A DNA stretch of 64,000 nt, taken from positions 1 to 64,000 of IMG/VR virus record IMGVR_UViG_3300037400_001273; one strand, given 5' to 3'. Each line of letters starts with the position of its first letter. Positions within the stretch are counted from its first letter, which is position 1. The stretch comes from a virus (Duplodnaviria > Caudoviricetes). A program made the translations under genes and the position numbers. Shown here one piece after another: positions 1 to 64,000 of this stretch. The notes under the pieces are model-generated. The model saw only the letters and a program-made list of their open reading frames with translations. It was not told where the DNA came from and did not search any database.

Positions 1-1283
1 AAAACAGCTGATAAATATCTTTGAGGATTTTTTCTAATTCTATTTATAACTTGTGTAAAAGTTAAACCTTGCACAGCGTTCCATGTTAAAGGAGAAAGTA
101 TTTCATCAAGACCTTTTCTATCTATTTTTATTTTATTTGAAAAAACAAAATTACGATTTGTAACAAAATAAGATGATTCTTTGATTTTAGCAATCATATC
201 AGAGAACTCGTTAAATTGTAAATATCCGAGTTGTGATGAAGAATCACCATAACGTAGTAAAGGAGTACTGTTTATAAGTTCTTGAATAGAATTATCTATT
301 TCAGAATTTAAATTGATTTCCTCAGTAGTTCTCCAAGTTTTTGTATTATTAGCACCTCTTTCAGCACGTTTATATTTATCTTGTCCACTAAATACCATAT
401 CTCCGAAACTATAAATTTCAAGAGCATCACCATATTTTAATTTCATTAAAGAGTCAAAGTGAGTTAATAATGTCCAAGCATTATAAGCTAAAACTCTTTC
501 ATGTAAATTTTTAGCGTGTTCGTCAGTACTTGTTGGATCGTAATTCATTCCTTCATCTATTTTATCATCAGTACCAAAACTAGCATGATTTAAAATAGCT
601 GATATTTCTTCGTCTAAGTCATTTACAATTCCTGTATAAATCCAATTACCTCTTCCGTCAGGTTTATACATTGTTGTATCTTTAAGCTTTTCAGGATCAA
701 TTTTTCTTAATCCTGTTTTCTCAGTTTTTAAAAAATTAACAACAATATCAAATAACTTTTGTTGATAATTTCGTATATTTAGATTCATATCTTCTACTGA
801 AGATACTGTTTTACCGTCTTCTCTATTAATTAATAAAGCATTTACCAATGCGATAGATGCTTCTTTTTCTACTTTTAGTCTAGTACTTACGGCTGTTCCA
901 TAAGCTTTAACTAAGAAATCTTTTTTAACGTCTTTTCCTAAAGCTATTCTTGCAGGGTCTTCTATTTTAGTTGTTGAATTATCCTCATTTGATGGTCTAT
1001 ATAAATCATCACTTTCCTCTAATATTCCTAAAATATCAGACTTTTTAGGAAATAAAGGATCGTCAAATAATTCATAATCCTCTGCAACTTCTATTATAGC
1101 TTTTGCTGTTTGGTCAAGTGGTAAAATTTTATTAAAATCTTTTATTAATTCTTCATAAGCATCTTTTAAAAGGACAGGAGAAAGGCCAGTGGCCTTTCTC
1201 ATTCCTTCTAAAAATGCATAAACTTCACCATCAACTTTCTTTAATAGTTCAGAATAATCATTGTATTGACAAACTGTTGTCAT
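1..1283 (-). CDS. N-terminal 427 codons of a large virion cargo protein, running off the window edge (absent from ORF track); could be the virion RNA polymerase or a neighbour
   Basis: ATG at 1283 overlaps the TGA of the upstream gene (ATGA); frame MTTVCQYNDYSELLKKVDG... stays open to position 1. No DxDxD RNAP motif in the visible part. Confidence 0.75.
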   Translation of the reverse strand, partial: MTTVCQYNDYSELLKKVDGEVYAFLEGMRKATGLSPVLLKDAYEELIKDFNKILPLDQTAKAIIEVAEDYELFDDPLFPKKSDILGILEESDDLYRPSNEDNSTTKIEDPARIALGKDVKKDFLVKAYGTAVSTRLKVEKEASIALVNALLINREDGKTVSSVEDMNLNIRNYQQKLFDIVVNFLKTEKTGLRKIDPEKLKDTTMYKPDGRGNWIYTGIVNDLDEEISAILNHASFGTDDKIDEGMNYDPTSTDEHAKNLHERVLAYNAWTLLTHFDSLMKLKYGDALEIYSFGDMVFSGQDKYKRAERGANNTKTWRTTEEINLNSEIDNSIQELINSTPLLRYGDSSSQLGYLQFNEFSDMIAKIKESSYFVTNRNFVFSNKIKIDRKGLDEILSPLTWNAVQGLTFTQVINRIRKNPQRYLSAV

Positions 1284-4200
1284 ATTAAATTAATTTTTAA
1301 TGTGTTTATAACATTACAAGCATCTTGTGGCTTATTATCATCTGTTGATTTATTTTCTAACATTTCCATTAATCTATTTACATTATCTTCAGAAATACCA
1401 TAACTTAAAAGAGCACCTCTAAAATCACTTGAACCTGAATACATATTTGTTAATTGTGTTTCAAATTCTTTACTATCAGTTAATTTAGAAAGTTTCTTTA
1501 ATATCATTTTGGTAAATTTATCAGATGTACTTTGTACAAGAGTTAATATTTCCTTATGTATATCATCAAATTCCTTTGATGTAAGTTCTTTATTTACAGA
1601 AGTATTAGGAGTTTGAGGAATAGTTTGTGGAATAAGTTCAATAATTGTCTTACCCTTTGAATCACTCATGTAATTTAATTGATAAGTTTCGTTACCAACT
1701 TTAACAAAAGCAAAACTGTTTCCTTCTCTATCTAATTGTAATTCTGTAATTTCAATTCCTTCTGAATCAGTTATTATCTTATCAGATTTCCATTTGTTAA
1801 ATATTTGAACTTGACCATTAATTATAAATGCTATATTATCAGTATTTTTATTAATCTGATTAACAACATATTTTTTATAATCGCCTTCAATATCACTTGG
1901 AAGTATATCTAATCCTGTTTTGTTTTTAACAGTTTTTAATAAGTTAGCTATATTTAAATCAAAATTAGGATTTACAGAATGTCTATGTATGTAATCTAAT
2001 GTATCATTATAAGCTTTGGTATGTTTATTACCTCTATATTTCTAATGACGTCTTTTAAGTATATTTCCAAGTAATTCAGTAATATTTGCTTGTAGTATAG
2101 GTTCTGTTAAAACTCCTGAAATTTGATAAGAACGTTTATTACCTTGAGCATCTGTTATTGTCCAATCATCATTTTGTGATAATTCATAGAATGTTTCCCA
2201 CTCAATTCCATTGGTTTTTCTATTTGCTTTAAAGAAAACAGATCTTCTATCATTAGATAAACGTTCCTCAACAAGTTTCATATTATCTGTATGTAAACTT
2301 CCAATTGCATTCTTTTCACCTCTAATACTAGATCTAATATTAGGATAATAGATTTGTGCTAAAATTGTTTTAAAAGCAACGTGATTTGGAACGTTACCAA
2401 ATCCTACAAGAGATGATGTTTCTTTTAATTTAGATATTAATTCTTCTCCTTCATATTGAGAAAGATCTTCAAGTGTTTTCTTAATACTTTCAACAATATT
2501 TCCAGTTGTAGCTGATTTAGTATCAATCTTTAATTGATTAATAAAATCATCTAAACCATCTTCTCTAAACAAATCTTTTATAATTTGATAAGCAGAATCA
2601 ATATTACCAACATCATCATGTAAATTTGCAGTTTTTGCATATCTTTCAGCAAGATTTTTAGCATAATCAGCAACTCCGATTTGTGGAGGAAGAACATATA
2701 CAATTTTAACGTTTCTTGGCTCTCCGTAATCATTTAAATCTCTTTTTAAGATACGAAGCATTTCAGATTCAGTAAACATACTTTCTGGATCATTTCCTAC
2801 TAATACGAATGGATGTCCAGGTTTGATTTTTATAGGTAATTCATTACCATTTTCATCAAACATTGTAGAAGATTTAGAGTACATTAATCTAGATATTTTA
2901 ATATCTGGATTTTTAGCTAATTCAAAAATATCAATAAATTCTGGATTTAGCTTTTGATTATGATTTGCAACATAATCAAATCCTCTCTTATTTCCAATAG
3001 GTTGAACTCCTAAATTAGTAAAAGTATTTGCAACAGTCCAATTATTATCATCTATTTTAATAAAAGAATCATCAGTTATGTTAAGATAAACATAAATTAA
3101 ATGACGAAGTCCTTTATTTTTTGTAGAAACACTTCTTAATTGTTCAACATCTGTAATTGTTTGCTTAACATCTGTTAAACCTTGATTTATTAAAGTAATT
3201 GGATTTGGAAGAGATATAAGAGGTAATTCTAATACGTCTTCTCCTTCAGATGCAATCTCTATTGAAATAGTTTTTCTTTGTACTTTTTTAGAATCAACAT
3301 CATTAGAATTTACAAATTCTAATTCTTCATCCTTATGTCTTTGTGCTCTTGTATATTCTCCTTTACTTGAACTTAATCCGTTTTGAGTTTGTTTTGCGTG
3401 ACTAACTAGACCAAATATAGTTGAAATATTAGAAATTCCAAACTCTTCATTTAAGATTTTTTCAATCTCTTTATTAAGTTCAGCTTTATCAGAAATTGTA
3501 AAAATAGCTGTTCTTAAACGTCCTATGATATTTAAATATTCATTTAAAGATCTAATTGATTTTCCAGCCTTTTTATCAAGTTTAACTAAGCCATTTACAC
3601 TATCTAAACGATGTTCATTATTAGGGAAGAATTGTATAGTATCATTTTCAACATAAACTCCAGATTCAAATGTATTGAATGTATATCCAAATGCGTTAAA
3701 TACTTCAGGTTTATCAGCTTGACAAAGTGTACTTATATCAGTTGGGTCTGGATTTATTAATGTTGTTTCCTCTACAACTTCTTCAATTGTTGGCTCTAAT
3801 TGTTCATCAATTGGATCAATGTCTTCTGGTTTTTCTTCCTTATAATATTTTTTAGCTTCATCAGATTGTGCAAAATCAAGTGCGTCTTGAACATTTCCGA
3901 ATGAATTAACAAAAGAATTTTCGTTTATTCTAGTCCAAATATCATCACCTTCAAATTTAACATATGTAATTCCCGCTTGTTGACATATGTCAGAAACAGA
4001 CATAGTGTATATATAATGTCCTTGATTAAGTCCTATTGTTTTATCTTGGTGAGTAACAATAATAAAATCTCCAGGATTAATAGTTATTTCTTGACCATTT
4101 ATATTCTTTACATTTGCAAAATTTAAAGGATCAATTCTATTTGATATAGAATATTCTTTTGAAACAGAATCATAATTAAAATCGAAATCGTTTTTATAGA

Positions 4201-7200
4201 AATACTCAGCTACTGTTCCAAAGAATAAATTCTTTGATTCATATGTTCCATTAGGATATGTTCCTAAGAAGTTTTGCATTGCTTCAATTTCAGCATGGAA
4301 AGCATCTTCTGACATATTCTTAAAGTCTGGATCTAATAAGAAGTTTTCTTTAAATCCATTAGGAACTCTGAATGTAACACTACCGTCTGCATTTTTAATT
4401 TCATCTAGCCACCAATAATTTTTTCTTGCTAATTCAATAGATTCTGCTTTAGTAAAAGTAAATTCTTTATTATTATATAAATCTTCCATTGCTTTTCTAA
4501 ATGCAGCTTCTTTAGCACCTTCTGCCATATTATCGAATGCAGAAGTAATACCTGTAGCAGTAGAAGATGGTGCAGGAGGTGTAGTACCTGTAGCTATTGG
4601 TCCAGAAGTTCCAGGTCCTGTAGGAGGTTCTGGTTTAGGTTCTGGTTCAGGTTCTGGAGTTGGTGCTGCCTTCTTTTTAGGAGCTGTATAATGAACAGGA
4701 TTTCCAGATTCTGTTAACCTTGTTAAAGACTCACGTCTTTGATCAGCGTATAATTTAATTGCGTTTTCACTGAAATTTTCTAAGTGAGTTTCAGGATCTT
4801 GTTGTTTTTGTATATAAGCATCAGTAAATACAATACTACCTTGACTTGAACGAGTAATAGCTGTATAAAGATCATTTGTTAAGTTAGGATTACTTTCATT
4901 TATTTCAATGATATAGTATTGTCCTTCCTTACCTTGTGATGTAGTTCCAGGTAAAAACTCAACATATTCAGAATAATTATTCTTAATTAAATCATATAAG
5001 TCTGAATTGTCTGGATCATAAACAAATCCAATTTTTTCACCCGGACTTAAAGTTGAAATCATTAATTTAATTGATTCTTCAACATCTGATACTGATGAAA
5101 CATTTTTATCAAAATATTTATCACCGTATATACCTGTTTCGTCTTCAAAATAATGTAGTGTTAAATCATTTTCTATACCGCTAGCCCAAAGCTGTGCAGT
5201 TGAAAGATTTAATGTTTTTTGAGAATTAGTTGTTCTCATTGAAACACCTAATTTAGGTGTTCTTATAAAGTTTACATTGAAAAGATTTACAGGTAATTTA
5301 GCACCTCTATTTCCAAAAATAGTTCCATCTTTTTTAACAGTAAAGTTTCCACAAACTCCAGATTGGTCTGTATCTCCAGCACCTAAAATCATTAAACCAT
5401 TTTGTTCAGCATATCTATTTAAATCATCAAGATCAAACATACTAATGTTTGTCATCTCATCAATAATAATAAGTGAATATGGTTTACTTACAGCTTCAAG
5501 TTTACGACAAGAACGGTATTCACCTTGTCTTGTCATTTCATAATCAGCTTCAGGAATATCGTAAAGTCTATCATCGTTTGTACTGTCAATTGCCTCTTTT
5601 AAAGGTTCTCTGTTTACGATTTGTCTCATTCCTTCCTCTAATCCGACTGCTCTTGTTTTAGTAGGATCAAGACCTAAGTTTGTTATTGATTTTTTAGCAT
5701 TTTCAGCAGCTGCTTTTTGGTCTTCTTCACTTGCTGAACCTGCTGCATATATAAATAATACATTATCAAGGATACCAGCTTTACTTAGTTCCTCGTTATT
5801 TTGTATCATTTTAATAGTTGTTTTATAAACACCTGTAGATTTACCAGAGCCAGGAATACCTTCTGTAAATACAATACTTGAGTATTTAGGAACAATAAGA
5901 TTAATAAAAGGATAATCCTTAACTTCCTCTATTGCTGCTCCATAATCAGACCATTTCTTGGTTTCTGAGAAATTTATATTTTGTCTATCAATAACTTCAC
6001 GTCTTTTATCTTCATCAAAAGTTGACCATTGTTCTTTTATAGCTTGACGGAAACCATAATAGAATTGCTTGAATAAATCTTTATTAGCAACAGATGCAAA
6101 GTTTTCATAAATAGCTAATTCTTGACTTGGAATAGGTGCTATTGTTGGATCTATTGCATTGATATATTCTTTATGGAAATCAGTAGATTTAACTGCTGCA
6201 CGAGTAGCTAACCACCATATAAAAGAATTATCATCAATTACTTCTGTAGTTTCAGTTAATAACTCATTAGGAACTTTAAATACATCAAAGTTTTCTCTAA
6301 GTAATTTACCAAGTTTTTTAGATGATTTTAAAGACTTTTCATTCTTTTTAAAAAAGTCATAAACAGCATCTTCCATCTTTAAAACTTCTTCCTCAAGTTT
6401 ATCTTGATCTTCTTTAGAGATATTAAGATTTCTCTTTTCTCCATTAGCATTTAATACTTCTAATGATTCAAGAAGTGATTTTAATTCTTTAACTCCCTTC
6501 CAATCTTCATCATCTGGTGAAAGTGCTGCTACAAAACTATTAAGTCTATTAAAGAATAAATAGTCTTTATTTAAAGCAACCTTTCTTTGAACAGCTAATT
6601 TTTGACCAGAAGCTACACTATATAAGTTTTTATAGAATTGAAGTTTATTTTTAACAAGATTTAAATCTTGTATTAAAACATTAGCAGTATTTGCTGTTAT
6701 TTCAAATAAATCAACCCATTTTTGATTTCCAACCTTATGATTTATTTCATTAAGAACTTTATTATAACCATAAGCGTTATCTAAGTTTCCATCATCAATT
6801 TTTCCAGCTTCAATTGCAGAACGTAATAAATCAATTAAGTTTATTGCTTCTGTAATTTGTTCACCCATTGATTTATTCATTGAGAATTTACTAATATCAC
6901 CATTTGTTCCTTCAAATATTTGTGATAAATCTCTCATTAATTGAGAAATTTTATTATCAGAACCAATAGCTGTTGTAAATTTATCAAGAATTTCTTCAAT
7001 TGGTGAAGAATTTAATTCGTTGAATTTTTGTCTGATTTCTTCAAGTCTTCTAATGTTTTCATATCTTGAATTTAAAAATTCAACAGCTGTATCTAATTCT
7101 TTTTGTTCGTCTTCTGATAGATTTCTAGCTGAACTTAATCTAGATTTAACTTCATTATATCCAGATTGATTAATTTCTTTTGTTAAGATTCGTGAAGTTG

Positions 7201-10200
7201 TTTTAATAATATTTTCTATAGCTTTCTTTATCTCAAAGTTAGCAAAACCTTGTTTCATATAAGGTGCAACAAGGTCATCTATAGATTTAGTAATTTGTTC
7301 AGCAACTAATGACTTTTTCTTTTCGTAATTAGCATTTCCTTTCTCAGTATATTCTGTTTCAAGAGCTAATCTTTCTTCACCTAAATCTGCTTCTTTTTCA
7401 GCTTTTTCTTCAGGTGATAAAGAAGTATCAAGTTCAACTTGAGCAATTCTATCTCTTAAATTATTAAGTTTTGTCTGAAACTCATTAGATATATTATTTT
7501 CTTCATTAATTACTTGACTAAATGTATTTCTAAAAGCACTATCATTGAATTGAAGTCCTAAGTTTGTATACATAGAACCTAATCCACCTATGATTTGTTG
7601 TAGCCATTGTTCTGGATTCTTTAAACCTTGAATATCTTGGAATTTTTCATACCATTTATTTAAAATTTCTTGAAGATTAAGTAAATCTTGTGTTTTACTT
7701 AACATTTCATATTTAGCTACATTTTGTGCAATTATAGGACTTGCATTTAAAAGTACATTCTTAAAGATCTCAGCAGCATTATGTACTTGTTCTGCACGAT
7801 CCATTTCATTCCAATTTTCCCATTCTTTTTGAAGTAAACCTAACTCATTTTCAGAGATTTCGTTGAAATTCTTTTTAGTTTTATATTCAGCAAATCTTAT
7901 AAATGAAGGTTTAATAAAACTATCATTTATTAAAGTAGTCATTTCAAATAGAGCATCTTGTATAAATTCTGAAGCACGTGTTCCATCAAGTAATGCTTCT
8001 TTTTGTTGTCTAAGTTCTTTAAGTTCACGTTCAATATTTTGGATTTTACTTCCGCTATTTTGTTGAGATCCTAATTGTGCTCTTAATTGATTTAAACTTT
8101 CTTTTAAAGCAACTTGTTCTTCATCTGTTGCAGTTTGAAGTTTAGTTTGAATATCATTAATTTGTTGTTGTAATAATTGTTTTTGATTTTCAGCAATATC
8201 AATTTGAGCATTAGCTGGAGTATTATTTTCAGTTTCACTTGAAGTTACTTTTCCCTTCTCAGCTAATAACATTGCATTAGCTTGAATAAGTTTAGCACCT
8301 AAAGAATTAAATTCTTGTAAATAACGTCCAGCAGTAGCAGATCTTTGTAATAGTCCAAATTTAATATCAGGTAATAAATCAGTTTGTTTTGATAAGAATG
8401 AATCATCACTCATTTTAATTCCTTCTGCTGAAAGAACATCATCAAATAATTTAATTTGAGCATAAATAGCATCCTTAGCAGCCTTATCTTGGTTATCTTC
8501 AGATGTACCTTGATCCCAAACATAATTATCATCTTCTTTTGTAAAATGACGTGCTGAAAGATTCTTATCACCAAGAGTCATTTCATCAACAGTCTTTAAA
8601 AAATCTTGAGTTTGTCCATTTCTTACCATATAGATAAGTTCTTGAACAGCTTGGTCAAATTCCATATGGTCAAGCTTTTTCATATTTCTCATATTATCAA
8701 GACTGAATCCGGCTGCACCACCACCAATAAAGCCTCCAACAAAGTTCATTGAATAGCGATTAAGAATTTTCTCCCAATCACCATTATCAAATGCTTCAAG
8801 ACGTGTATCATCACCTCTTAACCATCCAATAGTATTGAAGCAAGCTTTACTGAAATCTGCTAAGAATTCTTCTGATACTTCTTCAGTACCCTCACCAAGA
8901 GCATTAGCAAAAGCAGCTTTTATTGTTTTATCACCTGTTGATTTATAACCTGTATATAAATCTTTAGCTGTATTCTTACCTATATTAAATATTTTTTTAG
9001 CTAAATTTTTTTTAGCAGCCTCTTCTGCACGTTTTACACTACCAGGAACTAATTCTAATGCTGCTTTCTCAGTTTCTTTTTTAACTTTTACTAAAGCATC
9101 AGCAATAGCCTTTTGATGTAGTTTTTCATAACGAAGTTCTGGGAATAACCATTCACCAATACCTGTATTTAATATTGCAGCTTCTCCAGCAGAATATCCT
9201 AATGTAAGAAGAGCGGCTTCTACAGGTGTAGCACCTTGTAATTTAGCTTCTCCATATGTATCACCAGTAGTGATAGCAGTCATATATGTTTTAGATAGAA
9301 GTTCTCCTATCTTATTGTAACCTTTAACGTAAGAATCAAGTTCTGAAGTAGCACGAGCTTGTCTTATTAAAGCAAGTTCTCTAGCGGCTCTTTGTAAATC
9401 AACTATATTTTTACCTGACTTTACTAATTCATCAATTTTAGATTGGTCAAGTTTAGCTAAATCAGCTTCAATTTGAGCTAATTTAGATTGATAATTACCG
9501 TTATTTACTATTCCGTACTTATTCTTAAAGATAAGTGGAGCTTTCTCAAATAAGAATCTTTGTTCTTTAAATTGAGCCATTACATCTCCAACTAATCCAA
9601 TTAAATTCTCCATAGTCCAAGTATGTTGTTGAGAATACTCTGAAACAGCACCTTGTCTACTTATTGACTTAGAAAATCCTTCTAATTCAGAGAATGTATT
9701 GTGAAGTGAACCAAATGCACCTGTACTTTCTGATACCATTTTACCAAGAGTTCCAAGTAATCCAGCAGTTTGTCCCGCTAAACCTAAGAAAGTTACAGCT
9801 GGTCCAACATAAGGAATAAACATAGAACCTACAAGTGCGGTATTTTTCATTACAGTTCCACCAACACTTTTATCTTTACCATCAGAGTCGAAGAAATCAT
9901 ATTTATTCCATTCTGAACCATCTGTGGTTAAAGTATTCATTTTATTAAGAACTCTTCTTCCATATACATCTCTACCATCAAGATTTTCATAATAGAAATT
10001 ACCAGAAGAATTAAGTTTTAAATCACCTTTTTTATGTGTTTCTTTCTCACCTGTAACAGGATTTAAATGTTCACCATCTTCATCCCATTGTGCAGCTACA
10101 CGAGTTTCCCAGAAATTACTAAACCAAGAATCATTTGGTGCATCTTGCCATTTAGCTTTAGATTCATCAATAGTTCCATCAGGTCTTGTTGCTTCTACAG

Positions 10201-10657
10201 GATTAGCAAGAACTTTTTCTCTTTGTGCAAGTTCATCCCAAGTATAAGGAGATTCTTCAGTCTTTCCTAAGCGAACAATACTTTGTGTATTTCTATATGG
10301 ATTAGATTGTTTAATCCAATTTATTTCTGGACCTTTTTGTCTTTGGTCTACTGGGGCAAATATGTTATCTCTATGATAAACACGGCTTTTCTTTGCTAAA
10401 TCATCTGTATATTGATCAGAACTCATCACATTATACACATTTTTAGCAGTTTGATAGAAATCATGAAATTTAGTTTTACTAAAGTTTCCCATGTCATCTT
10501 TAAACATTGCCATGTTTTGTATTTTTTGAGAATTTAAATATTTCTCTTCGCTTTCTAAAGCAGTATTATCAGCTGTTAATCCAACTGTCTTTAGATTACC
10601 TAAAGACAGTCCTGGATTTCCAGCCATATTTAGTATTAAATCATAACTTTTTTCCAT
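1280..10657 (-). CDS. Giant virion cargo/ejection protein (3125 aa) with central SF1 (RecD/Dda-like) helicase domain
   Basis: ORFs 2042..10657 and 1280..1669 are in one frame joined through a single TAG at 2042. Motifs GIPGSGKST, IIIDE, GAGDTDQ, TTSQGKE, LYTAITRS; N-terminal hydrophobic hairpin, coiled coils, Pro-rich linker. Confidence 0.85.
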
Positions 10658-12567
10658 TATTCATCAAGACGACCTTGTAACTAAGTTATTTCTTGTAAAT
10701 CGTGATCTTGTTGTAATCCCGCTATTTCTTCTGCTTCATCAATACGTGGATGTTGATTATCTCCAGCCATAGCAGCCATTTCATCGGCAATAATTGGAAT
10801 AAATATGGTACCTTTAAACATTTGATCATGTGTAGACCACCAATGTTGTCCGTTACCCCACATTTTATCCCACCAACTTGACTTATCAAATTCTATATCT
10901 TTACCTTTTAATTCTTGCTGACTTCCACTAATATGAGCTTCATTATTAAATAGCTTTAGATAACTTTCTAATTCTGTATCTGAAACTTCTTTTAATAAAT
11001 TATTAAATGATTGATCATCTTCTCCAAATGCTTTACTTAAAGCAACACCTTGCATAACACCAAATCGTGCCCATTGTGTTGTATTTAAGTTTCCACCTGC
11101 ATCATATTTAATAGGTAGATTATATTTAGCATATATTTTATTAATTGCTTCCCAATCACCTTTTTCTTCTAATTGTGCAGCACGTACTTCTCTATCAGCA
11201 CTTTCTTTAGCTGCAAACATTTTGTAATTAGGAACAATATTTCCTTTTTGTTTTTCTTCTAGGTCTATAGGAAAATCAATAGATGTTACTTGTCCATCAG
11301 TACACATTAATTCAGATAAATGTGCTTCTGAAATTGGAACTCCGCCCATACTAACATTATTCCAATCAAGATTTCCACTAAATCCACCTTTGTTAACAGT
11401 TGCTAAACTACAAGCACCTAATACTTTACCAGTATTATCAGTTAAAGGTGCAGATATACCTTGTACATTTAATCCATCTGATGTTCCATTCATTATTGTA
11501 AATGCGTGTTTTTTACCATTTCCTCTAATGAAATTAGAAACAACACCTGGAGTATATTTACGTTCAGATTCTTTACCTTCTTTTTTAGCTCCTGGTTTAT
11601 TTCCTTCTTCATCTAATAGATAAGATTCATGATATTCTTGTTTAGAAGTAGTTCCAGATGCTACATAATTAGCAACAAGAAGTTGTGCTCCTTCATCACT
11701 ACCTGTTTTTAATTTAAGAACAGATTTAGCATTTTCTGGTAACATACTCCATATATATTGAATAGCTGCTTGTGCTTGTGCTTTTTGAGTACTTGATACA
11801 TTTCTAATTTTGTAAAGTCCTCCAGGTTTTATTTCACCTGTTTTATTATATATTTCTTTTAGAGTTTCTACACCTTGAAGTACAGTATAAGATTCTCTTG
11901 TATTATCATCACTTCCAAGTTTAGTAAGAGCATTTTTAATTTGCTTATTAATTTCTGTAAGACCAATACCATTTGCAGCAATATCCATTAAAGCATCATT
12001 ATTTGCATATGTAGTATCGTATGCTCTCATATAAAGAATGTTTGAATTAGTAAGTGCTTTATATCTATTTTTATTTTGTAAATATTTATCAATAGAAATT
12101 TGACTTACTTTTCCTTCACTATCTGATACTAATACTCCTCCAGAATCAGTAACAGCAATTTCATTTAATCCGCCGTTTTGGTCTAGTGTTTTCTTAATTT
12201 CATCATATTTCTTTTTACTAAAATTAGCAATTTTAATTCCTAATAAAGTATTAGCATATTGACTTGCAATTTGACTAGTACTTCCAAAAAGACTATCTGA
12301 TGAACCAAATAAACTAAATCCAGAATCTGAATTTAAGGCAGATATTAAGCCAGATTGAAGAACTGTCATATCTGAAGGAAGTCCATCTATTTTATCTAAT
12401 GATTTAAGTATATCTTTATCAGTTAAATCATTAGATTTGTTACTAGCACCAGAAGCACGAGTAGCACGTTCTGGCTGTGCTACTGTGCCACTAGGTGTAG
12501 TGACCGTTACAGGTCTATAATACTAGTATGGAGGCAGCCCTCCACCTTGCTATAATTTAACAATCAT
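10657..12567 (-). CDS. Virion cargo protein, 636 aa
   Basis: Starts MIVKL*QGGGLPPY*YY (TAG at 12550, 12523); TAG at 10681 reads through to TAA overlapping the next ATG (TAATG). Confidence 0.8.
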
Positions 12568-15500
12568 TTCCAATTATTCATTAATTTGTTAAGAATAGCT
12601 TTAGTAATAGCACTACTATCACCAATAGCTCTCTATGTAGTTTTTATACCTTCTAAAATTCTTTTATCGAATCTTCTATTATCATCAATTCTTGCTTTAA
12701 AGATGTTATCATAAATTGTTCCACCTTTTGCATATTTATTAGTAGAATAAGAGTAAGGAGTTGTAGAAAGTTTTAAATCATCCCAATTTACTCCGTATCT
12801 ATTTGCAGAGTAACGACCAATTTGATTATAAGCATCAACTTGGTATCTATTTTGGATAATTTCCATATCTTTCTTAATTTTATTAGCTTCTGCTGTATCG
12901 TTTGCTTTAATAGCAGCATCATATTGACGAGAAAGATTAACAAAATCTTTATCAGTCTTCATTTTATATTGAGCTAATAACATTGCTTGTCTTTGATTCC
13001 ACTGTTCTTGCATATCAGCTACTTGCTCTTTCTTCATCTCAGCTTTTTGTTCCTCGTAATCTTTTTTAGCTTCATTCTTAGCAAGTCTTTGACGTAATTC
13101 TAATTCATATTTATCACTTAAAGCATTACGAACTTGTGAGTTAGCTGCATCACGACCATTAAGAATATCTATGTCCATATTCTTTTTATTAATAAGTTGA
13201 GCATTGTTAAAGTTACCTGTTTCAACTTCTTGAGCGTGATTGTAGTTTCCAACTTCAACAGCTTTATCAGCATAAGTTTGACGTTTTTCATCAGCTTTAA
13301 ATCCAGCTTCTTGTTTTAGCTTAGCTGCATTACGAGAAGCTTCAAGTCTTGCTAAAAGACCTTGTTCTGTATTTGCAGTAGCATTTTGGATTTGTCGACC
13401 TTGTGTAGTAACTTGTCCTGCATTTTGTTGTCCATTTGCTAATATATTGTAAACATCAGCAGTTGGAGCAACCATACTATTAGGATTTTTTAAAGGAAGT
13501 TGCTTTCCTAAAGCTCTATCAGCTAATAAATTATTAGTTCTAATAGTATCTAATGCTGTTCTTAATGCAAGTGCTTCAGCACCTAAGCGTGTTGGATCAA
13601 ATCCATTAGGTTTAATTAGATTTGGTTTAGTAACAGTAGGATTATTTTGTGGTTGTGGTTCAACAGTTGAAGGTTTTATTTCTGATTTAGGAGTTTCAGG
13701 AGTAGGTTGAGGTTCAGTTTTAGGAGGTAATAAATGGAGTGTTCCATCATCTTCTTTATAAACTTGATATTCAGAACCATTATTTAATTTTACAGTATGT
13801 GTTCTGTTTTGCTTTTCAAAGTCATCAAGATCAGCATATTTTTTATCATAGTTATCAGCAACTCTGTGAGCTGTTGTACTACCTAAAATATCTTCTATAT
13901 TAACATTATATTTTAATTCTCCTACAAAAGGATCATTTATAGAATTATATAGTCTTTGATGGGCTTGATTATGTTTACTCCAACCTCTCTTATTATAAGG
14001 ATAAACATCTTTATTTTTCCAAGAATTATTTACTAATGTAATATCATTATTATAATCTGTTAAAAATTTATTTATATCCTCATATTTACCATTGTCAGAA
14101 TAAGATTGTATATCACTTCTTAATCTTCCAATATCTTTTAGATAATTTCGCATTACGCTATCAACATCTTGACCTGTTATATTTGTATGAGTAGATGTTG
14201 AATTTAATAATCCTCCGTTAGCTGTATTTTTTTGTTTTACAGTTTCTGGATATAAAGCTACATACGGATGTAAAATAGCATCCATATTTTCTCTATGATA
14301 AGTAGGTAAAGAATATGTTTCATCAATAGGTCTTGTTGTATATTCATTCCAACCTTGTTGCTTTTCTTTTTCTTCACGCATCTTATCCCAGAAATTACCA
14401 CCTGCTTGATATTTTTGAACAATTTTTTCGAGCTTACCTCCATTTTTATACCATCCTCTTGTACGAGCAAGATTTTGCTGTGCAATTCTAATTGCATTAT
14501 CAGGATGAACTTTTGGTCTCTGAGGTGGAGCAGTAGAAATTGATGGAGCAATAGGATTTTGAACAGGTGTCTGAACAGAAATAGTTCTTTGAACAGCAGT
14601 TGGTTTATAACCAAATGATGGTAAATGCATCCAAGATGGACGTTTTACATTTAAACTCATCATTCCTACTTCTGAAAGAGGACTTTTTTTATACATTGAA
14701 CTATTATCAATTAAACTAAAGTCATATACAGGCTTTTGTCTAACTTTAACAGATTGATTCCAGAAATGTGTATTGTTTGTAGGTTTTAATAAATCTCCTC
14801 TTATACTACGACCGAATGCTATATCATCATTATGACCCATTTGTCTAACCATTTGGTTCATTTCATCAGTTGTTTTAGCAGTTTTTAATTTGTCTAATTG
14901 TTGTTGAGTTAATTTAATATCACCTTTTTTACCTTGTATAACAATATCAGTTTTACCTGTATTTGCTGCATTTTTAACGGCTCTTGCTTTAAGAGTACTT
15001 GATCCAAGTTTAGTTGTATTAGCAACAGCAGTCATTGCTCTAACAATAGTCATATAATCATCAACTGTACCTTTTCCAGCTTCAATTTTATCATATGCTT
15101 CTTTTGCAGCACCTACATCAGTTACAGAAGCACCAACAGATAAAACCCAAGGAACAAAAGTTCTTACTCCTTTCCAAGCTTTTGTTAATTTACTTCCTGT
15201 ACCAACTAAAGGTAAAGCACCAATAGCAGTCATTCCTAAACCTTTAGCAAAATTCCAAGCTACATCACCTGCTGAATATCCTTCTGAAATATCAGCACCA
15301 GCTCTTGCTATATCAGATCCAATACCTTGAATTAAAGAAGCAGCATTACCATAACCAGGAACAAATGATGCTACAGCACCAGCTAAATCAGCAACACCAG
15401 AATAGAATCTTACCTTGTTAGCAGTATCCATATTATCAAGTGCTTCTCCCCAATTATTTGCTTTTTTAGAACCATTTTCAATAGCCTTTTGAGGACGTCC

Positions 15501-17024
15501 TGATTCTTTTGCTTTTTCTTGTAATTGTTTTTGTTCTGCTTTACGACTATTTGCTATATCTTCTTGAATCATTTGGGCAAAACTAACTCCTTGGCGAGCC
15601 ATAATAATTCCACCGTTTTTATGAATAGAAATATTATTATTCCACCAATCGCGGTTAGCTTGTGATAAAATATCACTATCTGAAGTTTTCATTCTTCTTA
15701 ATTCTCCAGAATTTTTATCGTATACCCAAGTATATCCTTTATTATAACGATTATATCCATTTAAAACGTATATTCCATTACCAATACGTTGTAAATTTTG
15801 TGTAAATCCATCTGACTCATTATCAGCATAATTAGACTCTATTTCAAGTAATGCTCTTAATTGACGTCTTATAGAAGGACTTGCACCATTCCAATAATCA
15901 ATAAAACTTCTATTTTTACCACTCATTAACTTACTATATAAAGCATGAACATTTTTATTAATTCCAAATGCTCCATAAGGATTAAGTTTTTGAGTTAAAT
16001 AATTGTTAATATTAAATGATTGGTCACCCATTAAGCTAAAATTACGTGGTTTAAAATCTCCAGCAATTTCATTATACCAATCATTAAAATTAATATCATC
16101 AATTTCTTTTTGTATGTTTTTCTGATTCTGTTTAATTGCAGAATCATAACGTGCAGTTTCAACTCTCATGGCATCTTCTAAAGATACTCCAGGGTGTTGA
16201 GTCATATATGCTTGTGCTTGTGCTTTAATTGCTTCTTCTCTTGTAGGTTGTGCACCTTGTTCTGTAGATTGAGTTGGTTGTTCTGTACCATCTGCTAACC
16301 ATGACATAGCTTGTGCACTTGTCATATCACCTACATCCATTAATGCACGTATAACATTATCATTATATTCTCCTTTTTTAAGAAGATTGATAGCATCATT
16401 AATATGAGTTATTCTATCGTTTTTATCTTTATATTTACTTCCCTCATAATCAATATCTTGTGTATCTATATCAGATTTTAATCTTTCAAGATATCCAGCT
16501 AAAGTATTCATTCTTTTAACTCTAGAACGAACTCCGTTACCATCAACTTCATCTTGATTTAGCCAAAGTTTAATATCTTGGTCAGAACCTGTATAGTTTC
16601 CACCATAGAAATTATTATTTATGATGTTACCTAAAGCACCTCTTGTATCTTCAAATTTAATTCCTTTTTTCTTATCTGCTTCTCTTTGAGTATCCATTCC
16701 CGTAGAAAGCTCCCAAAGAAATTGAGCAGCTTTTCCATAAGGATCGTTTGGTTGTGAACTATTTGATAATTCTCCTGTCTTATCAATTAATTCTCCATTT
16801 TTACTCATAGAACTAATATCTCCTTTTTCGATACCTTGTATTATTTTATTAAAAGCATCATTAGCAGAAACTTCATCGTCTCCAGAGATATTATAATTTG
16901 ATTTAAAGGTGTTCCAATTCTTTTTAGCTAAGTAAATAAAATCGTTTTTATTTACGTTTCTACCTCCTATATCAAAAAGTTCGGTAGTGGAACCACCTTG
17001 CTAAAATTTCTTTACTTGAGCCAT
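12564..17024 (-). CDS. Virion cargo/ejection protein, 1486 aa, with Gly/Ala-rich membrane-type segments
   Basis: Starts MAQVKKF*QGG (TAG 17001); TAG 12633 reads through to TGA overlapping the next ATG. Confidence 0.8.
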
Positions 17025-17032
17025 ATTAAATG

Positions 17033-17064
17033 AAAAAGGAGCACACATTGTTAGTGTGCGCTCC
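17033..17064 (-). terminator. Intrinsic terminator
   Basis: Minus strand GGAGCGCACAC-TAACAAT-GTGTGCTCC then TTTTT; one bulge. Confidence 0.7.
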
Positions 17065-17072
17065 TGAATAAA

Positions 17073-17426
17073 TTATTTTTTAATTCTCTTAACTAAAGTT
17101 CCACCTCTACGGTAAACTGGTTCACCAGCTTCAGCGGCAGAAACTTCATCAGGTGCACCTTCAGCACCACCACCTTGTGCTTGCTGTAGTAACTGAACAA
17201 ATACCTGACATACTTGCATAGCTGCATTACAATCTTGTGATTGTAGTGCTTGCATAGCCATTTGTGCAATCTGCATCATTGGATCTTCTCCGCCTTCTGG
17301 TGCTCCTGCTGGTGCTCCACCCTTCACAGGTGCTCCACCTGCTGCTGGATCCTGTGGAGGCATAGCTCCACCTTGTTGGAATTTATTAATTCCTCTGTTG
17401 TTATTAAAATTTACTTTCAGTTTCAT
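17073..17426 (-). CDS. Small Gln/Gly/Ala-rich protein, 117 aa, probable internal virion protein
   Basis: ORF track; KFQQGG near N-terminus and YRRGG near C-terminus. Confidence 0.75.
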   Translation of the reverse strand: MKLKVNFNNNRGINKFQQGGAMPPQDPAAGGAPVKGGAPAGAPEGGEDPMMQIAQMAMQALQSQDCNAAMQVCQVFVQLLQQAQGGGAEGAPDEVSAAEAGEPVYRRGGTLVKRIKK

Positions 17427-17468
17427 AATTAATTATTGTTTAAATTTAAACTTTGTGATTTGAATATT

Positions 17469-17499
17469 CAAATATATGTAATATTTAAATTAAATCAAA
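17469..17499 (-). promoter_or_regulatory. Bacteroidota primary-sigma-type promoter
   Basis: TTTG, 19 nt, TATATTTG matches the -33 TTTG / -7 TAnnTTTG consensus; overlaps palindrome TTTGAATATTCAAA. Confidence 0.55.
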
Positions 17500-17536
17500 A
17501 TAAAATTAATTAAAATAAATTATTTAAATATGTATA

Positions 17537-18127
17537 TCAATCCTCAGTTTTTTCTTCTTTCTTCTTTGCTGAGTCTACATATTCAACAGGTCTTTCATCT
17601 TGTCCTTTTAAAACCTTAAACATATATCTTCCGAGAGCTTTATAATCTTTGTCATCCTTACTTTTATCAGCTTTTTTAGCTTTTTTAATAAGAATTTTTG
17701 TTTCTCTTCTAGATACTATTCTTTCTCCACCTTGAAGCCACATTTGAACTGAACCATCTGGTGCAAGAACTTTCATAACACCTTCTGCTTCATCTTCTTC
17801 AAAAAGTAATTCATCACCTGGTTTAATTCCAGAATTTATATTAACTTCAAGTACATATGCTACATCTTTTTCTTCGATATAGTCTAAAGATAAAGGTTTA
17901 CCTTGTTTAACACTTATTACTTCTTGATCGTCATTTATAAAAACTATATCAAGTGGTATATATGTATCTTCCATCCAATAAGCAACATCTTCTGGAGGAT
18001 TGTGGTAAAATAACATTCCTTCGTCTTTTGGTAGTTCCTTAATGTCTTGTAAACCTTTTTCTCTTTCCTCTTCAGTCTTACACTCTTTAACTTTGTAAGA
18101 TTTATTGCCTATTTTAATGTTAATCAT
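17537..18127 (-). CDS. DUF192-family domain protein with extra C-terminal domain
   Basis: REKGLQ..ELPKDEGMLF...YWMEDTYIPLDIVFIN is the DUF192 signature. Confidence 0.75.
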   Translation of the reverse strand: MINIKIGNKSYKVKECKTEEEREKGLQDIKELPKDEGMLFYHNPPEDVAYWMEDTYIPLDIVFINDDQEVISVKQGKPLSLDYIEEKDVAYVLEVNINSGIKPGDELLFEEDEAEGVMKVLAPDGSVQMWLQGGERIVSRRETKILIKKAKKADKSKDDKDYKALGRYMFKVLKGQDERPVEYVDSAKKKEEKTED

Positions 18128-18133
18128 ATTTTA

Positions 18134-18577
18134 TTAACGTGTAAAGTTACGTCCGTGTAATGCTTTATTCATTTCACCGTTAGCTGCTCTTTTTTCAAAA
18201 TAGTTTTGAAGATCAGTTCTTTGATTTCCACCTTGTACTGGTTTAAGATTAGCATTAATATCATCTGTACCAGTTAGAGGTATTTCAGGTGCTTCAAACT
18301 GAATTCCTGCTAAAGCATCAGCTGGAATTTGAACATTACGCTTAGCAGTCGGAACAGGTTGCTGTGCTATTTGTTGCTGAGGAACTGTAGGTTGTGCAGG
18401 TGATTGGTTATAAAAGTGTGCAAATGCTGGATCTATAGGTGTATACTCTTGCTGTTCTAGTGCCATCTAATTTAATTTATTCTTCCAATCAGCAGCAAGT
18501 AAAGCTTTTAAATCTGCATTATTAGGAACAACGAATCCTCCTCTTTGATGTCTTGGTATTAACTTTAATTTTGTCAT
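18134..18577 (-). CDS. Hypothetical Gln/Pro-rich cargo protein, 147 aa
   Basis: Extended through TAG 18467 to MTKLKLIPRHQRGG, starting 3 nt after the upstream TAA. Confidence 0.7.
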
Positions 18578-18580
18578 TTT

Positions 18581-21349
18581 TTAAATTGTTTTAATTAATC
18601 CTGTACGATCGTCTGTATTATACAAAATTTCATCTACTAATAACTTTCCGGCTTCTAATTCAACTTCTTCTTTTTCTTTTTTAGAATATTCATAATCGCC
18701 GTGTTTTCTCTTTAGATCTTCAAGTTTTTTAGTAACTTCAAGTCTAAAAATTATCTCATTTAACTCTATTTCGGCTTGCTATTTCTCGTTATTATCAATA
18801 ACGGGAATACCTTTTTTAGTTATATTATCAATATCCATATGGTGTAATCTTGCATGAAGAGCACCATCTGGTATTACGTTTAAAGAACCTCCTTGTTTAA
18901 ATTCAAGAGTTTCTATTTCTTGCTTAGGTTTGGCTTTATAAAAATCATTTCCATACCATAATATAGATTTTGGCTCATTATTATCCCAATATTTTTTCAT
19001 ATCTTCAAATGAATGTTGAGCCATATTAAATGGAGATGCTTTAAATATCCAACCTACTTCATCATTTCCTAACCATTCTCCGCCAAAATCTTCACCACCT
19101 TTTGATTCTTTAGAATAAGTATGATGTTGAGGAAGTTTGTAATAATCATTCATATGAGCATTGCCAGGGTTAGATAATTCTGCTTCTAACCATTTTGCTC
19201 TTAACTCTTCATCATCATAAAATCCTTTGTAATCGAAATCAGGAGCAAATCGTCCTGTTTCTCTTAAATATTTTTGGAAAGAATCGAAATCTACAATAGA
19301 TTTAGGATTTAATTTAGTTCCTTCCTAAGCAATCTAAATCTCTCCTCCTTGTTTAAACTTTTCAAGAAGTCCGGTCCTATCTTCAGTATTATATAATATT
19401 TCTTCGGTAAGCAACTTACCCGCTTTAATAGCTGCTTCATCACTACCATCCTTTTTAAATTCCTCAATTAATTTAGTTACTTCTAATCGGAATATAATTT
19501 CATCACGTTCAATTTCAGCTTGTTGATCTCCTTCGTTATCAATTACAGGTACACCTTTCTTTGTAACATTATCAAGATCCATGTGATGAAGATTAGCGTG
19601 TAATGCTCCTTCTGGAATTACATTTTTAGTTTCTTCTTTTTCTTCTACAGGCTCTATTATTATAGTCTTTTTAGTTTCTATAATGATACGTGCTCTATCT
19701 AATTTATCTTTAAATGAATTAAGAATACCTCCTTTTTTAGAGAATGTTATATCTCTATATCCACCATTTAATAAATTATTAAGAGATTGAGCCTCAGTGC
19801 CAGTCATAGTTTGTTGTAAAGTCTTAACTCGTTCAGATTCATTAGAAATGTTTCTAAGAATGTTTTGTTGACGAATCATTTCTTGAATTTTATTCTCCCA
19901 TTTATTCTTTTGACTTCTTGAAAATAATCCGAACTTTTTACCAGCATATGGTTCTACTTCATCAGCTAAAGCATTAGAACCTAAATAAGAACCACCAATA
20001 TTTGCAAATATATCAGTATCTTTTGTAAATGCAGAAGTAGATTTTCCACCAAATCCATTAATCATTCCAATTGGAGTAGCTTGCAAAAATGCAGAACCAA
20101 GTATTGCATCAGTTGTAGTCATACCATCAGTACCACCACCCATTGCTTTAACTCCATGACCAAGTAATTTATTGCCAGCCATAATAGCTCCAGCTAATGT
20201 TCCAATACCCGGAATAGCACTTACACCCGCTTCAATAGCATCATAAGCTGTATCAAGTCCTTGTGTAATACCTCCTTTAACACCTTGATATTCAGTAGGT
20301 GTTTGATTACCAAATAAAGCAGTATCAGCAATACTTGCACCAATTCCAGCTAAATTAGCAACATTAGTTAACTTAGCAGCTTTAGCTGCTTGTAAAGCCT
20401 TACCGGCTTCAGTAGCATCTTTAATGTTTTTAGCTGTTTTAATTGCAGTATTTGCAGATTTAATACCTTTAATACTATTAATAATATTCTTACTTTGTCC
20501 TATTAATTGACCTCCAGCACGAACTACAGAATTATCAGATGTTCCAAGCATACCGCTTACGGCTCCTATACCTGTATCTAATAAACTATCTCCATTTATT
20601 CCACCACTTAAATTACTAAGTCCAGAAGAAATAGTACTATCTACAGTTTCATTTCCTGTTGATAATCCTGCTGCTTGAGCTGCTTGAAGACCTATACCAA
20701 TATATTTACCATCAAGCATACCTTTATTTGGACCAACCTAATCAATTTGTGTATTAATTTGTTCAGTTATTCCATCATTAGTTTGATTAATCGTTCCATT
20801 AATAGGTGCTGCAGATTTAGGATCTACTATCATTTTATTAATATCATTTCCACTTAATTTAGGTTGAAAAGTATTAGTTTTATCAGGAGTAAATCCAACA
20901 TCAAACAATGATGGATTTGTAATAACATTTGGTTGTTGATTTATTACACCTCTATTATTGGCTCTTTCATTAAAAGCATTAACATTTGGATCTCCTAAAT
21001 CATATTTAGATAAATCCATTTTATTTATTTGCTCTTTTTGTTTAAGAAGAGCATTATCTTTATCATTTAAAAGCCACTTGTAAGAATTATCTTTTTTGTT
21101 GTAATCCTAAAGATATTTTTGAGCATTATCTGCAAGTCCTTGACCAAATTGTGCAATTCCTTGTCCAACTTGTTGAGCTTTTTGTTGTTCTTCAAAATAC
21201 TTAGAATAATCAGAAGTTGCATCAAAGTTATTTGTTACATCTTCTGTATTAAACTATTGAAGATCCATCCAATTAAAATTAGAATTTATCCAAGGATTTA
21301 AATTGGAGGGGGTTTGAAAGCCCCCTCCGTTCATATTTAATCTACTCAT
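18581..21349 (-). CDS. Virion cargo protein, about 922 aa (start uncertain), with amphipathic membrane-type region and a duplicated C-terminal domain
   Basis: ORFs 20738..21019, 19334..20719 and 18779..19153 share a frame; joined through TAGs 21254, 21107, 20738, 19334, 19325, 18779; TAA at 18581. Confidence 0.8.
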
Positions 21350-21350
21350 A

Positions 21351-24300
21351 TTATAAAGATTGTGAATATATAGTAATTATCTTATGAATTAAAGCAAGTT
21401 TTTCACCTGAATAACGTATTCTAATTCGTATATATTTATCTCTTATTTTAGTTTGTTGTCTTGTACATTTAGTATCAGGATCACCGATTTCGTAAGTATA
21501 TTGTCCACTTCCGTTTGTTTCAACATTCTAAATTATAGGTAGATCACCCCAAGAATCAACATCAATTTCTTTATCTTTTAATGATTCTGGAATATCTAAA
21601 TCATAATTAGTAATATTTGCTGGAATTGGAATATTAGCAATACTTACAGGTACTTTACCATTCTTCCATGTTGAATTTATGATATTTCCTTGTTCGTCCA
21701 CTCCATCATTTTCATTTTTCTAAACAAAATTGATAGGAGATATTTGAACTCTCCAAGTATCGTTTTTATATTGCATATTACCTCTTAAACGATTTCCAGA
21801 CCCCTTATCGACATCTATTGCTCTACTATGAACCCACAAACCGTATTCATCTGTAACTTTATCATGAGTAACTTCTGTTCCAGTTAATTCATCATAATTC
21901 TTATTACTTGCAGTAATTTTCTTATATTGATCCTCAATCTCATTAAATGTATCTTGACGTGCTTCATACATTTGTGGTAAAATTGTAGATTTAGGATTTT
22001 GTCGTACTCCTTCATCTTCAATTTCTTTCCAATCGTGGTCGTAAAGAATATCACTACCATTATACTGATATAATTCTTTTGTAGATTCTTGGCGAATATA
22101 CATATTCTTTTTGTCATTAGCAAATTCTATGCCATTTCCAATTATTTGATAATGGAATGATTCTGGCTCTGCATTATTTGATATAATTTGTAAATTATCA
22201 AATATTTTTTGAACCTCTGGATTATCATTTACACAAAATTCTATTTCAAATGGATGTTGTTTTCCATACCAATGACAAGGTTTAATTTTTTCAGTAACAT
22301 TTTGTAAACCTGCTTGACCATGTTTCCAAAAAGCACTCATTAATGAAGGTTTATTTTCATCATAAGGTTTTGTATTTCCATTATCATAAACAGATTTTAA
22401 ACAAATAGCAATAGTATTATTATAATAATTTTCTTTTACTAAAGTTCCATTTAATAAACTCTTATTTTCATCTTCTACAGATTTTACTTTAGCTGAAATG
22501 TTAAGTAGAATTACAGGATAAGGATAATCATCTGGTAATTTATATTTTTGAACAACCATCCAAGGATCTCCTTGACTAGTGTCTACATTTTCAATAATTA
22601 ATCCGTTATCACCATCATAATAATTTTGATTTCCTTCATTCATTATTTCAAATCCATTTTCATCTATAATATGTATTGTACCATCATCAACAGCAAAATA
22701 TTTATAGTTACCAAATGGATCTCTTTCTAAAGTATATTCTACTTTATATTTACCTTGAATATCTCTATTAGATAATTTTAAGAATCCAATTGGATATTCT
22801 GGGCAAACTCTACCTTCTCTATTAAAATCAATTAATGAATTATATTCTTCAGATTCATCATTAATAATGTTATTAGTTAAGGTAATTCCATCAGCAAAAT
22901 CTGAATAACAATTACTTATTCCAAGTTTAGCAATCCATTTAGATGTGTTTCTATCAAAACTAAAGAATTGATTGAATATATTTTCTGAATAAGAAGGAAC
23001 CCAAGAATAAAGAGTTACCCAAATTTGTTGTGTTTCATTCCAACAAATATTCCATACTTTTTCTTCAAATCCACGTAAATTATCATAGAAAGTAAACATT
23101 ACATCGTTTTTATAACCATTATAATGTGTTTTAACATTTCTAATACCAATAAGAGGTGTTAATTCACGTTCACTTAATGTAATATTTTGATTTAAGAATT
23201 GTTGTATGTGTACATCAGAAATAGTTTGAACGTTAGGAGAATCTACTCCTACTCTCCAAATTTTCTTAGCAACTGTATCAACACCATAAATGTAATATGG
23301 AGTTTTTACAATACTTTCTTTCCATTGACTTCCAAATTTATCAGAAATAATTCTTGGTTCACCAATTACTTTATTAGCTCCAACATATACATTTTCTCCA
23401 GAAGCATTTTGTAAAAGAGCTTTTTCATTTACAGGAATACTTCCAATTCCGTGTTCAAATACAACTAATAATGAACCATTTGATTCAAGAATCTTTGTAA
23501 TTGAACCATATTCTTTAGAATAATCTTGGAAATGTCCTAATTCAAATACTCTGAAGTTATTACTATATGAATCATTAGAAGCTGGATTAGAATATAATAT
23601 TCTACTTGAAAATTCATTCTTTTCAGCCGGAACATCAGCAGCTTCTATATACTTTTTAACACCAAATTCCTTTTGGAATCCTTTATTAAAGTATGAAGAT
23701 TCTGGAGTTTTGTAAGAACCATCTAAATTTATTTTATATCGAGGATAGAATCCACGTCCATGTCCGATTAATGCTTTTTCATCAGAATGACTATCATCTA
23801 CACCACGTATACATAAGTTTTTAGTAGAACGAAGAGTAAATGTAACCCAAGTTCCTAATCTTACAGCATTTAAATCACCAATATTAATATTAGCAAATTT
23901 ATGCTTTTCAATTACACCGTCTTTAACTGAGTAATTATCTTTCCAACATTTTGGATTAACAATATCATCATTAGTAGGTGCAGCTGGATCTTGGAAATTA
24001 CGATTCATTCTATGTGTAAATTGACATATATAACAATCTCCACGATATAAAACAAAGTTTTCATTTTCAGCAAAATCATTTATTTCTAATCTGTCAGAAA
24101 TAGGGAAGAATGAAGAATTATCACTATATCTAACATTGAAATATTCTTGAATTTTACTCTTACTATATCCTGGGATTTTAATATCATATAATGTCAATAC
24201 TTTATTTTTGTTAGCACTTTGAACTCCTAAATAAGGACCCCAATTTCCTCTAACAAAGTTTGTTGCATCAGTCTTTTTATTTTCTTTAGCAATATATTCA

Positions 24301-26600
24301 AATCTCCAACCATCAGTTGAATTACCCGCTGTTCCTCTATAATTATCTTTATCAATAGCCATTAACTTAGAACTATCTGGAATAGCTAATACTTTAGATT
24401 TATATTCTACAGTATCATTAGAATAAGTGTATTTTCCAACATAAAAATTACGCTCTTCTTCTGGATTCCAAGATAAATTAGTTCCAACAGGTTGCATATC
24501 TGCTTTCTTTAATACAAATTGATCTCCTGTAAATAAATTAGAATAAAAAGTCTAATCTAATTCAAATTCAGGACATAAAGCTGCATTTACTTTAACTTTA
24601 TTTTGTTCAACAGGTCTAATTCTACTATAAAAATCATTTGTAATATATCTATCTCTTGAGTCTATAAAAGATTCTGCAAGATAATAATTTACTGATTTAA
24701 GATTTGTAGCTAAGTTTTTATCGTTAGTAGATACACGTTTTGTAGTACCTGTATATGGATCAACTATTTCTTTACCTTCTCCAGCTAAAGTTTGGAAGAT
24801 ATTTAACTTAGATTCTTTAGGTTGATTATAAGCTACACCTGTTAATTGACTAACAAATAAAGAATTGTTATTTCCAATAGGAAACACAGGTAAATGACTA
24901 TGTTTATCAGTTGCGATTGATAAACATTGACATAAAGTAGTAGGTATTCTCTTTTGTCTTACAAAGAAGAAACCTTTAGTATATTTTTTAAGTTCATTAA
25001 GAACTTCGTCTTTTTGATTTTTATCAATTTCTATTTTAATACCATAAACTTTATGTGGATGTTCTTCATTTACAGGTAAATTAGCATCAAATGTTTTTAA
25101 AGTTATAACACCTTTAGCATTTTCTAATTTAACAGGATTTTTATTAGAAGAAATAATGGAGTAATTATCTTCTGAAATAGTTAAATAATTTCTAACTCCA
25201 TCTTTATAAAGAGGTTCATATGAAAAATTAGAATTTTCATCAATATTATAACCTCCTCTTATATTAAATACTGGAGATAAAGAATTATCAGGTAAAATAT
25301 AAACTATTCCAAGTCTATAAATTTCATCATTCCAATATCCTGTATAATTATAAATATATTCTGGATTATAATAACCTTCAGAACTACTATTTATGTTATA
25401 TTGTGAATCAATATCTAGATTATAATCAATAACTGAACGTTTTGGTAAAAATCTTAAAGATAAATCAGTAAGTTCTTTATATGGAATTTCTGGCTTTTTA
25501 ATATTACCTAAAAATAACATATTTTTACAAACTGCTTGAGTTTCAACAGAAGATACAAGTTGATATTGTGTATTAATTACATCTTCTGACGCATCTAAAT
25601 CTTTAATAAATCCAGATATTGTTATATTACAAGTGTTATTTTTATCTACTATATATTTATGTTCAATTTCATAACAAGTAGTTTGAGCTTCTTGATTAAA
25701 TCCAGAAGTTTCTTTACTGTAATAAACTTTTACATAATTATAAGCAGAGTCTATGTTAGATAAAGTAAATTTAACTAACTTCTTACTATTTTGATTTCCA
25801 AATCCACTTTCAATACTTTGAGGAGTATTACCTAAGAATACTGAAACTAAACCAGATTCTGCAATCCAATCTGTTTCATTTCCATCGGAGTCTACATATT
25901 TAAAGAAGAAATGGTAATTTCCAACTCCTAAATTACCTCCAGGATATACACCATCAAATTTAAGTTTTGGAATCTTAATAGTACGTTTATATAAAGAAGT
26001 ATCAATATCAAATTGATCTCCTTGATCGTATATATTTGTGTCGTTATCTCCTTTTCTATCAACTATTTGATAATGATTTTTCTCAGTAGGAGAGAAACGA
26101 GAATTTATTAATCTAGGTATATTCTTTCCATCATTAATTATAAGATTTACTGAATTATCATAAGATTCTTGAGTAATTATATCAACAGGATGTTTTAAAT
26201 CAAATTCTAATTCATCTGTTTCAAAATCTACTAATTGTCCTTTTTCATATAATTCAATATCTATATCATCAGTTGATTCTGATATTAAAGTAGTATGATT
26301 TTTATCTTCTGATAATTCACAATTATACCATTTCTGAGGATCTGTATTAGCAGTTCCATGTCTTATTCTATTATAATCAAATTCTGGTTTAAGATTAGTA
26401 TCACCACCAATAGTTATAGATAGAATTTCTTCTATTTCCTCAAGAGTATAATATTTATCATTATATTTAAATTTATTACATTTAGTAAGTCTATAATTTC
26501 TAAATGGATTATATTCCCATGCTAAGACTCCCTTAGTAGGTAAAGTCTTAGCTTGGAATTGAAAATTTAAAGGTTCGTTTAGTATCTATTTGTAACTCAT
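21351..26600 (-). CDS. Tail stabilization / muzzle-like protein (P22 gp10-like), 1749 aa
   Basis: Joined through TAGs 26586, 24552, 21720, 21528; motifs EIYRLGIVY, RGDCYI, YGSITKI, GSQWKES, IYGVD and C-terminal RDKYIRIRIRY as recalled for crAss tail proteins. Confidence 0.7.
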
Positions 26601-29600
26601 TAGCGTAATACATTTAATAATTTAGAGAATGAGAATTTACTAGATATACCTTGTATAGTATTTGTACTATAATGACCATTGTTATTAATTTCCCAACTTC
26701 TATTAGCAATTCGCTTATATTTATCAAGATCAATAACTAATGTTTTATCTTCATCTAATTTTAATACATCTACACAAGATGGCTGTAAATTATCGTTACC
26801 ATTTTCAGAAATTGTTCCATTATAAGTAATTAAACCAGATTTTTCATTATATGATATATTATTTAATATCTTATAAAAATCATCATAATTACTTAAACGA
26901 GCTACAGATAAATCTACATATTCAGAATTGTTTTTAATTCCGTATATGTGAGATTCATTTAATGCTTTAGTTTTAGGTAAAGTATATGATTGTCCTTTAC
27001 AATTTTTTACTAAAACATTTTTATCGAATAATTTTACAGATAAATTATCTTTAATAGTATCGTCAGCTTGTGTACTAAATGTAACAGAGTCATTAATTTC
27101 TAAATATTCAGAAAGTTTAGATTCTATTGAAAATTTAAGATTATTACTTGTTTTTAAATCATCTATAGAACCAACTATATTTAGTAATTGATTTCTATAA
27201 GTATCTCTGATTTTAAAATTTTTGATTCTAACTTCAGATTTAACTTCAAGTATACAATCGGAAGATTTATTTGATTCATCTTCTATTTCAAAATCATCTG
27301 GACAAATAAAATCTTCTTCTAAATCTTCTGTTACATATTTATATGTTTGCATTAAAAACATTCCAAATATATCTCCGAAAGATATTTTTGCTACAGTTGG
27401 TAATGCTTGAATATATTGTTCATAAGGAGAAATAATTGAAATATTATTAGTAAATAAATGTAATGAATCACCATTTTTATCAATAGCTTTCATCATTACA
27501 GTTACAATAGGAATATCACAATAATTATAATCGTCTCTATCAAATTTGATGTTTCCTTTATTGTCAATTAAATCTGATTTAGAAATTTTACGTCCACCAC
27601 TATCAGGTTCTATTTTATAACAAAAGTTAGCAAAATCCTGTCCGTCTTTTCCATATGGCTCATAAAGACCAACATTACTAGAATATAATAATCTTCCTTT
27701 TCCATCAGAAGTATATCTTGAAATATAATAATCTTCATCTTTTCTAGCCGTTGTAATATGTGCTCCTTGTGAACTTCCATACCAATAGAAATCAGCTCCT
27801 GTTAAACTATCAATGAAAGTCATAGCATTTCTGTTTCTATGATCAGCATCATTATCATTATGACTTGGATCATAATTACTATTTACAAAAGATGTAGGTA
27901 TAAAATTATCTTTTGTCTTAGCATATTCATTAAAATGTGCTTGAAATTGTGAGCCAGGATAGCATTGATTTCCGTTATGTCTATAATATTGATTTCCATT
28001 TGTTTGAAATAAATCTAAGTACCAATATTGACTATAAGATATATTTTCAGACATATTATCTTCAGGAGAACTATAATTACAATAATCAATACAACCTTCT
28101 CTTAAATATCCCATGTTTGTAATAAATGCAAAATCTCCAAATGCAAAATGTTTATAAATTGGATCAAAATTTAATCCATAATAACCAGCATCTTGTGATT
28201 CGTACATTAAAGGAATTAATCCGTATTGATATTGAATTGTTTGTTCTGTATAATCCCAACTTAATTTAAGTTCATTTTCTAATTTAAGAGATCTTAAAAC
28301 AGGATTAAATATTCCTTCTCCACTCTTTTTAGTAATTTTAGGACCTTCTGGATTATAATAACAATCAAATTCATTAAATAAAGGATAATTTGATTTAATA
28401 TTAGCTTTAGCTTTAATATTCATCCAAGTTGATGTTTTCTTTGATACTCCGAATTTATAAATTGGAGTAGGTTTATCAACTTTAACAATACACTTATTAG
28501 ATTCAAAATTAGTTTCATCATGTAATTCTGAATCACTATAAATTTTATTTACTTGTGTATTAATTTGTGGATCAGTTGTTATTGTTAAATCACTAGTTAA
28601 AATTCCATCAGGTAAATATAATTTATTGAAATCTTCTATGTCAGATATATAAGAATCATTAAAGAAATCAGAAGTGTATAAGAATCTATATCCAATTACT
28701 TCTTCTTCTGTAGATTTAATATCAGCAGTAGCTAAACCTGATTTCTTTGTAATTTTTACTATATAAAGATTATTTTCTTCAAATAATGAATCAAATTCAA
28801 GTTCTGTTGTAAAAGATCCAGCATAAGATACTTTACCCATATTTTTAATTTGAAATATATCTTTATCTGTTTCTTTTTGGAATGAGTCTAAACTCATAAA
28901 GTGTAAAGATACTTCAAATGTCTTACAAAATGGTTTAGGATAATCTTGAAATCCATAAGTAAGAATAAGAGAATTTTCTTGTTTAAAATATCTCCATTCA
29001 TCAAGAAATGTTTTACCACTTCCTATTTGTGCAAAATTTATATTTTGTGATAATTCAAATGTAGGTAATGCTCCAAATTCCATAGCTGGAATTAATTTAA
29101 AATTTTTAGCTTCATCTTTTGCATTATCATCAATAAGATCATTTGGAATTTTACCACAAAATATAGATTTAGTATTTACTCTATTTTGTAAATCAATTTT
29201 AATATCTGGATAACGTCCTTCTATATTTCCTCCAATAGTATCATATTCTGAATCATAAACTTCAAGAGAAAATTTATTAGAAGTTACTTCACCGTTTTTT
29301 AATTGAAAACCATTAGCTTCAAAGTTAATATATTTAGGATCTATTCCTTTTTGTGTTTCATTCCAATTATCACTTTTCCATTCTAAATTTAAAATAAGAT
29401 TATAGTTATCATCAATAGTATATGTTGATGAAAACATACTAATTGTTTCTAACTCAGCAATTAAATATAAATTACCACTAAGCTTACTATTAAAAATAGA
29501 ATATTTAGAAGCCGTTAAAGTATCTTCAATTGTATTATCTTTTGGAATATAATAATATTTATTCTTCTCAAATTTGTACCATTTTAAAGAAGAATCAAGA

Positions 29601-30166
29601 TATACTAAACGTCCAGATGAATCTTTAGTAGCAACGTGTAATCTTAAGAATTTAGGATTATCTCCAATCTTTTTACTATTATTTTTATAATCAGTAATAC
29701 GATCGGCATTTGCTTCTAAATCAGATGTTATTAAAAACTTATCACCTGGATTTAAAGTTAATTTTGTTAATTCGACTTTGGTTTTAAAACTAATGATATT
29801 ATCACCATTTTTAAAATCACTTTCGGTAATACTATGAATTTGGAATCCATCTTCTTTTAATTCTTCATAAGAAAAATTACGTTCTGGACTAGGAAAACAT
29901 CCTATTTGACACACATCTTTTAATGGATTGTAAGATACTATATAAATAATACCTCCAAAAGAAGTAGTTCCTAAAGGAATGTATCCTGCTGGTAAAGCTG
30001 CTGTTTCAACTTTACCATTTCCCATATCATTTTGAATCATATATTCGTTTCCATTATATGTAAGATATGTTCCATTTAAACAATTAGTAGTCATAGTATT
30101 AGGAACAGTTAATGGATGAAAATCCATCATTAATCCACCTTCGAATGTGTTTTGTGCCTAATTCAT
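26600..30166 (-). CDS. Large tail protein, 1188 aa, with tail-stabilization-like N-terminus
   Basis: Start MN*AQNTFEGGLMMD (TAG 30158); TAA overlaps next ATG. Confidence 0.65.
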
Positions 30167-30741
30167 TTTAGTACTTCATAATTATTATTTGTTATTAAAA
30201 TATCTTTAAATTTTGGAATTTCTCTTGTTTCTATTAATTCCGCATCACCTGTAATAAAATCTCTTTTGAAAAATGTCATCCCGAAATCAGAAATATACGG
30301 CACTCTAAATATATAAGGTGACGCAAATTCTAAAATCTTACATTCATCTTTTATCTTGTATAAAATAATATTTCCATATTTAAAATTCTTTCGAGGACGT
30401 CCTTTTGAGTTTTTCTATTCGAGATATTTTTCATACTAACGTTTAGATAAACCAAAGTAATAATATCCATCCCAAGGAATTCGTTTTCGTTTATAAAGAA
30501 CACGAATTCTTGTTGCCAATTTTCTACAATAATATCGAAAATGTCTGAAAGAATCGGGAGTTAATTTACCAACATACATCCAAAATGTCTTATCAGTAAT
30601 AATTGTATCTCCTCCATAACTATTTAATAAATATAGCTATCTCCAGCCGTATTCCATAATCTTTTTTATATCTTTTTCAGAAACTTCTGGAAATAGCTTA
30701 TTTATTTCTTTTATATAATCCGAGCTTCTAGTAATTGCCAT
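30163..30741 (-). CDS. IHF/HU-like basic protein, 192 aa (absent from ORF track)
   Basis: Open only with TAG read-through (30637, 30436, 30415); fills the gap exactly and ends in ATGA overlap. Helix pattern VSEKDIKKIMEYGWR*LY is HU-like. Confidence 0.6.
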
Positions 30742-30743
30742 AA

Positions 30744-31184
30744 TTAAAAATATTGTACACCATTATTAGTATTTTCAGTAATCTTATCTTTTATGTCCTT
30801 ATCAACATATATAGTTTTAGTACGGCAACGTCCTGTTCCGTACATTTCTAATACTAATTCGTTACCAGAAAAATGTGATGCAAAGAAATCAACATCTTGC
30901 CATTTACCAGCAGCTCTTAATTTTTTAAAAGCTTCTCCCGATGTTCTTTTAACATGAATTTCTGCACGTTTACGTCCGGTAGGTAATACAAATGTATTAT
31001 TATTTTCAACAATGTCATTGAGAACATATTTCATCCCAGCTCGGAAAATCTTTTTCACCATTAAATCACGATGAGGCTTTTTATTTAGCCTCTCGCAATC
31101 TTTACAAGTTAAATCCAATTTCGAATAATCGAAATTATAAAACATATCATCAACATTAAAACAATGACCTGTAGCGTAATTCAT
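30744..31184 (-). CDS. IHF/HU-like protein
   Basis: VKKIFRAGMKYVLNDIVENNNTFVLP...IHVKR resembles the IHF fold; position typical of crAss capsid modules. Confidence 0.55.
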   Translation of the reverse strand: MNYATGHCFNVDDMFYNFDYSKLDLTCKDCERLNKKPHRDLMVKKIFRAGMKYVLNDIVENNNTFVLPTGRKRAEIHVKRTSGEAFKKLRAAGKWQDVDFFASHFSGNELVLEMYGTGRCRTKTIYVDKDIKDKITENTNNGVQYF

Positions 31185-31876
31185 TTTATAGGTTTATAAC
31201 TCTTATTGTAAACCTTCCTATCTAAAGAAGATTTAGCATCAAGTATTTTGTTAGCTGTATTCTGATCTATCCATTCAGGATTCCTTGCTTGACTACAAAA
31301 ATTAATCCAATCTCTTTCTGCTTTTTCAGAAATTTTTAATATATTTTGATTGTTAGTTTGTAATCCTTTTTTATAAAGTGAATAATAAGCACAAAATGCT
31401 GCAATAGCATTTATTTCCTTATCATTTACTAAAGGTAATCCTTCTTCATCCTGTAATTCAGCATGATATTTTAAAGTAATTGGTCCATAATTTCTATCAA
31501 AACGTAATGTACGTCCAATCTCTTGGAATTTAGCAAGTCTTCCATGTTGATAATACATATTTTGGAACAATTTCTTTCCTTCTATATAGTTTTCAGTATG
31601 TGTTTTTCCAATATCTCCAGGCTCATGTATATTACTACTAAGCTAAGGATCTTCATAATCATAAGTTACAGATTCAATTAACTTACAATCACAAGGTAAA
31701 TCAACACATAAATTATCATCTAAATTAAGTCGTACTGTTTTTAATTCAGTATGATGATTTCCAATTTGTGGAAGTGCTACTAAAACAAGTTCCTCAAAAT
31801 CATCATCTTTAATATCAGCACCGTAAAGTAATTTAGCTTGATATTGAGCTGTTTTTACGTTTCTTAAATTACTCAT
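31181..31876 (-). CDS. Tail tubular / ring protein, 231 aa
   Basis: Two ORFs joined through TAG 31643; VDLPCD and LKYHA..DEEGLPLV..EINAIAAFC motifs. Confidence 0.65.
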
Positions 31877-32549
31877 ATGCTTGATCGTTTGGTTTTATAG
31901 GACTTGCGTATTGACGATAATACATTAGTTTCTTTTGAGTAAGTCTCTTTTTAATTTCATTATCTAAGAATGAAATATTATCACCGTTCTTCATACAACA
32001 AGCATATTTTTCTAACTATCTAATATCTTTAAATACTGCAACTATAGAAATAACTTTTATTAAAGGAGCGTTGAATATAAATCCATCATACATTCCATTT
32101 TCATTTGGAGTAACATCTATCCAAACAAAAGGCTTTTGTATATTTGCTCTTCTCTTATATTTATGTAATCGTTTATTATTTAAAGATGTATAATATACAA
32201 ATTCTGTTTCTTTATCAATAGTTCCAATATAATCTATTGCTAAATCATCAAAATCATTAACAATCTGAGGTACTTCAAAATGTGCAGTAGGAGTTCCATA
32301 TATATCCGTACAACGACATTTTTCGATATTTTTACAATCGACTTCAACACAATTTAAAGCAACTAATAAATCTTTATAAGGTATCATTCCTTTTAAAGCA
32401 AATTCTTTGATGATTTGTAAACGCTCGTCTACAATATCATCTTTTAATTGATCCATATTTAAAGATAAATTAGTGTGATAACCTTGAAGTCCACTATAAA
32501 TATCATTGCGTATAGCAGACGCTAATTTGTCTAAATGATTAAATTCCAT
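31869..32549 (-). CDS. Putative ring/adaptor protein, 226 aa
   Basis: TAG 32016 reads through to TAA overlapping the next start; ATG 32549 preferred to TTG 32555. Confidence 0.6.
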
Positions 32550-32553
32550 AAGC

Positions 32554-32586
32554 AAAAAAGGCGAAAGGCTTTGCGCCCTCCGCCTT
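32554..32586 (-). terminator. Intrinsic terminator
   Basis: AAGGCGGAGGGC-GCAA-AGCCTTTCGCCTT followed by T-run. Confidence 0.75.
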
Positions 32587-32601
32587 AGTTATTAGTTAAT
32601 A

Positions 32602-33741
32602 TTAAAGATTAGCAGATGCAAGTTCTGTATCGTCAGCAATCTTATCTGTACTTGGAGCAACAGGAGTACTAGTTCCAAGACCAGGAGCTACGTTACCAGT
32701 CCATCCAAGAGCTGTTAGACCAGCTTCAAATGCAGTTATTGTAGCTGAATCATTAGCAACCCAGAAGATGTGAGTTGTGATAGATGTGCCAGGCTGTCCT
32801 ACTACAGATTGTCCTGTAATACCACGATCAGTTTCAACCTTAATTGTATACTGATTATAAATAGTTCCCTTAATAGGATAGTTATCAGTATCAATTCTTA
32901 ACCAACGTCCGTTTTCAGCAGTTGGAAGACGATAATCTTTCTGTAGATGATTGAATGTTCCGAATCCTTCAATACCTTGAGCTACAACAATCTTAGGAGT
33001 AGCGATAGTTCCAGATTCTTTCTTTATACCACGTTCTGAGAAATAAGCAACATCAGCAGATGTAGTACCTGTACGTGGATCAATATTTGTAACTTCTTCA
33101 ACGTATACTGCGTTTTCGAACTTACCATCCTTATAAGTAGGATCTTCAACGTAAACTTCAAGGTCTACATTAGCAAACTTTTCAAATTCATTTACTGCTG
33201 TAATTTCAAGACCATTGAAAGTAGTAGTTGCTGTACCACTATTAGTAGAAGTTGAAGTTTTCTTAGCTATAGTTACAATAGCATCATCAACAAGCATTGA
33301 CTGAATCTTTCTTAAAGAAGAAATAAGACGATCAGCTACATCTTCAGCAGAATCACCGTACTTAGCGATAAATTCAAATGAGAATGGCTTGCCTTTTACT
33401 ACCCACTGATTAGCGAAAAGTGGATTGTTAGAACCTTGTAGTTTGATATAAAGTGAAAGACGACAAAGATTCTTTGCTCCAGTTGTTGTTGGAACAAGAG
33501 CAGTAAATGCTGAATCATTAATTGTAGCCTTTGAAAGAACTCCATTATATCCAATTGCTTTATAAACACCCTTTACTACCTCACCAGGGTCTCCGATTTT
33601 GAAATCGCGATATCTCTTTACTCTGAACATTTTAGGAGCTTGTGCTCCTGTACCAGCGCCTGTAGTAACTGCGCCATTCTTATCAAGAATAGCGAACTGA
33701 TCAGCACTGTTAATAATTACGTTTGTTGTAAAATTAAACAT
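32602..33741 (-). CDS. Abundant virion structural protein (auxiliary capsid-like), 379 aa
   Basis: ORF track; Thr/Gly-rich, TAG-free, followed by a terminator, near the capsid gene. Confidence 0.5.
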   Translation of the reverse strand: MFNFTTNVIINSADQFAILDKNGAVTTGAGTGAQAPKMFRVKRYRDFKIGDPGEVVKGVYKAIGYNGVLSKATINDSAFTALVPTTTGAKNLCRLSLYIKLQGSNNPLFANQWVVKGKPFSFEFIAKYGDSAEDVADRLISSLRKIQSMLVDDAIVTIAKKTSTSTNSGTATTTFNGLEITAVNEFEKFANVDLEVYVEDPTYKDGKFENAVYVEEVTNIDPRTGTTSADVAYFSERGIKKESGTIATPKIVVAQGIEGFGTFNHLQKDYRLPTAENGRWLRIDTDNYPIKGTIYNQYTIKVETDRGITGQSVVGQPGTSITTHIFWVANDSATITAFEAGLTALGWTGNVAPGLGTSTPVAPSTDKIADDTELASANL

Positions 33742-33767
33742 TTGTATTATTATTTAAAGGTTAATAA

Positions 33768-35090
33768 TTAAGCCTGTTGTGAAGCCTGTCTGCGAGCTTG
33801 CTGTGCTTGCTGTTGAGCAGGATCAACAATAGACTGAGAAAGTGGTACAGTGGTTTGTATACGAGGATCAGCATTATTAGCCATAACCAATGCAACCAAC
33901 TGATTAATAATCTCTTGACATACATAATCAGGGAACTCAATAATTTGTGAACGATCCTCTGTTAAGTCCATCTGATTTTTGGTTAATCTAATATGTTGTG
34001 GTGCTTTGATATAATCAATTGCAACACCTTTTAATTCAAATACATCGGATTGTCCATAACGTATTTCCATACGTACTTTTGAAGCATTTCCGTAACGAAC
34101 TCCAGCAGTTTTTTCAACTACACTTGTATTTACATTTTTAACACCTATTAGTTTTCCACCAATTTTAATTTGTTTAGGAAAATCTTTAGCATAATCATTT
34201 TTATTGATTGTTTTAATGTAACTACCAACAGAATAAGTACCTGGAACATTACTATTATATACAGCAGAATGAACATCGAATGTATCATATATTCTTGCTC
34301 TACTATATTTAGTTGCATCATTTACACTATCAACAGTTATAAAATTAAATGCACCGTTATCAAGTTGAACAACTTTACAAAGATTTCCAGCACCATTCTT
34401 TAAAACAAATCCTGTTTCCTCAGTTGGTTGTTGGAATGTGTGATTAGTGATTGACGCTTCAATATAATCAGCATATTGTTTTTCAAGTTCTGTAAATGAT
34501 TTTCTTAAATCCCAAGGGTCTGTTCCATAAGTTTCTCCTTCTTTATCATTTAAAGGATTAGTTGGGAGTTCAGTTTGTGTATTTATATTGTGAATATAAT
34601 AATAAGGCATACGTGGAGTAGGACGATTATAATAATCGTTCATAACAGTACTCCAAGAGTCAGCAGTAAGACGCTTTGCAGCATACTTAGCTACATCTGA
34701 TTCGTCATAACAACCTGTTTGCTGTTTTACTTTATAAATACAAATGCAGTTAAGTGTGTGCATATAGTCAGATGGAAGAATTACTTCTGCCATTGCTTCG
34801 AATGACTTATCTTGTTTGATAAGTTCCATAAGCTCTGTTAGTTTCTCACTGTGTTCATCAGTATTTTCATCAGTAAATACTTTCTTATTAACAGGAAGAA
34901 TTGCAGTTGATTTAAGAACTCTTAAATCATCAGTTGTTTGCTGAGTTGTATCATAGTTAGTATATCTTTTATTGATATACATATCTATTGCCTTATTAAT
35001 AAAATAATTGTAGTCGTCTAATAGCAAGCTAGGTGAACTAGTGTTATTTAATTCAACTAACATTGCCTCGAACATCTAGCGTGCAGTCAT
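33768..35090 (-). CDS. Ring/adaptor protein, 440 aa
   Basis: Start MTAR*MFEAMLVELN (TAG 35076); YFINKAI and YIKAPQ...EFPDYVCQEII motifs of crAss ring proteins. Confidence 0.65.
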
Positions 35091-35104
35091 TTATTTTATT
35101 ATTT

Positions 35105-35947
35105 TTATTTGTCAGACTTATTTTTCTTAGCTAAATCAGGATAAACCTCTGCGGTAATACGATCTAACCACTTCTTATTCTTTCCATCCTTTAACCAAGT
35201 GATAGAAGAATCGTCAGTTCCGCCTAAATTAACAGAACCATCGTATGTATAAATACCGTCTTTTACTTCAATAATCTTTTTATCTACAGCTTCATAGAAC
35301 ATGATTCTAAGTTCTGTATCATTACCACGATAAAGATCAATAATCTTCTGTGGATCTCTTTCTGCTGTTTCAAGAAGATAATTCTCAAGATCTGAGTGAT
35401 GAACGTGTTCCATGTGTTTTCCAAGTAATCTTGCGATTTGTACTTGATGTTCAAGTGAATCTTCAAGAATATAGTTGTAAGCAGTATTGACAAGTTTCTT
35501 TCTTGTAACTTTGTTCTTAGCTGCTACACCTGGCTTATAAACATAAAGTTCTGCTAAACCGTAATGTGGCATATGAGTTACATTATCTACATATCCGTCA
35601 ATCATTGAATGTCCTTGATCATCAGTAGCATATCTATCAGGTGCAATCAAGAAACTATTTTTAATAGCTTCCCATTCAGCTGCATCAACTTCTTTATCAA
35701 GGTCAAATATTTTACCATCTTGTACCAAGATTGGGTCATCGGCACTTAAAAAGACTTTACCAGAATTTCTTTCTGCATCAGTCATAATAAGATTACCACG
35801 GTCATCTACTTCTTTTACACAATTAGGATAACGTTTTGTTTTAGGATCCTTTACAGGATGTATCCAATATTTTTGTTCTGTTTTTCCATATACTGAACGA
35901 AGCATTATTTTTCTGCTTTCGTCATATTGATTCATTTCTTTAGGCAT
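35105..35947 (-). CDS. Conserved crAss capsid-module protein, 280 aa
   Basis: ORF track; immediately downstream of the capsid gene. Confidence 0.6.
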   Translation of the reverse strand: MPKEMNQYDESRKIMLRSVYGKTEQKYWIHPVKDPKTKRYPNCVKEVDDRGNLIMTDAERNSGKVFLSADDPILVQDGKIFDLDKEVDAAEWEAIKNSFLIAPDRYATDDQGHSMIDGYVDNVTHMPHYGLAELYVYKPGVAAKNKVTRKKLVNTAYNYILEDSLEHQVQIARLLGKHMEHVHHSDLENYLLETAERDPQKIIDLYRGNDTELRIMFYEAVDKKIIEVKDGIYTYDGSVNLGGTDDSSITWLKDGKNKKWLDRITAEVYPDLAKKNKSDK

Positions 35948-35966
35948 TTTTTCGTATTAACATTTT

Positions 35967-35995
35967 AAAAGTGAGAGAGCCTTTTGCTCTCTCAC
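35967..35995 (-). terminator. Intrinsic terminator after major capsid gene
   Basis: Perfect 10-bp stem GTGAGAGAGC/GCTCTCTCAC, then TTTT. Confidence 0.8.
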
Positions 35996-36021
35996 AATCT
36001 ATTCATATAAGTTTATCTAAA

Positions 36022-36897
36022 TTAAGCTTCTCTAATAATGAAACTCTTGTAAGGATTAAATACTGCTACACCACCGTAACTCATAACGGCAAGTTTAGAA
36101 CCAGCAACTGGAGAAGAGATCTTTCCAGAAGAAAGTCCATCAAGTCCTCCAAGTCCTTCAAGTGTTCCCTGTATGAACTCACCACCCTTGAATGTGAATA
36201 GTCCAAGTGCAGGAGCATTAGCTGTCTTATCAGCTGTAAGATCGATACATACACCGAATCCCTTTTCACCATATTCACGAGTTAATGTACGGTCAACACG
36301 GAAAGAAATCTTGTTTCCACCGAACTCGTAAGTATTGAATGTAGCGCCAACCTTTACATAATCGTTAGCAGCCTTAGAATATAGATATGTACCGTCTGTT
36401 TGGAATGCAGCAAGGTGAGCTGCAAGTACAACTTGCATTTGATTCCAAAGTGGTTCAGATACTACGAACATATAGTGATTTCCTGTAGGAGCATCAGCCT
36501 TATCGTTCATCTGACCAAGGATTAGACGTAGAACTTCAATAGTAAACTTAGTATAAGCATACTTAGAAGCATACTTCTCAATTTGTGGGATAATACCAGC
36601 ACCGATATAGATTGGACGACCTTGTGCGTCAACGATTGTAGGACGACCATTCTTATCAATATTAGAACGGTTAAATAAGTAACCAGAGTTCTTAGCGTAC
36701 ATATGATTCTCAAGAAGAACCTTCTTAGCTCTATCCATCTTATAGATAGTTTCAGAAAGCTTTCCGTTACCATCACCCTTAGAAATCTTTATGAAGTTTT
36801 CCTCGTGAGCAGCATAAAGAGAAGAGTAATCAATATCGTTACGGAAAGTTGTCATATAGTTACGCATACGAGCGATATTTGATTGATACTTTGTGAA
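36022..36897 (-). CDS. Major capsid protein exon 3
   Basis: FTKYQSNIARMRNY...YGGVAVFNPYKSFIIREA; begins right after the intron terminal G. Confidence 0.85.
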   Translation of the reverse strand, partial: FTKYQSNIARMRNYMTTFRNDIDYSSLYAAHEENFIKISKGDGNGKLSETIYKMDRAKKVLLENHMYAKNSGYLFNRSNIDKNGRPTIVDAQGRPIYIGAGIIPQIEKYASKYAYTKFTIEVLRLILGQMNDKADAPTGNHYMFVVSEPLWNQMQVVLAAHLAAFQTDGTYLYSKAANDYVKVGATFNTYEFGGNKISFRVDRTLTREYGEKGFGVCIDLTADKTANAPALGLFTFKGGEFIQGTLEGLGGLDGLSSGKISSPVAGSKLAVMSYGGVAVFNPYKSFIIREA

Positions 36898-37877
36898 CAA
36901 TTTTGTTAATCATTAGGTTTCCCTAATGTTCAGACTATATCTTAATCTAAATATTTAAATTTATATCCTTTACAATAATTTCTTTTTCCTAATGCTACTT
37001 GTTTTGCATTTTTATAGCCAGCTTTAACACAATCTGTCATTGTATTAAAAGTTTCTAATAATATATTGTTATCATCAAATCTTCCAACTTTTTTTCCTGT
37101 ATTAGGAGCAACATATTCTCCAGATTTTCTTTTAATTTTTTTCATAAAAGGGACTTTTTCATAAGAAAATTGATGTCCATGAAATTGATGTCCTTCTTTA
37201 ATTGCTCTTGGTAAATGTCCAGGAGCAGGTCCTGTAGGATTAACATATTTAGAAGCTTGATTTACACCTTCAAATTCCATTTCGAAATTTCCATCTAAAT
37301 CATACATATAAACTTTTTTACGCATCCAAAATGGATCGTGAAATTCGCCTCCTTCGGCTAAATTATAAACATCAGGTCTTTGTAAAAAGTCTTTATTTAC
37401 TAATTCTTTTTCTAAAGAATAAGCATCTTGTGGATTATCAAATTCTTTTAAAGTAGTTCTTATAAAAGATTTAATTCCATATTTTTTAACTGCACATTGA
37501 AAAGGAGTTTTTGGATTTTTATAAGTAGATGGTCTATAAATATCTACACCACATCCTAAATACCCATCAAATTCATTTGTTAGAGTTTCATGAACTCCTA
37601 TATAAATTTTATTATTAATTTTACAAGTTGTTTGATATACAATATATTTTTTCATATAAATTTAAATTTTAGATTTATTCCATTTCGGGGTTTCATTCCC
37701 CTACGTCCATTCGGACTAGTCGTTGAACGTTCAGTGGAGCTTCTACTATAGCTTGCTTTATCCACTGCTTCGCTGCTGATTGCCATTTTAAAGGTTTCCA
37801 GCAATTAAGAATATTTATTTAATTTTTCACTTATTTAATAAGCGGAGAAGAGCAACACAAAGAAAATATAAAATTTT
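36898..37877 (-). mobile_element. Group I intron 2 of the capsid gene (980 nt)
   Basis: P1: exon GAGAAGGGU pairs intron GCUCUUCUC with terminal U-G; P10: CUUUGUG pairs exon 3 CACAAAG; core AATTGCTGGAA, AATCAGCAGC, GTTCAACGACTA, AAGATATAGTC; ends in G. Confidence 0.9.
36942..37655 (-). CDS. Intron-encoded GIY-YIG homing endonuclease with NUMOD1-like repeats
   Basis: YIVY...KIYIGVH; KKVYMYDLDGNF and KKVGRFDDNNIL repeats. Confidence 0.85.
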   Translation of the reverse strand: MKKYIVYQTTCKINNKIYIGVHETLTNEFDGYLGCGVDIYRPSTYKNPKTPFQCAVKKYGIKSFIRTTLKEFDNPQDAYSLEKELVNKDFLQRPDVYNLAEGGEFHDPFWMRKKVYMYDLDGNFEMEFEGVNQASKYVNPTGPAPGHLPRAIKEGHQFHGHQFSYEKVPFMKKIKRKSGEYVAPNTGKKVGRFDDNNILLETFNTMTDCVKAGYKNAKQVALGKRNYCKGYKFKYLD

Positions 37878-38375
37878 ACCCTTCTCAGATAGTTCTGGGA
37901 AAGCGTTAGATTGGAAACGTGTAGTAGCACCTACATAAGTACCAGAACGATCAAGTTTTCCCTTATAATCTTCGTCAATGAGACGAACAACATAGCACCA
38001 ATAGTTATCACGTGTACGTGTTGGTTCAGTTACAACGAAGAATTGTTGGAATGTTTCATCAACCTTGAAAATATCATTCTGTTCGTAGTAACGTTCTGTG
38101 AAGAACATCTGAATTTCAGATCCGCCTTCACCATCACCAATTGGTTCAGCTGCAAAAGCAACTCTCTTAATTTGATTAGCTTCGATTTCCCACTCAAAAT
38201 ACATTGAGTTAATTGACTGATGCTTATCAGCACCTTTAACGTCTTGATAGAAAATATTTTTAAGTGACTCAAGAAGGTATGTAGCTGTAAGATGTGGATA
38301 CATACGAGATACTACACCCATTCTGTGAGGATTAGTACCAAGGAAAGAATAGAAATCTTCGTAGGTACGTGTCTC
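37878..38375 (-). CDS. Major capsid protein exon 2
   Basis: ETRTYEDFYSFLG...FQSNAFPELSEKG bounded by both introns; spliced product 471 aa in frame. Confidence 0.85.
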
Positions 38376-39265
38376 CATAAATTTGTTATCATATAAGCAT
38401 TTAACTTATATTTCATATATTTTATCATCATATATGTTCAGACTATATCATCACTATTAAAATAGTGTCTTGCACTCGTGTCAAATATCAAGAACTTTAT
38501 AGGACATACTAGGAACTTTTTCTTTAATAATATTTCTAATTATATTTAAAAATTTTCTACCTTCATTCTATCCGCATCGTAACATATATTTATCGTTACT
38601 TCCATCAGCTTTAACTACATTCCAAATCATATTATAATTATCAATAAAATATTGTTTAATTAATTCATTTTCTTCTTTTGAAACATAAGTTGCTAATCTT
38701 AACATATAATGAGGTTTATCGTATCCTTTATTATATTTAGCAGTTAAACAACCGTCATCCATCCACCATAAAGCAATAGCTAACGGATCTAATAAATCTA
38801 AAACTTCTTTTGTATAAGTTTTTTTATTATTTAAATATAATAAATTTCTAATTGGAATAAAATGTTTAGATTGTTTTTTAAAACTATAAGTAATAAATTT
38901 ATCTAATTTAGATTTATCAGATATTTTATTTCTTAATAATTCTTTTACTTTAATATCAGAACCACCGCAAATAGAATGTAATAATTTAGCTTTAAAAATA
39001 CAATATTCTTTTTGTTTTTCTCCGTGTTCTATTCCAATTCTTCCTTTAGGATCAATATATCCGTCTCCTAATAATAATCCAATCAAAATGGATAAGTCTT
39101 TTTTAGTAAATTTCATAATTCACATTATTTGATATTTGTTAGTCGTTGAACCTCCCGATCATACGGTTTGGCTGCTGATTTCCTATTCTATTAATCTATT
39201 TTATTAATAGCAGCCTGACAGGATTCCAGCAATTCACAAGATTTTACATGGGCAAGACATTTTTC
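38376..39265 (-). mobile_element. Group I intron 1 of the capsid gene (890 nt)
   Basis: P1: ACAUGAGU pairs GCCCAUGU with terminal U-G (one mismatch); P10: UGUCUU pairs GAGACA; same core motifs as intron 2; ends in G. Confidence 0.88.
38481..39116 (-). CDS. Intron-encoded LAGLIDADG homing endonuclease, 211 aa
   Basis: LIGLLLGDGYI and LAIALWWMDDG; TAG 38568 reads through to TGA 38481. Confidence 0.85.
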
Positions 39266-39307
39266 ACTCATGTTCTGTTTGTTTGTTACAAATTCTGCTA
39301 TTAACAT
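39266..39307 (-). CDS. Major capsid protein exon 1 (MLIAEFVTNKQNMS)
   Basis: ATG 39307, 14 nt after the upstream stop; ends in T at the P1-defined splice site. Confidence 0.75.
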
Positions 39308-39321
39308 AATTTTAAAAAGTT

Positions 39322-40425
39322 TTAATCTAAGTCATCAATTGACTTTGGTTCAATAGTTTTCTAATTATTAGTCTGGGTAGTTTTTACTACACGAGGCTTA
39401 GCCGAAGGAGTAGATTTCCCAGATTTACCATCCTCTAATCCTTTTTTATAGCTAGTTCTAGAAACCTCTTTAATCTGTTGTGCCATATAGTCTTGTATAT
39501 CTTTTCCGAGTCTGTTTCTTTGTGTAAGGAAACAAGCTACTTCAACTAATGTCTTTGGATTACTTAGTGCTTTTTGTAAATAGTTTACACCTGCTGGATC
39601 TGAAGAAAGAATGAGATTTGCAACATCATTCATATCATCTACATCCAACTCAACATCTATTCCACCAATATTATTAACTGATTGTATCTCATTTAATATA
39701 GTTGATTGGAATTGCTGTGCACGTATTTGCTGATTTCTTTGTTCCTCTTCAGCGATAGCATTACGTTGCTGATCTTCAAGTGCTTTATACTCTTGACGTA
39801 ATCCATTTATTTTCTTAGCAAAGAAATCTGGATTCTGTTTCTCATTTTCAAGAGCAGCAAGCAGTTCTTCATCGGTAACATTGTCACCTAATTTTTGTTG
39901 AAGATCTAAAAGATATAATTCATCATCCGGAATACTATCTATTTCATACTGTGGAGTTTGCTCTCCGCCCATCTTTTGCTGAAAATCAGCAATAGCTTGT
40001 TGACGAATTGCTTCTTCGTAATCCGAAATTGACATTCCACTAGATCTAATTGCATTTATATGTTCTATTTCATCGTCGTCTAAACTACGATCAGGATCAA
40101 TATTAGAAGTGTTGAGAATGTTATACTTATCTTCTTCAGGTAGTTCTTCCCAAGAACGTTCCTCAATATCACCTGTGTCATCATCTTCAAATTTAATCTT
40201 AGAAGGGTCTTCAATTCCTTTTGTTTTAAGATAAGCGTAAATAGCATTTGTTATTTCATCGCCACCTTCTTGCCCTTCTTCTTGTCCTCCGTTATCATCA
40301 TTACCATCATTATTATCTGGTTCTGGTTCTGCTGGAGGTTCAATACCACCATTTCCATCATTTGGATCTGGTTCTGGATCATTCATTGTCCAATCATCAT
40401 CAAGTTCATCAATTCCTATTGCCAT
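39322..40425 (-). CDS. Acidic scaffold-like protein, 367 aa
   Basis: Very acidic, coiled coil, directly upstream of capsid; TAG 39361 reads through to ...SIDDLD TAA. Confidence 0.6.
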
Positions 40426-40438
40426 AATTTTTTAATTT

Positions 40439-40744
40439 TTAAAGGAAATCATTACCTAATTTTAAAATAGATTTATCATTAAAAATTAGATATAAACCAA
40501 CGTCTCCTTGTTTAGCTTTATCTTTTTCTGTTTCAGAAAAATAATAAAATCCAGGAGTTGTTTGTTTTTCTAAAAATTTTTTAAGGCTTCCTGATGATAT
40601 AACATCATCACCTGTAATCTAAATCTTTTCAAAAGTTGATAACAATTCCGGGTTTAATTTGTTATTATTCTTAATAATGGGAGTCTTTCCCCCATTAGGA
40701 TTTATAAAACCAATACCAAATCCAGGTTCCCATTTTAAACTCAT
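40439..40744 (-). CDS. Hypothetical protein, 101 aa (absent from ORF track)
   Basis: ATG overlaps the endolysin TGA; open through TAG 40619. Confidence 0.6.
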
Positions 40745-41157
40745 TTTATTGCTAAAATTTGGTTTTTATGTTTTCCATCTGGAATAGATATATGAACCCA
40801 ATTATAATTATATTCATTAATTAACTGACCAACAACGATTTCTTTATTTTCAATCATTTGTTTTGCTAAATCAAATAATTCTTTATTATCTTTAACAGAG
40901 TCAGATACAGTATGAATATCAGCAGCTTGTCCATATAAATGTTGTGAAGTTTTAGCTCCACCAACTGCTTGATTTAATTTTGGACAACGATAACCACTAT
41001 CTACAATAATTGGTTTTCCATATTTATCTCTTAAAGGTTGCAAAACATTAGCAATTAATTTTTCAAGATTAACTCTTATAGATGGAGTAGGAGTGTTATC
41101 AATTCCTCTCCTTTGTGCTGTTTTGCTTCTACATAGTTCATCTACTGTAAAGTTCAT
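40741..41157 (-). CDS. Endolysin, peptidase M15 family
   Basis: SGYRC..LN.AVGG...SQH..GQAADI and WVHIS zinc-peptidase motifs. Confidence 0.9.
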   Translation of the reverse strand: MNFTVDELCRSKTAQRRGIDNTPTPSIRVNLEKLIANVLQPLRDKYGKPIIVDSGYRCPKLNQAVGGAKTSQHLYGQAADIHTVSDSVKDNKELFDLAKQMIENKEIVVGQLINEYNYNWVHISIPDGKHKNQILAIK

Positions 41158-41573
41158 TTTTTCAATAATTTTTCAAGTTCCTGTTTATGCTCGTCAATAA
41201 AATCTATTAATTGAGTAGCACATTCTTGTTGTTTCTTTGTTTCTTCCTCACTATGAGTATTCTCCCAAATAGAACGGAGTTCAATATAAATATTAAAAGC
41301 ACCCATTGTTGCAGTGAGATAAGGATAATCTAAGTAAATAGATGCAATCACATCAATTGCAGTTAAACACATCATAGGTAAAAAATATTGTGATGCTTTC
41401 TCTGCTGTGCGTCTAAAACCACGACTTGTTGTAGCTTCTCCTCTCAAACTAGCTTTTCTAACACCAGTTATAAAGTCTAATATCATCGCAGTAAGTACTG
41501 CTATATATATTATTACAACCCAAGCGGCTTCAGTCTATAAATGTGTAAAGTCAAATGTTGCAAAAATTTCCAT
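41154..41573 (-). CDS. Holin, 139 aa
   Basis: Extended through TAG 41535 to include a first TM segment; DFITGVRKA..TSRGFRRT..K motif; adjacent to endolysin. Confidence 0.75.
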
Positions 41574-41606
41574 TTAATAGTTATTTGTGTTTCATTAGTA
41601 TTCGTA

Positions 41607-41637
41607 CAAATTTAAGTTAAATTTTATTAAAAACAAA
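41607..41637 (-). promoter_or_regulatory. Bacteroidota primary-sigma-type promoter upstream of holin
   Basis: TTTG, 19 nt, TAAATTTG. Confidence 0.55.
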
Positions 41638-41655
41638 ACAAAAATGTTAAAAATG

Positions 41656-41686
41656 AAAAAGTCGAGAGAAACTAATCTCCCGACTT
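41656..41686 (-). terminator. Intrinsic terminator
   Basis: AAGTCGGGAGA-TTAGTT-TCTCTCGACTT then T-run. Confidence 0.75.
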
Positions 41687-41690
41687 AATT

Positions 41691-42227
41691 TTATACATAA
41701 TCCATAAGATGAATAGTTGTCTTATCTCTAAGAGCTTCTGTTATAGATATTTTTTCTTTATTCTTTATTAAATTCTTATAAAAACATTTAAACAAGTTTT
41801 TCCAAGTCCAATCTTCAAAAGAATACTCTTTAATTGGAAGAGCACCTTCTCTTAAATAAATACTTGTCCAAGGTTTTTTAATAATGATTTCATCTAAGTT
41901 ATCATAATTTTTAAGACGATCAACACTATTTAAAAAATCTGTACTATCACCTCTTTCTAAAACTAATCTAAATGTAGAATTAGGATAATTTAATCCTATA
42001 TAATAACATATTTCATCTAAAGACATAAATGTTCTTTTCACATCTATTATTCCGTGACATATTTGATATCCATCTTTAATTTTTCTCACACGAATATCAA
42101 AATATCGAACTCCAAGATTATATTGTTCATCAATAGTTTTATCTTGGCATCTCCAAAAATTAGAAAATAAATTAAATATTTTCCATTTTGCAGATTTATA
42201 TGTAAAAGTATTATGAGAACCTAACAT
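41691..42227 (-). CDS. PI-PLC X-domain-like phosphodiesterase
   Basis: GSHNT, CQDKTIDEQYNLGVRYFDIRV and ICHG: both catalytic His positions present. Confidence 0.8.
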   Translation of the reverse strand: MLGSHNTFTYKSAKWKIFNLFSNFWRCQDKTIDEQYNLGVRYFDIRVRKIKDGYQICHGIIDVKRTFMSLDEICYYIGLNYPNSTFRLVLERGDSTDFLNSVDRLKNYDNLDEIIIKKPWTSIYLREGALPIKEYSFEDWTWKNLFKCFYKNLIKNKEKISITEALRDKTTIHLMDYV

Positions 42228-42493
42228 TATTTTACTAATTCGTCTTTATACCAAATTAAATTCTTACTACCTCTAACGTGAATACCTTGTGGTAATTCAC
42301 CTTTTTCAATATATCTATCAAAGATTCTTGTAGACATATTTAAATAATCAGCAGCTTCTTGTTTATTCATTTCTTCATGCGTTATATGTGATACTAAATA
42401 TTTTATTTCTGTATCATTTAAACTACATGAACCATTTTCTATTTTATCAGCTGCTTCTCTTAAATATTGTGCTACAATTGATTTTAAATCCAT
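42227..42493 (-). CDS. Small HTH (AlpA/excisionase-like) protein, 88 aa
   Basis: MNKQEAADYLNMSTRIFDRYIEKGELP; start re-called to ATG 42493. Confidence 0.7.
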   Translation of the reverse strand: MDLKSIVAQYLREAADKIENGSCSLNDTEIKYLVSHITHEEMNKQEAADYLNMSTRIFDRYIEKGELPQGIHVRGSKNLIWYKDELVK

Positions 42494-42705
42494 GATCCAA
42501 AAACAAAATAATGAGGAATCATTCCTATTAAAGTACCTATTCCATCTGCTGTTAAATCTAGCCAACACCAATGATTACTAGGATTACCTTTATCTCCATA
42601 TTCTTTTCCTAATGAAGCACCAATTGCTAAATAAGGGTGTATAATTGAAATTAATAAACAAGCAGTAAAATGCTTAATTTTGTCTTTATCAGTTAGTTTT
42701 TCCAT
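42484..42705 (-). CDS. Small membrane protein, YfiM/VanZ-like
   Basis: DKIKHF...GKEYGD...DLTAD pattern with hydrophobic segments. Confidence 0.55.
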   Translation of the reverse strand: MEKLTDKDKIKHFTACLLISIIHPYLAIGASLGKEYGDKGNPSNHWCWLDLTADGIGTLIGMIPHYFVFGSWI

Positions 42706-44254
42706 CGTTAATTAAATTATTTAGTTCAACTTCTAATTCTTTACTCCAACCTTGTACACTATTACAAACAAATTTAATATTTGGATCATTTATTGCATCT
42801 TTAAATTTATTTTTAAAAATATCATTATTCCAAATACCTAATCTTATAGAATCAACTTGTTTTATATTTTCTGTAGGGAATATATTAAAATATAAATTTT
42901 CTAATACGTAATTATTCTTTCTTAACTTAATTTTTCTTTCAAGTTCTAATAACTTATCTATATTAAAATATACAGGATAATGAGTTACGTAATTAATAGT
43001 AGGATGATCATGTTCTAATAAATATTTTTTAGTTTTCCATAAATTATTAGACCAATAATTTAAAGGTGAATTAGGATTTCCTTTTGTTTCTTTAGTTAAA
43101 TAATGTGTAGTTGTAATATCTTCTAAAGTAAAAGGTTTAATTGCATATTCATCATCTGTAATATAAATAAAATTTTGATGTGAATAATATTTATTCATTA
43201 ACATAAACATTTTATTAAATATATCCAGGTGTGGAGTATATTCTCCTTCAATATTATTTATTTTAGGAATGTATATAAATTTAACCCAAGGAAATTCATT
43301 TTTTAAATCATCTAAAAATTCTCCTACTACAATAAATTTATATTTAAAAGTACAAAATTTTTTCCAAGCATTTAAACACAATCTAATTTCATTACCTTGT
43401 GAAAGTGATTGAACATATGGTAAAATTACTAAAGTTTCTGGTCTTAATAATTTTAAATGTTCTTCTTTTTTATCTTTCATTTCTGGATTTATCCAATAAA
43501 ACATTGATAAATTATCATCGTGTCTTTCTTGTTGTCCACGTGATTCTTTTTTCCAAAGATATTCTTCTAAAGATCTTGTTATATAATGTCTAATATAAAT
43601 ATTTTTATATGTTTCATTTAAAAAATTAGTTTCATGATTTGTATTACATTTATTAGAACAAATATTAGATGGAGTATGCATATTAAATAAATATCCATCT
43701 TTATATTTATTCATGTTATAACAAGTTTTAACTTTTAATCGAGCTTCGTTTAATAATCTTCCTTTTGCTGGTTTTGTATAGGTTTCAACAACTCCTTTTT
43801 TAGAATAATCAGGTTTAAATACAAGATTATTTGCTCCATAACACTTCCAATGCATTACAAAAGCATCATAACTTTGAAATTCTACAAATATATCTTGTAA
43901 TGTTTTTCCTTCTTCTAATGTTAAAAATTCATCATTATCAATTATAAAAACCCAATCTATATATGAATGACGTTTTTTAATATGATTAATAGCAAGTTTA
44001 AGATAAAAAGTTTGGGGAGCTGAACTTTGTTTTAATCTAATTGCTTCTTGAAATTGTTTTTCGTTAAGAAAATCTTTAGCTCTAATTAGTTTTACATTAG
44101 AATATTTATCAGTAATTTCTTTATGACTCGTACTGTCAAAATCTTCTAATATAAATATATAATTAATACCTAAATTTAAATGATATTGTATCCATTCATC
44201 AAGATATTCATGTTCATTTTTAATTACTGTTAATATACAACTTTTCATAAACAT
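42689..44254 (-). CDS. Two-domain glycosyltransferase (GT2-like Glyco_tranf_2_4 plus second GT-A/Stealth-like domain)
   Basis: VIKNEHEYLDEWIQYH, IIDNDEFL, IRHYITRSLEEY; second half EIRLCLNAWKK, FIYITDDEY, NYVTHYP. Confidence 0.75.
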   Translation of the reverse strand: MFMKSCILTVIKNEHEYLDEWIQYHLNLGINYIFILEDFDSTSHKEITDKYSNVKLIRAKDFLNEKQFQEAIRLKQSSAPQTFYLKLAINHIKKRHSYIDWVFIIDNDEFLTLEEGKTLQDIFVEFQSYDAFVMHWKCYGANNLVFKPDYSKKGVVETYTKPAKGRLLNEARLKVKTCYNMNKYKDGYLFNMHTPSNICSNKCNTNHETNFLNETYKNIYIRHYITRSLEEYLWKKESRGQQERHDDNLSMFYWINPEMKDKKEEHLKLLRPETLVILPYVQSLSQGNEIRLCLNAWKKFCTFKYKFIVVGEFLDDLKNEFPWVKFIYIPKINNIEGEYTPHLDIFNKMFMLMNKYYSHQNFIYITDDEYAIKPFTLEDITTTHYLTKETKGNPNSPLNYWSNNLWKTKKYLLEHDHPTINYVTHYPVYFNIDKLLELERKIKLRKNNYVLENLYFNIFPTENIKQVDSIRLGIWNNDIFKNKFKDAINDPNIKFVCNSVQGWSKELEVELNNLINDGKTN

Positions 44255-44262
44255 ATAAAATT

Positions 44263-44293
44263 AAAAAAGTTTGCTAGAAATACTAGCAAACTT
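44263..44293 (-). terminator. Intrinsic terminator
   Basis: Perfect 11-bp stem AAGTTTGCTAG/CTAGCAAACTT then T-run. Confidence 0.8.
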
Positions 44294-44303
44294 ATCTATA
44301 TTA

Positions 44304-45113
44304 TTAGTTATTACCAGATCCAGAACCTGATCCAGAACCTGAGTCTGAATTATAATAACCATCAATTATATTAGTATAAGACTTATTAGAAAAATGTGCA
44401 GAAACATTATAACCATCAGAATCGAATGGTTCTATAGTACCAAATGTAAGCGTTGGTTCATGTGTATCATTATCCATAGTTACAGTAAATGTTCTTTCAT
44501 AAATTTCATGAAGTGTGTCATTATAACTTGTATGTCCTGATAAATCTTTTATATATATGATTTTTCCTTGATATGGAGGAGTAGGATTATCAGAATTATA
44601 ACTTGAAAAACGTGGATTAGGATTATATCCATTATAACCTTGTAAAAGATTTAATGCTATATCTTTTCCATCAAGAACATTTTTATTTCCAGTACTAGAC
44701 GTGATATTTTTATAAGCATCATCACTTATAAATGCATAATATGTAGTATTAGTTTTTTTATCATACCAATCATATGGTTGAAATCTTACAATATCACATT
44801 GTTCAGGATATCCATTATAACCCTTTTTATTATCAATAACTACCCATAATGTTTTTATCTTGTGTCCTTCTGATGATACAATATTTATATCAGTAGGATT
44901 AATCCAATGACTAAGTATTTGACGAATAGCTTCAGCTTTGTTAAGATCCTTAATATAAAAAACATCACTTACTGAAAAATTTCCGTTACTATCTTCTTCT
45001 CCTATTACAGATACATTTGGAAATCCCATTTCGGTATTATTACCAGCAATTTTAGCTTCAAGACAACTTTTAAAATCGTCTTCTGTTTCGAAAAGTTTTA
45101 AATATTTATTCAT
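44304..45113 (-). CDS. Hypothetical protein with Ser-Gly tail
   Basis: ORF track; N-terminal KYLKLFET...FPNVSVI; ends SDSGSGSGSGNN. Confidence 0.65.
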   Translation of the reverse strand: MNKYLKLFETEDDFKSCLEAKIAGNNTEMGFPNVSVIGEEDSNGNFSVSDVFYIKDLNKAEAIRQILSHWINPTDINIVSSEGHKIKTLWVVIDNKKGYNGYPEQCDIVRFQPYDWYDKKTNTTYYAFISDDAYKNITSSTGNKNVLDGKDIALNLLQGYNGYNPNPRFSSYNSDNPTPPYQGKIIYIKDLSGHTSYNDTLHEIYERTFTVTMDNDTHEPTLTFGTIEPFDSDGYNVSAHFSNKSYTNIIDGYYNSDSGSGSGSGSGNN

Positions 45114-45116
45114 ATT

Positions 45117-45488
45117 TTAACAATTTTTATTTTTAAGTTTCCAAAGTGTTAATGAAATAAGTAATATTCCCATTCCAAATAACGAACCTTCTATTAATTT
45201 TATATCTACACCTAATATATTAAATATATTATGTCTTAATGTTGCTACGCAAAATAATATAAGAAATATATAAATAATACATAATCTATGTACCCAACAT
45301 AAACCAAATACCTTTGATAAAGTTAGTCTTAAACCTAAAGCAAATTCGAATAAAGCTAAATAAATTCCAAAATAATCATATCCAAAATACATTAAACCAC
45401 AATATACAATACATATTAAAGTTAATGCAAATATTCCATATTTGTTTATGTTTTTTAATAATATTAAAGTTTTTCGTATGTCATTCAT
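45117..45488 (-). CDS. Multi-pass membrane protein
   Basis: Three to four hydrophobic segments. Confidence 0.7.
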   Translation of the reverse strand: MNDIRKTLILLKNINKYGIFALTLICIVYCGLMYFGYDYFGIYLALFEFALGLRLTLSKVFGLCWVHRLCIIYIFLILFCVATLRHNIFNILGVDIKLIEGSLFGMGILLISLTLWKLKNKNC

Positions 45489-45494
45489 ATTATC

Positions 45495-45554
45495 TTGTTA
45501 ATTAAATTAATAAAAATATAAACAAATATATAATTTATTAATTTAATTAACAAA
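45495..45554 (-). promoter_or_regulatory. Bacteroidota-type promoter nested in a perfect 20-bp inverted repeat
   Basis: TTTG, 20 nt, TATATTTG; arms 45495-45514 and 45534-45553. Confidence 0.6.
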
Positions 45555-45632
45555 AATAATATGTTAAAATTTATTAATTATTTTTATATTATTCTGTTTC
45601 AAAACTACTCCAACTTATCTGTATGTGCTTAT

Positions 45633-48600
45633 TTATCTAATACTCTGTATAAAACCTGCAAGACTATAACCTATGGTTGTATAGCTGACTCTTGGGTGCT
45701 GTCCGTCACCAGCCCATACCTCCTTATTAGCATAAGAATAACCATTAGGATAACCATCGAATGGATTTGACTCCGTGATAGTGTATGAGTTTTCACTATC
45801 TATCAGGTGTGCAGTATCAACGACATAGATAAGTTCTGCCTCCCTCTTGTCGTAGTTATCGATTATGAACTTCCTATGCTTGAACATTCTTCTATGAACA
45901 TCCAATCTTTGATAGTGATTGACATTTGGATGTGTCACTGTGTTTGGGCATAGAACTACGAATTTGCCAGTAGGATTAACTGAGTGGTAAGATGCTATAA
46001 CAGCATCTAATTGTGACTTCCATATTGCCAAATTCTCATCAGTTGGCTGAAAGTTCACCCAGAAATCGTTCACGCCAAGATATACACAGAATATGTCTGC
46101 TGTGTCAATAGACCACATGGATAGGTACTTAGAATAATTCCATTCCCATGTGTAGTATTCTTTTACTGCTTCTACATTAGCAGCGACTTGAACCCATGAG
46201 CCACTTTGATACTCTTTGAACACACTATTTGTAGAGTCGTATATTACATCACCTTCTATTGGACTTACAGGGAAACCATCTGAGCCACATAAAGAAGCAT
46301 AGTGCGTGTATCTCTGCCCATAACCTGTAGGACTGCCACCACATACATTTTTCCAGAATGCTGTATTACCCCAATATCTATGATTTCCTTGTGGATGATA
46401 GAATGGGTTGAAATAGTTTGCATTAGTCTGAACAGTAAAGAAGGAGTTGAGAGTCCATCCTGCACGTCCATCTAATCGTTGATTTGCCAAAGCACCTGTA
46501 TTGACAGAGCGAGTGCCTACCATTTGCAGATTTGGTACTTTGGTTGTGTCTAACAAAGTTGGAGTAAAACATCCTCCGTCTGTATAGCTATCGCCCATTA
46601 TACCAATCTTAATCTGAGAACTTCCACTACCAGCAGTTCCTTTGACAAGAAAAGACTTCTTTTCGAGGATGAAAGTTTCTTTCTCATCATCATACACTTT
46701 AAGCGTGACAGATGTAGGCTCTGCCGTGTTGGTGTTCAAAGTCAGAACTCTTTTGATTGCCTTAACATAACTTCTGTAAGAAGGACTTGTATCAGCGCGA
46801 ATATCATAACGATAAGGGTTCCATATCCTTAGAATTGGCTCATAGAATATATCGAAGTTTACGCCTGAGAGGATGTATAGCTTACTTGGCATAACGATTT
46901 GCTGCTTATCAGAAGCATCTTCTTTAGGAATGTAGCTTTCCTTCAGTTTATAGCCATATTCTTGATAGCTTGTTGACTCTTGCCCGTATTCGACTTGCAC
47001 ATTGTTGAAATATGTTTGGTCGCCTTGATATTGCAAACTTATTCTAACATAAGCAGCATTCTGTGGAATGGCAACAGGCATCTCCTTAAAATAAGAAATA
47101 AAGGTCTTATTGGAATCATAGAATGCGTTTGCAGAACCTCCAGTACCATATTTATTTGAAACGATATAAGCATTGCTCGCATCAACAGGTATATAGTCCG
47201 AAGCTGCATAAGCGTCACTACTTGACTCCCGACCTAACGTATTTATGTATTTTCCAAGCGTGACTTTTGTTTTGTCAAATAAGTTTTTTGAAGGCTCAAA
47301 GAAAATAGTTTTATCCTCATTCACAGCTCCATCTGCAAGTTTTTCTGTTGTAATAGAGCCATCTTCGACCTCAAGCATTTCATCGTCAATATATCCACTA
47401 ATAGGATTATACGCAGAGTACTTTCGTTCTGTTCCCTCGTTTAAGCAAGGGTCTGTTACATTATCAAATTGATAGCAACTAATACCGATGTAAGCTGCAT
47501 TATTCGGAGTTGTAAATTGCTTTGTGGTTGTATTTACCGAACTTATAAAACTACTTACATCATTAGATGAGTAGAAGCATATACCACAATCACTAGAACC
47601 TCCTGTTACTAATCCTGACTCAACACCATTCCTAAGACATGACAAGTAATAATCTGTGTTAGGCTTAATAGGAATCAGTGGTACTCTGCAATATTTTCTT
47701 GTTCCATCACCAGAGACAATAGCACCAGTAGATGCTTTATAGTATTTATTTGCTATGGGAGCATCTACTCCGTACCAATCAACAAGATTTTTAGAATTTG
47801 GTTGAACTGCTATTACCTGTTGCACACTTTTTACTCCGTTTGCTCCGATGTTAGTTCCATCATAAGTACCTATACCTTTTATGTATACATTACCGTTTAC
47901 ATCTATTTCAAAGGCATTAGCGCGATGTTCTGCATCTGCTCCTACACCTACAGAGAACTGAGTTACACTTGATGTACTTTGGTTATACTTACCCGATGCA
48001 TGTTCTGCTTCATTAGTTGTTTGAGTGCATTTGCCTTCTGAATGTGAATAATTCCCTGATGCTTCAGTTTGATAACCTTCTGCAAATGAACCTGACTATG
48101 CAGAAGAAGTATTTCCCAAAACATAACCTCCATTAGATTCCGTAACAGGCGAAGATGAAGATGAAGATGAAGATAAACTAGTTTGAATGTCAGAAATTAC
48201 AGTACGTAAAGGTTTAACAGATGCGTTATCACTATTAGCTCCTGTAAATCCACCAACACCATAAATATATGTATCAGCATTTTGTTTTACTTCAATAACA
48301 TTTTGTCTTGATGAATCCTAATCTCCACTACCTAGAGCAAACCAGTTAGCTATAGATGGATCATTACTAATATATTCTTTATTATATTGTCCTATAAAGA
48401 AACCACCTCTACTATTTTCACATACTAATTTTTGTCCAAATAAAAAGGTTGTTGCTGTACCATTTGTGTTAATAAGATTATCAAATCCAATTGAATAACC
48501 ATTAGCATTAATTACATTTTTTCTACCTATAGCATAACCATAAGCATTTAAAGTATTTTCTACACCTATTGCACATGAGTAATTATCAGTTGTATCTTTA

Positions 48601-49676
48601 TTATTATATCCTATTAATGTAGAATAATTACCATTGTTTACATTTTGAGTTCCTATTAATGTAGAATAATTACCATTGTTTACATTTTGAGTTCCAATTG
48701 AAGTTGAATATGTTTTTGAATTATAATTATTTGATCCTATTACATTAGAATAATTACCTGTATTATAACTACCATATCCTAATATAGAACTCCAATCACC
48801 TGTGTTACCAAATACTCCAAAATTAAAACTGTTATTTTTACTTATGTTTTCTAATCTATATAAAACATTAGTTAATGTACCTAAGTCTGTATCTAAAGTT
48901 ATTGATATTTTCTAACCATCAGTATTAGGAGTAACCGCAGTTATTTTAGCAACTTTTTCATAAGTATTAGCATCTAATAAATATGTATCTTTATAGATAT
49001 CTTCAAATATTGGTCTTATCCAATTTGTAGGATCATATGCAGAAGTAGTATCAATTTGTAATTGATAACCATCAGAAGCATTTCCAGATATATAAGCTTT
49101 TGATGCGTTTCCACCAAATCCAAAAGCATATGCTCCTTTACCTACTGTTGCAATGCCTCCAATTAATGAATCTGTTGCAGTAGATTCAACTTCACTTTTC
49201 GAATTAATAATTAAATTATTGTTACTATCTAATGCTAATTTAGAATTAACATTATTATTCAAATCATTTAATGCTGCTGAAACTGCTTTTTCATTAGTAT
49301 CTGTTTTTTCATCTAAATCAGCTAAAGCTGAAGCTGTAGTTTTTTTATTATCATCTACTTTATCATTTAGATTATCTACTTTATCATTTAAATCGTTTAA
49401 TGAAGAAGATGTAGTTTTTTCTAAATCTTCAATATCTTTACCTAAATTATCTGTTTTATCGTTTAAATCATTTAAAGCAACAGCTATAACATTAGAATCT
49501 CCACTTCCATCTAAAAGTGTTTGGTTGATTTCTTTCTGATTTTTTCCAAGAATTTCATCATAAACATCTCCAGCATAAGCTACAACTCCACCTACTTGAC
49601 CATCTCCATCGCCACCTGTAGAATGAAGTGATCCAGGGATGTTTACATTTCCTGTTTTTCCGTTATTTATATTCAT
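45633..49676 (-). CDS. Tail fibre / receptor-binding protein, 1347 aa: coiled coil, YadA-head-like repeats, C-terminal SGNH esterase
   Basis: Joined through TAGs 48912, 48318, 48096; ALNDLN heptads, 14-residue IG repeats, SGNH blocks GDSY, GRAG, GVND, DGQH. Confidence 0.8.
48609..48692. repeat. Exact 42-bp tandem duplication
   Basis: TCCTATTAATGTAGAATAATTACCATTGTTTACATTTTGAGT twice; one 14-aa unit (GTQNVNNGNYSTLI). Confidence 0.95.
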
Positions 49677-49682
49677 ATTTTA

Positions 49683-51743
49683 TCAAGGGTTAAAAGTTAT
49701 ATTTCTTGTTCCTGCTTGTTGTGTACCTGTTAAATATACATAAGCAGTCATTCCATTAATTGTAGTTGATTCTCCATTAACTGTATAAGGATCGTCTGCT
49801 AAACCTCCTACTTGTTTAACTCTTATTCTACTTTGTCCACAAATAAATGCTAATCTTTGATTAGCAGTATAAGTAAATGCTTTATTAGTAATTGTTTTAA
49901 TATTACTAACAGGAGAATCTGGAGAATAAAGATTATCTACTTTCGCAATTTCTGTAATTACTTTAGCTGCTGTATCAATATTAGAATCAACAAGTGCTAT
50001 ATAAATAGGACAAACTTTATTAATAGTAGCAGTTTTACTAATTGATTTAGTATATGGTGCTGCTATTGATGCAGTTAATGTATAAGTTTGAGGTGCAGTT
50101 ACACTATTTTGAATACTAACAGAAGTTTGACCTGACTTTTCTATAGTTTGTCCATTACCTACTAATTTAATAGAAGTAATTTTATCAGCTGTAACTTCTG
50201 GAGGAAGAGAAACTGTACCAGTTGCAGTAACTGTTTTAGGATAACCAGCGTATAAGTTTCCTAATGTAAAACCAATACTACCTGTAATTTGATCAATAAT
50301 TTCTTGTAAGAATCTTGATTCTATTGCAGAAACTCTTGCTTCTAAAGCTGCATTTCCAGCTTCAGAAAGAATTTCTTGTACTGATTTAACTCCTATTCCT
50401 GTTATATTTGTTCCGTCGTAACCACCTGTTCCTTTAATATATAAGTCACCATCTGTGTTTACTTCAAGTGCATTTAATTGACTAGTTTCTCCAATTCCAA
50501 CTGAAAATACAGTTACATCTTCAGTAGATTTATTTCTAGTACCACAAGCAAATTCTCCTTCATTCTTAGTGTTTGTAAATACACCAGAAGCATGAGAATA
50601 ATCTCCTACTGCATTTGTACCTAAACCTTCAGAATGTGAGCCTTGTCCATCAGCTATTCCAGATTCAATATAAATAGTATCTGTAGTTATTAAATCATAT
50701 TCAATTGGAGAATCTAAATATAATTTAACATTATTTTCTACAATTTCTATATCTGTAATAGTTTTTACACTGAAAGAAGCATCAATTGCATTTGAAGATA
50801 AAACTGTTCCTTCATCAATACTATCATATATAGAAGAATCGATATCAATTTCAGTACTATCTGTTGTATAATCAAGTATAACTTCTACAGGAGTAAATGA
50901 TCCATTATCATTTATATAAACATATTCTCCCGCATTTATATTTTCAGCAAAAGGAGCATCAATATCTACAGCAACAAATAGTTGTCCATTTAGATTTCCA
51001 TAACTTTTTGAAACTACATTAACACTTTCAACTTTTTTAGGATAACGTAATTTAGAACCTACTACAATATTTTCATTATTAGCTATAATAATGAAATTAT
51101 CTCCAGCTGTATACGCTTCTTCAAGATTAGAAGATGTATTTAAGCCTTTACCTTCAGAATGAGAATTTTCACCTAAAGCATTAGTATTTAATCCTTCAGA
51201 AAAAGAATTAGCTCCAGATGCTTTATTATTTATATTTGTTTTTAAACCTCCGTTTTCTTCTTTAAATAATCTACTATTTTGTAAATCAGTTATTGAAGAA
51301 TTTATTCCTTCATGATAAGAATCTATTTCAGTTTTTGTATAAAATAAATCCTAATCAATTATATCCTTTATAGGAATTATTATATCTTGTTTGTTTGCAT
51401 CAGTATTAAAACTAATTATCAAACATTTTGTAAGTGTATTATCTATTTCTACGTTATCTACTCGAACACTATTTATAATTCCATCTTTAATAAAAAGAGT
51501 AGCGTCTAGATAACATACTATTGTAGAATCAGAACTTCTAAAATTAATTCTTTTTGTATCAGAATCATAATCAACAGTACTGATTCCAGCGGCAATGTTT
51601 CCTGTGTCAACTAATTTTTGATATAGGTCTTGGTTTATTGCTTCTTGTGTTTTACCCTATATTCTATCGTCAATATCATAAGTATTGACGATACCTTTTC
51701 CAGCCATGCCGCTTGTTAATTGTTGCGTAAGAGTATATGCCAT
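49683..51743 (-). CDS. Tail fibre-like protein, 686 aa (absent from ORF track)
   Basis: TAGs 51657 and 51351; SHSEG/SHASG repeats and YIKGTGGYDGTN module; TGA at 49683. Confidence 0.8.
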
Positions 51744-51744
51744 A

Positions 51745-53040
51745 TTATTTTAAATATAAAGTATCAGCTTGTGCTTTCCAAAGTTCAGTACTACGATAAC
51801 AATTATAACCTTCTAATGTTCCTTTACTAATAAATCCAGCAGGAATAACATCTGCTGCATCGTGGAATATAGAGGTAGGACTAATAGATTTTGTTTGAAT
51901 AATCCAAACGTAAGATGTTGTACTAGGAGTTCTTAAATTATAAGTTTGTCCAGAAACTAATCCATTTGCTTCTACAACTGAACCACCTTCAAGCATTGTA
52001 ATATCTTCAGCTGTAATGTTTTCTTTTGTACTCCATCCAAAGTAAGTTTTCTTAGCATTTAATGTAATACTTGGACTCTTAATAATAGCTGATTCATATC
52101 CAGGGTTTTCAGTTTTAACTTGATATTTTTCAGCATCAGCAGATGTATTAATTGAAATTTCCATTGGACTATTAAATGAAGTCCATGTAGCACCACCATT
52201 AGAAGAATAATAATTAGCTACACCAAACATTTCTGATGGAATTAAATTAATTGTAGCTTGTGTTGAATAGTTATTGTTATTATTATTTCTCTGAACAGTT
52301 ATACCTCCTTCTTTACACTTAGGATAAATTTTAACTTCATATGTATTTTCTGTAGACCACATTCCATTATAAATAGCTTTAACTTTAATTACATATGTTT
52401 TTACAACATTATAAGCATCAAGATTAAATCCACTTTGTAAAGAGAATGAACCACCTGTAATTTGATATTCTCCTCCATCTATAGAATAATATAGAGTAGA
52501 ACCAGCTTTATTATTTGTCACAGTAATACCAACAGATCCTGTAATAATTTTTTGATTTAGATAAACAGCAGAAATAGTAGGAGCAGCTGGAGCAGTTAAT
52601 TTTTCCCAAGCACTACTTACATAAACATCGTTATTTGCAAAAGTAACTTTCATTTTATTTAACTCATTACTCCATTCCATTGTGAAATTATTATTTCCTA
52701 ATGCTTCTAAATCTTCTCTAGTTACATAATTAGCTAAATCTGATTCAGTTAAGAACTCTGATAAATCAAGATCTGCTGTTCTAAGATAATCTCGTAAATC
52801 TTCTATTGTGGCAAAATTTTCTAATAAAATTCCTAAATTTTCTCTTGCAAGACGTTTTTTACGTTCAGTGTTTAGTTCTGCAAGTAATTCAGAAACTTTA
52901 AAATAATTTGAGTCATCTATAACAGTTGAACCTCCTTGGTTTCCGTTATTCTAACTTCCATTTCCACTAAAATCTATTGACTGACCAGGATTTCCATAGA
53001 TTCCTGATCCACAACATTGTTTAACAAAAGTATCATTCAT
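51745..53040 (-). CDS. Fibre/structural protein with beta-sandwich domains, 431 aa
   Basis: Extended through TAG 52951; LAELNTE..KRLARENLGI motif. Confidence 0.65.
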
Positions 53041-53197
53041 AACTTAATAATTTTTCATAAATTAAGAAAGGATTTTTTAATTCGCTTGCAGTTTCTATAA
53101 ATGTTATTTTAGTCAAGATCTTTTGATAATCATCTTGATACCCAACATTTAATCTTTTAAGCAACTTCTAAAAATCAGAAATGACCGAATTTTTCAT
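53033..53197 (-). CDS. Small hypothetical protein, 54 aa
   Basis: MKNSVISDF*KLLKRLNVGYQ (TAG 53168); fills the gap, overlapping both neighbours. Confidence 0.55.
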
Positions 53198-53981
53198 TAC
53201 TTGTATCGCATCCACAACTAACTCCTCCTTTTCCTTTTAATTCTTCTTTACAAAAATTGTTACAACGTGTAAATTGTTCTATAATTCTTTGTGCTTCTAA
53301 GAAACTTCCTAATTCAAGTAAATAAGTTACAACATTAATTACCATCCAAAGTAAATCTCGTTTATAAATTAAATCTTTAAATGCATCAAGATTACAATCT
53401 AACGGACAATACTTGTTTAATAGCTTAGTAGCTATTTTAGTATAACAACGCTTAGTATTACATATTGTAAAAGTTTCATTACAAAGTAAAGAAATTGTAG
53501 ATTCTTCACTTAGTATTTCTTCTGATTCACGATTGAATACATCTGAAAAAGGAACTTGTACTAAACCATCTTCTGTATATTTATATACTTTTAAATTATC
53601 ATATACATAAATATATTCATATGGAATATTATTTATTCCAAATTCTTCAGATACAAGATCGAACCATTCTCTTGTAGGAAGTATAACGTGAACTAATCTA
53701 TATAGTCCATCTTCATCTAATTTAAATTGTGTTTTATCTGGTACATTATAAATCTCTCCATTTTCTGTTTCTTGTAAATGTTGAGATATTTGCATGCTTT
53801 TTAAAGTTTCTTCGTTATCAGAATTAACTTTATACAATACATTAATAGTTACAGTATCAGTATATCTAAAAGATCCAATTCCAATAGATAATTCTTGAGA
53901 ATAACTATTATTATCAAGTTCTTTTCCTGTAACTGTTATTTCACATAAGTGATTTTTACAAATGTCTATTGATGTATTCAT
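53175..53981 (-). CDS. Conserved virion protein with Cys-rich C-terminus
   Basis: ORF track; CNNFC...SCGC. Confidence 0.65.
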   Translation of the reverse strand: MNTSIDICKNHLCEITVTGKELDNNSYSQELSIGIGSFRYTDTVTINVLYKVNSDNEETLKSMQISQHLQETENGEIYNVPDKTQFKLDEDGLYRLVHVILPTREWFDLVSEEFGINNIPYEYIYVYDNLKVYKYTEDGLVQVPFSDVFNRESEEILSEESTISLLCNETFTICNTKRCYTKIATKLLNKYCPLDCNLDAFKDLIYKRDLLWMVINVVTYLLELGSFLEAQRIIEQFTRCNNFCKEELKGKGGVSCGCDTSNEKFGHF

Positions 53982-54055
53982 AATTACATATTTATTGATT
54001 ATTTGTAAAAGTAAATCAAATATTTAAATTTTCAAAGAATAATTTAGACTTATAC

Positions 54056-54087
54056 AAAAAATGGAAGGAAATTACTTCCTTCCATTT
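54056..54087 (-). terminator. Intrinsic terminator
   Basis: Perfect 12-bp stem AAATGGAAGGAA/TTCCTTCCATTT with T-run. Confidence 0.75.
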
Positions 54088-54091
54088 AATT

Positions 54092-57000
54092 TTAATCTAC
54101 TCTTCTAAAATAATCATTAGCTAATGCTGCTAAAATGCCTCTATTAAGTACCTCTTCAAATTTAGTAATTTCAGATTCAGTAAAAAGTATTTTACAACTA
54201 TTTATACTACAAGCCTCTAAACTGTTATAACCATCTTGAGAGACTCTATTATCTAATGATACTTCATAAAATACATTATTTACAAAATATTCACCTAATT
54301 CTATTTGTCTATCGTTTTGATATCTGTATGATTCAGAATAAGGATTCTAAGAATTTATATATGCATTATATTTTTTTAAAATTTCGTTATAACCACGAAA
54401 ACCTACGAATCTTTTTGTATTATTCTTTTCTACAATAAAACAATATCTTTTTTCAGGAAAATCGATTAATACTCCATTATCCATTCTTCTATAGACTCTA
54501 CATCTTCTATATGTTCCTATATTTGTAATTCCACATTTAGTTTTATTATCTATTGTGAAATAAGGCTTATTAGCACTAATTTTATATAATAAATTTCCAG
54601 TAAAATTACCTAATTCAACTACAGGTGTATTATATGAACCATAATTAACAGTAGGCAAACTATATGTAAATGGTTTTGTACTTTCTACTGGTTCATCAGT
54701 AATTACATCAGATAAATCAGGATTACATCCTTTATCTTTAAACGCAATAGTTTTTGTTTTATTACCTTTTAAAGGAACAGTAACAGATTGTGGTGAATTA
54801 TTATAATTAAACTATGTAAAATATTTATTCGAACTAATTCCCGAATAAATTATAGTACCAATAATTTTTAATTCAATTTCAGATTCACATATAAATTTAT
54901 GACTATAAATATTTACAGAATTATCTATAAATTGATAAAAAGTTATTTTATTTGAAAGTTCAAATACATAATCATTAGATGGATTTCCTGTATAAAGAAC
55001 TTCTTCTCTTATAGGATGATCTGTATCTATTTTCCAATATGTTCCGTTATTTCCTGTTAATTTTGTTAAATTTATAACGTACATATCCGTTCCACATCTT
55101 GCTAATAATAAAGGAACTCCATCATCGAAGCCTTGATTATTAAGTATAGCGTGTTCTGGTTTCTAAGAATTATAAATAACTAATTCAATTGAACTATCAG
55201 AATTTTTAGGAGTTACTTTGAAACTTTCTGCATTAACAGCACCTGTAAACGCAGATGTTCTTGCATTAAATTCTATTCTTGAATTTTCACCATCAAGTTT
55301 AATTCCAGCACTATTTAATTCTCCTGTAAGTTTATCTATAGCGTTATTTACACTAAATTCAATACTTTTATTAGTTTGAGAAATGGTACTATATGATTCA
55401 GAAATTGATTCTCGAGAACTAAACTTTAAAGGTGTAGTTCCAGAATTTAACATAGGAGCAGCAAATTCACAAAATACTTTTGAACAACCGTTATGATTTG
55501 TATAAAAGTTATAAACTCTAGAATAAGGTTCAAAACAAAATGCTCTATCTAAATTATCATTACGTTTTGTTAAACTTGTATCCGTATTTTTGTTAACATA
55601 TTCACTACCTGCTTCAAATGTAAACCAAATTTTAAACCATCTGTATCTTATATACTATTCTATATTTATACCAGAATTATCAACATCTCCAAGACTTATA
55701 GTAAATGCTTTATTTAAATAATTTAATAAATTACCCTATCCGAATTTAATCCATAATCCAAATTGATTATTATCAACTGATCCATCCTTAAATCCGTTTC
55801 CTGTTAAATCTCCTTGATTATTAAACTTATATGCTTTTTTGTGTTGAGTATTATAAAGAGTTTCTGAACTCCAATTTTTAACTTCTTCTCCATCAACAAT
55901 AGTATATTCTGTATTTTCTATATCTTCAAGAGAATTTTTTGTAGAAAGAAGAGTAATATAAAAATTAGGAGTTAATTTTGCTAATTCAGATACAAATCCT
56001 ACATTTAACATAAGATTTTGGAAAGAACATCTAAGCTTATCTGAACTAGTAGGAACATCGATAAGTGATGTATATCCTGAATTAAAAACTGCAGGTAATT
56101 TAATATAAAATGATGCTGTATACTTATTACCAGATGTTACTTTTAAATTTGTATATAATCCATAAATGTGTCTTCTATCTTCAACATCTAAATTATTAAT
56201 ATCTGAAGGAGGATTATTATCATATATTATAAATGATTTAATACTCTTTTCTAATACGTTTGAAGAATTCATTTGATAATAATTGTTATTATCATAATAT
56301 TTATTATATACATTAGTAGCTGGATTAAGTATCTTTGTAATATTAGAATAATTAGGATATTCTTTATATCTCTTATGCCAATAACTATAATCGTTTTTAA
56401 ATAAAGGATCATGGAATTTATTAGTTACTGCACCACCTGCACCAACTGTAGAAGCAATAAAATCTTTAGTTTGTTCTATTGTAGAATATCCAGCTAATTT
56501 TCCATCAACTTCAGATGCTACTGTAGAACTAATCATTCCAGGAACAATATTTTGTACAGCAGTATTTATTGTATTACCTAATCCATCTGCTGTAGTTTGA
56601 AGTTCACTTACTTGTGATTTAATACCATCAGCAGTTTGTTTAATATTACTTACTGCTACACTATTTGGAATACCAAATTTTACAGTAAATGGTTTAGTTT
56701 TAAAATCAGCCAAAGCTGGAGTATAATCGTTTTCAGCTTTTTTAATTACAATTGCTAAGAAACCTATTTTATTATTTCCAAAATGTAAAGGTTCTAATTT
56801 TGAACCTTCAATAGATTCAGAATAAACACAATTAGCAGCAACTTTAAAATTACTATTTGTTGTGTTAGTATTTATAAAATAAAGTTCTGATATTATATAA
56901 TCTGAACTATGTAAAAATAAAGTATAATCAGTATTAGCATTTGGAACTTTTAATTTACAGAAAACAGTACCGTTCCAATTTGAAGAACTTGCAGGAGATA

Positions 57001-59458
57001 AATCAAATACAGGTCCTTTTTGGAAAGCTTCATATCCATTTAAAGTAGCAGCATTATAAGTATTAGCTCGTCCAGAACTTATACCATCATATTCTGAAGA
57101 AGATGTATCATTTCCTGTATTTTCTATATCAATATATTCAACTCTACTTACATCAGTTTCTAATTTTTCAACGGTTTGATCGAAAACAGATTTTAAAACA
57201 AATGGGTTATTTGTATTACCACCTGTTGCAATTGTATGCATTTCACTTTCAAGTCTATCAGCTGTACTATTTAATGTAGATTGTGTAACAAAACCATTTC
57301 CTACTAATCCTGTTACTGTATTAGTTCCATCTTGAGAAGCAACTCTTTTATAAATATGTCTAATTAAATCATCCTCATTACTACCTGTTTGTCCTGTGAT
57401 AGCTTCACTTATTTGGTCAGCAGTGATTTTAAAATTAGCCATTTTAGAAGTTACTGATTCAAATAATTGAATTGAATATTTATCTAGATATTGATTATTA
57501 TTATCTTTCTTAATCTTTATAAAAAAAGTAAGTACTGAACTTGCAGCATCACTTGAAATATCGAGTCTAATAGATTCTGGATTAGTTACTTTAATCCATC
57601 CTTGACTTGCATTATCAAGAGTACCTAAACTATTAATTTGAATTGCATTTCCAAATTTATAATAAATTGTATCAATGCAAACACACTTCATAAAATAAGT
57701 ATGTCCTTTTTCAAGATTTGCAGTAACTCTTGCTTTTTCACTAAAAGTTCCAGAATTATCAATACTAAATGTAGTAGTGATTTTATGATTTGCATCTAAA
57801 CTATTATCATCTGCAAATTCTTCTACAAGCTCTAATGAATAATCAGCAACACTTTGATTAATTGAATCTTTTGTAGATTCAATAATAGATTGTAGTGTTC
57901 TATAATTATTTCCGTCTTTTAAATATTCTAATACTGTTGCATTAATACGATCAGCAGTCATTCCAAGTTCTGTACCTTTAAATTCATCACTATTTAAATA
58001 GTTTGCAACAGTAGCAGTTATTGTTTCTGGTGTTAATGTTAAATTAGATAATTGACCACCATTTTTTAAACTTCTAATAGCAGATGCTACAATTCCTTCA
58101 GCAGTTTGTGATAATTGTGATTGTGTTAAATATTTTTGAACACATACTTTTACATCAACAGCTTCTGTTAATTGAGCAGCACCATTATATTGAATATAAA
58201 GGTATCTATCGTTTTCATCAGGAATAGCTTCATTATTCCCATCTAATTGTACAACAGTTGGAGAGTTTACTCCATCAAGAGTTAATTCTTGCCAATCTGC
58301 ATCAGAATAATTTGGAATAGATGAACTTGTTTTTATTTTAAACTGATAATTTAAAGGAATTACTTCATCACCATCAGCTTTATCCCAAGACATATAATAA
58401 TATGTTTCTTTATCGAGTGCTCCTTGTACTCTACGAACTTCTCCAGGATTAGTATTAACAGGGAATCTAACAGTTTCAATAACTTCTAAATTAACATCTC
58501 TAACTGTTTGAGATATTAAACTATCAGTCATTCTCTTTACTGCTGATTTAAGAGTAGAATTATTAGGATCACTAAAATCAGATGTTTTAACATATTGTGA
58601 CATTTCACCTTTAACAACATCCCATTCTTCACCTATTTCTCTAACTCTATCTTCAGCATCATTCATATTTTGTAATGTCTTCTGGTACATTCCATTAGCA
58701 CAATCAACAAAATCTTGGAATTTTGTTACTTGCTAAGTTTCACCATTAATATTAGTCATTTCAAAATTCTTCTTTCCTATTGCTATATCAACGTAATCTA
58801 ATACTTTGTTAGCAATAGTATTTTCATCATTAACATATGTTCCTTGAATACCCCACATTGTTTTAAGTCCATTTACAGTATTACTGATTTCATGTAAACT
58901 TTCTGGAGTAATTTCACCATTTGTTAATGCTTCTAAATCATTTTGAGCAGAAGTTAAAAGAGCATGGGCATTTGATAAATCTCTGTTAGCTTCATTTAAT
59001 GCTTGACGTACTTCACCATTATCTCCAAAATATTGTGCGTACATTGTTTGCATTGAAGCTACTGTAGCTTGTCCTTCGGTAATTGCTTGATTGATTTGTT
59101 CTTGTGCTTCTCTTAATGCAATTTGTGCAGCAGTATTACCTGTGGCTACATCACCAACAAGAGCGTTAGCAGTATTAATAGCATTATTAACAGCCTCTCT
59201 TGCGTCAGCTAAAGCGTTTTCTACAGCGTTTAATGCTGCTTGGTGAATTACATCTGCATCTATAGAAGCACCATCAATTTCTGCATTTGCTACAGCTGTT
59301 TTAACATCATCATTCCATAGCCCAGATAATTGAGCTAATGGAATGTTGATATTTTTATAACTACCATCTGATAGTTTTTGTACAGCAGAGACATAAGTAA
59401 GATCCTTATTTATGTCTTTTGCATTTATTGATTCAAAACTTGATAATTTTCTGTTCAT
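54092..59458 (-). CDS. Large fibre-like protein, 1788 aa
   Basis: Five track ORFs in one frame joined through TAGs 58733, 55736, 55655, 55163, 54812, 54347; coiled coil and repeated SQxKQTAxxI segments alternating with beta domains. Confidence 0.8.
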
Positions 59459-61650
59459 GACATTCTAATTTTATCGTTATAAGGATTATCATCATATAAT
59501 TGAGCTTTTTCAATAAGAACTTTATCTTGATCTACTTGAGCCTCAATTGTTTTATAATCTCTGTCTGTTTGTGCTTTATACATATTAACTTGTTTGTCGT
59601 ATTCTATTTTACGAGCATCTAATTGCATACGAGCTTCATTAAGATTTTCAACTTTAGATTTAAGTTGAGCGTTTTCGTTTTGAAGTTGTTGTAATTGTTG
59701 TTGTGCTTCTTGTAACTGTTGTTGAAGTTGTTGAATTACATTATTCTCTTCCTTCTGTTTCTTTAAAGCTCTTCTGATTTTTATTTTAACATCAGTAGGA
59801 CTTTTACAAGTTACAATTTCAAATAGAATATCGGCAGGAAGTTGTCCACCTTTAATAAAATCAGGAAGTACTGCTTTTATTTGTTCAAGGTCTTGAACAA
59901 GATCTGAAGTAGTAACTACACTAATGTCATAATCAGTTACTGTGAAATGTTCAGGTAAAGCAGTAAATATCTTTTGTCGTTTATCACCTAAAATAATAGT
60001 TCCTGTTATTCCTTTCTTGTAAACAACTTTTGCTACATTTAAAGAATCAATAAGTAGTTCAGCAGTAATAGTATCCATTTGATGGAACCATTGTTTAGTA
60101 ACAATAAATGAGTTTTGAACTCCTTGTTTAATATTACTAACTGCATCACGTTGTTCGATTCCTTGTAGTCTTTCTCTGAATACTCCTGTTATAGAAGAAC
60201 AATTATCTTCTACATCTTGAATAGCTAATTGAATACCTTGAATAGCTTGTACTTTAATAGTATCATCAAATCCGTTAAAAGTTTGATTAAGTGGAGCTTG
60301 TCCAGAAGCTATTCTTCCTTCTTGAGCTGTATCAATTAGTCCTACTCCGGCTTTTTTGTAACTGATCCATTTAAGCAATCTTTCTGCTGGTTCTGGTCCT
60401 AAGTATGTTGGAATAAGGGAAGTATCGATCCAATCACCAACAGTTCCACTATTTGCAATAAGATTATCTCTGAAAAAGTGTAATATATCATACTTGTCTT
60501 GAAGATGTGCACAAGCGAGAACTAATGAATATGGTTCATCGCTTCTATTTAAGAAATATAAACCATTAATTGATAATGTACAATATGCAGGATCGTCTTT
60601 AGAACGAACTACATTTTCATTCTTACCTCTTAATATGAAGAAGCTATCTTCAGATTGATTATCTCCAATACGGATAGTTTCGTATCTTTGCATAATAAAG
60701 TCTTTGTCTGTTTCAATCCATTCAACTTCATATACAGGAATTAATCTATAATTAGCATTACTTTTAGCATCAAGTCCAAAAGTACTTTCAAATCTTGCTT
60801 GAATACCTTCTGACATTGGAGAAGGGATTCCTTCAAGACCTCTCATATAGAAACTTCCACCTTGGTCTAATTCCTCAAATTCTTCTTTAAGACGAGCAAC
60901 GTCTTCATCAGATAATTCTTTTCCATAACGAGCTAAGATTTCTGGACGTGTCATCCATTTTCTTACAACTGCTCTATATGAATCTTTTACATAAGGAGAT
61001 TCAGGGTTTCTATCAATAAAAGTATTACGAGGATCTAATACTTCTATTTCAACATTTGTTTTTCCAGAAGATGGTTTTGCTTTATAAAAAGTATATCCTG
61101 TTATAAATAGGTCAAGAAGAATTGTTTTTAACTTAGTTAATAAGTCAGTTCTTCTACTCTAAAGAATATACTGAACTATATTTTGAGCAGCAACTTCATA
61201 TTCAGATATGAAGTCTTCCTCTATATCTTCCATTAATTGATCTAATTGTCTTTTGATTGAAGCATCATCCATTGCCTAACCAGTAATGAACTTTAAAATA
61301 TTATTTTGTAAATGATGACTCAAAAATTCTTTAAATTGAGCATCTATTTTAAGTTGCTTCTCTCTTTGAATATTTGTTATTGTTTCTTTATCTTTACACG
61401 TAATTTTTGGTAATATAGGAGTTCCTAAAAATTCTCCAACCATCGCATCAACGTGTTTTCTTACCAACGGAGTAAATTCAACAGAAGTAGGTGTACCTAT
61501 TCCGAAATTGTCTTCGAGATACTTATATTGTTCAGCATCTCGTTTTCCGTTGTATATATTATACGCTTTCTGAAGTTCAATTTTATCGAATACTAAGTCA
61601 GAAATCGTTCTATTTGTTAATTTAATTAATCTTTCGTCTTCGTTAGTCAT
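59455..61650 (-). CDS. Portal protein, 731 aa
   Basis: Joined through TAGs 61276 and 61159; YNGKRD..YKYL..GIGTP...PLVRKHVDAMVGE; C-terminal coiled coil; follows terminase. Confidence 0.85.
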
Positions 61651-61933
61651 TAGGGAAAACTCTATATAATCCAAATAATTCTACTCTATCTAAACCTCGT
61701 GTTCTTAACTCTTCATAAATATATTTTAAAAATTTATCACGAGGAAGCTGTCCATCTATAAATATAGGATTCTGACCATGAAGTAAATCAATCGCAACAG
61801 AATATCCAATTGGATATAAAGGCTTAACATCAAGTTTTCCTATAAACTTACATTCGTATAATTCTTCAATCATACAAATTACTTCTTTTTTAATAGTCTC
61901 TATATCTTGGGTTTGTTTGTCTTCCATATCCAT
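61643..61933 (-). CDS. Small conserved protein between terminase and portal
   Basis: ORF track; overlaps both neighbours. Confidence 0.65.
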   Translation of the reverse strand: MDMEDKQTQDIETIKKEVICMIEELYECKFIGKLDVKPLYPIGYSVAIDLLHGQNPIFIDGQLPRDKFLKYIYEELRTRGLDRVELFGLYRVFPND

Positions 61934-63221
61934 AAGTTTTAGTTGGAGCGGTCATTATTAATTTAGGAGCATACTTATCTGGTATTACACCAAAATGTCT
62001 AACTCCTTTTTCATCTTTATAATATCCTATATCGTTATATTTTATTTGCACAGGTGCAACTGTTTTAGGAACTAAAGAACCTAATTCTTCATTACCCATA
62101 AGTGCCATACCTGTAGCAGCAATAATATCGAATTTACGTTTTTCTTCATCACTATATTTGTTTGCTTCCACAAGAAACTCTTCAAACCAAATACTTTGTG
62201 AGAAGTCGTTTATATAATCTCTTGTTAAATCAGTATGGTGATCAATATTAGCTAAAGTAGCTGGTACACCATATTGTAATCCAGCTCTATGTTTTCTTGT
62301 AACATCAGAAAAACAAATACTAGGACGTTTCATTAAATAATTTAACCATCCTTTATCTCTACAATATCCAACTAAAGATACACGAGATGCCTCTATGTTT
62401 ATTAAACAATTATAATACATTGCTAATTTAATAGCGGTCTCATGTGCTTCTCTTATATCTTGTGGTCTATCTTTATAAATAGCAACAATTTGTGGATCTT
62501 GTATTCCAAATGCTCTTTTATATATTACTATACAGAAATCAGATGGATCTTTTGTATATTCAGATGTATCTTGTTTACCTAAGTCAATACCGTCACAACC
62601 TGCAACATAGAGATTTGCTTGCTTATCTGGTGGATTCCAGATAACCATTCCGTTTTCATCTTTCTTTGGAGGACATTCCCATAAAGGATGTTCAAGAATT
62701 TTAATTGTACCAGGTCCTTGTTGTGTAGATTGCCAAGTAACACCATTTACATTTTCATGTGTATGTTGTTTTCCAGAAGCATAATTAAATTTAAGAACAC
62801 CATAATCAAACTTAGGACATTGTTTTAATACACGAATACGCATCAATTGTTCTGCAATAAGAACTTTATTAAATTTGTTTTCACCCTCAAGTGCAAACGC
62901 TTCTTCTGCATTATAACAATACTCAGCACAGTGTTCAATTAAAGCTTTAGGATTTTTAATCTTAGATCTATCTAAGTCTAATTGTTCTTTATAATTTTCC
63001 CATAAGCAATAACCTCTTTCATCTAATAGACGTCTTTTAACTCCATCAGAATCTTCACCAAATTCAGTTACTGCTCCAATATAAGAAGGAATAAAATATG
63101 AACTTTCAACCCAATCGCCTGTTGGTGTATAATTATGATAAAATGGTAATACATCGAAAGATTCTGGATCATTATACATATCCGCAAGATCTGCAAGTGC
63201 AACACCTTTATCACCTCCAGT
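61890..63221 (-). CDS. terL: Terminase large subunit, 3' exon
   Basis: Starts TGGDKG after intron terminal G; nuclease motifs YVAGCDGID, DFCIVIYKR, NIEASR, KFDIIAA. Confidence 0.85.
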   Translation of the reverse strand, partial: TGGDKGVALADLADMYNDPESFDVLPFYHNYTPTGDWVESSYFIPSYIGAVTEFGEDSDGVKRRLLDERGYCLWENYKEQLDLDRSKIKNPKALIEHCAEYCYNAEEAFALEGENKFNKVLIAEQLMRIRVLKQCPKFDYGVLKFNYASGKQHTHENVNGVTWQSTQQGPGTIKILEHPLWECPPKKDENGMVIWNPPDKQANLYVAGCDGIDLGKQDTSEYTKDPSDFCIVIYKRAFGIQDPQIVAIYKDRPQDIREAHETAIKLAMYYNCLINIEASRVSLVGYCRDKGWLNYLMKRPSICFSDVTRKHRAGLQYGVPATLANIDHHTDLTRDYINDFSQSIWFEEFLVEANKYSDEEKRKFDIIAATGMALMGNEELGSLVPKTVAPVQIKYNDIGYYKDEKGVRHFGVIPDKYAPKLIMTAPTKTYGYGRQTNPRYRDY

Positions 63222-64000
63222 CGTTATGTTATCTTATAAGTTTTTTATCTTATAATTCTTATGTTTTGATTCACATAAGTCCAGCGTACATTTTCATTTA
63301 ATTAATAAATGTCGGACACTCTTGGATATATTATATTCTATTATAAAATAGGTTCAATATCTACGCGTTACACTATTTAATTATATTATTAATTAAATTA
63401 GCACGGTATTTCCATCTCAGGATTCACCGTTTTTGCCCGATTTAAGGGCGGCAAAATCATTAATATAAATATTATATTTTCTGTCTAAATAAATATTAGA
63501 ATTTTTATACATCAATTCAGCTGCTTTATTAGCTTTTGAAGTACTATAAGAAAGTCTATATGTTGCCTTATTACAATTAGGTTTTTGCATAATATAACCT
63601 TTACCTAAATATTTTTCAACTCCTTCTAAAAAATTTTTTGTTCCAACAAACATTAATGATTCTTCTAAATTTTTATTTTTATTACTATGTTGATAAACAC
63701 CTAATGTACCATCACCATCAAAATAACCTCTTATAAAATCATAAATTAATTTTTTATCAGAAAAAATATTTTCATCAGGAAATGTTAAAATTAAAGATTT
63801 ATTAGGAACACAACCTAATTTATACAAACTGTTCCATAAATGTTCATTAGTTAAAACAGTTCTTACAATATATAAAATCTTTCCATCTTTATTTTTATTA
63901 TCTTTACTTCCAAATTGATGTGTTTCATAAACATTTAATCCTTTATCATAATTCATAAATTCGTTGAATTTTTTAAGATGATCTATATCTTTTAAAGATA
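63222..64000 (-). mobile_element. Group I intron in terminase gene (5' end outside window)
   Basis: AAAACGGTGAA / AATACCGTG pairing, GCGTA / TACGC pairing, ends ...ATAACG just before the in-frame TGG motif. Confidence 0.75.
63417..64000 (-). CDS. Intron-encoded LAGLIDADG homing endonuclease (partial)
   Basis: YDFIRGYFDGDG; frame open to the window edge. Confidence 0.85.
   Translation of the reverse strand, partial: SLKDIDHLKKFNEFMNYDKGLNVYETHQFGSKDNKNKDGKILYIVRTVLTNEHLWNSLYKLGCVPNKSLILTFPDENIFSDKKLIYDFIRGYFDGDGTLGVYQHSNKNKNLEESLMFVGTKNFLEGVEKYLGKGYIMQKPNCNKATYRLSYSTSKANKAAELMYKNSNIYLDRKYNIYINDFAALKSGKNGES

What the first reader, a model, noticed from the sequence alone, without database searches (positions are those of the whole stretch)
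1280..61650. TAG is reassigned to a sense codon, most likely Gln, across the virion module
Seen: 43 in-frame TAGs by manual count; every gene ends in TAA or TGA; read-through lands on stop/start overlaps (10657 TAATG, 12564 ATGA, 30163 ATGA). Two internal controls give the amino acid: duplicated domain DQQAEIE vs K*QAEIE (18779), and KF*QGG (17001) vs KFQQGG (17073..17426 ORF). Established: code-15 recoding is reported in some Crassvirales. No suppressor tRNA is in this window.
Basis: partly seen in the sequence, partly recalled or inferred. Interest (0 to 1): 0.7.

Follow-up and report, generated by a model that had tools for sequence, protein, structure and literature searches.

The report
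Phage reads TAG as glutamine
This fragment of a large crAss-like gut phage uses the stop codon TAG as a rare glutamine codon in its virion genes and carries its own TAG-reading glutamine-type tRNA, which is a well-documented habit of this phage group rather than a new one.

Summary
There are 43 in-frame TAGs in minus-strand genes between 1280 and 61674. Reading TAG as sense raises coding density in the window from 79% to 95%.

The segments opened by read-through (3,525 codons) contain no TAA or TGA in frame, against 188 and 541 in the other two frames. Their codon usage matches that of the TAG-free genes.

MT835470.1 is a syntenic relative that uses the standard code. It has uninterrupted genes across these TAGs and shows Gln at 14 of 23 aligned TAG positions (background 4%, P = 2e-14). 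Gln beats Glu, the next best residue, by 8.7 log10 likelihood units.

It is a tRNA with anticodon CUA (Rfam, 48 bits). It is 88-90% identical to the CUA tRNAs annotated tRNA-Gln in Suoliviridae crAss phages, and its D-arm is typical of tRNA-Gln.

The contig is about 42% of a genome. Its relatives are 151-178 kb, and 13 of 14 IMG/VR relatives are more heavily TAG-recoded. This matches the published Zeta group of crAss-like phages (Yutin 2021). TAG-to-Gln has been shown by proteomics in other crAss-like phages (Peters 2022).

This scan has noted TAG recoding on many other genomes before. This is an ordinary new member of a known kind.

The parts
1280..10657 (-). 3125-aa virion or cargo-like giant protein. 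One TAG at 2042-2044 (codon 2872). Starts in the TAATG overlap at 10657.
   Evidence: Weak AAA_30 helicase-like Pfam hit. 65% of it aligns to MT835470.1.
10657..12567 (-). Gene of about 636 aa with TAGs at 12550, 12523 and 10681. ATG at 12567 overlaps the TGA of the upstream gene (ATGA).
   Evidence: The TAGs at 12550 and 12523 align to Q and V in MT835470.1. 10681 is 7 codons before the TAA and has no homologue evidence.
12564..17048 (-). 1494-aa protein with TAGs at 17001 (KF[TAG]QGG) and 12633.
   Evidence: They align to Q and A in MT835470.1.
18134..18577 (-). 147-aa ORF with a TAG at 18467.
   Evidence: Frame continuity only.
18581..21349 (-). 922-aa protein with six TAGs (21254, 21107, 20738, 19334, 19325, 18779). 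Contains the duplicated domain used as the internal control.
   Evidence: The TAG at 18779 aligns to Q both in the paralogous repeat and in MT835470.1.
21351..26600 (-). 1749-aa virion structural protein with TAGs at 26586, 24552, 21720 and 21528.
   Evidence: phrog_15100, virion structural protein. One HSP covers 94% of it in MT835470.1, with Q at 24552 and at 21720.
26600..30166 (-). 1188-aa protein with a TAG at codon 3 (30158). Its ATG overlaps the upstream TGA (ATGA at 30163-30166).
30163..30741 (-). 192-aa protein whose only Gln-type codons are three TAGs (30637, 30436, 30415). It has no CAA or CAG.
   Evidence: They align to Q, E and S in MT835470.1.
31181..32555 (-). Two genes (31181-31876 and 31869-32555), each with one TAG (31643 and 32016).
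   Evidence: They align to N and Q in MT835470.1.
33768..35090 (-). 440-aa protein with a TAG at codon 5 (35076).
   Evidence: Aligns to Q in MT835470.1.
38481..40744 (-). Three ORFs (38481-39116, 39322-40425, 40439-40744) with one TAG each (38568, 39361, 40619).
   Evidence: The first two align to E and G in MT835470.1, and the alignment runs on past the TAG.
41154..41573 (-). 139-aa ORF with a TAG at 41535.
   Evidence: Frame continuity only.
45633..53215 (-). Fibre-like variable genes: 45633-49676 (TAGs 48912, 48318, 48096), 49683-51743 (51657, 51351), 51745-53040 (52951), and the doubtful 60-aa ORF 53033-53215 (1 TAG).
   Evidence: Supported by frame continuity and codon usage only. No alignment to the relatives.
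54092..59458 (-). 1788-aa fibre-like protein with six TAGs (58733, 55736, 55655, 55163, 54812, 54347).
   Evidence: 25 full-length homologues of 1762-1879 aa span all six positions.
59455..61674 (-). Portal protein with TAGs at 61276 and 61159.
   Evidence: phrog_6547, portal, 1.3e-43. The TAG at 61159 falls in a column that is Q or TAG in all 15 relatives.

Best explanation
The window is the late (virion) module of an incomplete genome of a large, intron-rich, distantly crAss-like gut phage. In this phage TAG is a rare glutamine codon: 75 TAG against 889 CAA and 88 CAG on the 76-kb contig, about 7% of Gln codons.

TAG is decoded by a phage-encoded amber suppressor tRNA with anticodon CUA and a tRNA-Gln-type body. 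The gene lies at 73042-73114 on the minus strand, 9 kb beyond the window end. It sits behind two small ORFs and in front of a strong intrinsic terminator.

Shown here:
- TAG is in frame in real, conserved genes.
- Standard-code homologues are uninterrupted across these sites.
- Gln is the residue that aligns to them.
- The CUA tRNA exists and resembles tRNA-Gln and the known crAss suppressor tRNAs.

Inferred:
- The tRNA is charged with Gln by a host enzyme, as for the E. coli supE class of tRNA-Gln(CUA) suppressors (established knowledge).
- It out-competes host RF1.
- More than half of the late genes, including portal, the TerL exon and the giant and fibre-like proteins, cannot be completed until the tRNA is made. 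This gives the late-gene timing or lock effect proposed by Borges et al.
For: - Coding density rises from 78.8% to 95.1%. There are 43 in-frame TAGs.
- The rescued segments are coding in frame 0 only and have no TAA/TGA.
- 20 of 50 table-11 ORFs would end in TAG, against 4 of 87 in the standard-code relative.
- MT835470.1 is syntenic and uses the standard code. It has Q at 14 of 23 aligned TAG sites, with binomial P = 2e-14 and Q ahead of E by 8.7 log10 units.
- Among the 15 relatives, Q 51 plus TAG 16 make up 109 aligned cells. The relatives' own TAGs align mostly to our Q, in 173 cells against 54 for E, the next residue.
- The internal paralogue controls hold.
- The tRNA(CUA) is found by ARAGORN and by Rfam RF00005 at 48.3 bits.
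- It is 88-90% identical to the CUA tRNAs annotated tRNA-Gln in cr53_1 and cr60_1, about 80% to that of cr130_1, and 81% over 54 nt to a true tRNA-Gln(UUG).
- Of 45 tRNAs carrying its D-arm in 185,579 genomes, 36 are Gln (CUG or UUG), 4 are stop suppressors and none is Glu.
- 13 of 14 IMG/VR relatives are TAG-recoded.
- Literature: PMC7886860, 10.1101/2021.08.26.457843 and PMC9523058.
Against: - There is no protein-level evidence for this phage.
- Nineteen of the 43 TAGs rest only on frame continuity and codon usage.
- The tRNA has A73 and a U1-U72 mismatch rather than the G73 and U1-A72 of E. coli tRNA-Gln, and it encodes no CCA. Its charging is therefore inferred from resemblance only.
- No release factor or aminoacyl-tRNA synthetase is on the contig. 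The contig is only about 42% of a genome, so neither a standard-code early block nor other code-change genes could be examined.
- The Qs in database homologues of the 1788-aa protein may themselves be TAGs translated under code 15.
Confidence: 0.9

Rival explanations
1. TAG is a sense codon but stands for another amino acid, with glutamate most likely, then lysine, leucine or tyrosine. Earlier notes of this scan claimed such meanings for other recoded phages.
For: The acceptor stem begins UCCCC, which recalls tRNA-Glu (from memory, not tested). E, K and D appear at some aligned TAG sites. Earlier notes of this scan report TAG read as Glu, Leu or Tyr in other phages.
Against: Q is 8.7 log10 likelihood units ahead of E and more than 10 ahead of K. 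Strictly conserved Gln columns carry our TAG: portal 61159 and the TerL exon site at 64875. The D-arm is shared with 36 Gln tRNAs and no Glu tRNA. The tRNA is closest to tRNAs annotated Gln. The paralogue controls give Q.
Confidence: 0.05
2. Mixed use: most TAGs are read as Gln, but TAG still terminates some genes. Candidates are the TAGs a few codons before a TAA/TGA (10681, 39361, 12633, 38568) and the ORF just upstream of the tRNA (73380-73757). That ORF ends TAG-CGT-TAG exactly at the ATG of the next ORF. On this view the suppressor unit itself is written in standard code and TAG changes meaning during infection.
For: Short extensions of 7 to 28 codons after four TAGs. Tandem TAGs at 73379-73371, next to the start of ORF 73136-73384. 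A promoter-like site, two ORFs, the tRNA and a terminator form one unit. Borges et al. describe code-change modules written in standard code.
Against: The relative's alignment runs through 12633, 39361 and 38568. The extensions end in the stop/start overlaps typical of this genome. No homologue of the 73380-73757 ORF was found to test its end. Once the suppressor is expressed, every TAG is subject to read-through.
Confidence: 0.2
3. The TAGs are true stops, and the window is a decayed or fragmented set of genes, or an assembly artefact.
For: Under table 11 the ORFs are simply shorter.
Against: All 43 breaks keep the frame. There is no TAA/TGA in 3,525 rescued codons, against 188 and 541 off frame, and codon usage is coding in frame 0 only. 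Standard-code homologues are continuous across the TAGs. A cognate tRNA is present. The whole clade shows the same pattern.
Confidence: 0.01

Closest known systems
TAG-to-Gln ('genetic code 15') recoding in crAss-like phages, especially the Zeta group of Yutin et al. 2021 (PMC7886860). Zeta genomes are 145-192 kb and dense in introns and inteins, and their branches use TAG, TGA or the standard code.
   Same: In-frame TAGs in late genes. A suppressor tRNA(CUA). Relatives of 151-178 kb. Standard-code and recoded relatives side by side. TerL and MCP interrupted by endonuclease-bearing inserts. Low GC, 29%.
   Different: Light recoding: TAG is 7% of Gln codons here against 13-46% in the relatives. 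I did not place the contig in Yutin's trees, so the Zeta label is an inference from genome size, introns and distant crAss portal and TerL hits.
Suppressor tRNA(CUA) genes annotated tRNA-Gln in Suoliviridae crAss phages cr53_1 (NC_055889), cr60_1 (NC_055891) and cr130_1 (NC_055901).
   Same: The tRNA is 88-90% identical to those of cr53_1 and cr60_1 and about 80% to that of cr130_1. All have the CUA anticodon, the same D-arm and a U1-U72 mismatch.
   Different: The phages are only distantly related, with portals 22-29% identical. Our copy has no encoded CCA and a different acceptor-stem sequence.
Late-gene lock model for stop-codon recoding (Borges et al., 10.1101/2021.08.26.457843), with proteomic proof of TAG=Q in two crAss-like phages (Peters et al. 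2022, PMC9523058).
   Same: Structural genes carry the recoded stop, and the phage supplies the suppressor tRNA.
   Different: No RF2 or synthetase was seen on this fragment. No early, standard-code block is available for comparison. No proteomics exists for this phage.
E. coli supE-type amber suppressors, tRNA-Gln with CUG changed to CUA (established knowledge, from memory).
   Same: A Gln-type tRNA body with anticodon CUA inserting Gln at UAG.
   Different: This one is phage-encoded. Its discriminator is A73 and its first pair is U1-U72, not G73 and U1-A72. Charging was not tested.

Membership tests
Stop-codon-recoded phage, TAG to Gln (code 15) | In-frame TAGs inside conserved phage genes, with coding density restored when TAG is read as sense. 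| tested here: met
   43 TAGs. Coding density 78.8% to 95.1%. Portal, TerL exon and structural proteins are affected.
Stop-codon-recoded phage, TAG to Gln (code 15) | Standard-code homologues are continuous across the TAGs and show Gln there. | tested here: met
   MT835470.1 has Q at 14 of 23 sites, P = 2e-14, and Q beats E by 8.7 log10 units. L009 agrees.
Stop-codon-recoded phage, TAG to Gln (code 15) | A phage-encoded suppressor tRNA with anticodon CUA. | tested here: met
   At 73042-73114 (minus strand), outside the window. ARAGORN and Rfam at 48.3 bits. Gln-type body.
Stop-codon-recoded phage, TAG to Gln (code 15) | TAG is not used as a terminator in the recoded block. | tested here: inconclusive
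   All gene ends are compatible with TAA/TGA. However, 10681 and the ORF upstream of the tRNA (73380-73757) could end at TAG.
Stop-codon-recoded phage, TAG to Gln (code 15) | Recoding is confined to late genes, with early genes in standard code. | tested here: inconclusive
   The contig is about 42% complete and holds essentially only late genes.
Stop-codon-recoded phage, TAG to Gln (code 15) | Gln found at TAG positions in peptides. | not testable with these tools
   Proteomics is needed. It has been done for other crAss-like phages (PMC9523058).
crAss-like phages (Crassvirales sensu lato, Zeta-like) | Portal, TerL and MCP homologous to those of crAss-like phages. | tested here: met
   The portal hits about 20 Crassvirales portals at 22-29% identity, E down to 4e-15. 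PHROG portal, TerL and major head hits.
crAss-like phages (Crassvirales sensu lato, Zeta-like) | Placement inside the Zeta clade in TerL, portal or MCP trees. | not tested
   Yutin's Zeta genomes were not available as named references. Only circumstantial agreement: relatives of 151-178 kb, introns, mixed codes.

The most novel reading that the evidence does not exclude
This lineage may be an early stage of recoding, and its suppressor tRNA may be a horizontally mobile code-change unit.

TAG is only 7% of Gln codons here. The portal groups with a standard-code relative (L009, support 93/94). Yet the suppressor tRNA is 88-90% identical to that of Suoliviridae crAss phages whose portals are only 22-29% identical to ours.

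The tRNA sits in its own promoter-to-terminator unit. The first ORF of that unit ends in tandem TAGs, so TAG might still act as a stop before the tRNA accumulates.
Probability: 0.3. Interest if true: 0.4.

Novelty: new member of a known kind. Interest (0 to 1): 0.2.

Why it matters
The practical value is annotation. Under table 11 about 40% of the ORFs in this contig are truncated, including the portal, a TerL exon and the large virion proteins, so the contig must be translated with code 15.

Biologically it adds one lightly recoded lineage to a clade already known to switch between standard, TAG and TGA codes. It also shows that near-identical Gln-type amber suppressor tRNAs occur in distantly related crAss-like families. 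It does not open a new question.

Tried and rejected
- TGA or TAA as the reassigned codon. TGA gives no gain in coding (80.0% against 78.8%). TAA gives many spurious ORFs without closing the gaps as well as TAG does.
- Release factor (PF00472) and GlnRS/GluRS (PF00749) searched in six frames on the whole contig: none found. Pfam and PHROG scans of the ORFs found none either.
- Homologues of the ORF upstream of the tRNA, to test whether it ends at its TAG: none in IMG/VR.
The Qs in the database homologues may therefore be circular. I use them only to show that the homologues are continuous.
- Suppressor tRNAs in five near-complete recoded relatives: a CUA tRNA was seen in only one of them among the loci fetched. 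This agrees with Yutin's remark that recoding and detectable suppressors do not match perfectly.
- Rfam at gathering threshold found only the tRNA and no group I intron model in the inserts that split MCP and TerL.
Full report
**What the window is**

The window is the first 64,000 bases of a single 76,033-base virus contig with 29.4% GC. CheckV rates the contig about 42% complete. Nearly all genes lie on the minus strand.

PHROG profiles identify a portal (59455-61674, E = 1.3e-43), the C-terminal part of a large terminase (61890-63179), a major head protein fragment (36022-36900) and a virion structural protein (21351-26600).

By tblastn the portal is 52-57% identical to three unannotated 'Bacteriophage sp.' records from human faeces. 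It is only 22-29% identical to portals of classified Crassvirales and Cellulophaga phage phi14:2. IMG/VR holds 14 further relatives with portals 52-58% identical. Five of them are near-complete genomes of 151-178 kb.

The window is therefore the late module of a fragment of a large, distantly crAss-like gut phage.

**Check of the observation**

With TAG as sense, the non-overlapping minus-strand ORFs between 1280 and 61674 contain 43 in-frame TAGs. One of them lies in a doubtful 60-aa ORF.

ORFs of 100 aa or more cover 78.8% of the window under table 11 and 95.1% with TAG as sense. Making TGA sense changes nothing.

The segments that become open only by read-through amount to 3,525 codons. They contain no TAA or TGA in frame, against 188 and 541 in the other two frames. 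Their codon usage matches that of the TAG-free genes in frame 0 only: +0.43 against -0.44 and -0.41 bits per codon.

Under table 11, 20 of 50 ORFs would end in TAG. In a standard-code relative only 4 of 87 do.

The quoted junctions (TAATG at 10657, ATGA at 12564, ATGA at 30163) and both internal controls are present as described.

**Which amino acid**

MT835470.1 (117 kb, 36% GC) is 93% coding under table 11. It gains nothing from any reassignment and has no tRNA.

Its genes are uninterrupted across our TAGs. For example, one HSP covers 94% of the 1749-aa protein. Of 23 TAG positions aligned to a residue, 14 are Q, against a background Q frequency of 4.1% (P = 2e-14).

I estimated the substitution table from the same alignments. 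With it, Gln is 8.7 log10 likelihood units better than Glu and more than 10 better than any other residue.

Adding the IMG/VR relatives, the cells opposite our TAGs are Q 51, TAG 16, K 8, E 5 and D 5. Two of our TAGs fall in columns where almost every relative has Q or TAG: portal 61159 and TerL exon 64875. In the other direction, the relatives' own TAGs align mostly to our Q, in 173 cells against 54 for E, the next residue.

Earlier notes of this scan claim TAG read as Glu, Leu or Tyr in other phages, so I looked specifically at Glu. It is not supported here.

For the 1788-aa fibre-like gene, 25 database homologues of 1762-1879 aa span all six TAGs. I therefore use them only as evidence that the gene is continuous.

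**The mechanism**

The rest of the contig has exactly one tRNA, at 73042-73114 on the minus strand, with anticodon CUA. Rfam scores it 48.3 bits against a gathering threshold of 29.

Evidence that its body is of the Gln type:
- It is 88-90% identical to the CUA tRNAs annotated tRNA-Gln in the Suoliviridae crAss phages cr53_1 and cr60_1.
- It is about 80% identical to that of cr130_1.
- It is 81% identical over 54 nt to a genuine tRNA-Gln(UUG) of an Acinetobacter phage.
- All of these share a U1-U72 mismatch and A73.
- I scanned 185,579 prokaryote genomes for its D-arm with a free anticodon. Of the 45 tRNAs returned, 36 are Gln (CUG or UUG), 4 are stop suppressors and none is Glu.

The gene lies behind a promoter-like site and two small ORFs and in front of a 14-bp-stem terminator.

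Charging with Gln by a host enzyme and competition with RF1 are inferred, by analogy with supE-type suppressors. No release factor or synthetase is on this fragment.

**Extent and pattern**

Recoding is not limited to the stated range. The last 12 kb holds 32 more TAGs. Twenty of them are in one 3'-open gene at 74451-76031, with 15 in its first 97 codons.

On the whole contig TAG is 7% of Gln codons (75 TAG, 889 CAA, 88 CAG). In homologous genes of the recoded relatives it is 13-46%. Thirteen of 14 IMG/VR relatives are heavily recoded, with table-11 coding of 15-55% rising to 88-95%.

The portal tree pairs our phage with the standard-code L009 (93/94 support, midpoint root). MCP exons and the C-terminal TerL exon carry no TAG.

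**Comparison with what is known**

Yutin et al. 2021 (PMC7886860) describe this situation for crAss-like phages, and for the Zeta group in particular. Zeta genomes are 145-192 kb with many introns and inteins. Different branches use TAG=Gln, TGA=Trp or the standard code. Suppressor tRNAs are present, and recoding is mostly in late genes.

Borges et al. (10.1101/2021.08.26.457843) propose that recoding locks late and lysis genes until the suppressor is made. Peters et al. 2022 (PMC9523058) showed Gln at TAG by mass spectrometry in two crAss-like phages.

This contig meets the tested defining features of a code-15 phage. Its assignment to the Zeta group is circumstantial. I rate it a new member of a known kind, of low interest beyond correct annotation.

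The least ordinary points are the light recoding next to a standard-code sister lineage, the sharing of almost the same suppressor tRNA with a distant crAss family, and a possible TAG terminator in the ORF upstream of the tRNA. All three are unproven.

Noticed in passing
Beyond the window: contig 73042-73114 (L001:9042-9114), minus strand, with its unit at contig 73800-72974.: The suppressor tRNA(CUA) sits in a compact unit. In order: a promoter-like site (TTGAAA-16-TATATT), an ORF at 73380-73757, an ORF at 73136-73384, a hairpin, the tRNA, and a 14-bp-stem terminator. The first ORF has no CAA or CAG and ends TAG-CGT-TAG right at the ATG of the second ORF. TAG may therefore act as its stop before the tRNA is made.
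   Followed up: partly
Beyond the window: contig 74451-76031 (L001:10451-12031), plus strand.: A 3'-open ORF of 527 codons with 20 TAGs, 15 of them in the first 97 codons. These fall in a Q-rich stretch (AQQKAQQNQAAQQAQA) where every Q is a TAG. It has no Pfam hit.
   Followed up: partly
Window 61890-63179 and 63180-64000, continuing to contig 65411.: The large terminase is one 758-aa ORF in MT835470.1. Here it is split into 64350-65411 and 61890-63179 by a 1.17-kb insert holding a weakly LAGLIDADG-like ORF (63417-64304). This is probably an intron with a homing endonuclease. Rfam gave no group I hit at gathering threshold.
   Followed up: partly
Window 36022-39321.: The major capsid gene is one 473-aa ORF in MT835470.1. 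Here its parts (37827-38378 and 36022-36900) are separated by a 0.93-kb insert with ORF 36942-37655. A further ORF, 38481-39116, matches a gene located elsewhere in the relative. The MCP exons carry no TAG.
   Followed up: partly
Whole contig.: TAGs are enriched in the first 40 codons of genes. Excluding the 74451 gene, 14 of 55 TAGs lie there against 74 of 955 CAA/CAG codons (Fisher P = 1e-4). Part of this may come from ORFs being extended upstream through TAG. Four of the seven TAGs within the first 20 codons align to the N-termini of the relative's proteins.
   Followed up: partly
Window 12550, 17001 and 17073-17426, with further copies at 14408 and 19350.: A recurrent K-[FYL]-[Q/TAG/K]-x-G-G motif occurs near the N-termini of several large virion proteins. 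Examples are KL[TAG]QGG, KF[TAG]QGG, KFQQGG, KYQAGG and KFKQGG. It may be a shared processing or packaging tag.
   Followed up: no
Window 30163-30741.: A 192-aa conserved protein that writes all three of its Gln positions as TAG and has no CAA or CAG. It is the most completely suppressor-dependent gene in the window. Its function is unknown.
   Followed up: no
L061 (CALEBD010000341.1, a 4.6-kb contig binned with a Clostridium MAG) and L049.: Contigs binned with Firmicutes and Acholeplasmataceae MAGs carry CUA tRNAs nearly identical to the crAss cr53_1 suppressor. These are probably phage contigs mis-binned into MAGs.
   Followed up: no

Follow-up and report, generated by a model that had tools for sequence, protein, structure and literature searches.

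An aromatic-x-x-Gly-Gly tag at the starts, ends and internal joints of cargo proteins in a crAss-like phage

The cargo block downstream of the muzzle gene

The window analysed here is a 64,000-nucleotide stretch of viral DNA whose source is a gut crAss-like phage with a genome GC content of 31%. TAG is recoded to Gln in this phage, and reading it as Q closes fragmented open reading frames (ORFs) across the whole window. The muzzle gene is followed, after a gap of 1 base, by the gene for a 922-aa protein. This is the first of six consecutive genes that form a cargo block (10657-21349, minus strand) and hold all 14 copies of a short Gly-Gly motif. The features are as follows (q, Gln encoded by TAG).

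21351-26600, minus: muzzle protein gene, 1749 aa (Pfam crAss_MUZ 4e-26, crAss_MUZ_C 2.6e-7)
18581-21349, minus: 922-aa protein occupying the cargo protein C1 position, with three motif copies and two NVIPEGALHARxH domains (PhiCrAss001 gp44-gp45 synteny, alignment, AF2)
19727-19744, minus: motif T-F-S-K-K-G-G, aa 536-541 of the 922-aa protein, in a linker past the helical core (pLDDT about 50)
19316-19651, minus: NVIPEGALHAxLHHMD domain copy 1, aa 567-678 including the motif after it (profile search)
19343-19360, minus: motif K-F-K-Q-G-G, aa 664-669, ending domain copy 1 and starting the inserted cassette (sequence)
18908-19342, minus: variable His-rich cassette, about 145 aa, flanked by two motif copies (alignment)
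18887-18904, minus: motif E-F-K-Q-G-G, aa 816-821, immediately preceding domain copy 2 (sequence)
18584-18907, minus: NVIPDGALHARLHHMD domain copy 2, aa 815-922, the C-terminus of the 922-aa protein (sequence, model)
18134-18577, minus: 147-aa protein with an N-terminal leader copy (ORF translation)
18536-18553, minus: leader R-H-Q-R-G-G, aa 9-14 of the 147-aa protein (sequence)
17537-18127, minus: 196-aa DUF192 protein, motif past the domain (Pfam DUF192 4.4e-22, aa 12-107)
17726-17743, minus: motif M-W-L-Q-G-G, aa 129-134 of the DUF192 protein (sequence)
17073-17426, minus: 117-aa protein, motif near both ends (homologue alignment)
17367-17384, minus: leader K-F-Q-Q-G-G, aa 15-20 of the 117-aa protein (in 119/120 homologues)
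17100-17117, minus: C-terminal V-Y-R-R-G-G, aa 104-109 of the 117-aa protein (in 118/120 homologues)
12564-17048, minus: 1494-aa cargo protein, one leader and four internal copies (ORF translation, orthologue alignment)
16992-17009, minus: leader K-F-q-Q-G-G of the 1494-aa protein (sequence)
15609-15626, minus: internal I-H-K-N-G-G, aa 475-480 of the 1494-aa protein (orthologue alignment)
14436-14453, minus: internal W-Y-K-N-G-G, aa 866-871 of the 1494-aa protein (orthologue alignment)
14397-14414, minus: internal K-Y-Q-A-G-G, aa 879-884 of the 1494-aa protein (orthologue alignment)
12720-12737, minus: internal K-Y-A-K-G-G, aa 1438-1443, 50 residues from the C-terminus of the 1494-aa protein (sequence)
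10657-12573, minus: 638-aa cargo protein, leader and one internal copy (ORF translation)
12541-12558, minus: leader K-L-q-Q-G-G, aa 6-11 of the 638-aa protein (sequence)
11092-11109, minus: internal K-Y-D-A-G-G, aa 489-494 of the 638-aa protein, missed by the original prediction (sequence)

The original prediction had listed at least 12 copies in five genes. All 12 peptides were found in minus-strand genes with TAG read as Gln, both asterisks in the listed strings being in-frame TAG codons, and two further copies (K-Y-D-A-G-G in the 638-aa protein and W-L-Q-G-G in the DUF192 protein) bring the total to 14 and the genes to six. The located copies lie at N-termini, C-termini and domain borders, as predicted, and the claim of a motif that flanks modules and is limited to cargo proteins proved stronger than stated, with a cassette of about 145 aa lying between two copies.

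Alignments added detail to several copies. The 1494-aa protein probably starts at its second ATG (17024), giving the leader M-A-Q-V-K-K-F-Q-Q-G-G, because the orthologue in the related locus L004 begins M-S-Q-I-R-K-F-S-S-G-G. Within the same protein, N/Q-G-G-I-L/I is kept at the I-H-K-N-G-G site in five of six orthologues, W-Y-K-N-G-G forms a conserved island amid gappy, variable flanks, and the Gly-Gly columns of K-Y-Q-A-G-G are invariant in 6 orthologues. The M-W-L-Q-G-G copy of the DUF192 protein is identical in L001, L003 and L004. Moreover, in 120 homologues of the 117-aa protein, whose family counts at least 2479 proteins, the leader continues past its Gly-Gly as G-G-[AP]-[MV]-P, and V-Y-R-R-G-G is followed by a conserved basic tail, 8 residues long in 112 of 118, so that the C-terminus reads G-G-x-L-V-R-R-I-K-K-COOH (L 99%, V 89%, R 97%, I 94%).

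Searches of the cargo proteins against PHROGs, Pfam and NCBIfam returned nothing beyond DUF192, the muzzle families and weak noise, and the 922-aa protein matched none of the three databases. No function for DUF192 was found in the literature. BFVD matches were uncharacterised crAss-like homologues only, and tblastn of GenBank phages gave only two matching records, both unannotated. A search for related loci using the 1494-aa protein singly found none, and PDB sequence searches with the NVIPEGALHARxH domain profile, a 3125-aa protein and the 1494-aa protein gave no match.

Enrichment and conservation of the motif

Expected counts were obtained from 300 shuffles that kept the composition of each protein. 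In the cargo block (3512 aa), hydrophobic-x-x-GG was observed 20 times against 7.3 ± 2.7 expected, [FYH]xxGG 12 times against 1.8 and [KRE][FYLH]xxGG 9 times against 0.7, and 0 of the 300 shuffles reached the observed counts. Elsewhere (15,039 aa, covering the capsid, portal, fibre, muzzle and ring genes), [FYH]xxGG occurred 10 times against 6.9 expected, which is not significant; the muzzle gene, the upstream border of the block, was not enriched, and the 3125-aa and 427-aa proteins had 1 copy against 1.1 expected. The pattern had originally gone unnoticed in capsid, portal and fibre genes, where we found no enrichment either, but a few single copies do occur at the chance level, including D-F-I-K-G-G in the portal and K-Y-G-T-G-G in a fibre-like protein. 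Furthermore, the motif lies within the first 20 residues of four of the six cargo-block proteins and of 0 of 38 other ORFs. The proposed comparison of cargo with other proteins across relatives was borne out in seven related loci, where the side downstream of the muzzle had 44 copies against 11.5 expected and the upstream side had 6 against 10.7.

The codons vary among the copies (GGT and GGA are mixed, TTA, TTT and TTC are all present, and Q is TAG or CAA), and the motif is therefore not a DNA-level repeat. The original argument that unrelated codons indicate selection on the peptide is correct in that the codons differ, but it is weaker than implied because codon choice is narrow in a genome of such low GC. 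A stronger argument for peptide-level selection comes from alignments, which show conservation at orthologous positions in relatives only 31-63% identical.

Among 150 diverse relatives of the 922-aa protein, 365 copies were counted against 64 expected. The tag is a conserved short linear motif kept in thousands of relatives, and in the proteins that this phage packages and injects it is indeed a mark of both termini and of the junctions inside the chain. In the relatives of the 922-aa protein it occurs as an N-terminal leader at residues about 7-12, in arrays of 2-7 copies separated by acidic spacers of 20-30 aa, and directly before the NVIPEGALHARxH domain (113 domain-adjacent copies among the 150), where the junction reads G-G-x-x-N-V-I-P-E-G. 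Variable modules occupy the stretches between copies, including an HExxH module in 5 of the 150 relatives; single-linkage clustering of the inter-motif segments merged everything into one cluster. When the small cargo proteins were compared by BLAST with the 150 C1-like relatives, no fusions turned up.

Two flavours of the motif were distinguished. The leader flavour, M-x(2-15)-[ILV]-[KR]-K-[FY]-Q-x-G-G, is basic and stands at the extreme N-terminus, and the seam flavour, [VI]-[EP]-[EK]-[FYH]-K-x-G-G-x-[ILV], is acidic or neutral and occurs at module joints, in the 20-30-aa arrays, at C-termini and just ahead of the NVIPEGALHARxH domain. A logo of 230 internal copies placed the aromatic residue three residues before the first Gly; were the chain cut after Gly-Gly, P4 would be K or Q. 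Hydrophobic residues recur at the aromatic position, at the third residue ahead of it and at the second residue past the Gly-Gly, the last in 278 of 349 internal copies. An [IL]-x-E sequence after the Gly-Gly was considered as a T4-type site and rejected, with Glu there in only about 25% and missing from most window copies. A literature search found no description of the motif in any paper.

The 922-aa protein and PhiCrAss001 gp45

The AF2 model of the 922-aa protein shows a confident helical core at aa 340-530. The NVIPEGALHARxH domain, which occurs twice further on, is an unnamed domain of about 100 aa found in 1415 clusters by profile search and absent from Pfam and PHROGs. The His-rich cassette between two motif copies is variable: L001 has no insert there, L004 carries a different insert at the same seam, and BLAST coverage indicated the cassette in only about 25-35 of the 150 relatives. 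At the motif copy that starts the cassette, AF2 predicts a short helix ahead of the Gly-Gly (aa 661-666) and a strand after it (aa 669-672). Confidence is low to medium for the motif and the nearly invariant NVIPEGALHARLHHMD stretch, and the adjacent hairpin and helices are confident. Foldseek of the model against the PDB gave no match at E≤0.001, and a wide VIA-align search with the domain model gave generic helical-hairpin matches only (Z≤6.7).

In PhiCrAss001, cargo protein C1 is gp45 (Pfam crAss_CARG1, PF25725; Bayfield et al. 2023, PMC10172136). Its gene likewise lies directly after the muzzle gene, the gp44-gp45 order being the same here, and both proteins are long, largely disordered and Gly-rich. 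Aromatic-Gly-Gly elements are a further shared feature, standing in gp45 at the N-terminus and on both sides of partner-bound segments. The portal-bound domain of gp45 was modelled from residue 425 (PMC10172136), and residues 425-428, at the start of this domain, are A-F-G-G. In addition, the tail-ring-bound helix 214-245 begins four residues past S-A-Y-G-G(210), F-A-Y-G-G(563) follows the portal-bound domain, and I-F-D-T-G-G (16-21) lies near the N-terminus. Aromatic-Gly-Gly elements thus flank the partner-bound segments of gp45, one of them ordered and uncut. Bands of about 150, 270 and >300 kDa on SDS-PAGE of PhiCrAss001 virions (PMC6235969) are compatible with intact large cargo proteins. 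The structure paper does not mention any such motif (PMC10172136).

The link to PhiCrAss001 is one of analogy, the internal copies of gp45 being A-[FY]-G-G and not F-K-x-G-G. Sequence and profile comparisons detected no similarity between gp45 and the 922-aa protein: crAss_CARG1 had no Pfam match in the latter even at E≤10 and none in G000, G001 or G002, BLASTP gave no support for a relation between gp45 and the NVIPEGALHARxH domain (hhalign probability 0.1), and it is this unnamed domain that forms the C-terminus here. A homologue search with gp45 returned only sequences at least 96% identical, too close to gauge conservation in Steigviridae. The 922-aa protein is a possible functional analogue of crAss_CARG1 in this lineage.

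Docking, cleavage and other readings of the tag

The internal proteins of T4 (IPI-III and Alt) carry N-terminal capsid-targeting sequences that end in L/I-x-E and are removed by the gp21 prohead protease, an S77 enzyme. The tag resembles them as a short N-terminal peptide common to several unrelated head-packed, injected proteins, whereas its sequence is different, it stands also at internal and C-terminal positions, and a search of three records found no S77 gene. Gly-Gly-specific processing is known for adenovirus adenain, ASFV pS273R, coronavirus PLpro (LxGG) and C39 double-glycine leaders; the sites have a hydrophobic residue at P4 (M/I/L-x-G-G↓x) and a weakly constrained prime side. The tag shares with these sites an invariant Gly-Gly after a hydrophobic residue, in leaders and between modules, but its aromatic is at P5 instead of P4, its prime side is conserved, and C48 and C39 enzymes were not detected in the three records searched. 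Encapsulin cargo-loading peptides and the C-terminal coat-binding peptide of the P22 scaffold dock cargo inside an HK97-fold shell. Likewise, a conserved short peptide, rich in Gly and hydrophobic or basic residues, stands here at the termini of otherwise unrelated cargo proteins, although there is no sequence resemblance and the copies are also internal and multivalent.

The original prediction offered a loading or ejection address and a di-Gly processing site as alternatives; the evidence leans to the former, and cleavage of the adenovirus or ASFV kind fits poorly. As a processing site, the tag would be cut at or beside the Gly-Gly by a phage or host protease that removes the leaders as propeptides, frees the modules as effectors and discards the acidic spacers, much as T4 gp21 or phiKZ gp175 process internal head proteins. 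Such a role, which we consider rather unlikely, would account for the leaders, which four of the six genes and many relatives carry 7-20 residues in from the N-terminus, for copies that flank variable plug-in modules, and for acidic 20-30-aa spacers that look like discarded propeptide pieces. The HExxH module between two copies also favours it, but is present in only about 3% of relatives, and the 76-kb contig has no HExxH. Cleavage of fused crassvirus RNAP polyproteins and packaging of a zincin-like domain have already been proposed (Drobysheva 2020 preprint), and cleavage of gp45 would explain how PhiCrAss001 comes to have the N-terminal part of this protein in its tail and the C-terminal domain in its capsid without 12 chains being threaded through the portal. 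However, conservation on the prime side equals that on the non-prime side, with a C-terminal tail fixed in length and sequence, the aromatic at P5 is unlike known Gly-Gly-specific enzymes, the portal-bound domain of gp45 opens with an ordered A-F-G-G, and the large PhiCrAss001 cargo bands appear intact. A weak argument is that no C48, C39 or Prok-JAB peptidase above threshold and no S77, S78 or S49 match was found in three records (42% and 69% complete), the S77 control search having matched no control genome.

Structural punctuation without a partner is less probable still. Here the motif would cap a helix or act as a hinge between modules (short helix, Gly-Gly cap and hydrophobic staple), so that beads-on-a-string cargo unfolds, threads through portal and tail and refolds module by module, and new modules are inserted harmlessly. 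The predicted helix and strand on either side of the Gly-Gly, the hydrophobic spacing that fits a capping box, the different cassettes of different phages at the same seam and the view that cargo leaves partly unfolded (PMC10172136) agree with this, but a generic hinge could do without the conserved aromatic and K/Q and without two flavours of different charge, would not be confined to cargo, and is unexpected at the extreme N-terminus or 8 residues from the C-terminus, where there is nothing to separate. The variation of cassettes between relatives would also suit a recombination boundary, a short stretch of homology for cassette swaps between phages like the 'boundary sequences' of lambdoid phages; yet the copies share no nucleotide identity past what the peptide demands, the motif is kept as a peptide at 31-60% protein identity, and terminal copies have nothing to swap, and this reading is disfavoured as very improbable. 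That the pattern is an artefact of chance or of Gly-, Lys- and Gln-rich composition has practically no probability left: a Gly content of 7-14% makes the cargo proteins somewhat rich in this residue, and the data had been seen before the pattern was defined, but the reading is refuted by the composition-preserving shuffles in the window, which never matched the observed counts, and by the same enrichment in independent sets of relatives.

We tentatively prefer a handle for docking or assembly to a Gly-Gly cleavage site because the prime side is conserved, the aromatic is at P5, the six peptidase families were not found in the three records searched and A-F-G-G is ordered in PhiCrAss001. The motif would then be a conserved short linear signal specific to the proteins that a large branch of crAss-like phages, mostly uncultured, packs into the virion and ejects. 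Conservation that runs past the Gly-Gly is typical of a binding peptide and unusual for a disposable cleavage tail, and low to medium AF2 confidence at the motif beside confident neighbours is the usual picture for segments that fold on a partner. In this reading, a short amphipathic helix turn, the Gly-Gly cap and a short strand make up a candidate docking element, which we infer becomes ordered only on its partner, whether portal, tail rings, muzzle or another cargo protein. Such a handle may bring each cargo protein or module to its place in the procapsid or tail ahead of DNA packaging. The arrays of 2-7 copies with acidic spacers suggest multivalent binding. The motif is not a universal packaging requirement, because the 3125-aa protein, presumably packaged too, lacks it. 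An N-terminal leader of about 10-20 residues that ends in Gly-Gly has exactly the look of a removable propeptide, which speaks against a handle; by analogy with T4, docking and later cleavage can coexist.

An extension of the docking handle, improbable in our estimate, is a matched code in which basic Gln-type leaders dock on the acidic Lys-type seams arrayed along the C1-like protein, or on muzzle or portal; the cargo would thereby form an ordered, multivalent train that determines which protein leaves when. The seams would double as universal sockets, so that modules plugged into them (the His-rich cassette, HExxH and others) become injectable automatically, and the 14-residue unassigned helix bound to the PhiCrAss001 muzzle would be such a leader.

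No phages in the human gut are more abundant than the crassviruses, which inject megadaltons of protein. The published crassvirus virion atlas names no cargo signal, scaffold or protease (PMC10172136). With a short, portable tag on every small and medium cargo protein, the selection, arrangement and release of cargo become directly testable. The unnamed 100-aa domain family merits a Pfam entry, and the tag offers a simple sequence rule by which genes for cargo and plug-in modules with effector roles can be spotted in the genomes of uncultured crass-like phages.

Genes downstream of the muzzle gene

Every long open reading frame of the window is encoded on the minus strand, and the GC content is 25-39%. 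Translation with table 11 produced many fragmented genes; reading TAG as Gln produced long closed frames. The source record is a 76-kb virus contig with a completeness estimate of 42%, and Pfam searches of the genome matched the crassvirus muzzle protein, ring protein, crassvirus major capsid protein, P22-like portal and M15 endolysin. The genes downstream of the muzzle gene occupy the position equivalent to the PhiCrAss001 cargo genes gp45-gp50, and six of them, termed the cargo block here, carry the aromatic-x-x-Gly-Gly motif.

Features of the muzzle and downstream region
21351-26600, minus strand: muzzle protein gene (Pfam)
18581-21349, minus strand: 922-aa protein
18584-18907, minus strand: NVIPEGALHARxH domain, one of two copies in the window
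19316-19651, minus strand: NVIPEGALHARxH domain, the other copy
18134-18577, minus strand: 147-aa protein
17537-18127, minus strand: 196-aa DUF192 protein
17073-17426, minus strand: 117-aa protein
12564-17048, minus strand: 1494-aa protein
10657-12573, minus strand: 638-aa protein
1280-10657, minus strand: 3125-aa protein, weak AAA_30 (SF1 helicase-like) match

The DFDxD RNA-polymerase motif was not found anywhere in the contig; therefore, the catalytic subunit of the virion RNA polymerase (RNAP) probably lies beyond the contig end. The DUF192 (COG1430) protein inside the cargo block is kept in the related loci L001, L003 and L004, and probably also in L007. No function is known for DUF192, and the literature searched did not report it in a virion or as cargo. 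The match to the major capsid protein (36022-39116) covers its Pfam model only partly, and the gene is apparently in pieces, which is consistent with introns.

Enrichment and conservation of the motif

All twelve peptides of the original prediction were present in the window, and codon usage differs between copies, in line with the unrelated codons noted there. The list was incomplete, as two more copies were found, and the spread over several genes held with a count of six genes rather than five. Compared with composition-preserving shuffles, the six cargo-block genes contained 12 [FYH]xxGG copies versus 1.8 expected (0 of 300 shuffles reached 12), the two giant downstream proteins 1 versus 1.1, and the other 15,039 genomic residues 10 versus 6.9; the 3125-aa protein had none. 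A copy within the first 20 residues (a leader) occurred in four of the six cargo-block proteins and in no other ORF of the contig.

In two leaders, those of the 638-aa gene (TAG at 12549-12551) and the 1494-aa gene (TAG at 17000-17002), one and the same position of the motif, the q of K-[LF]-q-Q-G-G, is encoded by an in-frame TAG. As this TAG falls within the first 10-17 codons, both genes are untranslatable until the suppressor is active. Within 17022-17048, translation of the 1494-aa ORF probably begins at the second ATG (17024), so that its leader, M-A-Q-V-K-K-F-Q-Q-G-G, has the usual length, like that of L004.

The searched collections contained few close relatives. Syntenic contigs shared 74% (L001), 63% (L003) and 31% (L004) identity in the 1494-aa protein; the further loci L006-L009 (39-45% identity) were found via the muzzle protein. 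Motif copies stand at orthologous places in all seven loci, with leaders such as K-K-F-Q-Q-G-G, R-K-F-S-S-G-G and K-F-L-Q-S-G-G and a C-terminal form P-V-[YF]-R-[RK]-G-G, and in the 1494-aa alignment they form identity islands amid gappy, variable stretches. The predicted enrichment in cargo over other proteins was also seen in these relatives, where ORFs downstream of the muzzle gene held 44 copies in 25.8 thousand residues versus 11.5 expected, and upstream ORFs plus muzzle 6 copies in 25.7 thousand residues versus 10.7 expected.

The 117-aa protein has a copy near either end, and its family comprises at least 2479 members. Among the best 120 homologues, the N-terminal copy [TVI]-[RK]-K-F-Q-x-G-G-[AP]-[MV]-P was kept in 119 and the C-terminal copy G-E-P-V-[FY]-R-[KR]-G-G-x-L-V-[RK]-R-I-K-K in 118, with a tail of exactly eight residues past the GG in 112 of these 118. 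Conservation after the GG therefore equals that before it.

The family of the 922-aa protein

The C-terminal ~100-residue domain of the 922-aa protein contains N-V-I-P-E-G-A-L-H-A-R-x-H followed by I-T-K-K-G-I-P-V, Q-Q-A-E-I-E and A-G-K-L-L. At the 50% identity level, a profile search against 1.84 billion representatives recovered 1415 clusters with E<=1e-3 and 1182 with E<=1e-10; the domain has no model in Pfam, PHROGs or NCBIfam, and GenBank phages yielded just two examples, both unannotated. Its invariant positions, occupied by His, Glu, Asn, Thr and Asp, suggest metal binding or catalysis.

In most of the best 150 of the 1415 matches, the domain is preceded at fixed spacing by [FYH]-[KQ]-x-G-G-x-x. 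These 150 relatives contain 365 [FYH]xxGG copies versus 64 expected, 113 adjoining the domain and 252 elsewhere. Leaders lie at residues ~7-12 (for example I-K-K-Y-Q-x-G-G); in them the residues just ahead of the aromatic are basic, the one after it is mostly Gln, and the second position past the GG is not hydrophobic. Internal copies, in contrast, follow the consensus [VI]-[EP]-[EK]-[FYH]-[KQ]-x-G-G-x-[ILV], being acidic or neutral; here Lys is the usual residue after the aromatic, and the second position past the GG is hydrophobic. These differences between leaders and internal copies are significant (Fisher p from 0.02 down to 1.5e-5). Internal copies often form arrays, 20-30 residues apart with acidic spacers, and also flank both sides of 120-250-residue modules.

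In the 922-aa protein, a ~145-residue His-rich cassette (18908-19342) lies between K-F-K-Q-G-G and E-F-K-Q-G-G; L004 carries a different, unrelated Cys-containing insert at this seam, and in L001 a single K-F-M-Q-G-G joins the two domain copies. This cassette or related modules occurred in only about a fifth of relatives. Five of the 150 (P0018, P0019, P0032, P0041 and P0081) have between two copies a small HExxH module of about 150-170 aa with no Pfam match, which may be a packaged metallopeptidase.

In the 978-aa protein of L007 (15324-18260) and in protein P0103 (Hint plus LAGLIDADG), the C1-like core is split by an intein in its most conserved stretch, between G-G-G-T-D-G-M and T-T-x-D-A-I-L-G-S-S; the window has the same stretch without an intein. 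Because an intein inserted there, the stretch is suggested to be a functionally critical site.

Candidate roles of the motif

In PhiCrAss001, residues 425-552 of the cargo protein gp45 are bound to the portal wing and residues 214-245 inside tail rings R1 and R2, and an unassigned 14-residue helical fragment sits at the muzzle (PMC10172136). This virion atlas makes no mention of a scaffold, protease or cleavage. The aromatic-preceded GG pairs of gp45 are at 20-21 (I-F-D-T-G-G), 209-210 (S-A-Y-G-G), 263-264, 332-333, 427-428 (A-F-G-G) and 562-563 (F-A-Y-G-G), and its Pfam crAss_CARG1 domain spans 424-555. The ordered part of the portal-bound domain begins with the A-F-G-G copy, F-A-Y-G-G comes after that domain, and S-A-Y-G-G ends four residues ahead of the ring-bound helix. 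Since no similarity was detectable between the gp45 and 922-aa families, the likeness is one of analogy, not homology.

The AF2 model of the 922-aa protein (103-sequence alignment) was confident for a helical core (aa 340-530) and of low or medium confidence at all three motif copies, where a short helix stops one residue past the aromatic and a short strand follows the GG. A model of the C-terminal 139 residues (85 sequences) showed a confident hairpin plus two helices, with pLDDT < 50 at the motif and the nearly invariant NVIPDGALHARLHHMD stretch; structure searches with the models of the protein and the domain returned nothing specific. A helix cap or hinge seam acting without a partner ranks third among the readings and appears distinctly unlikely. 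Our first-ranked reading, a tentative one, is a docking or assembly handle, because of the two-sided conservation, the multivalent arrays, the disorder seen when no partner is present, the order of A-F-G-G in PhiCrAss001 and the failure to find a protease.

A processing site, as the original prediction also offered, ranks second and seems rather unlikely. Published proposals include the cleavage of fused RNAP polyproteins and the packaging of a zincin-like domain. PhiCrAss001 gel bands of ~150, 270 and >300 kDa are consistent with uncut large subunits. HExxH was absent from the window's contig, and C48, C39, Prok-JAB, S78, S77 and S49 peptidases gave no above-threshold match in the genome record G000, the L004 assembly or the 117-kb L007 record. 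With incomplete records and the possibility of a host enzyme, this disfavours processing only weakly. A recombination boundary is very improbable, and chance, given the shuffles, has a negligible probability.

Full-text literature searches found no paper describing a motif of this kind in Crassvirales. New here are the extent of the domain family, the distinction of two flavours by charge, the conservation on both sides of the GG in the 117-aa family, the protease searches without a match and the comparison, residue by residue, with the PhiCrAss001 structure. The motif is real and ancient, exists at the level of the peptide and is specific to cargo; docking and later removal are mutually compatible.
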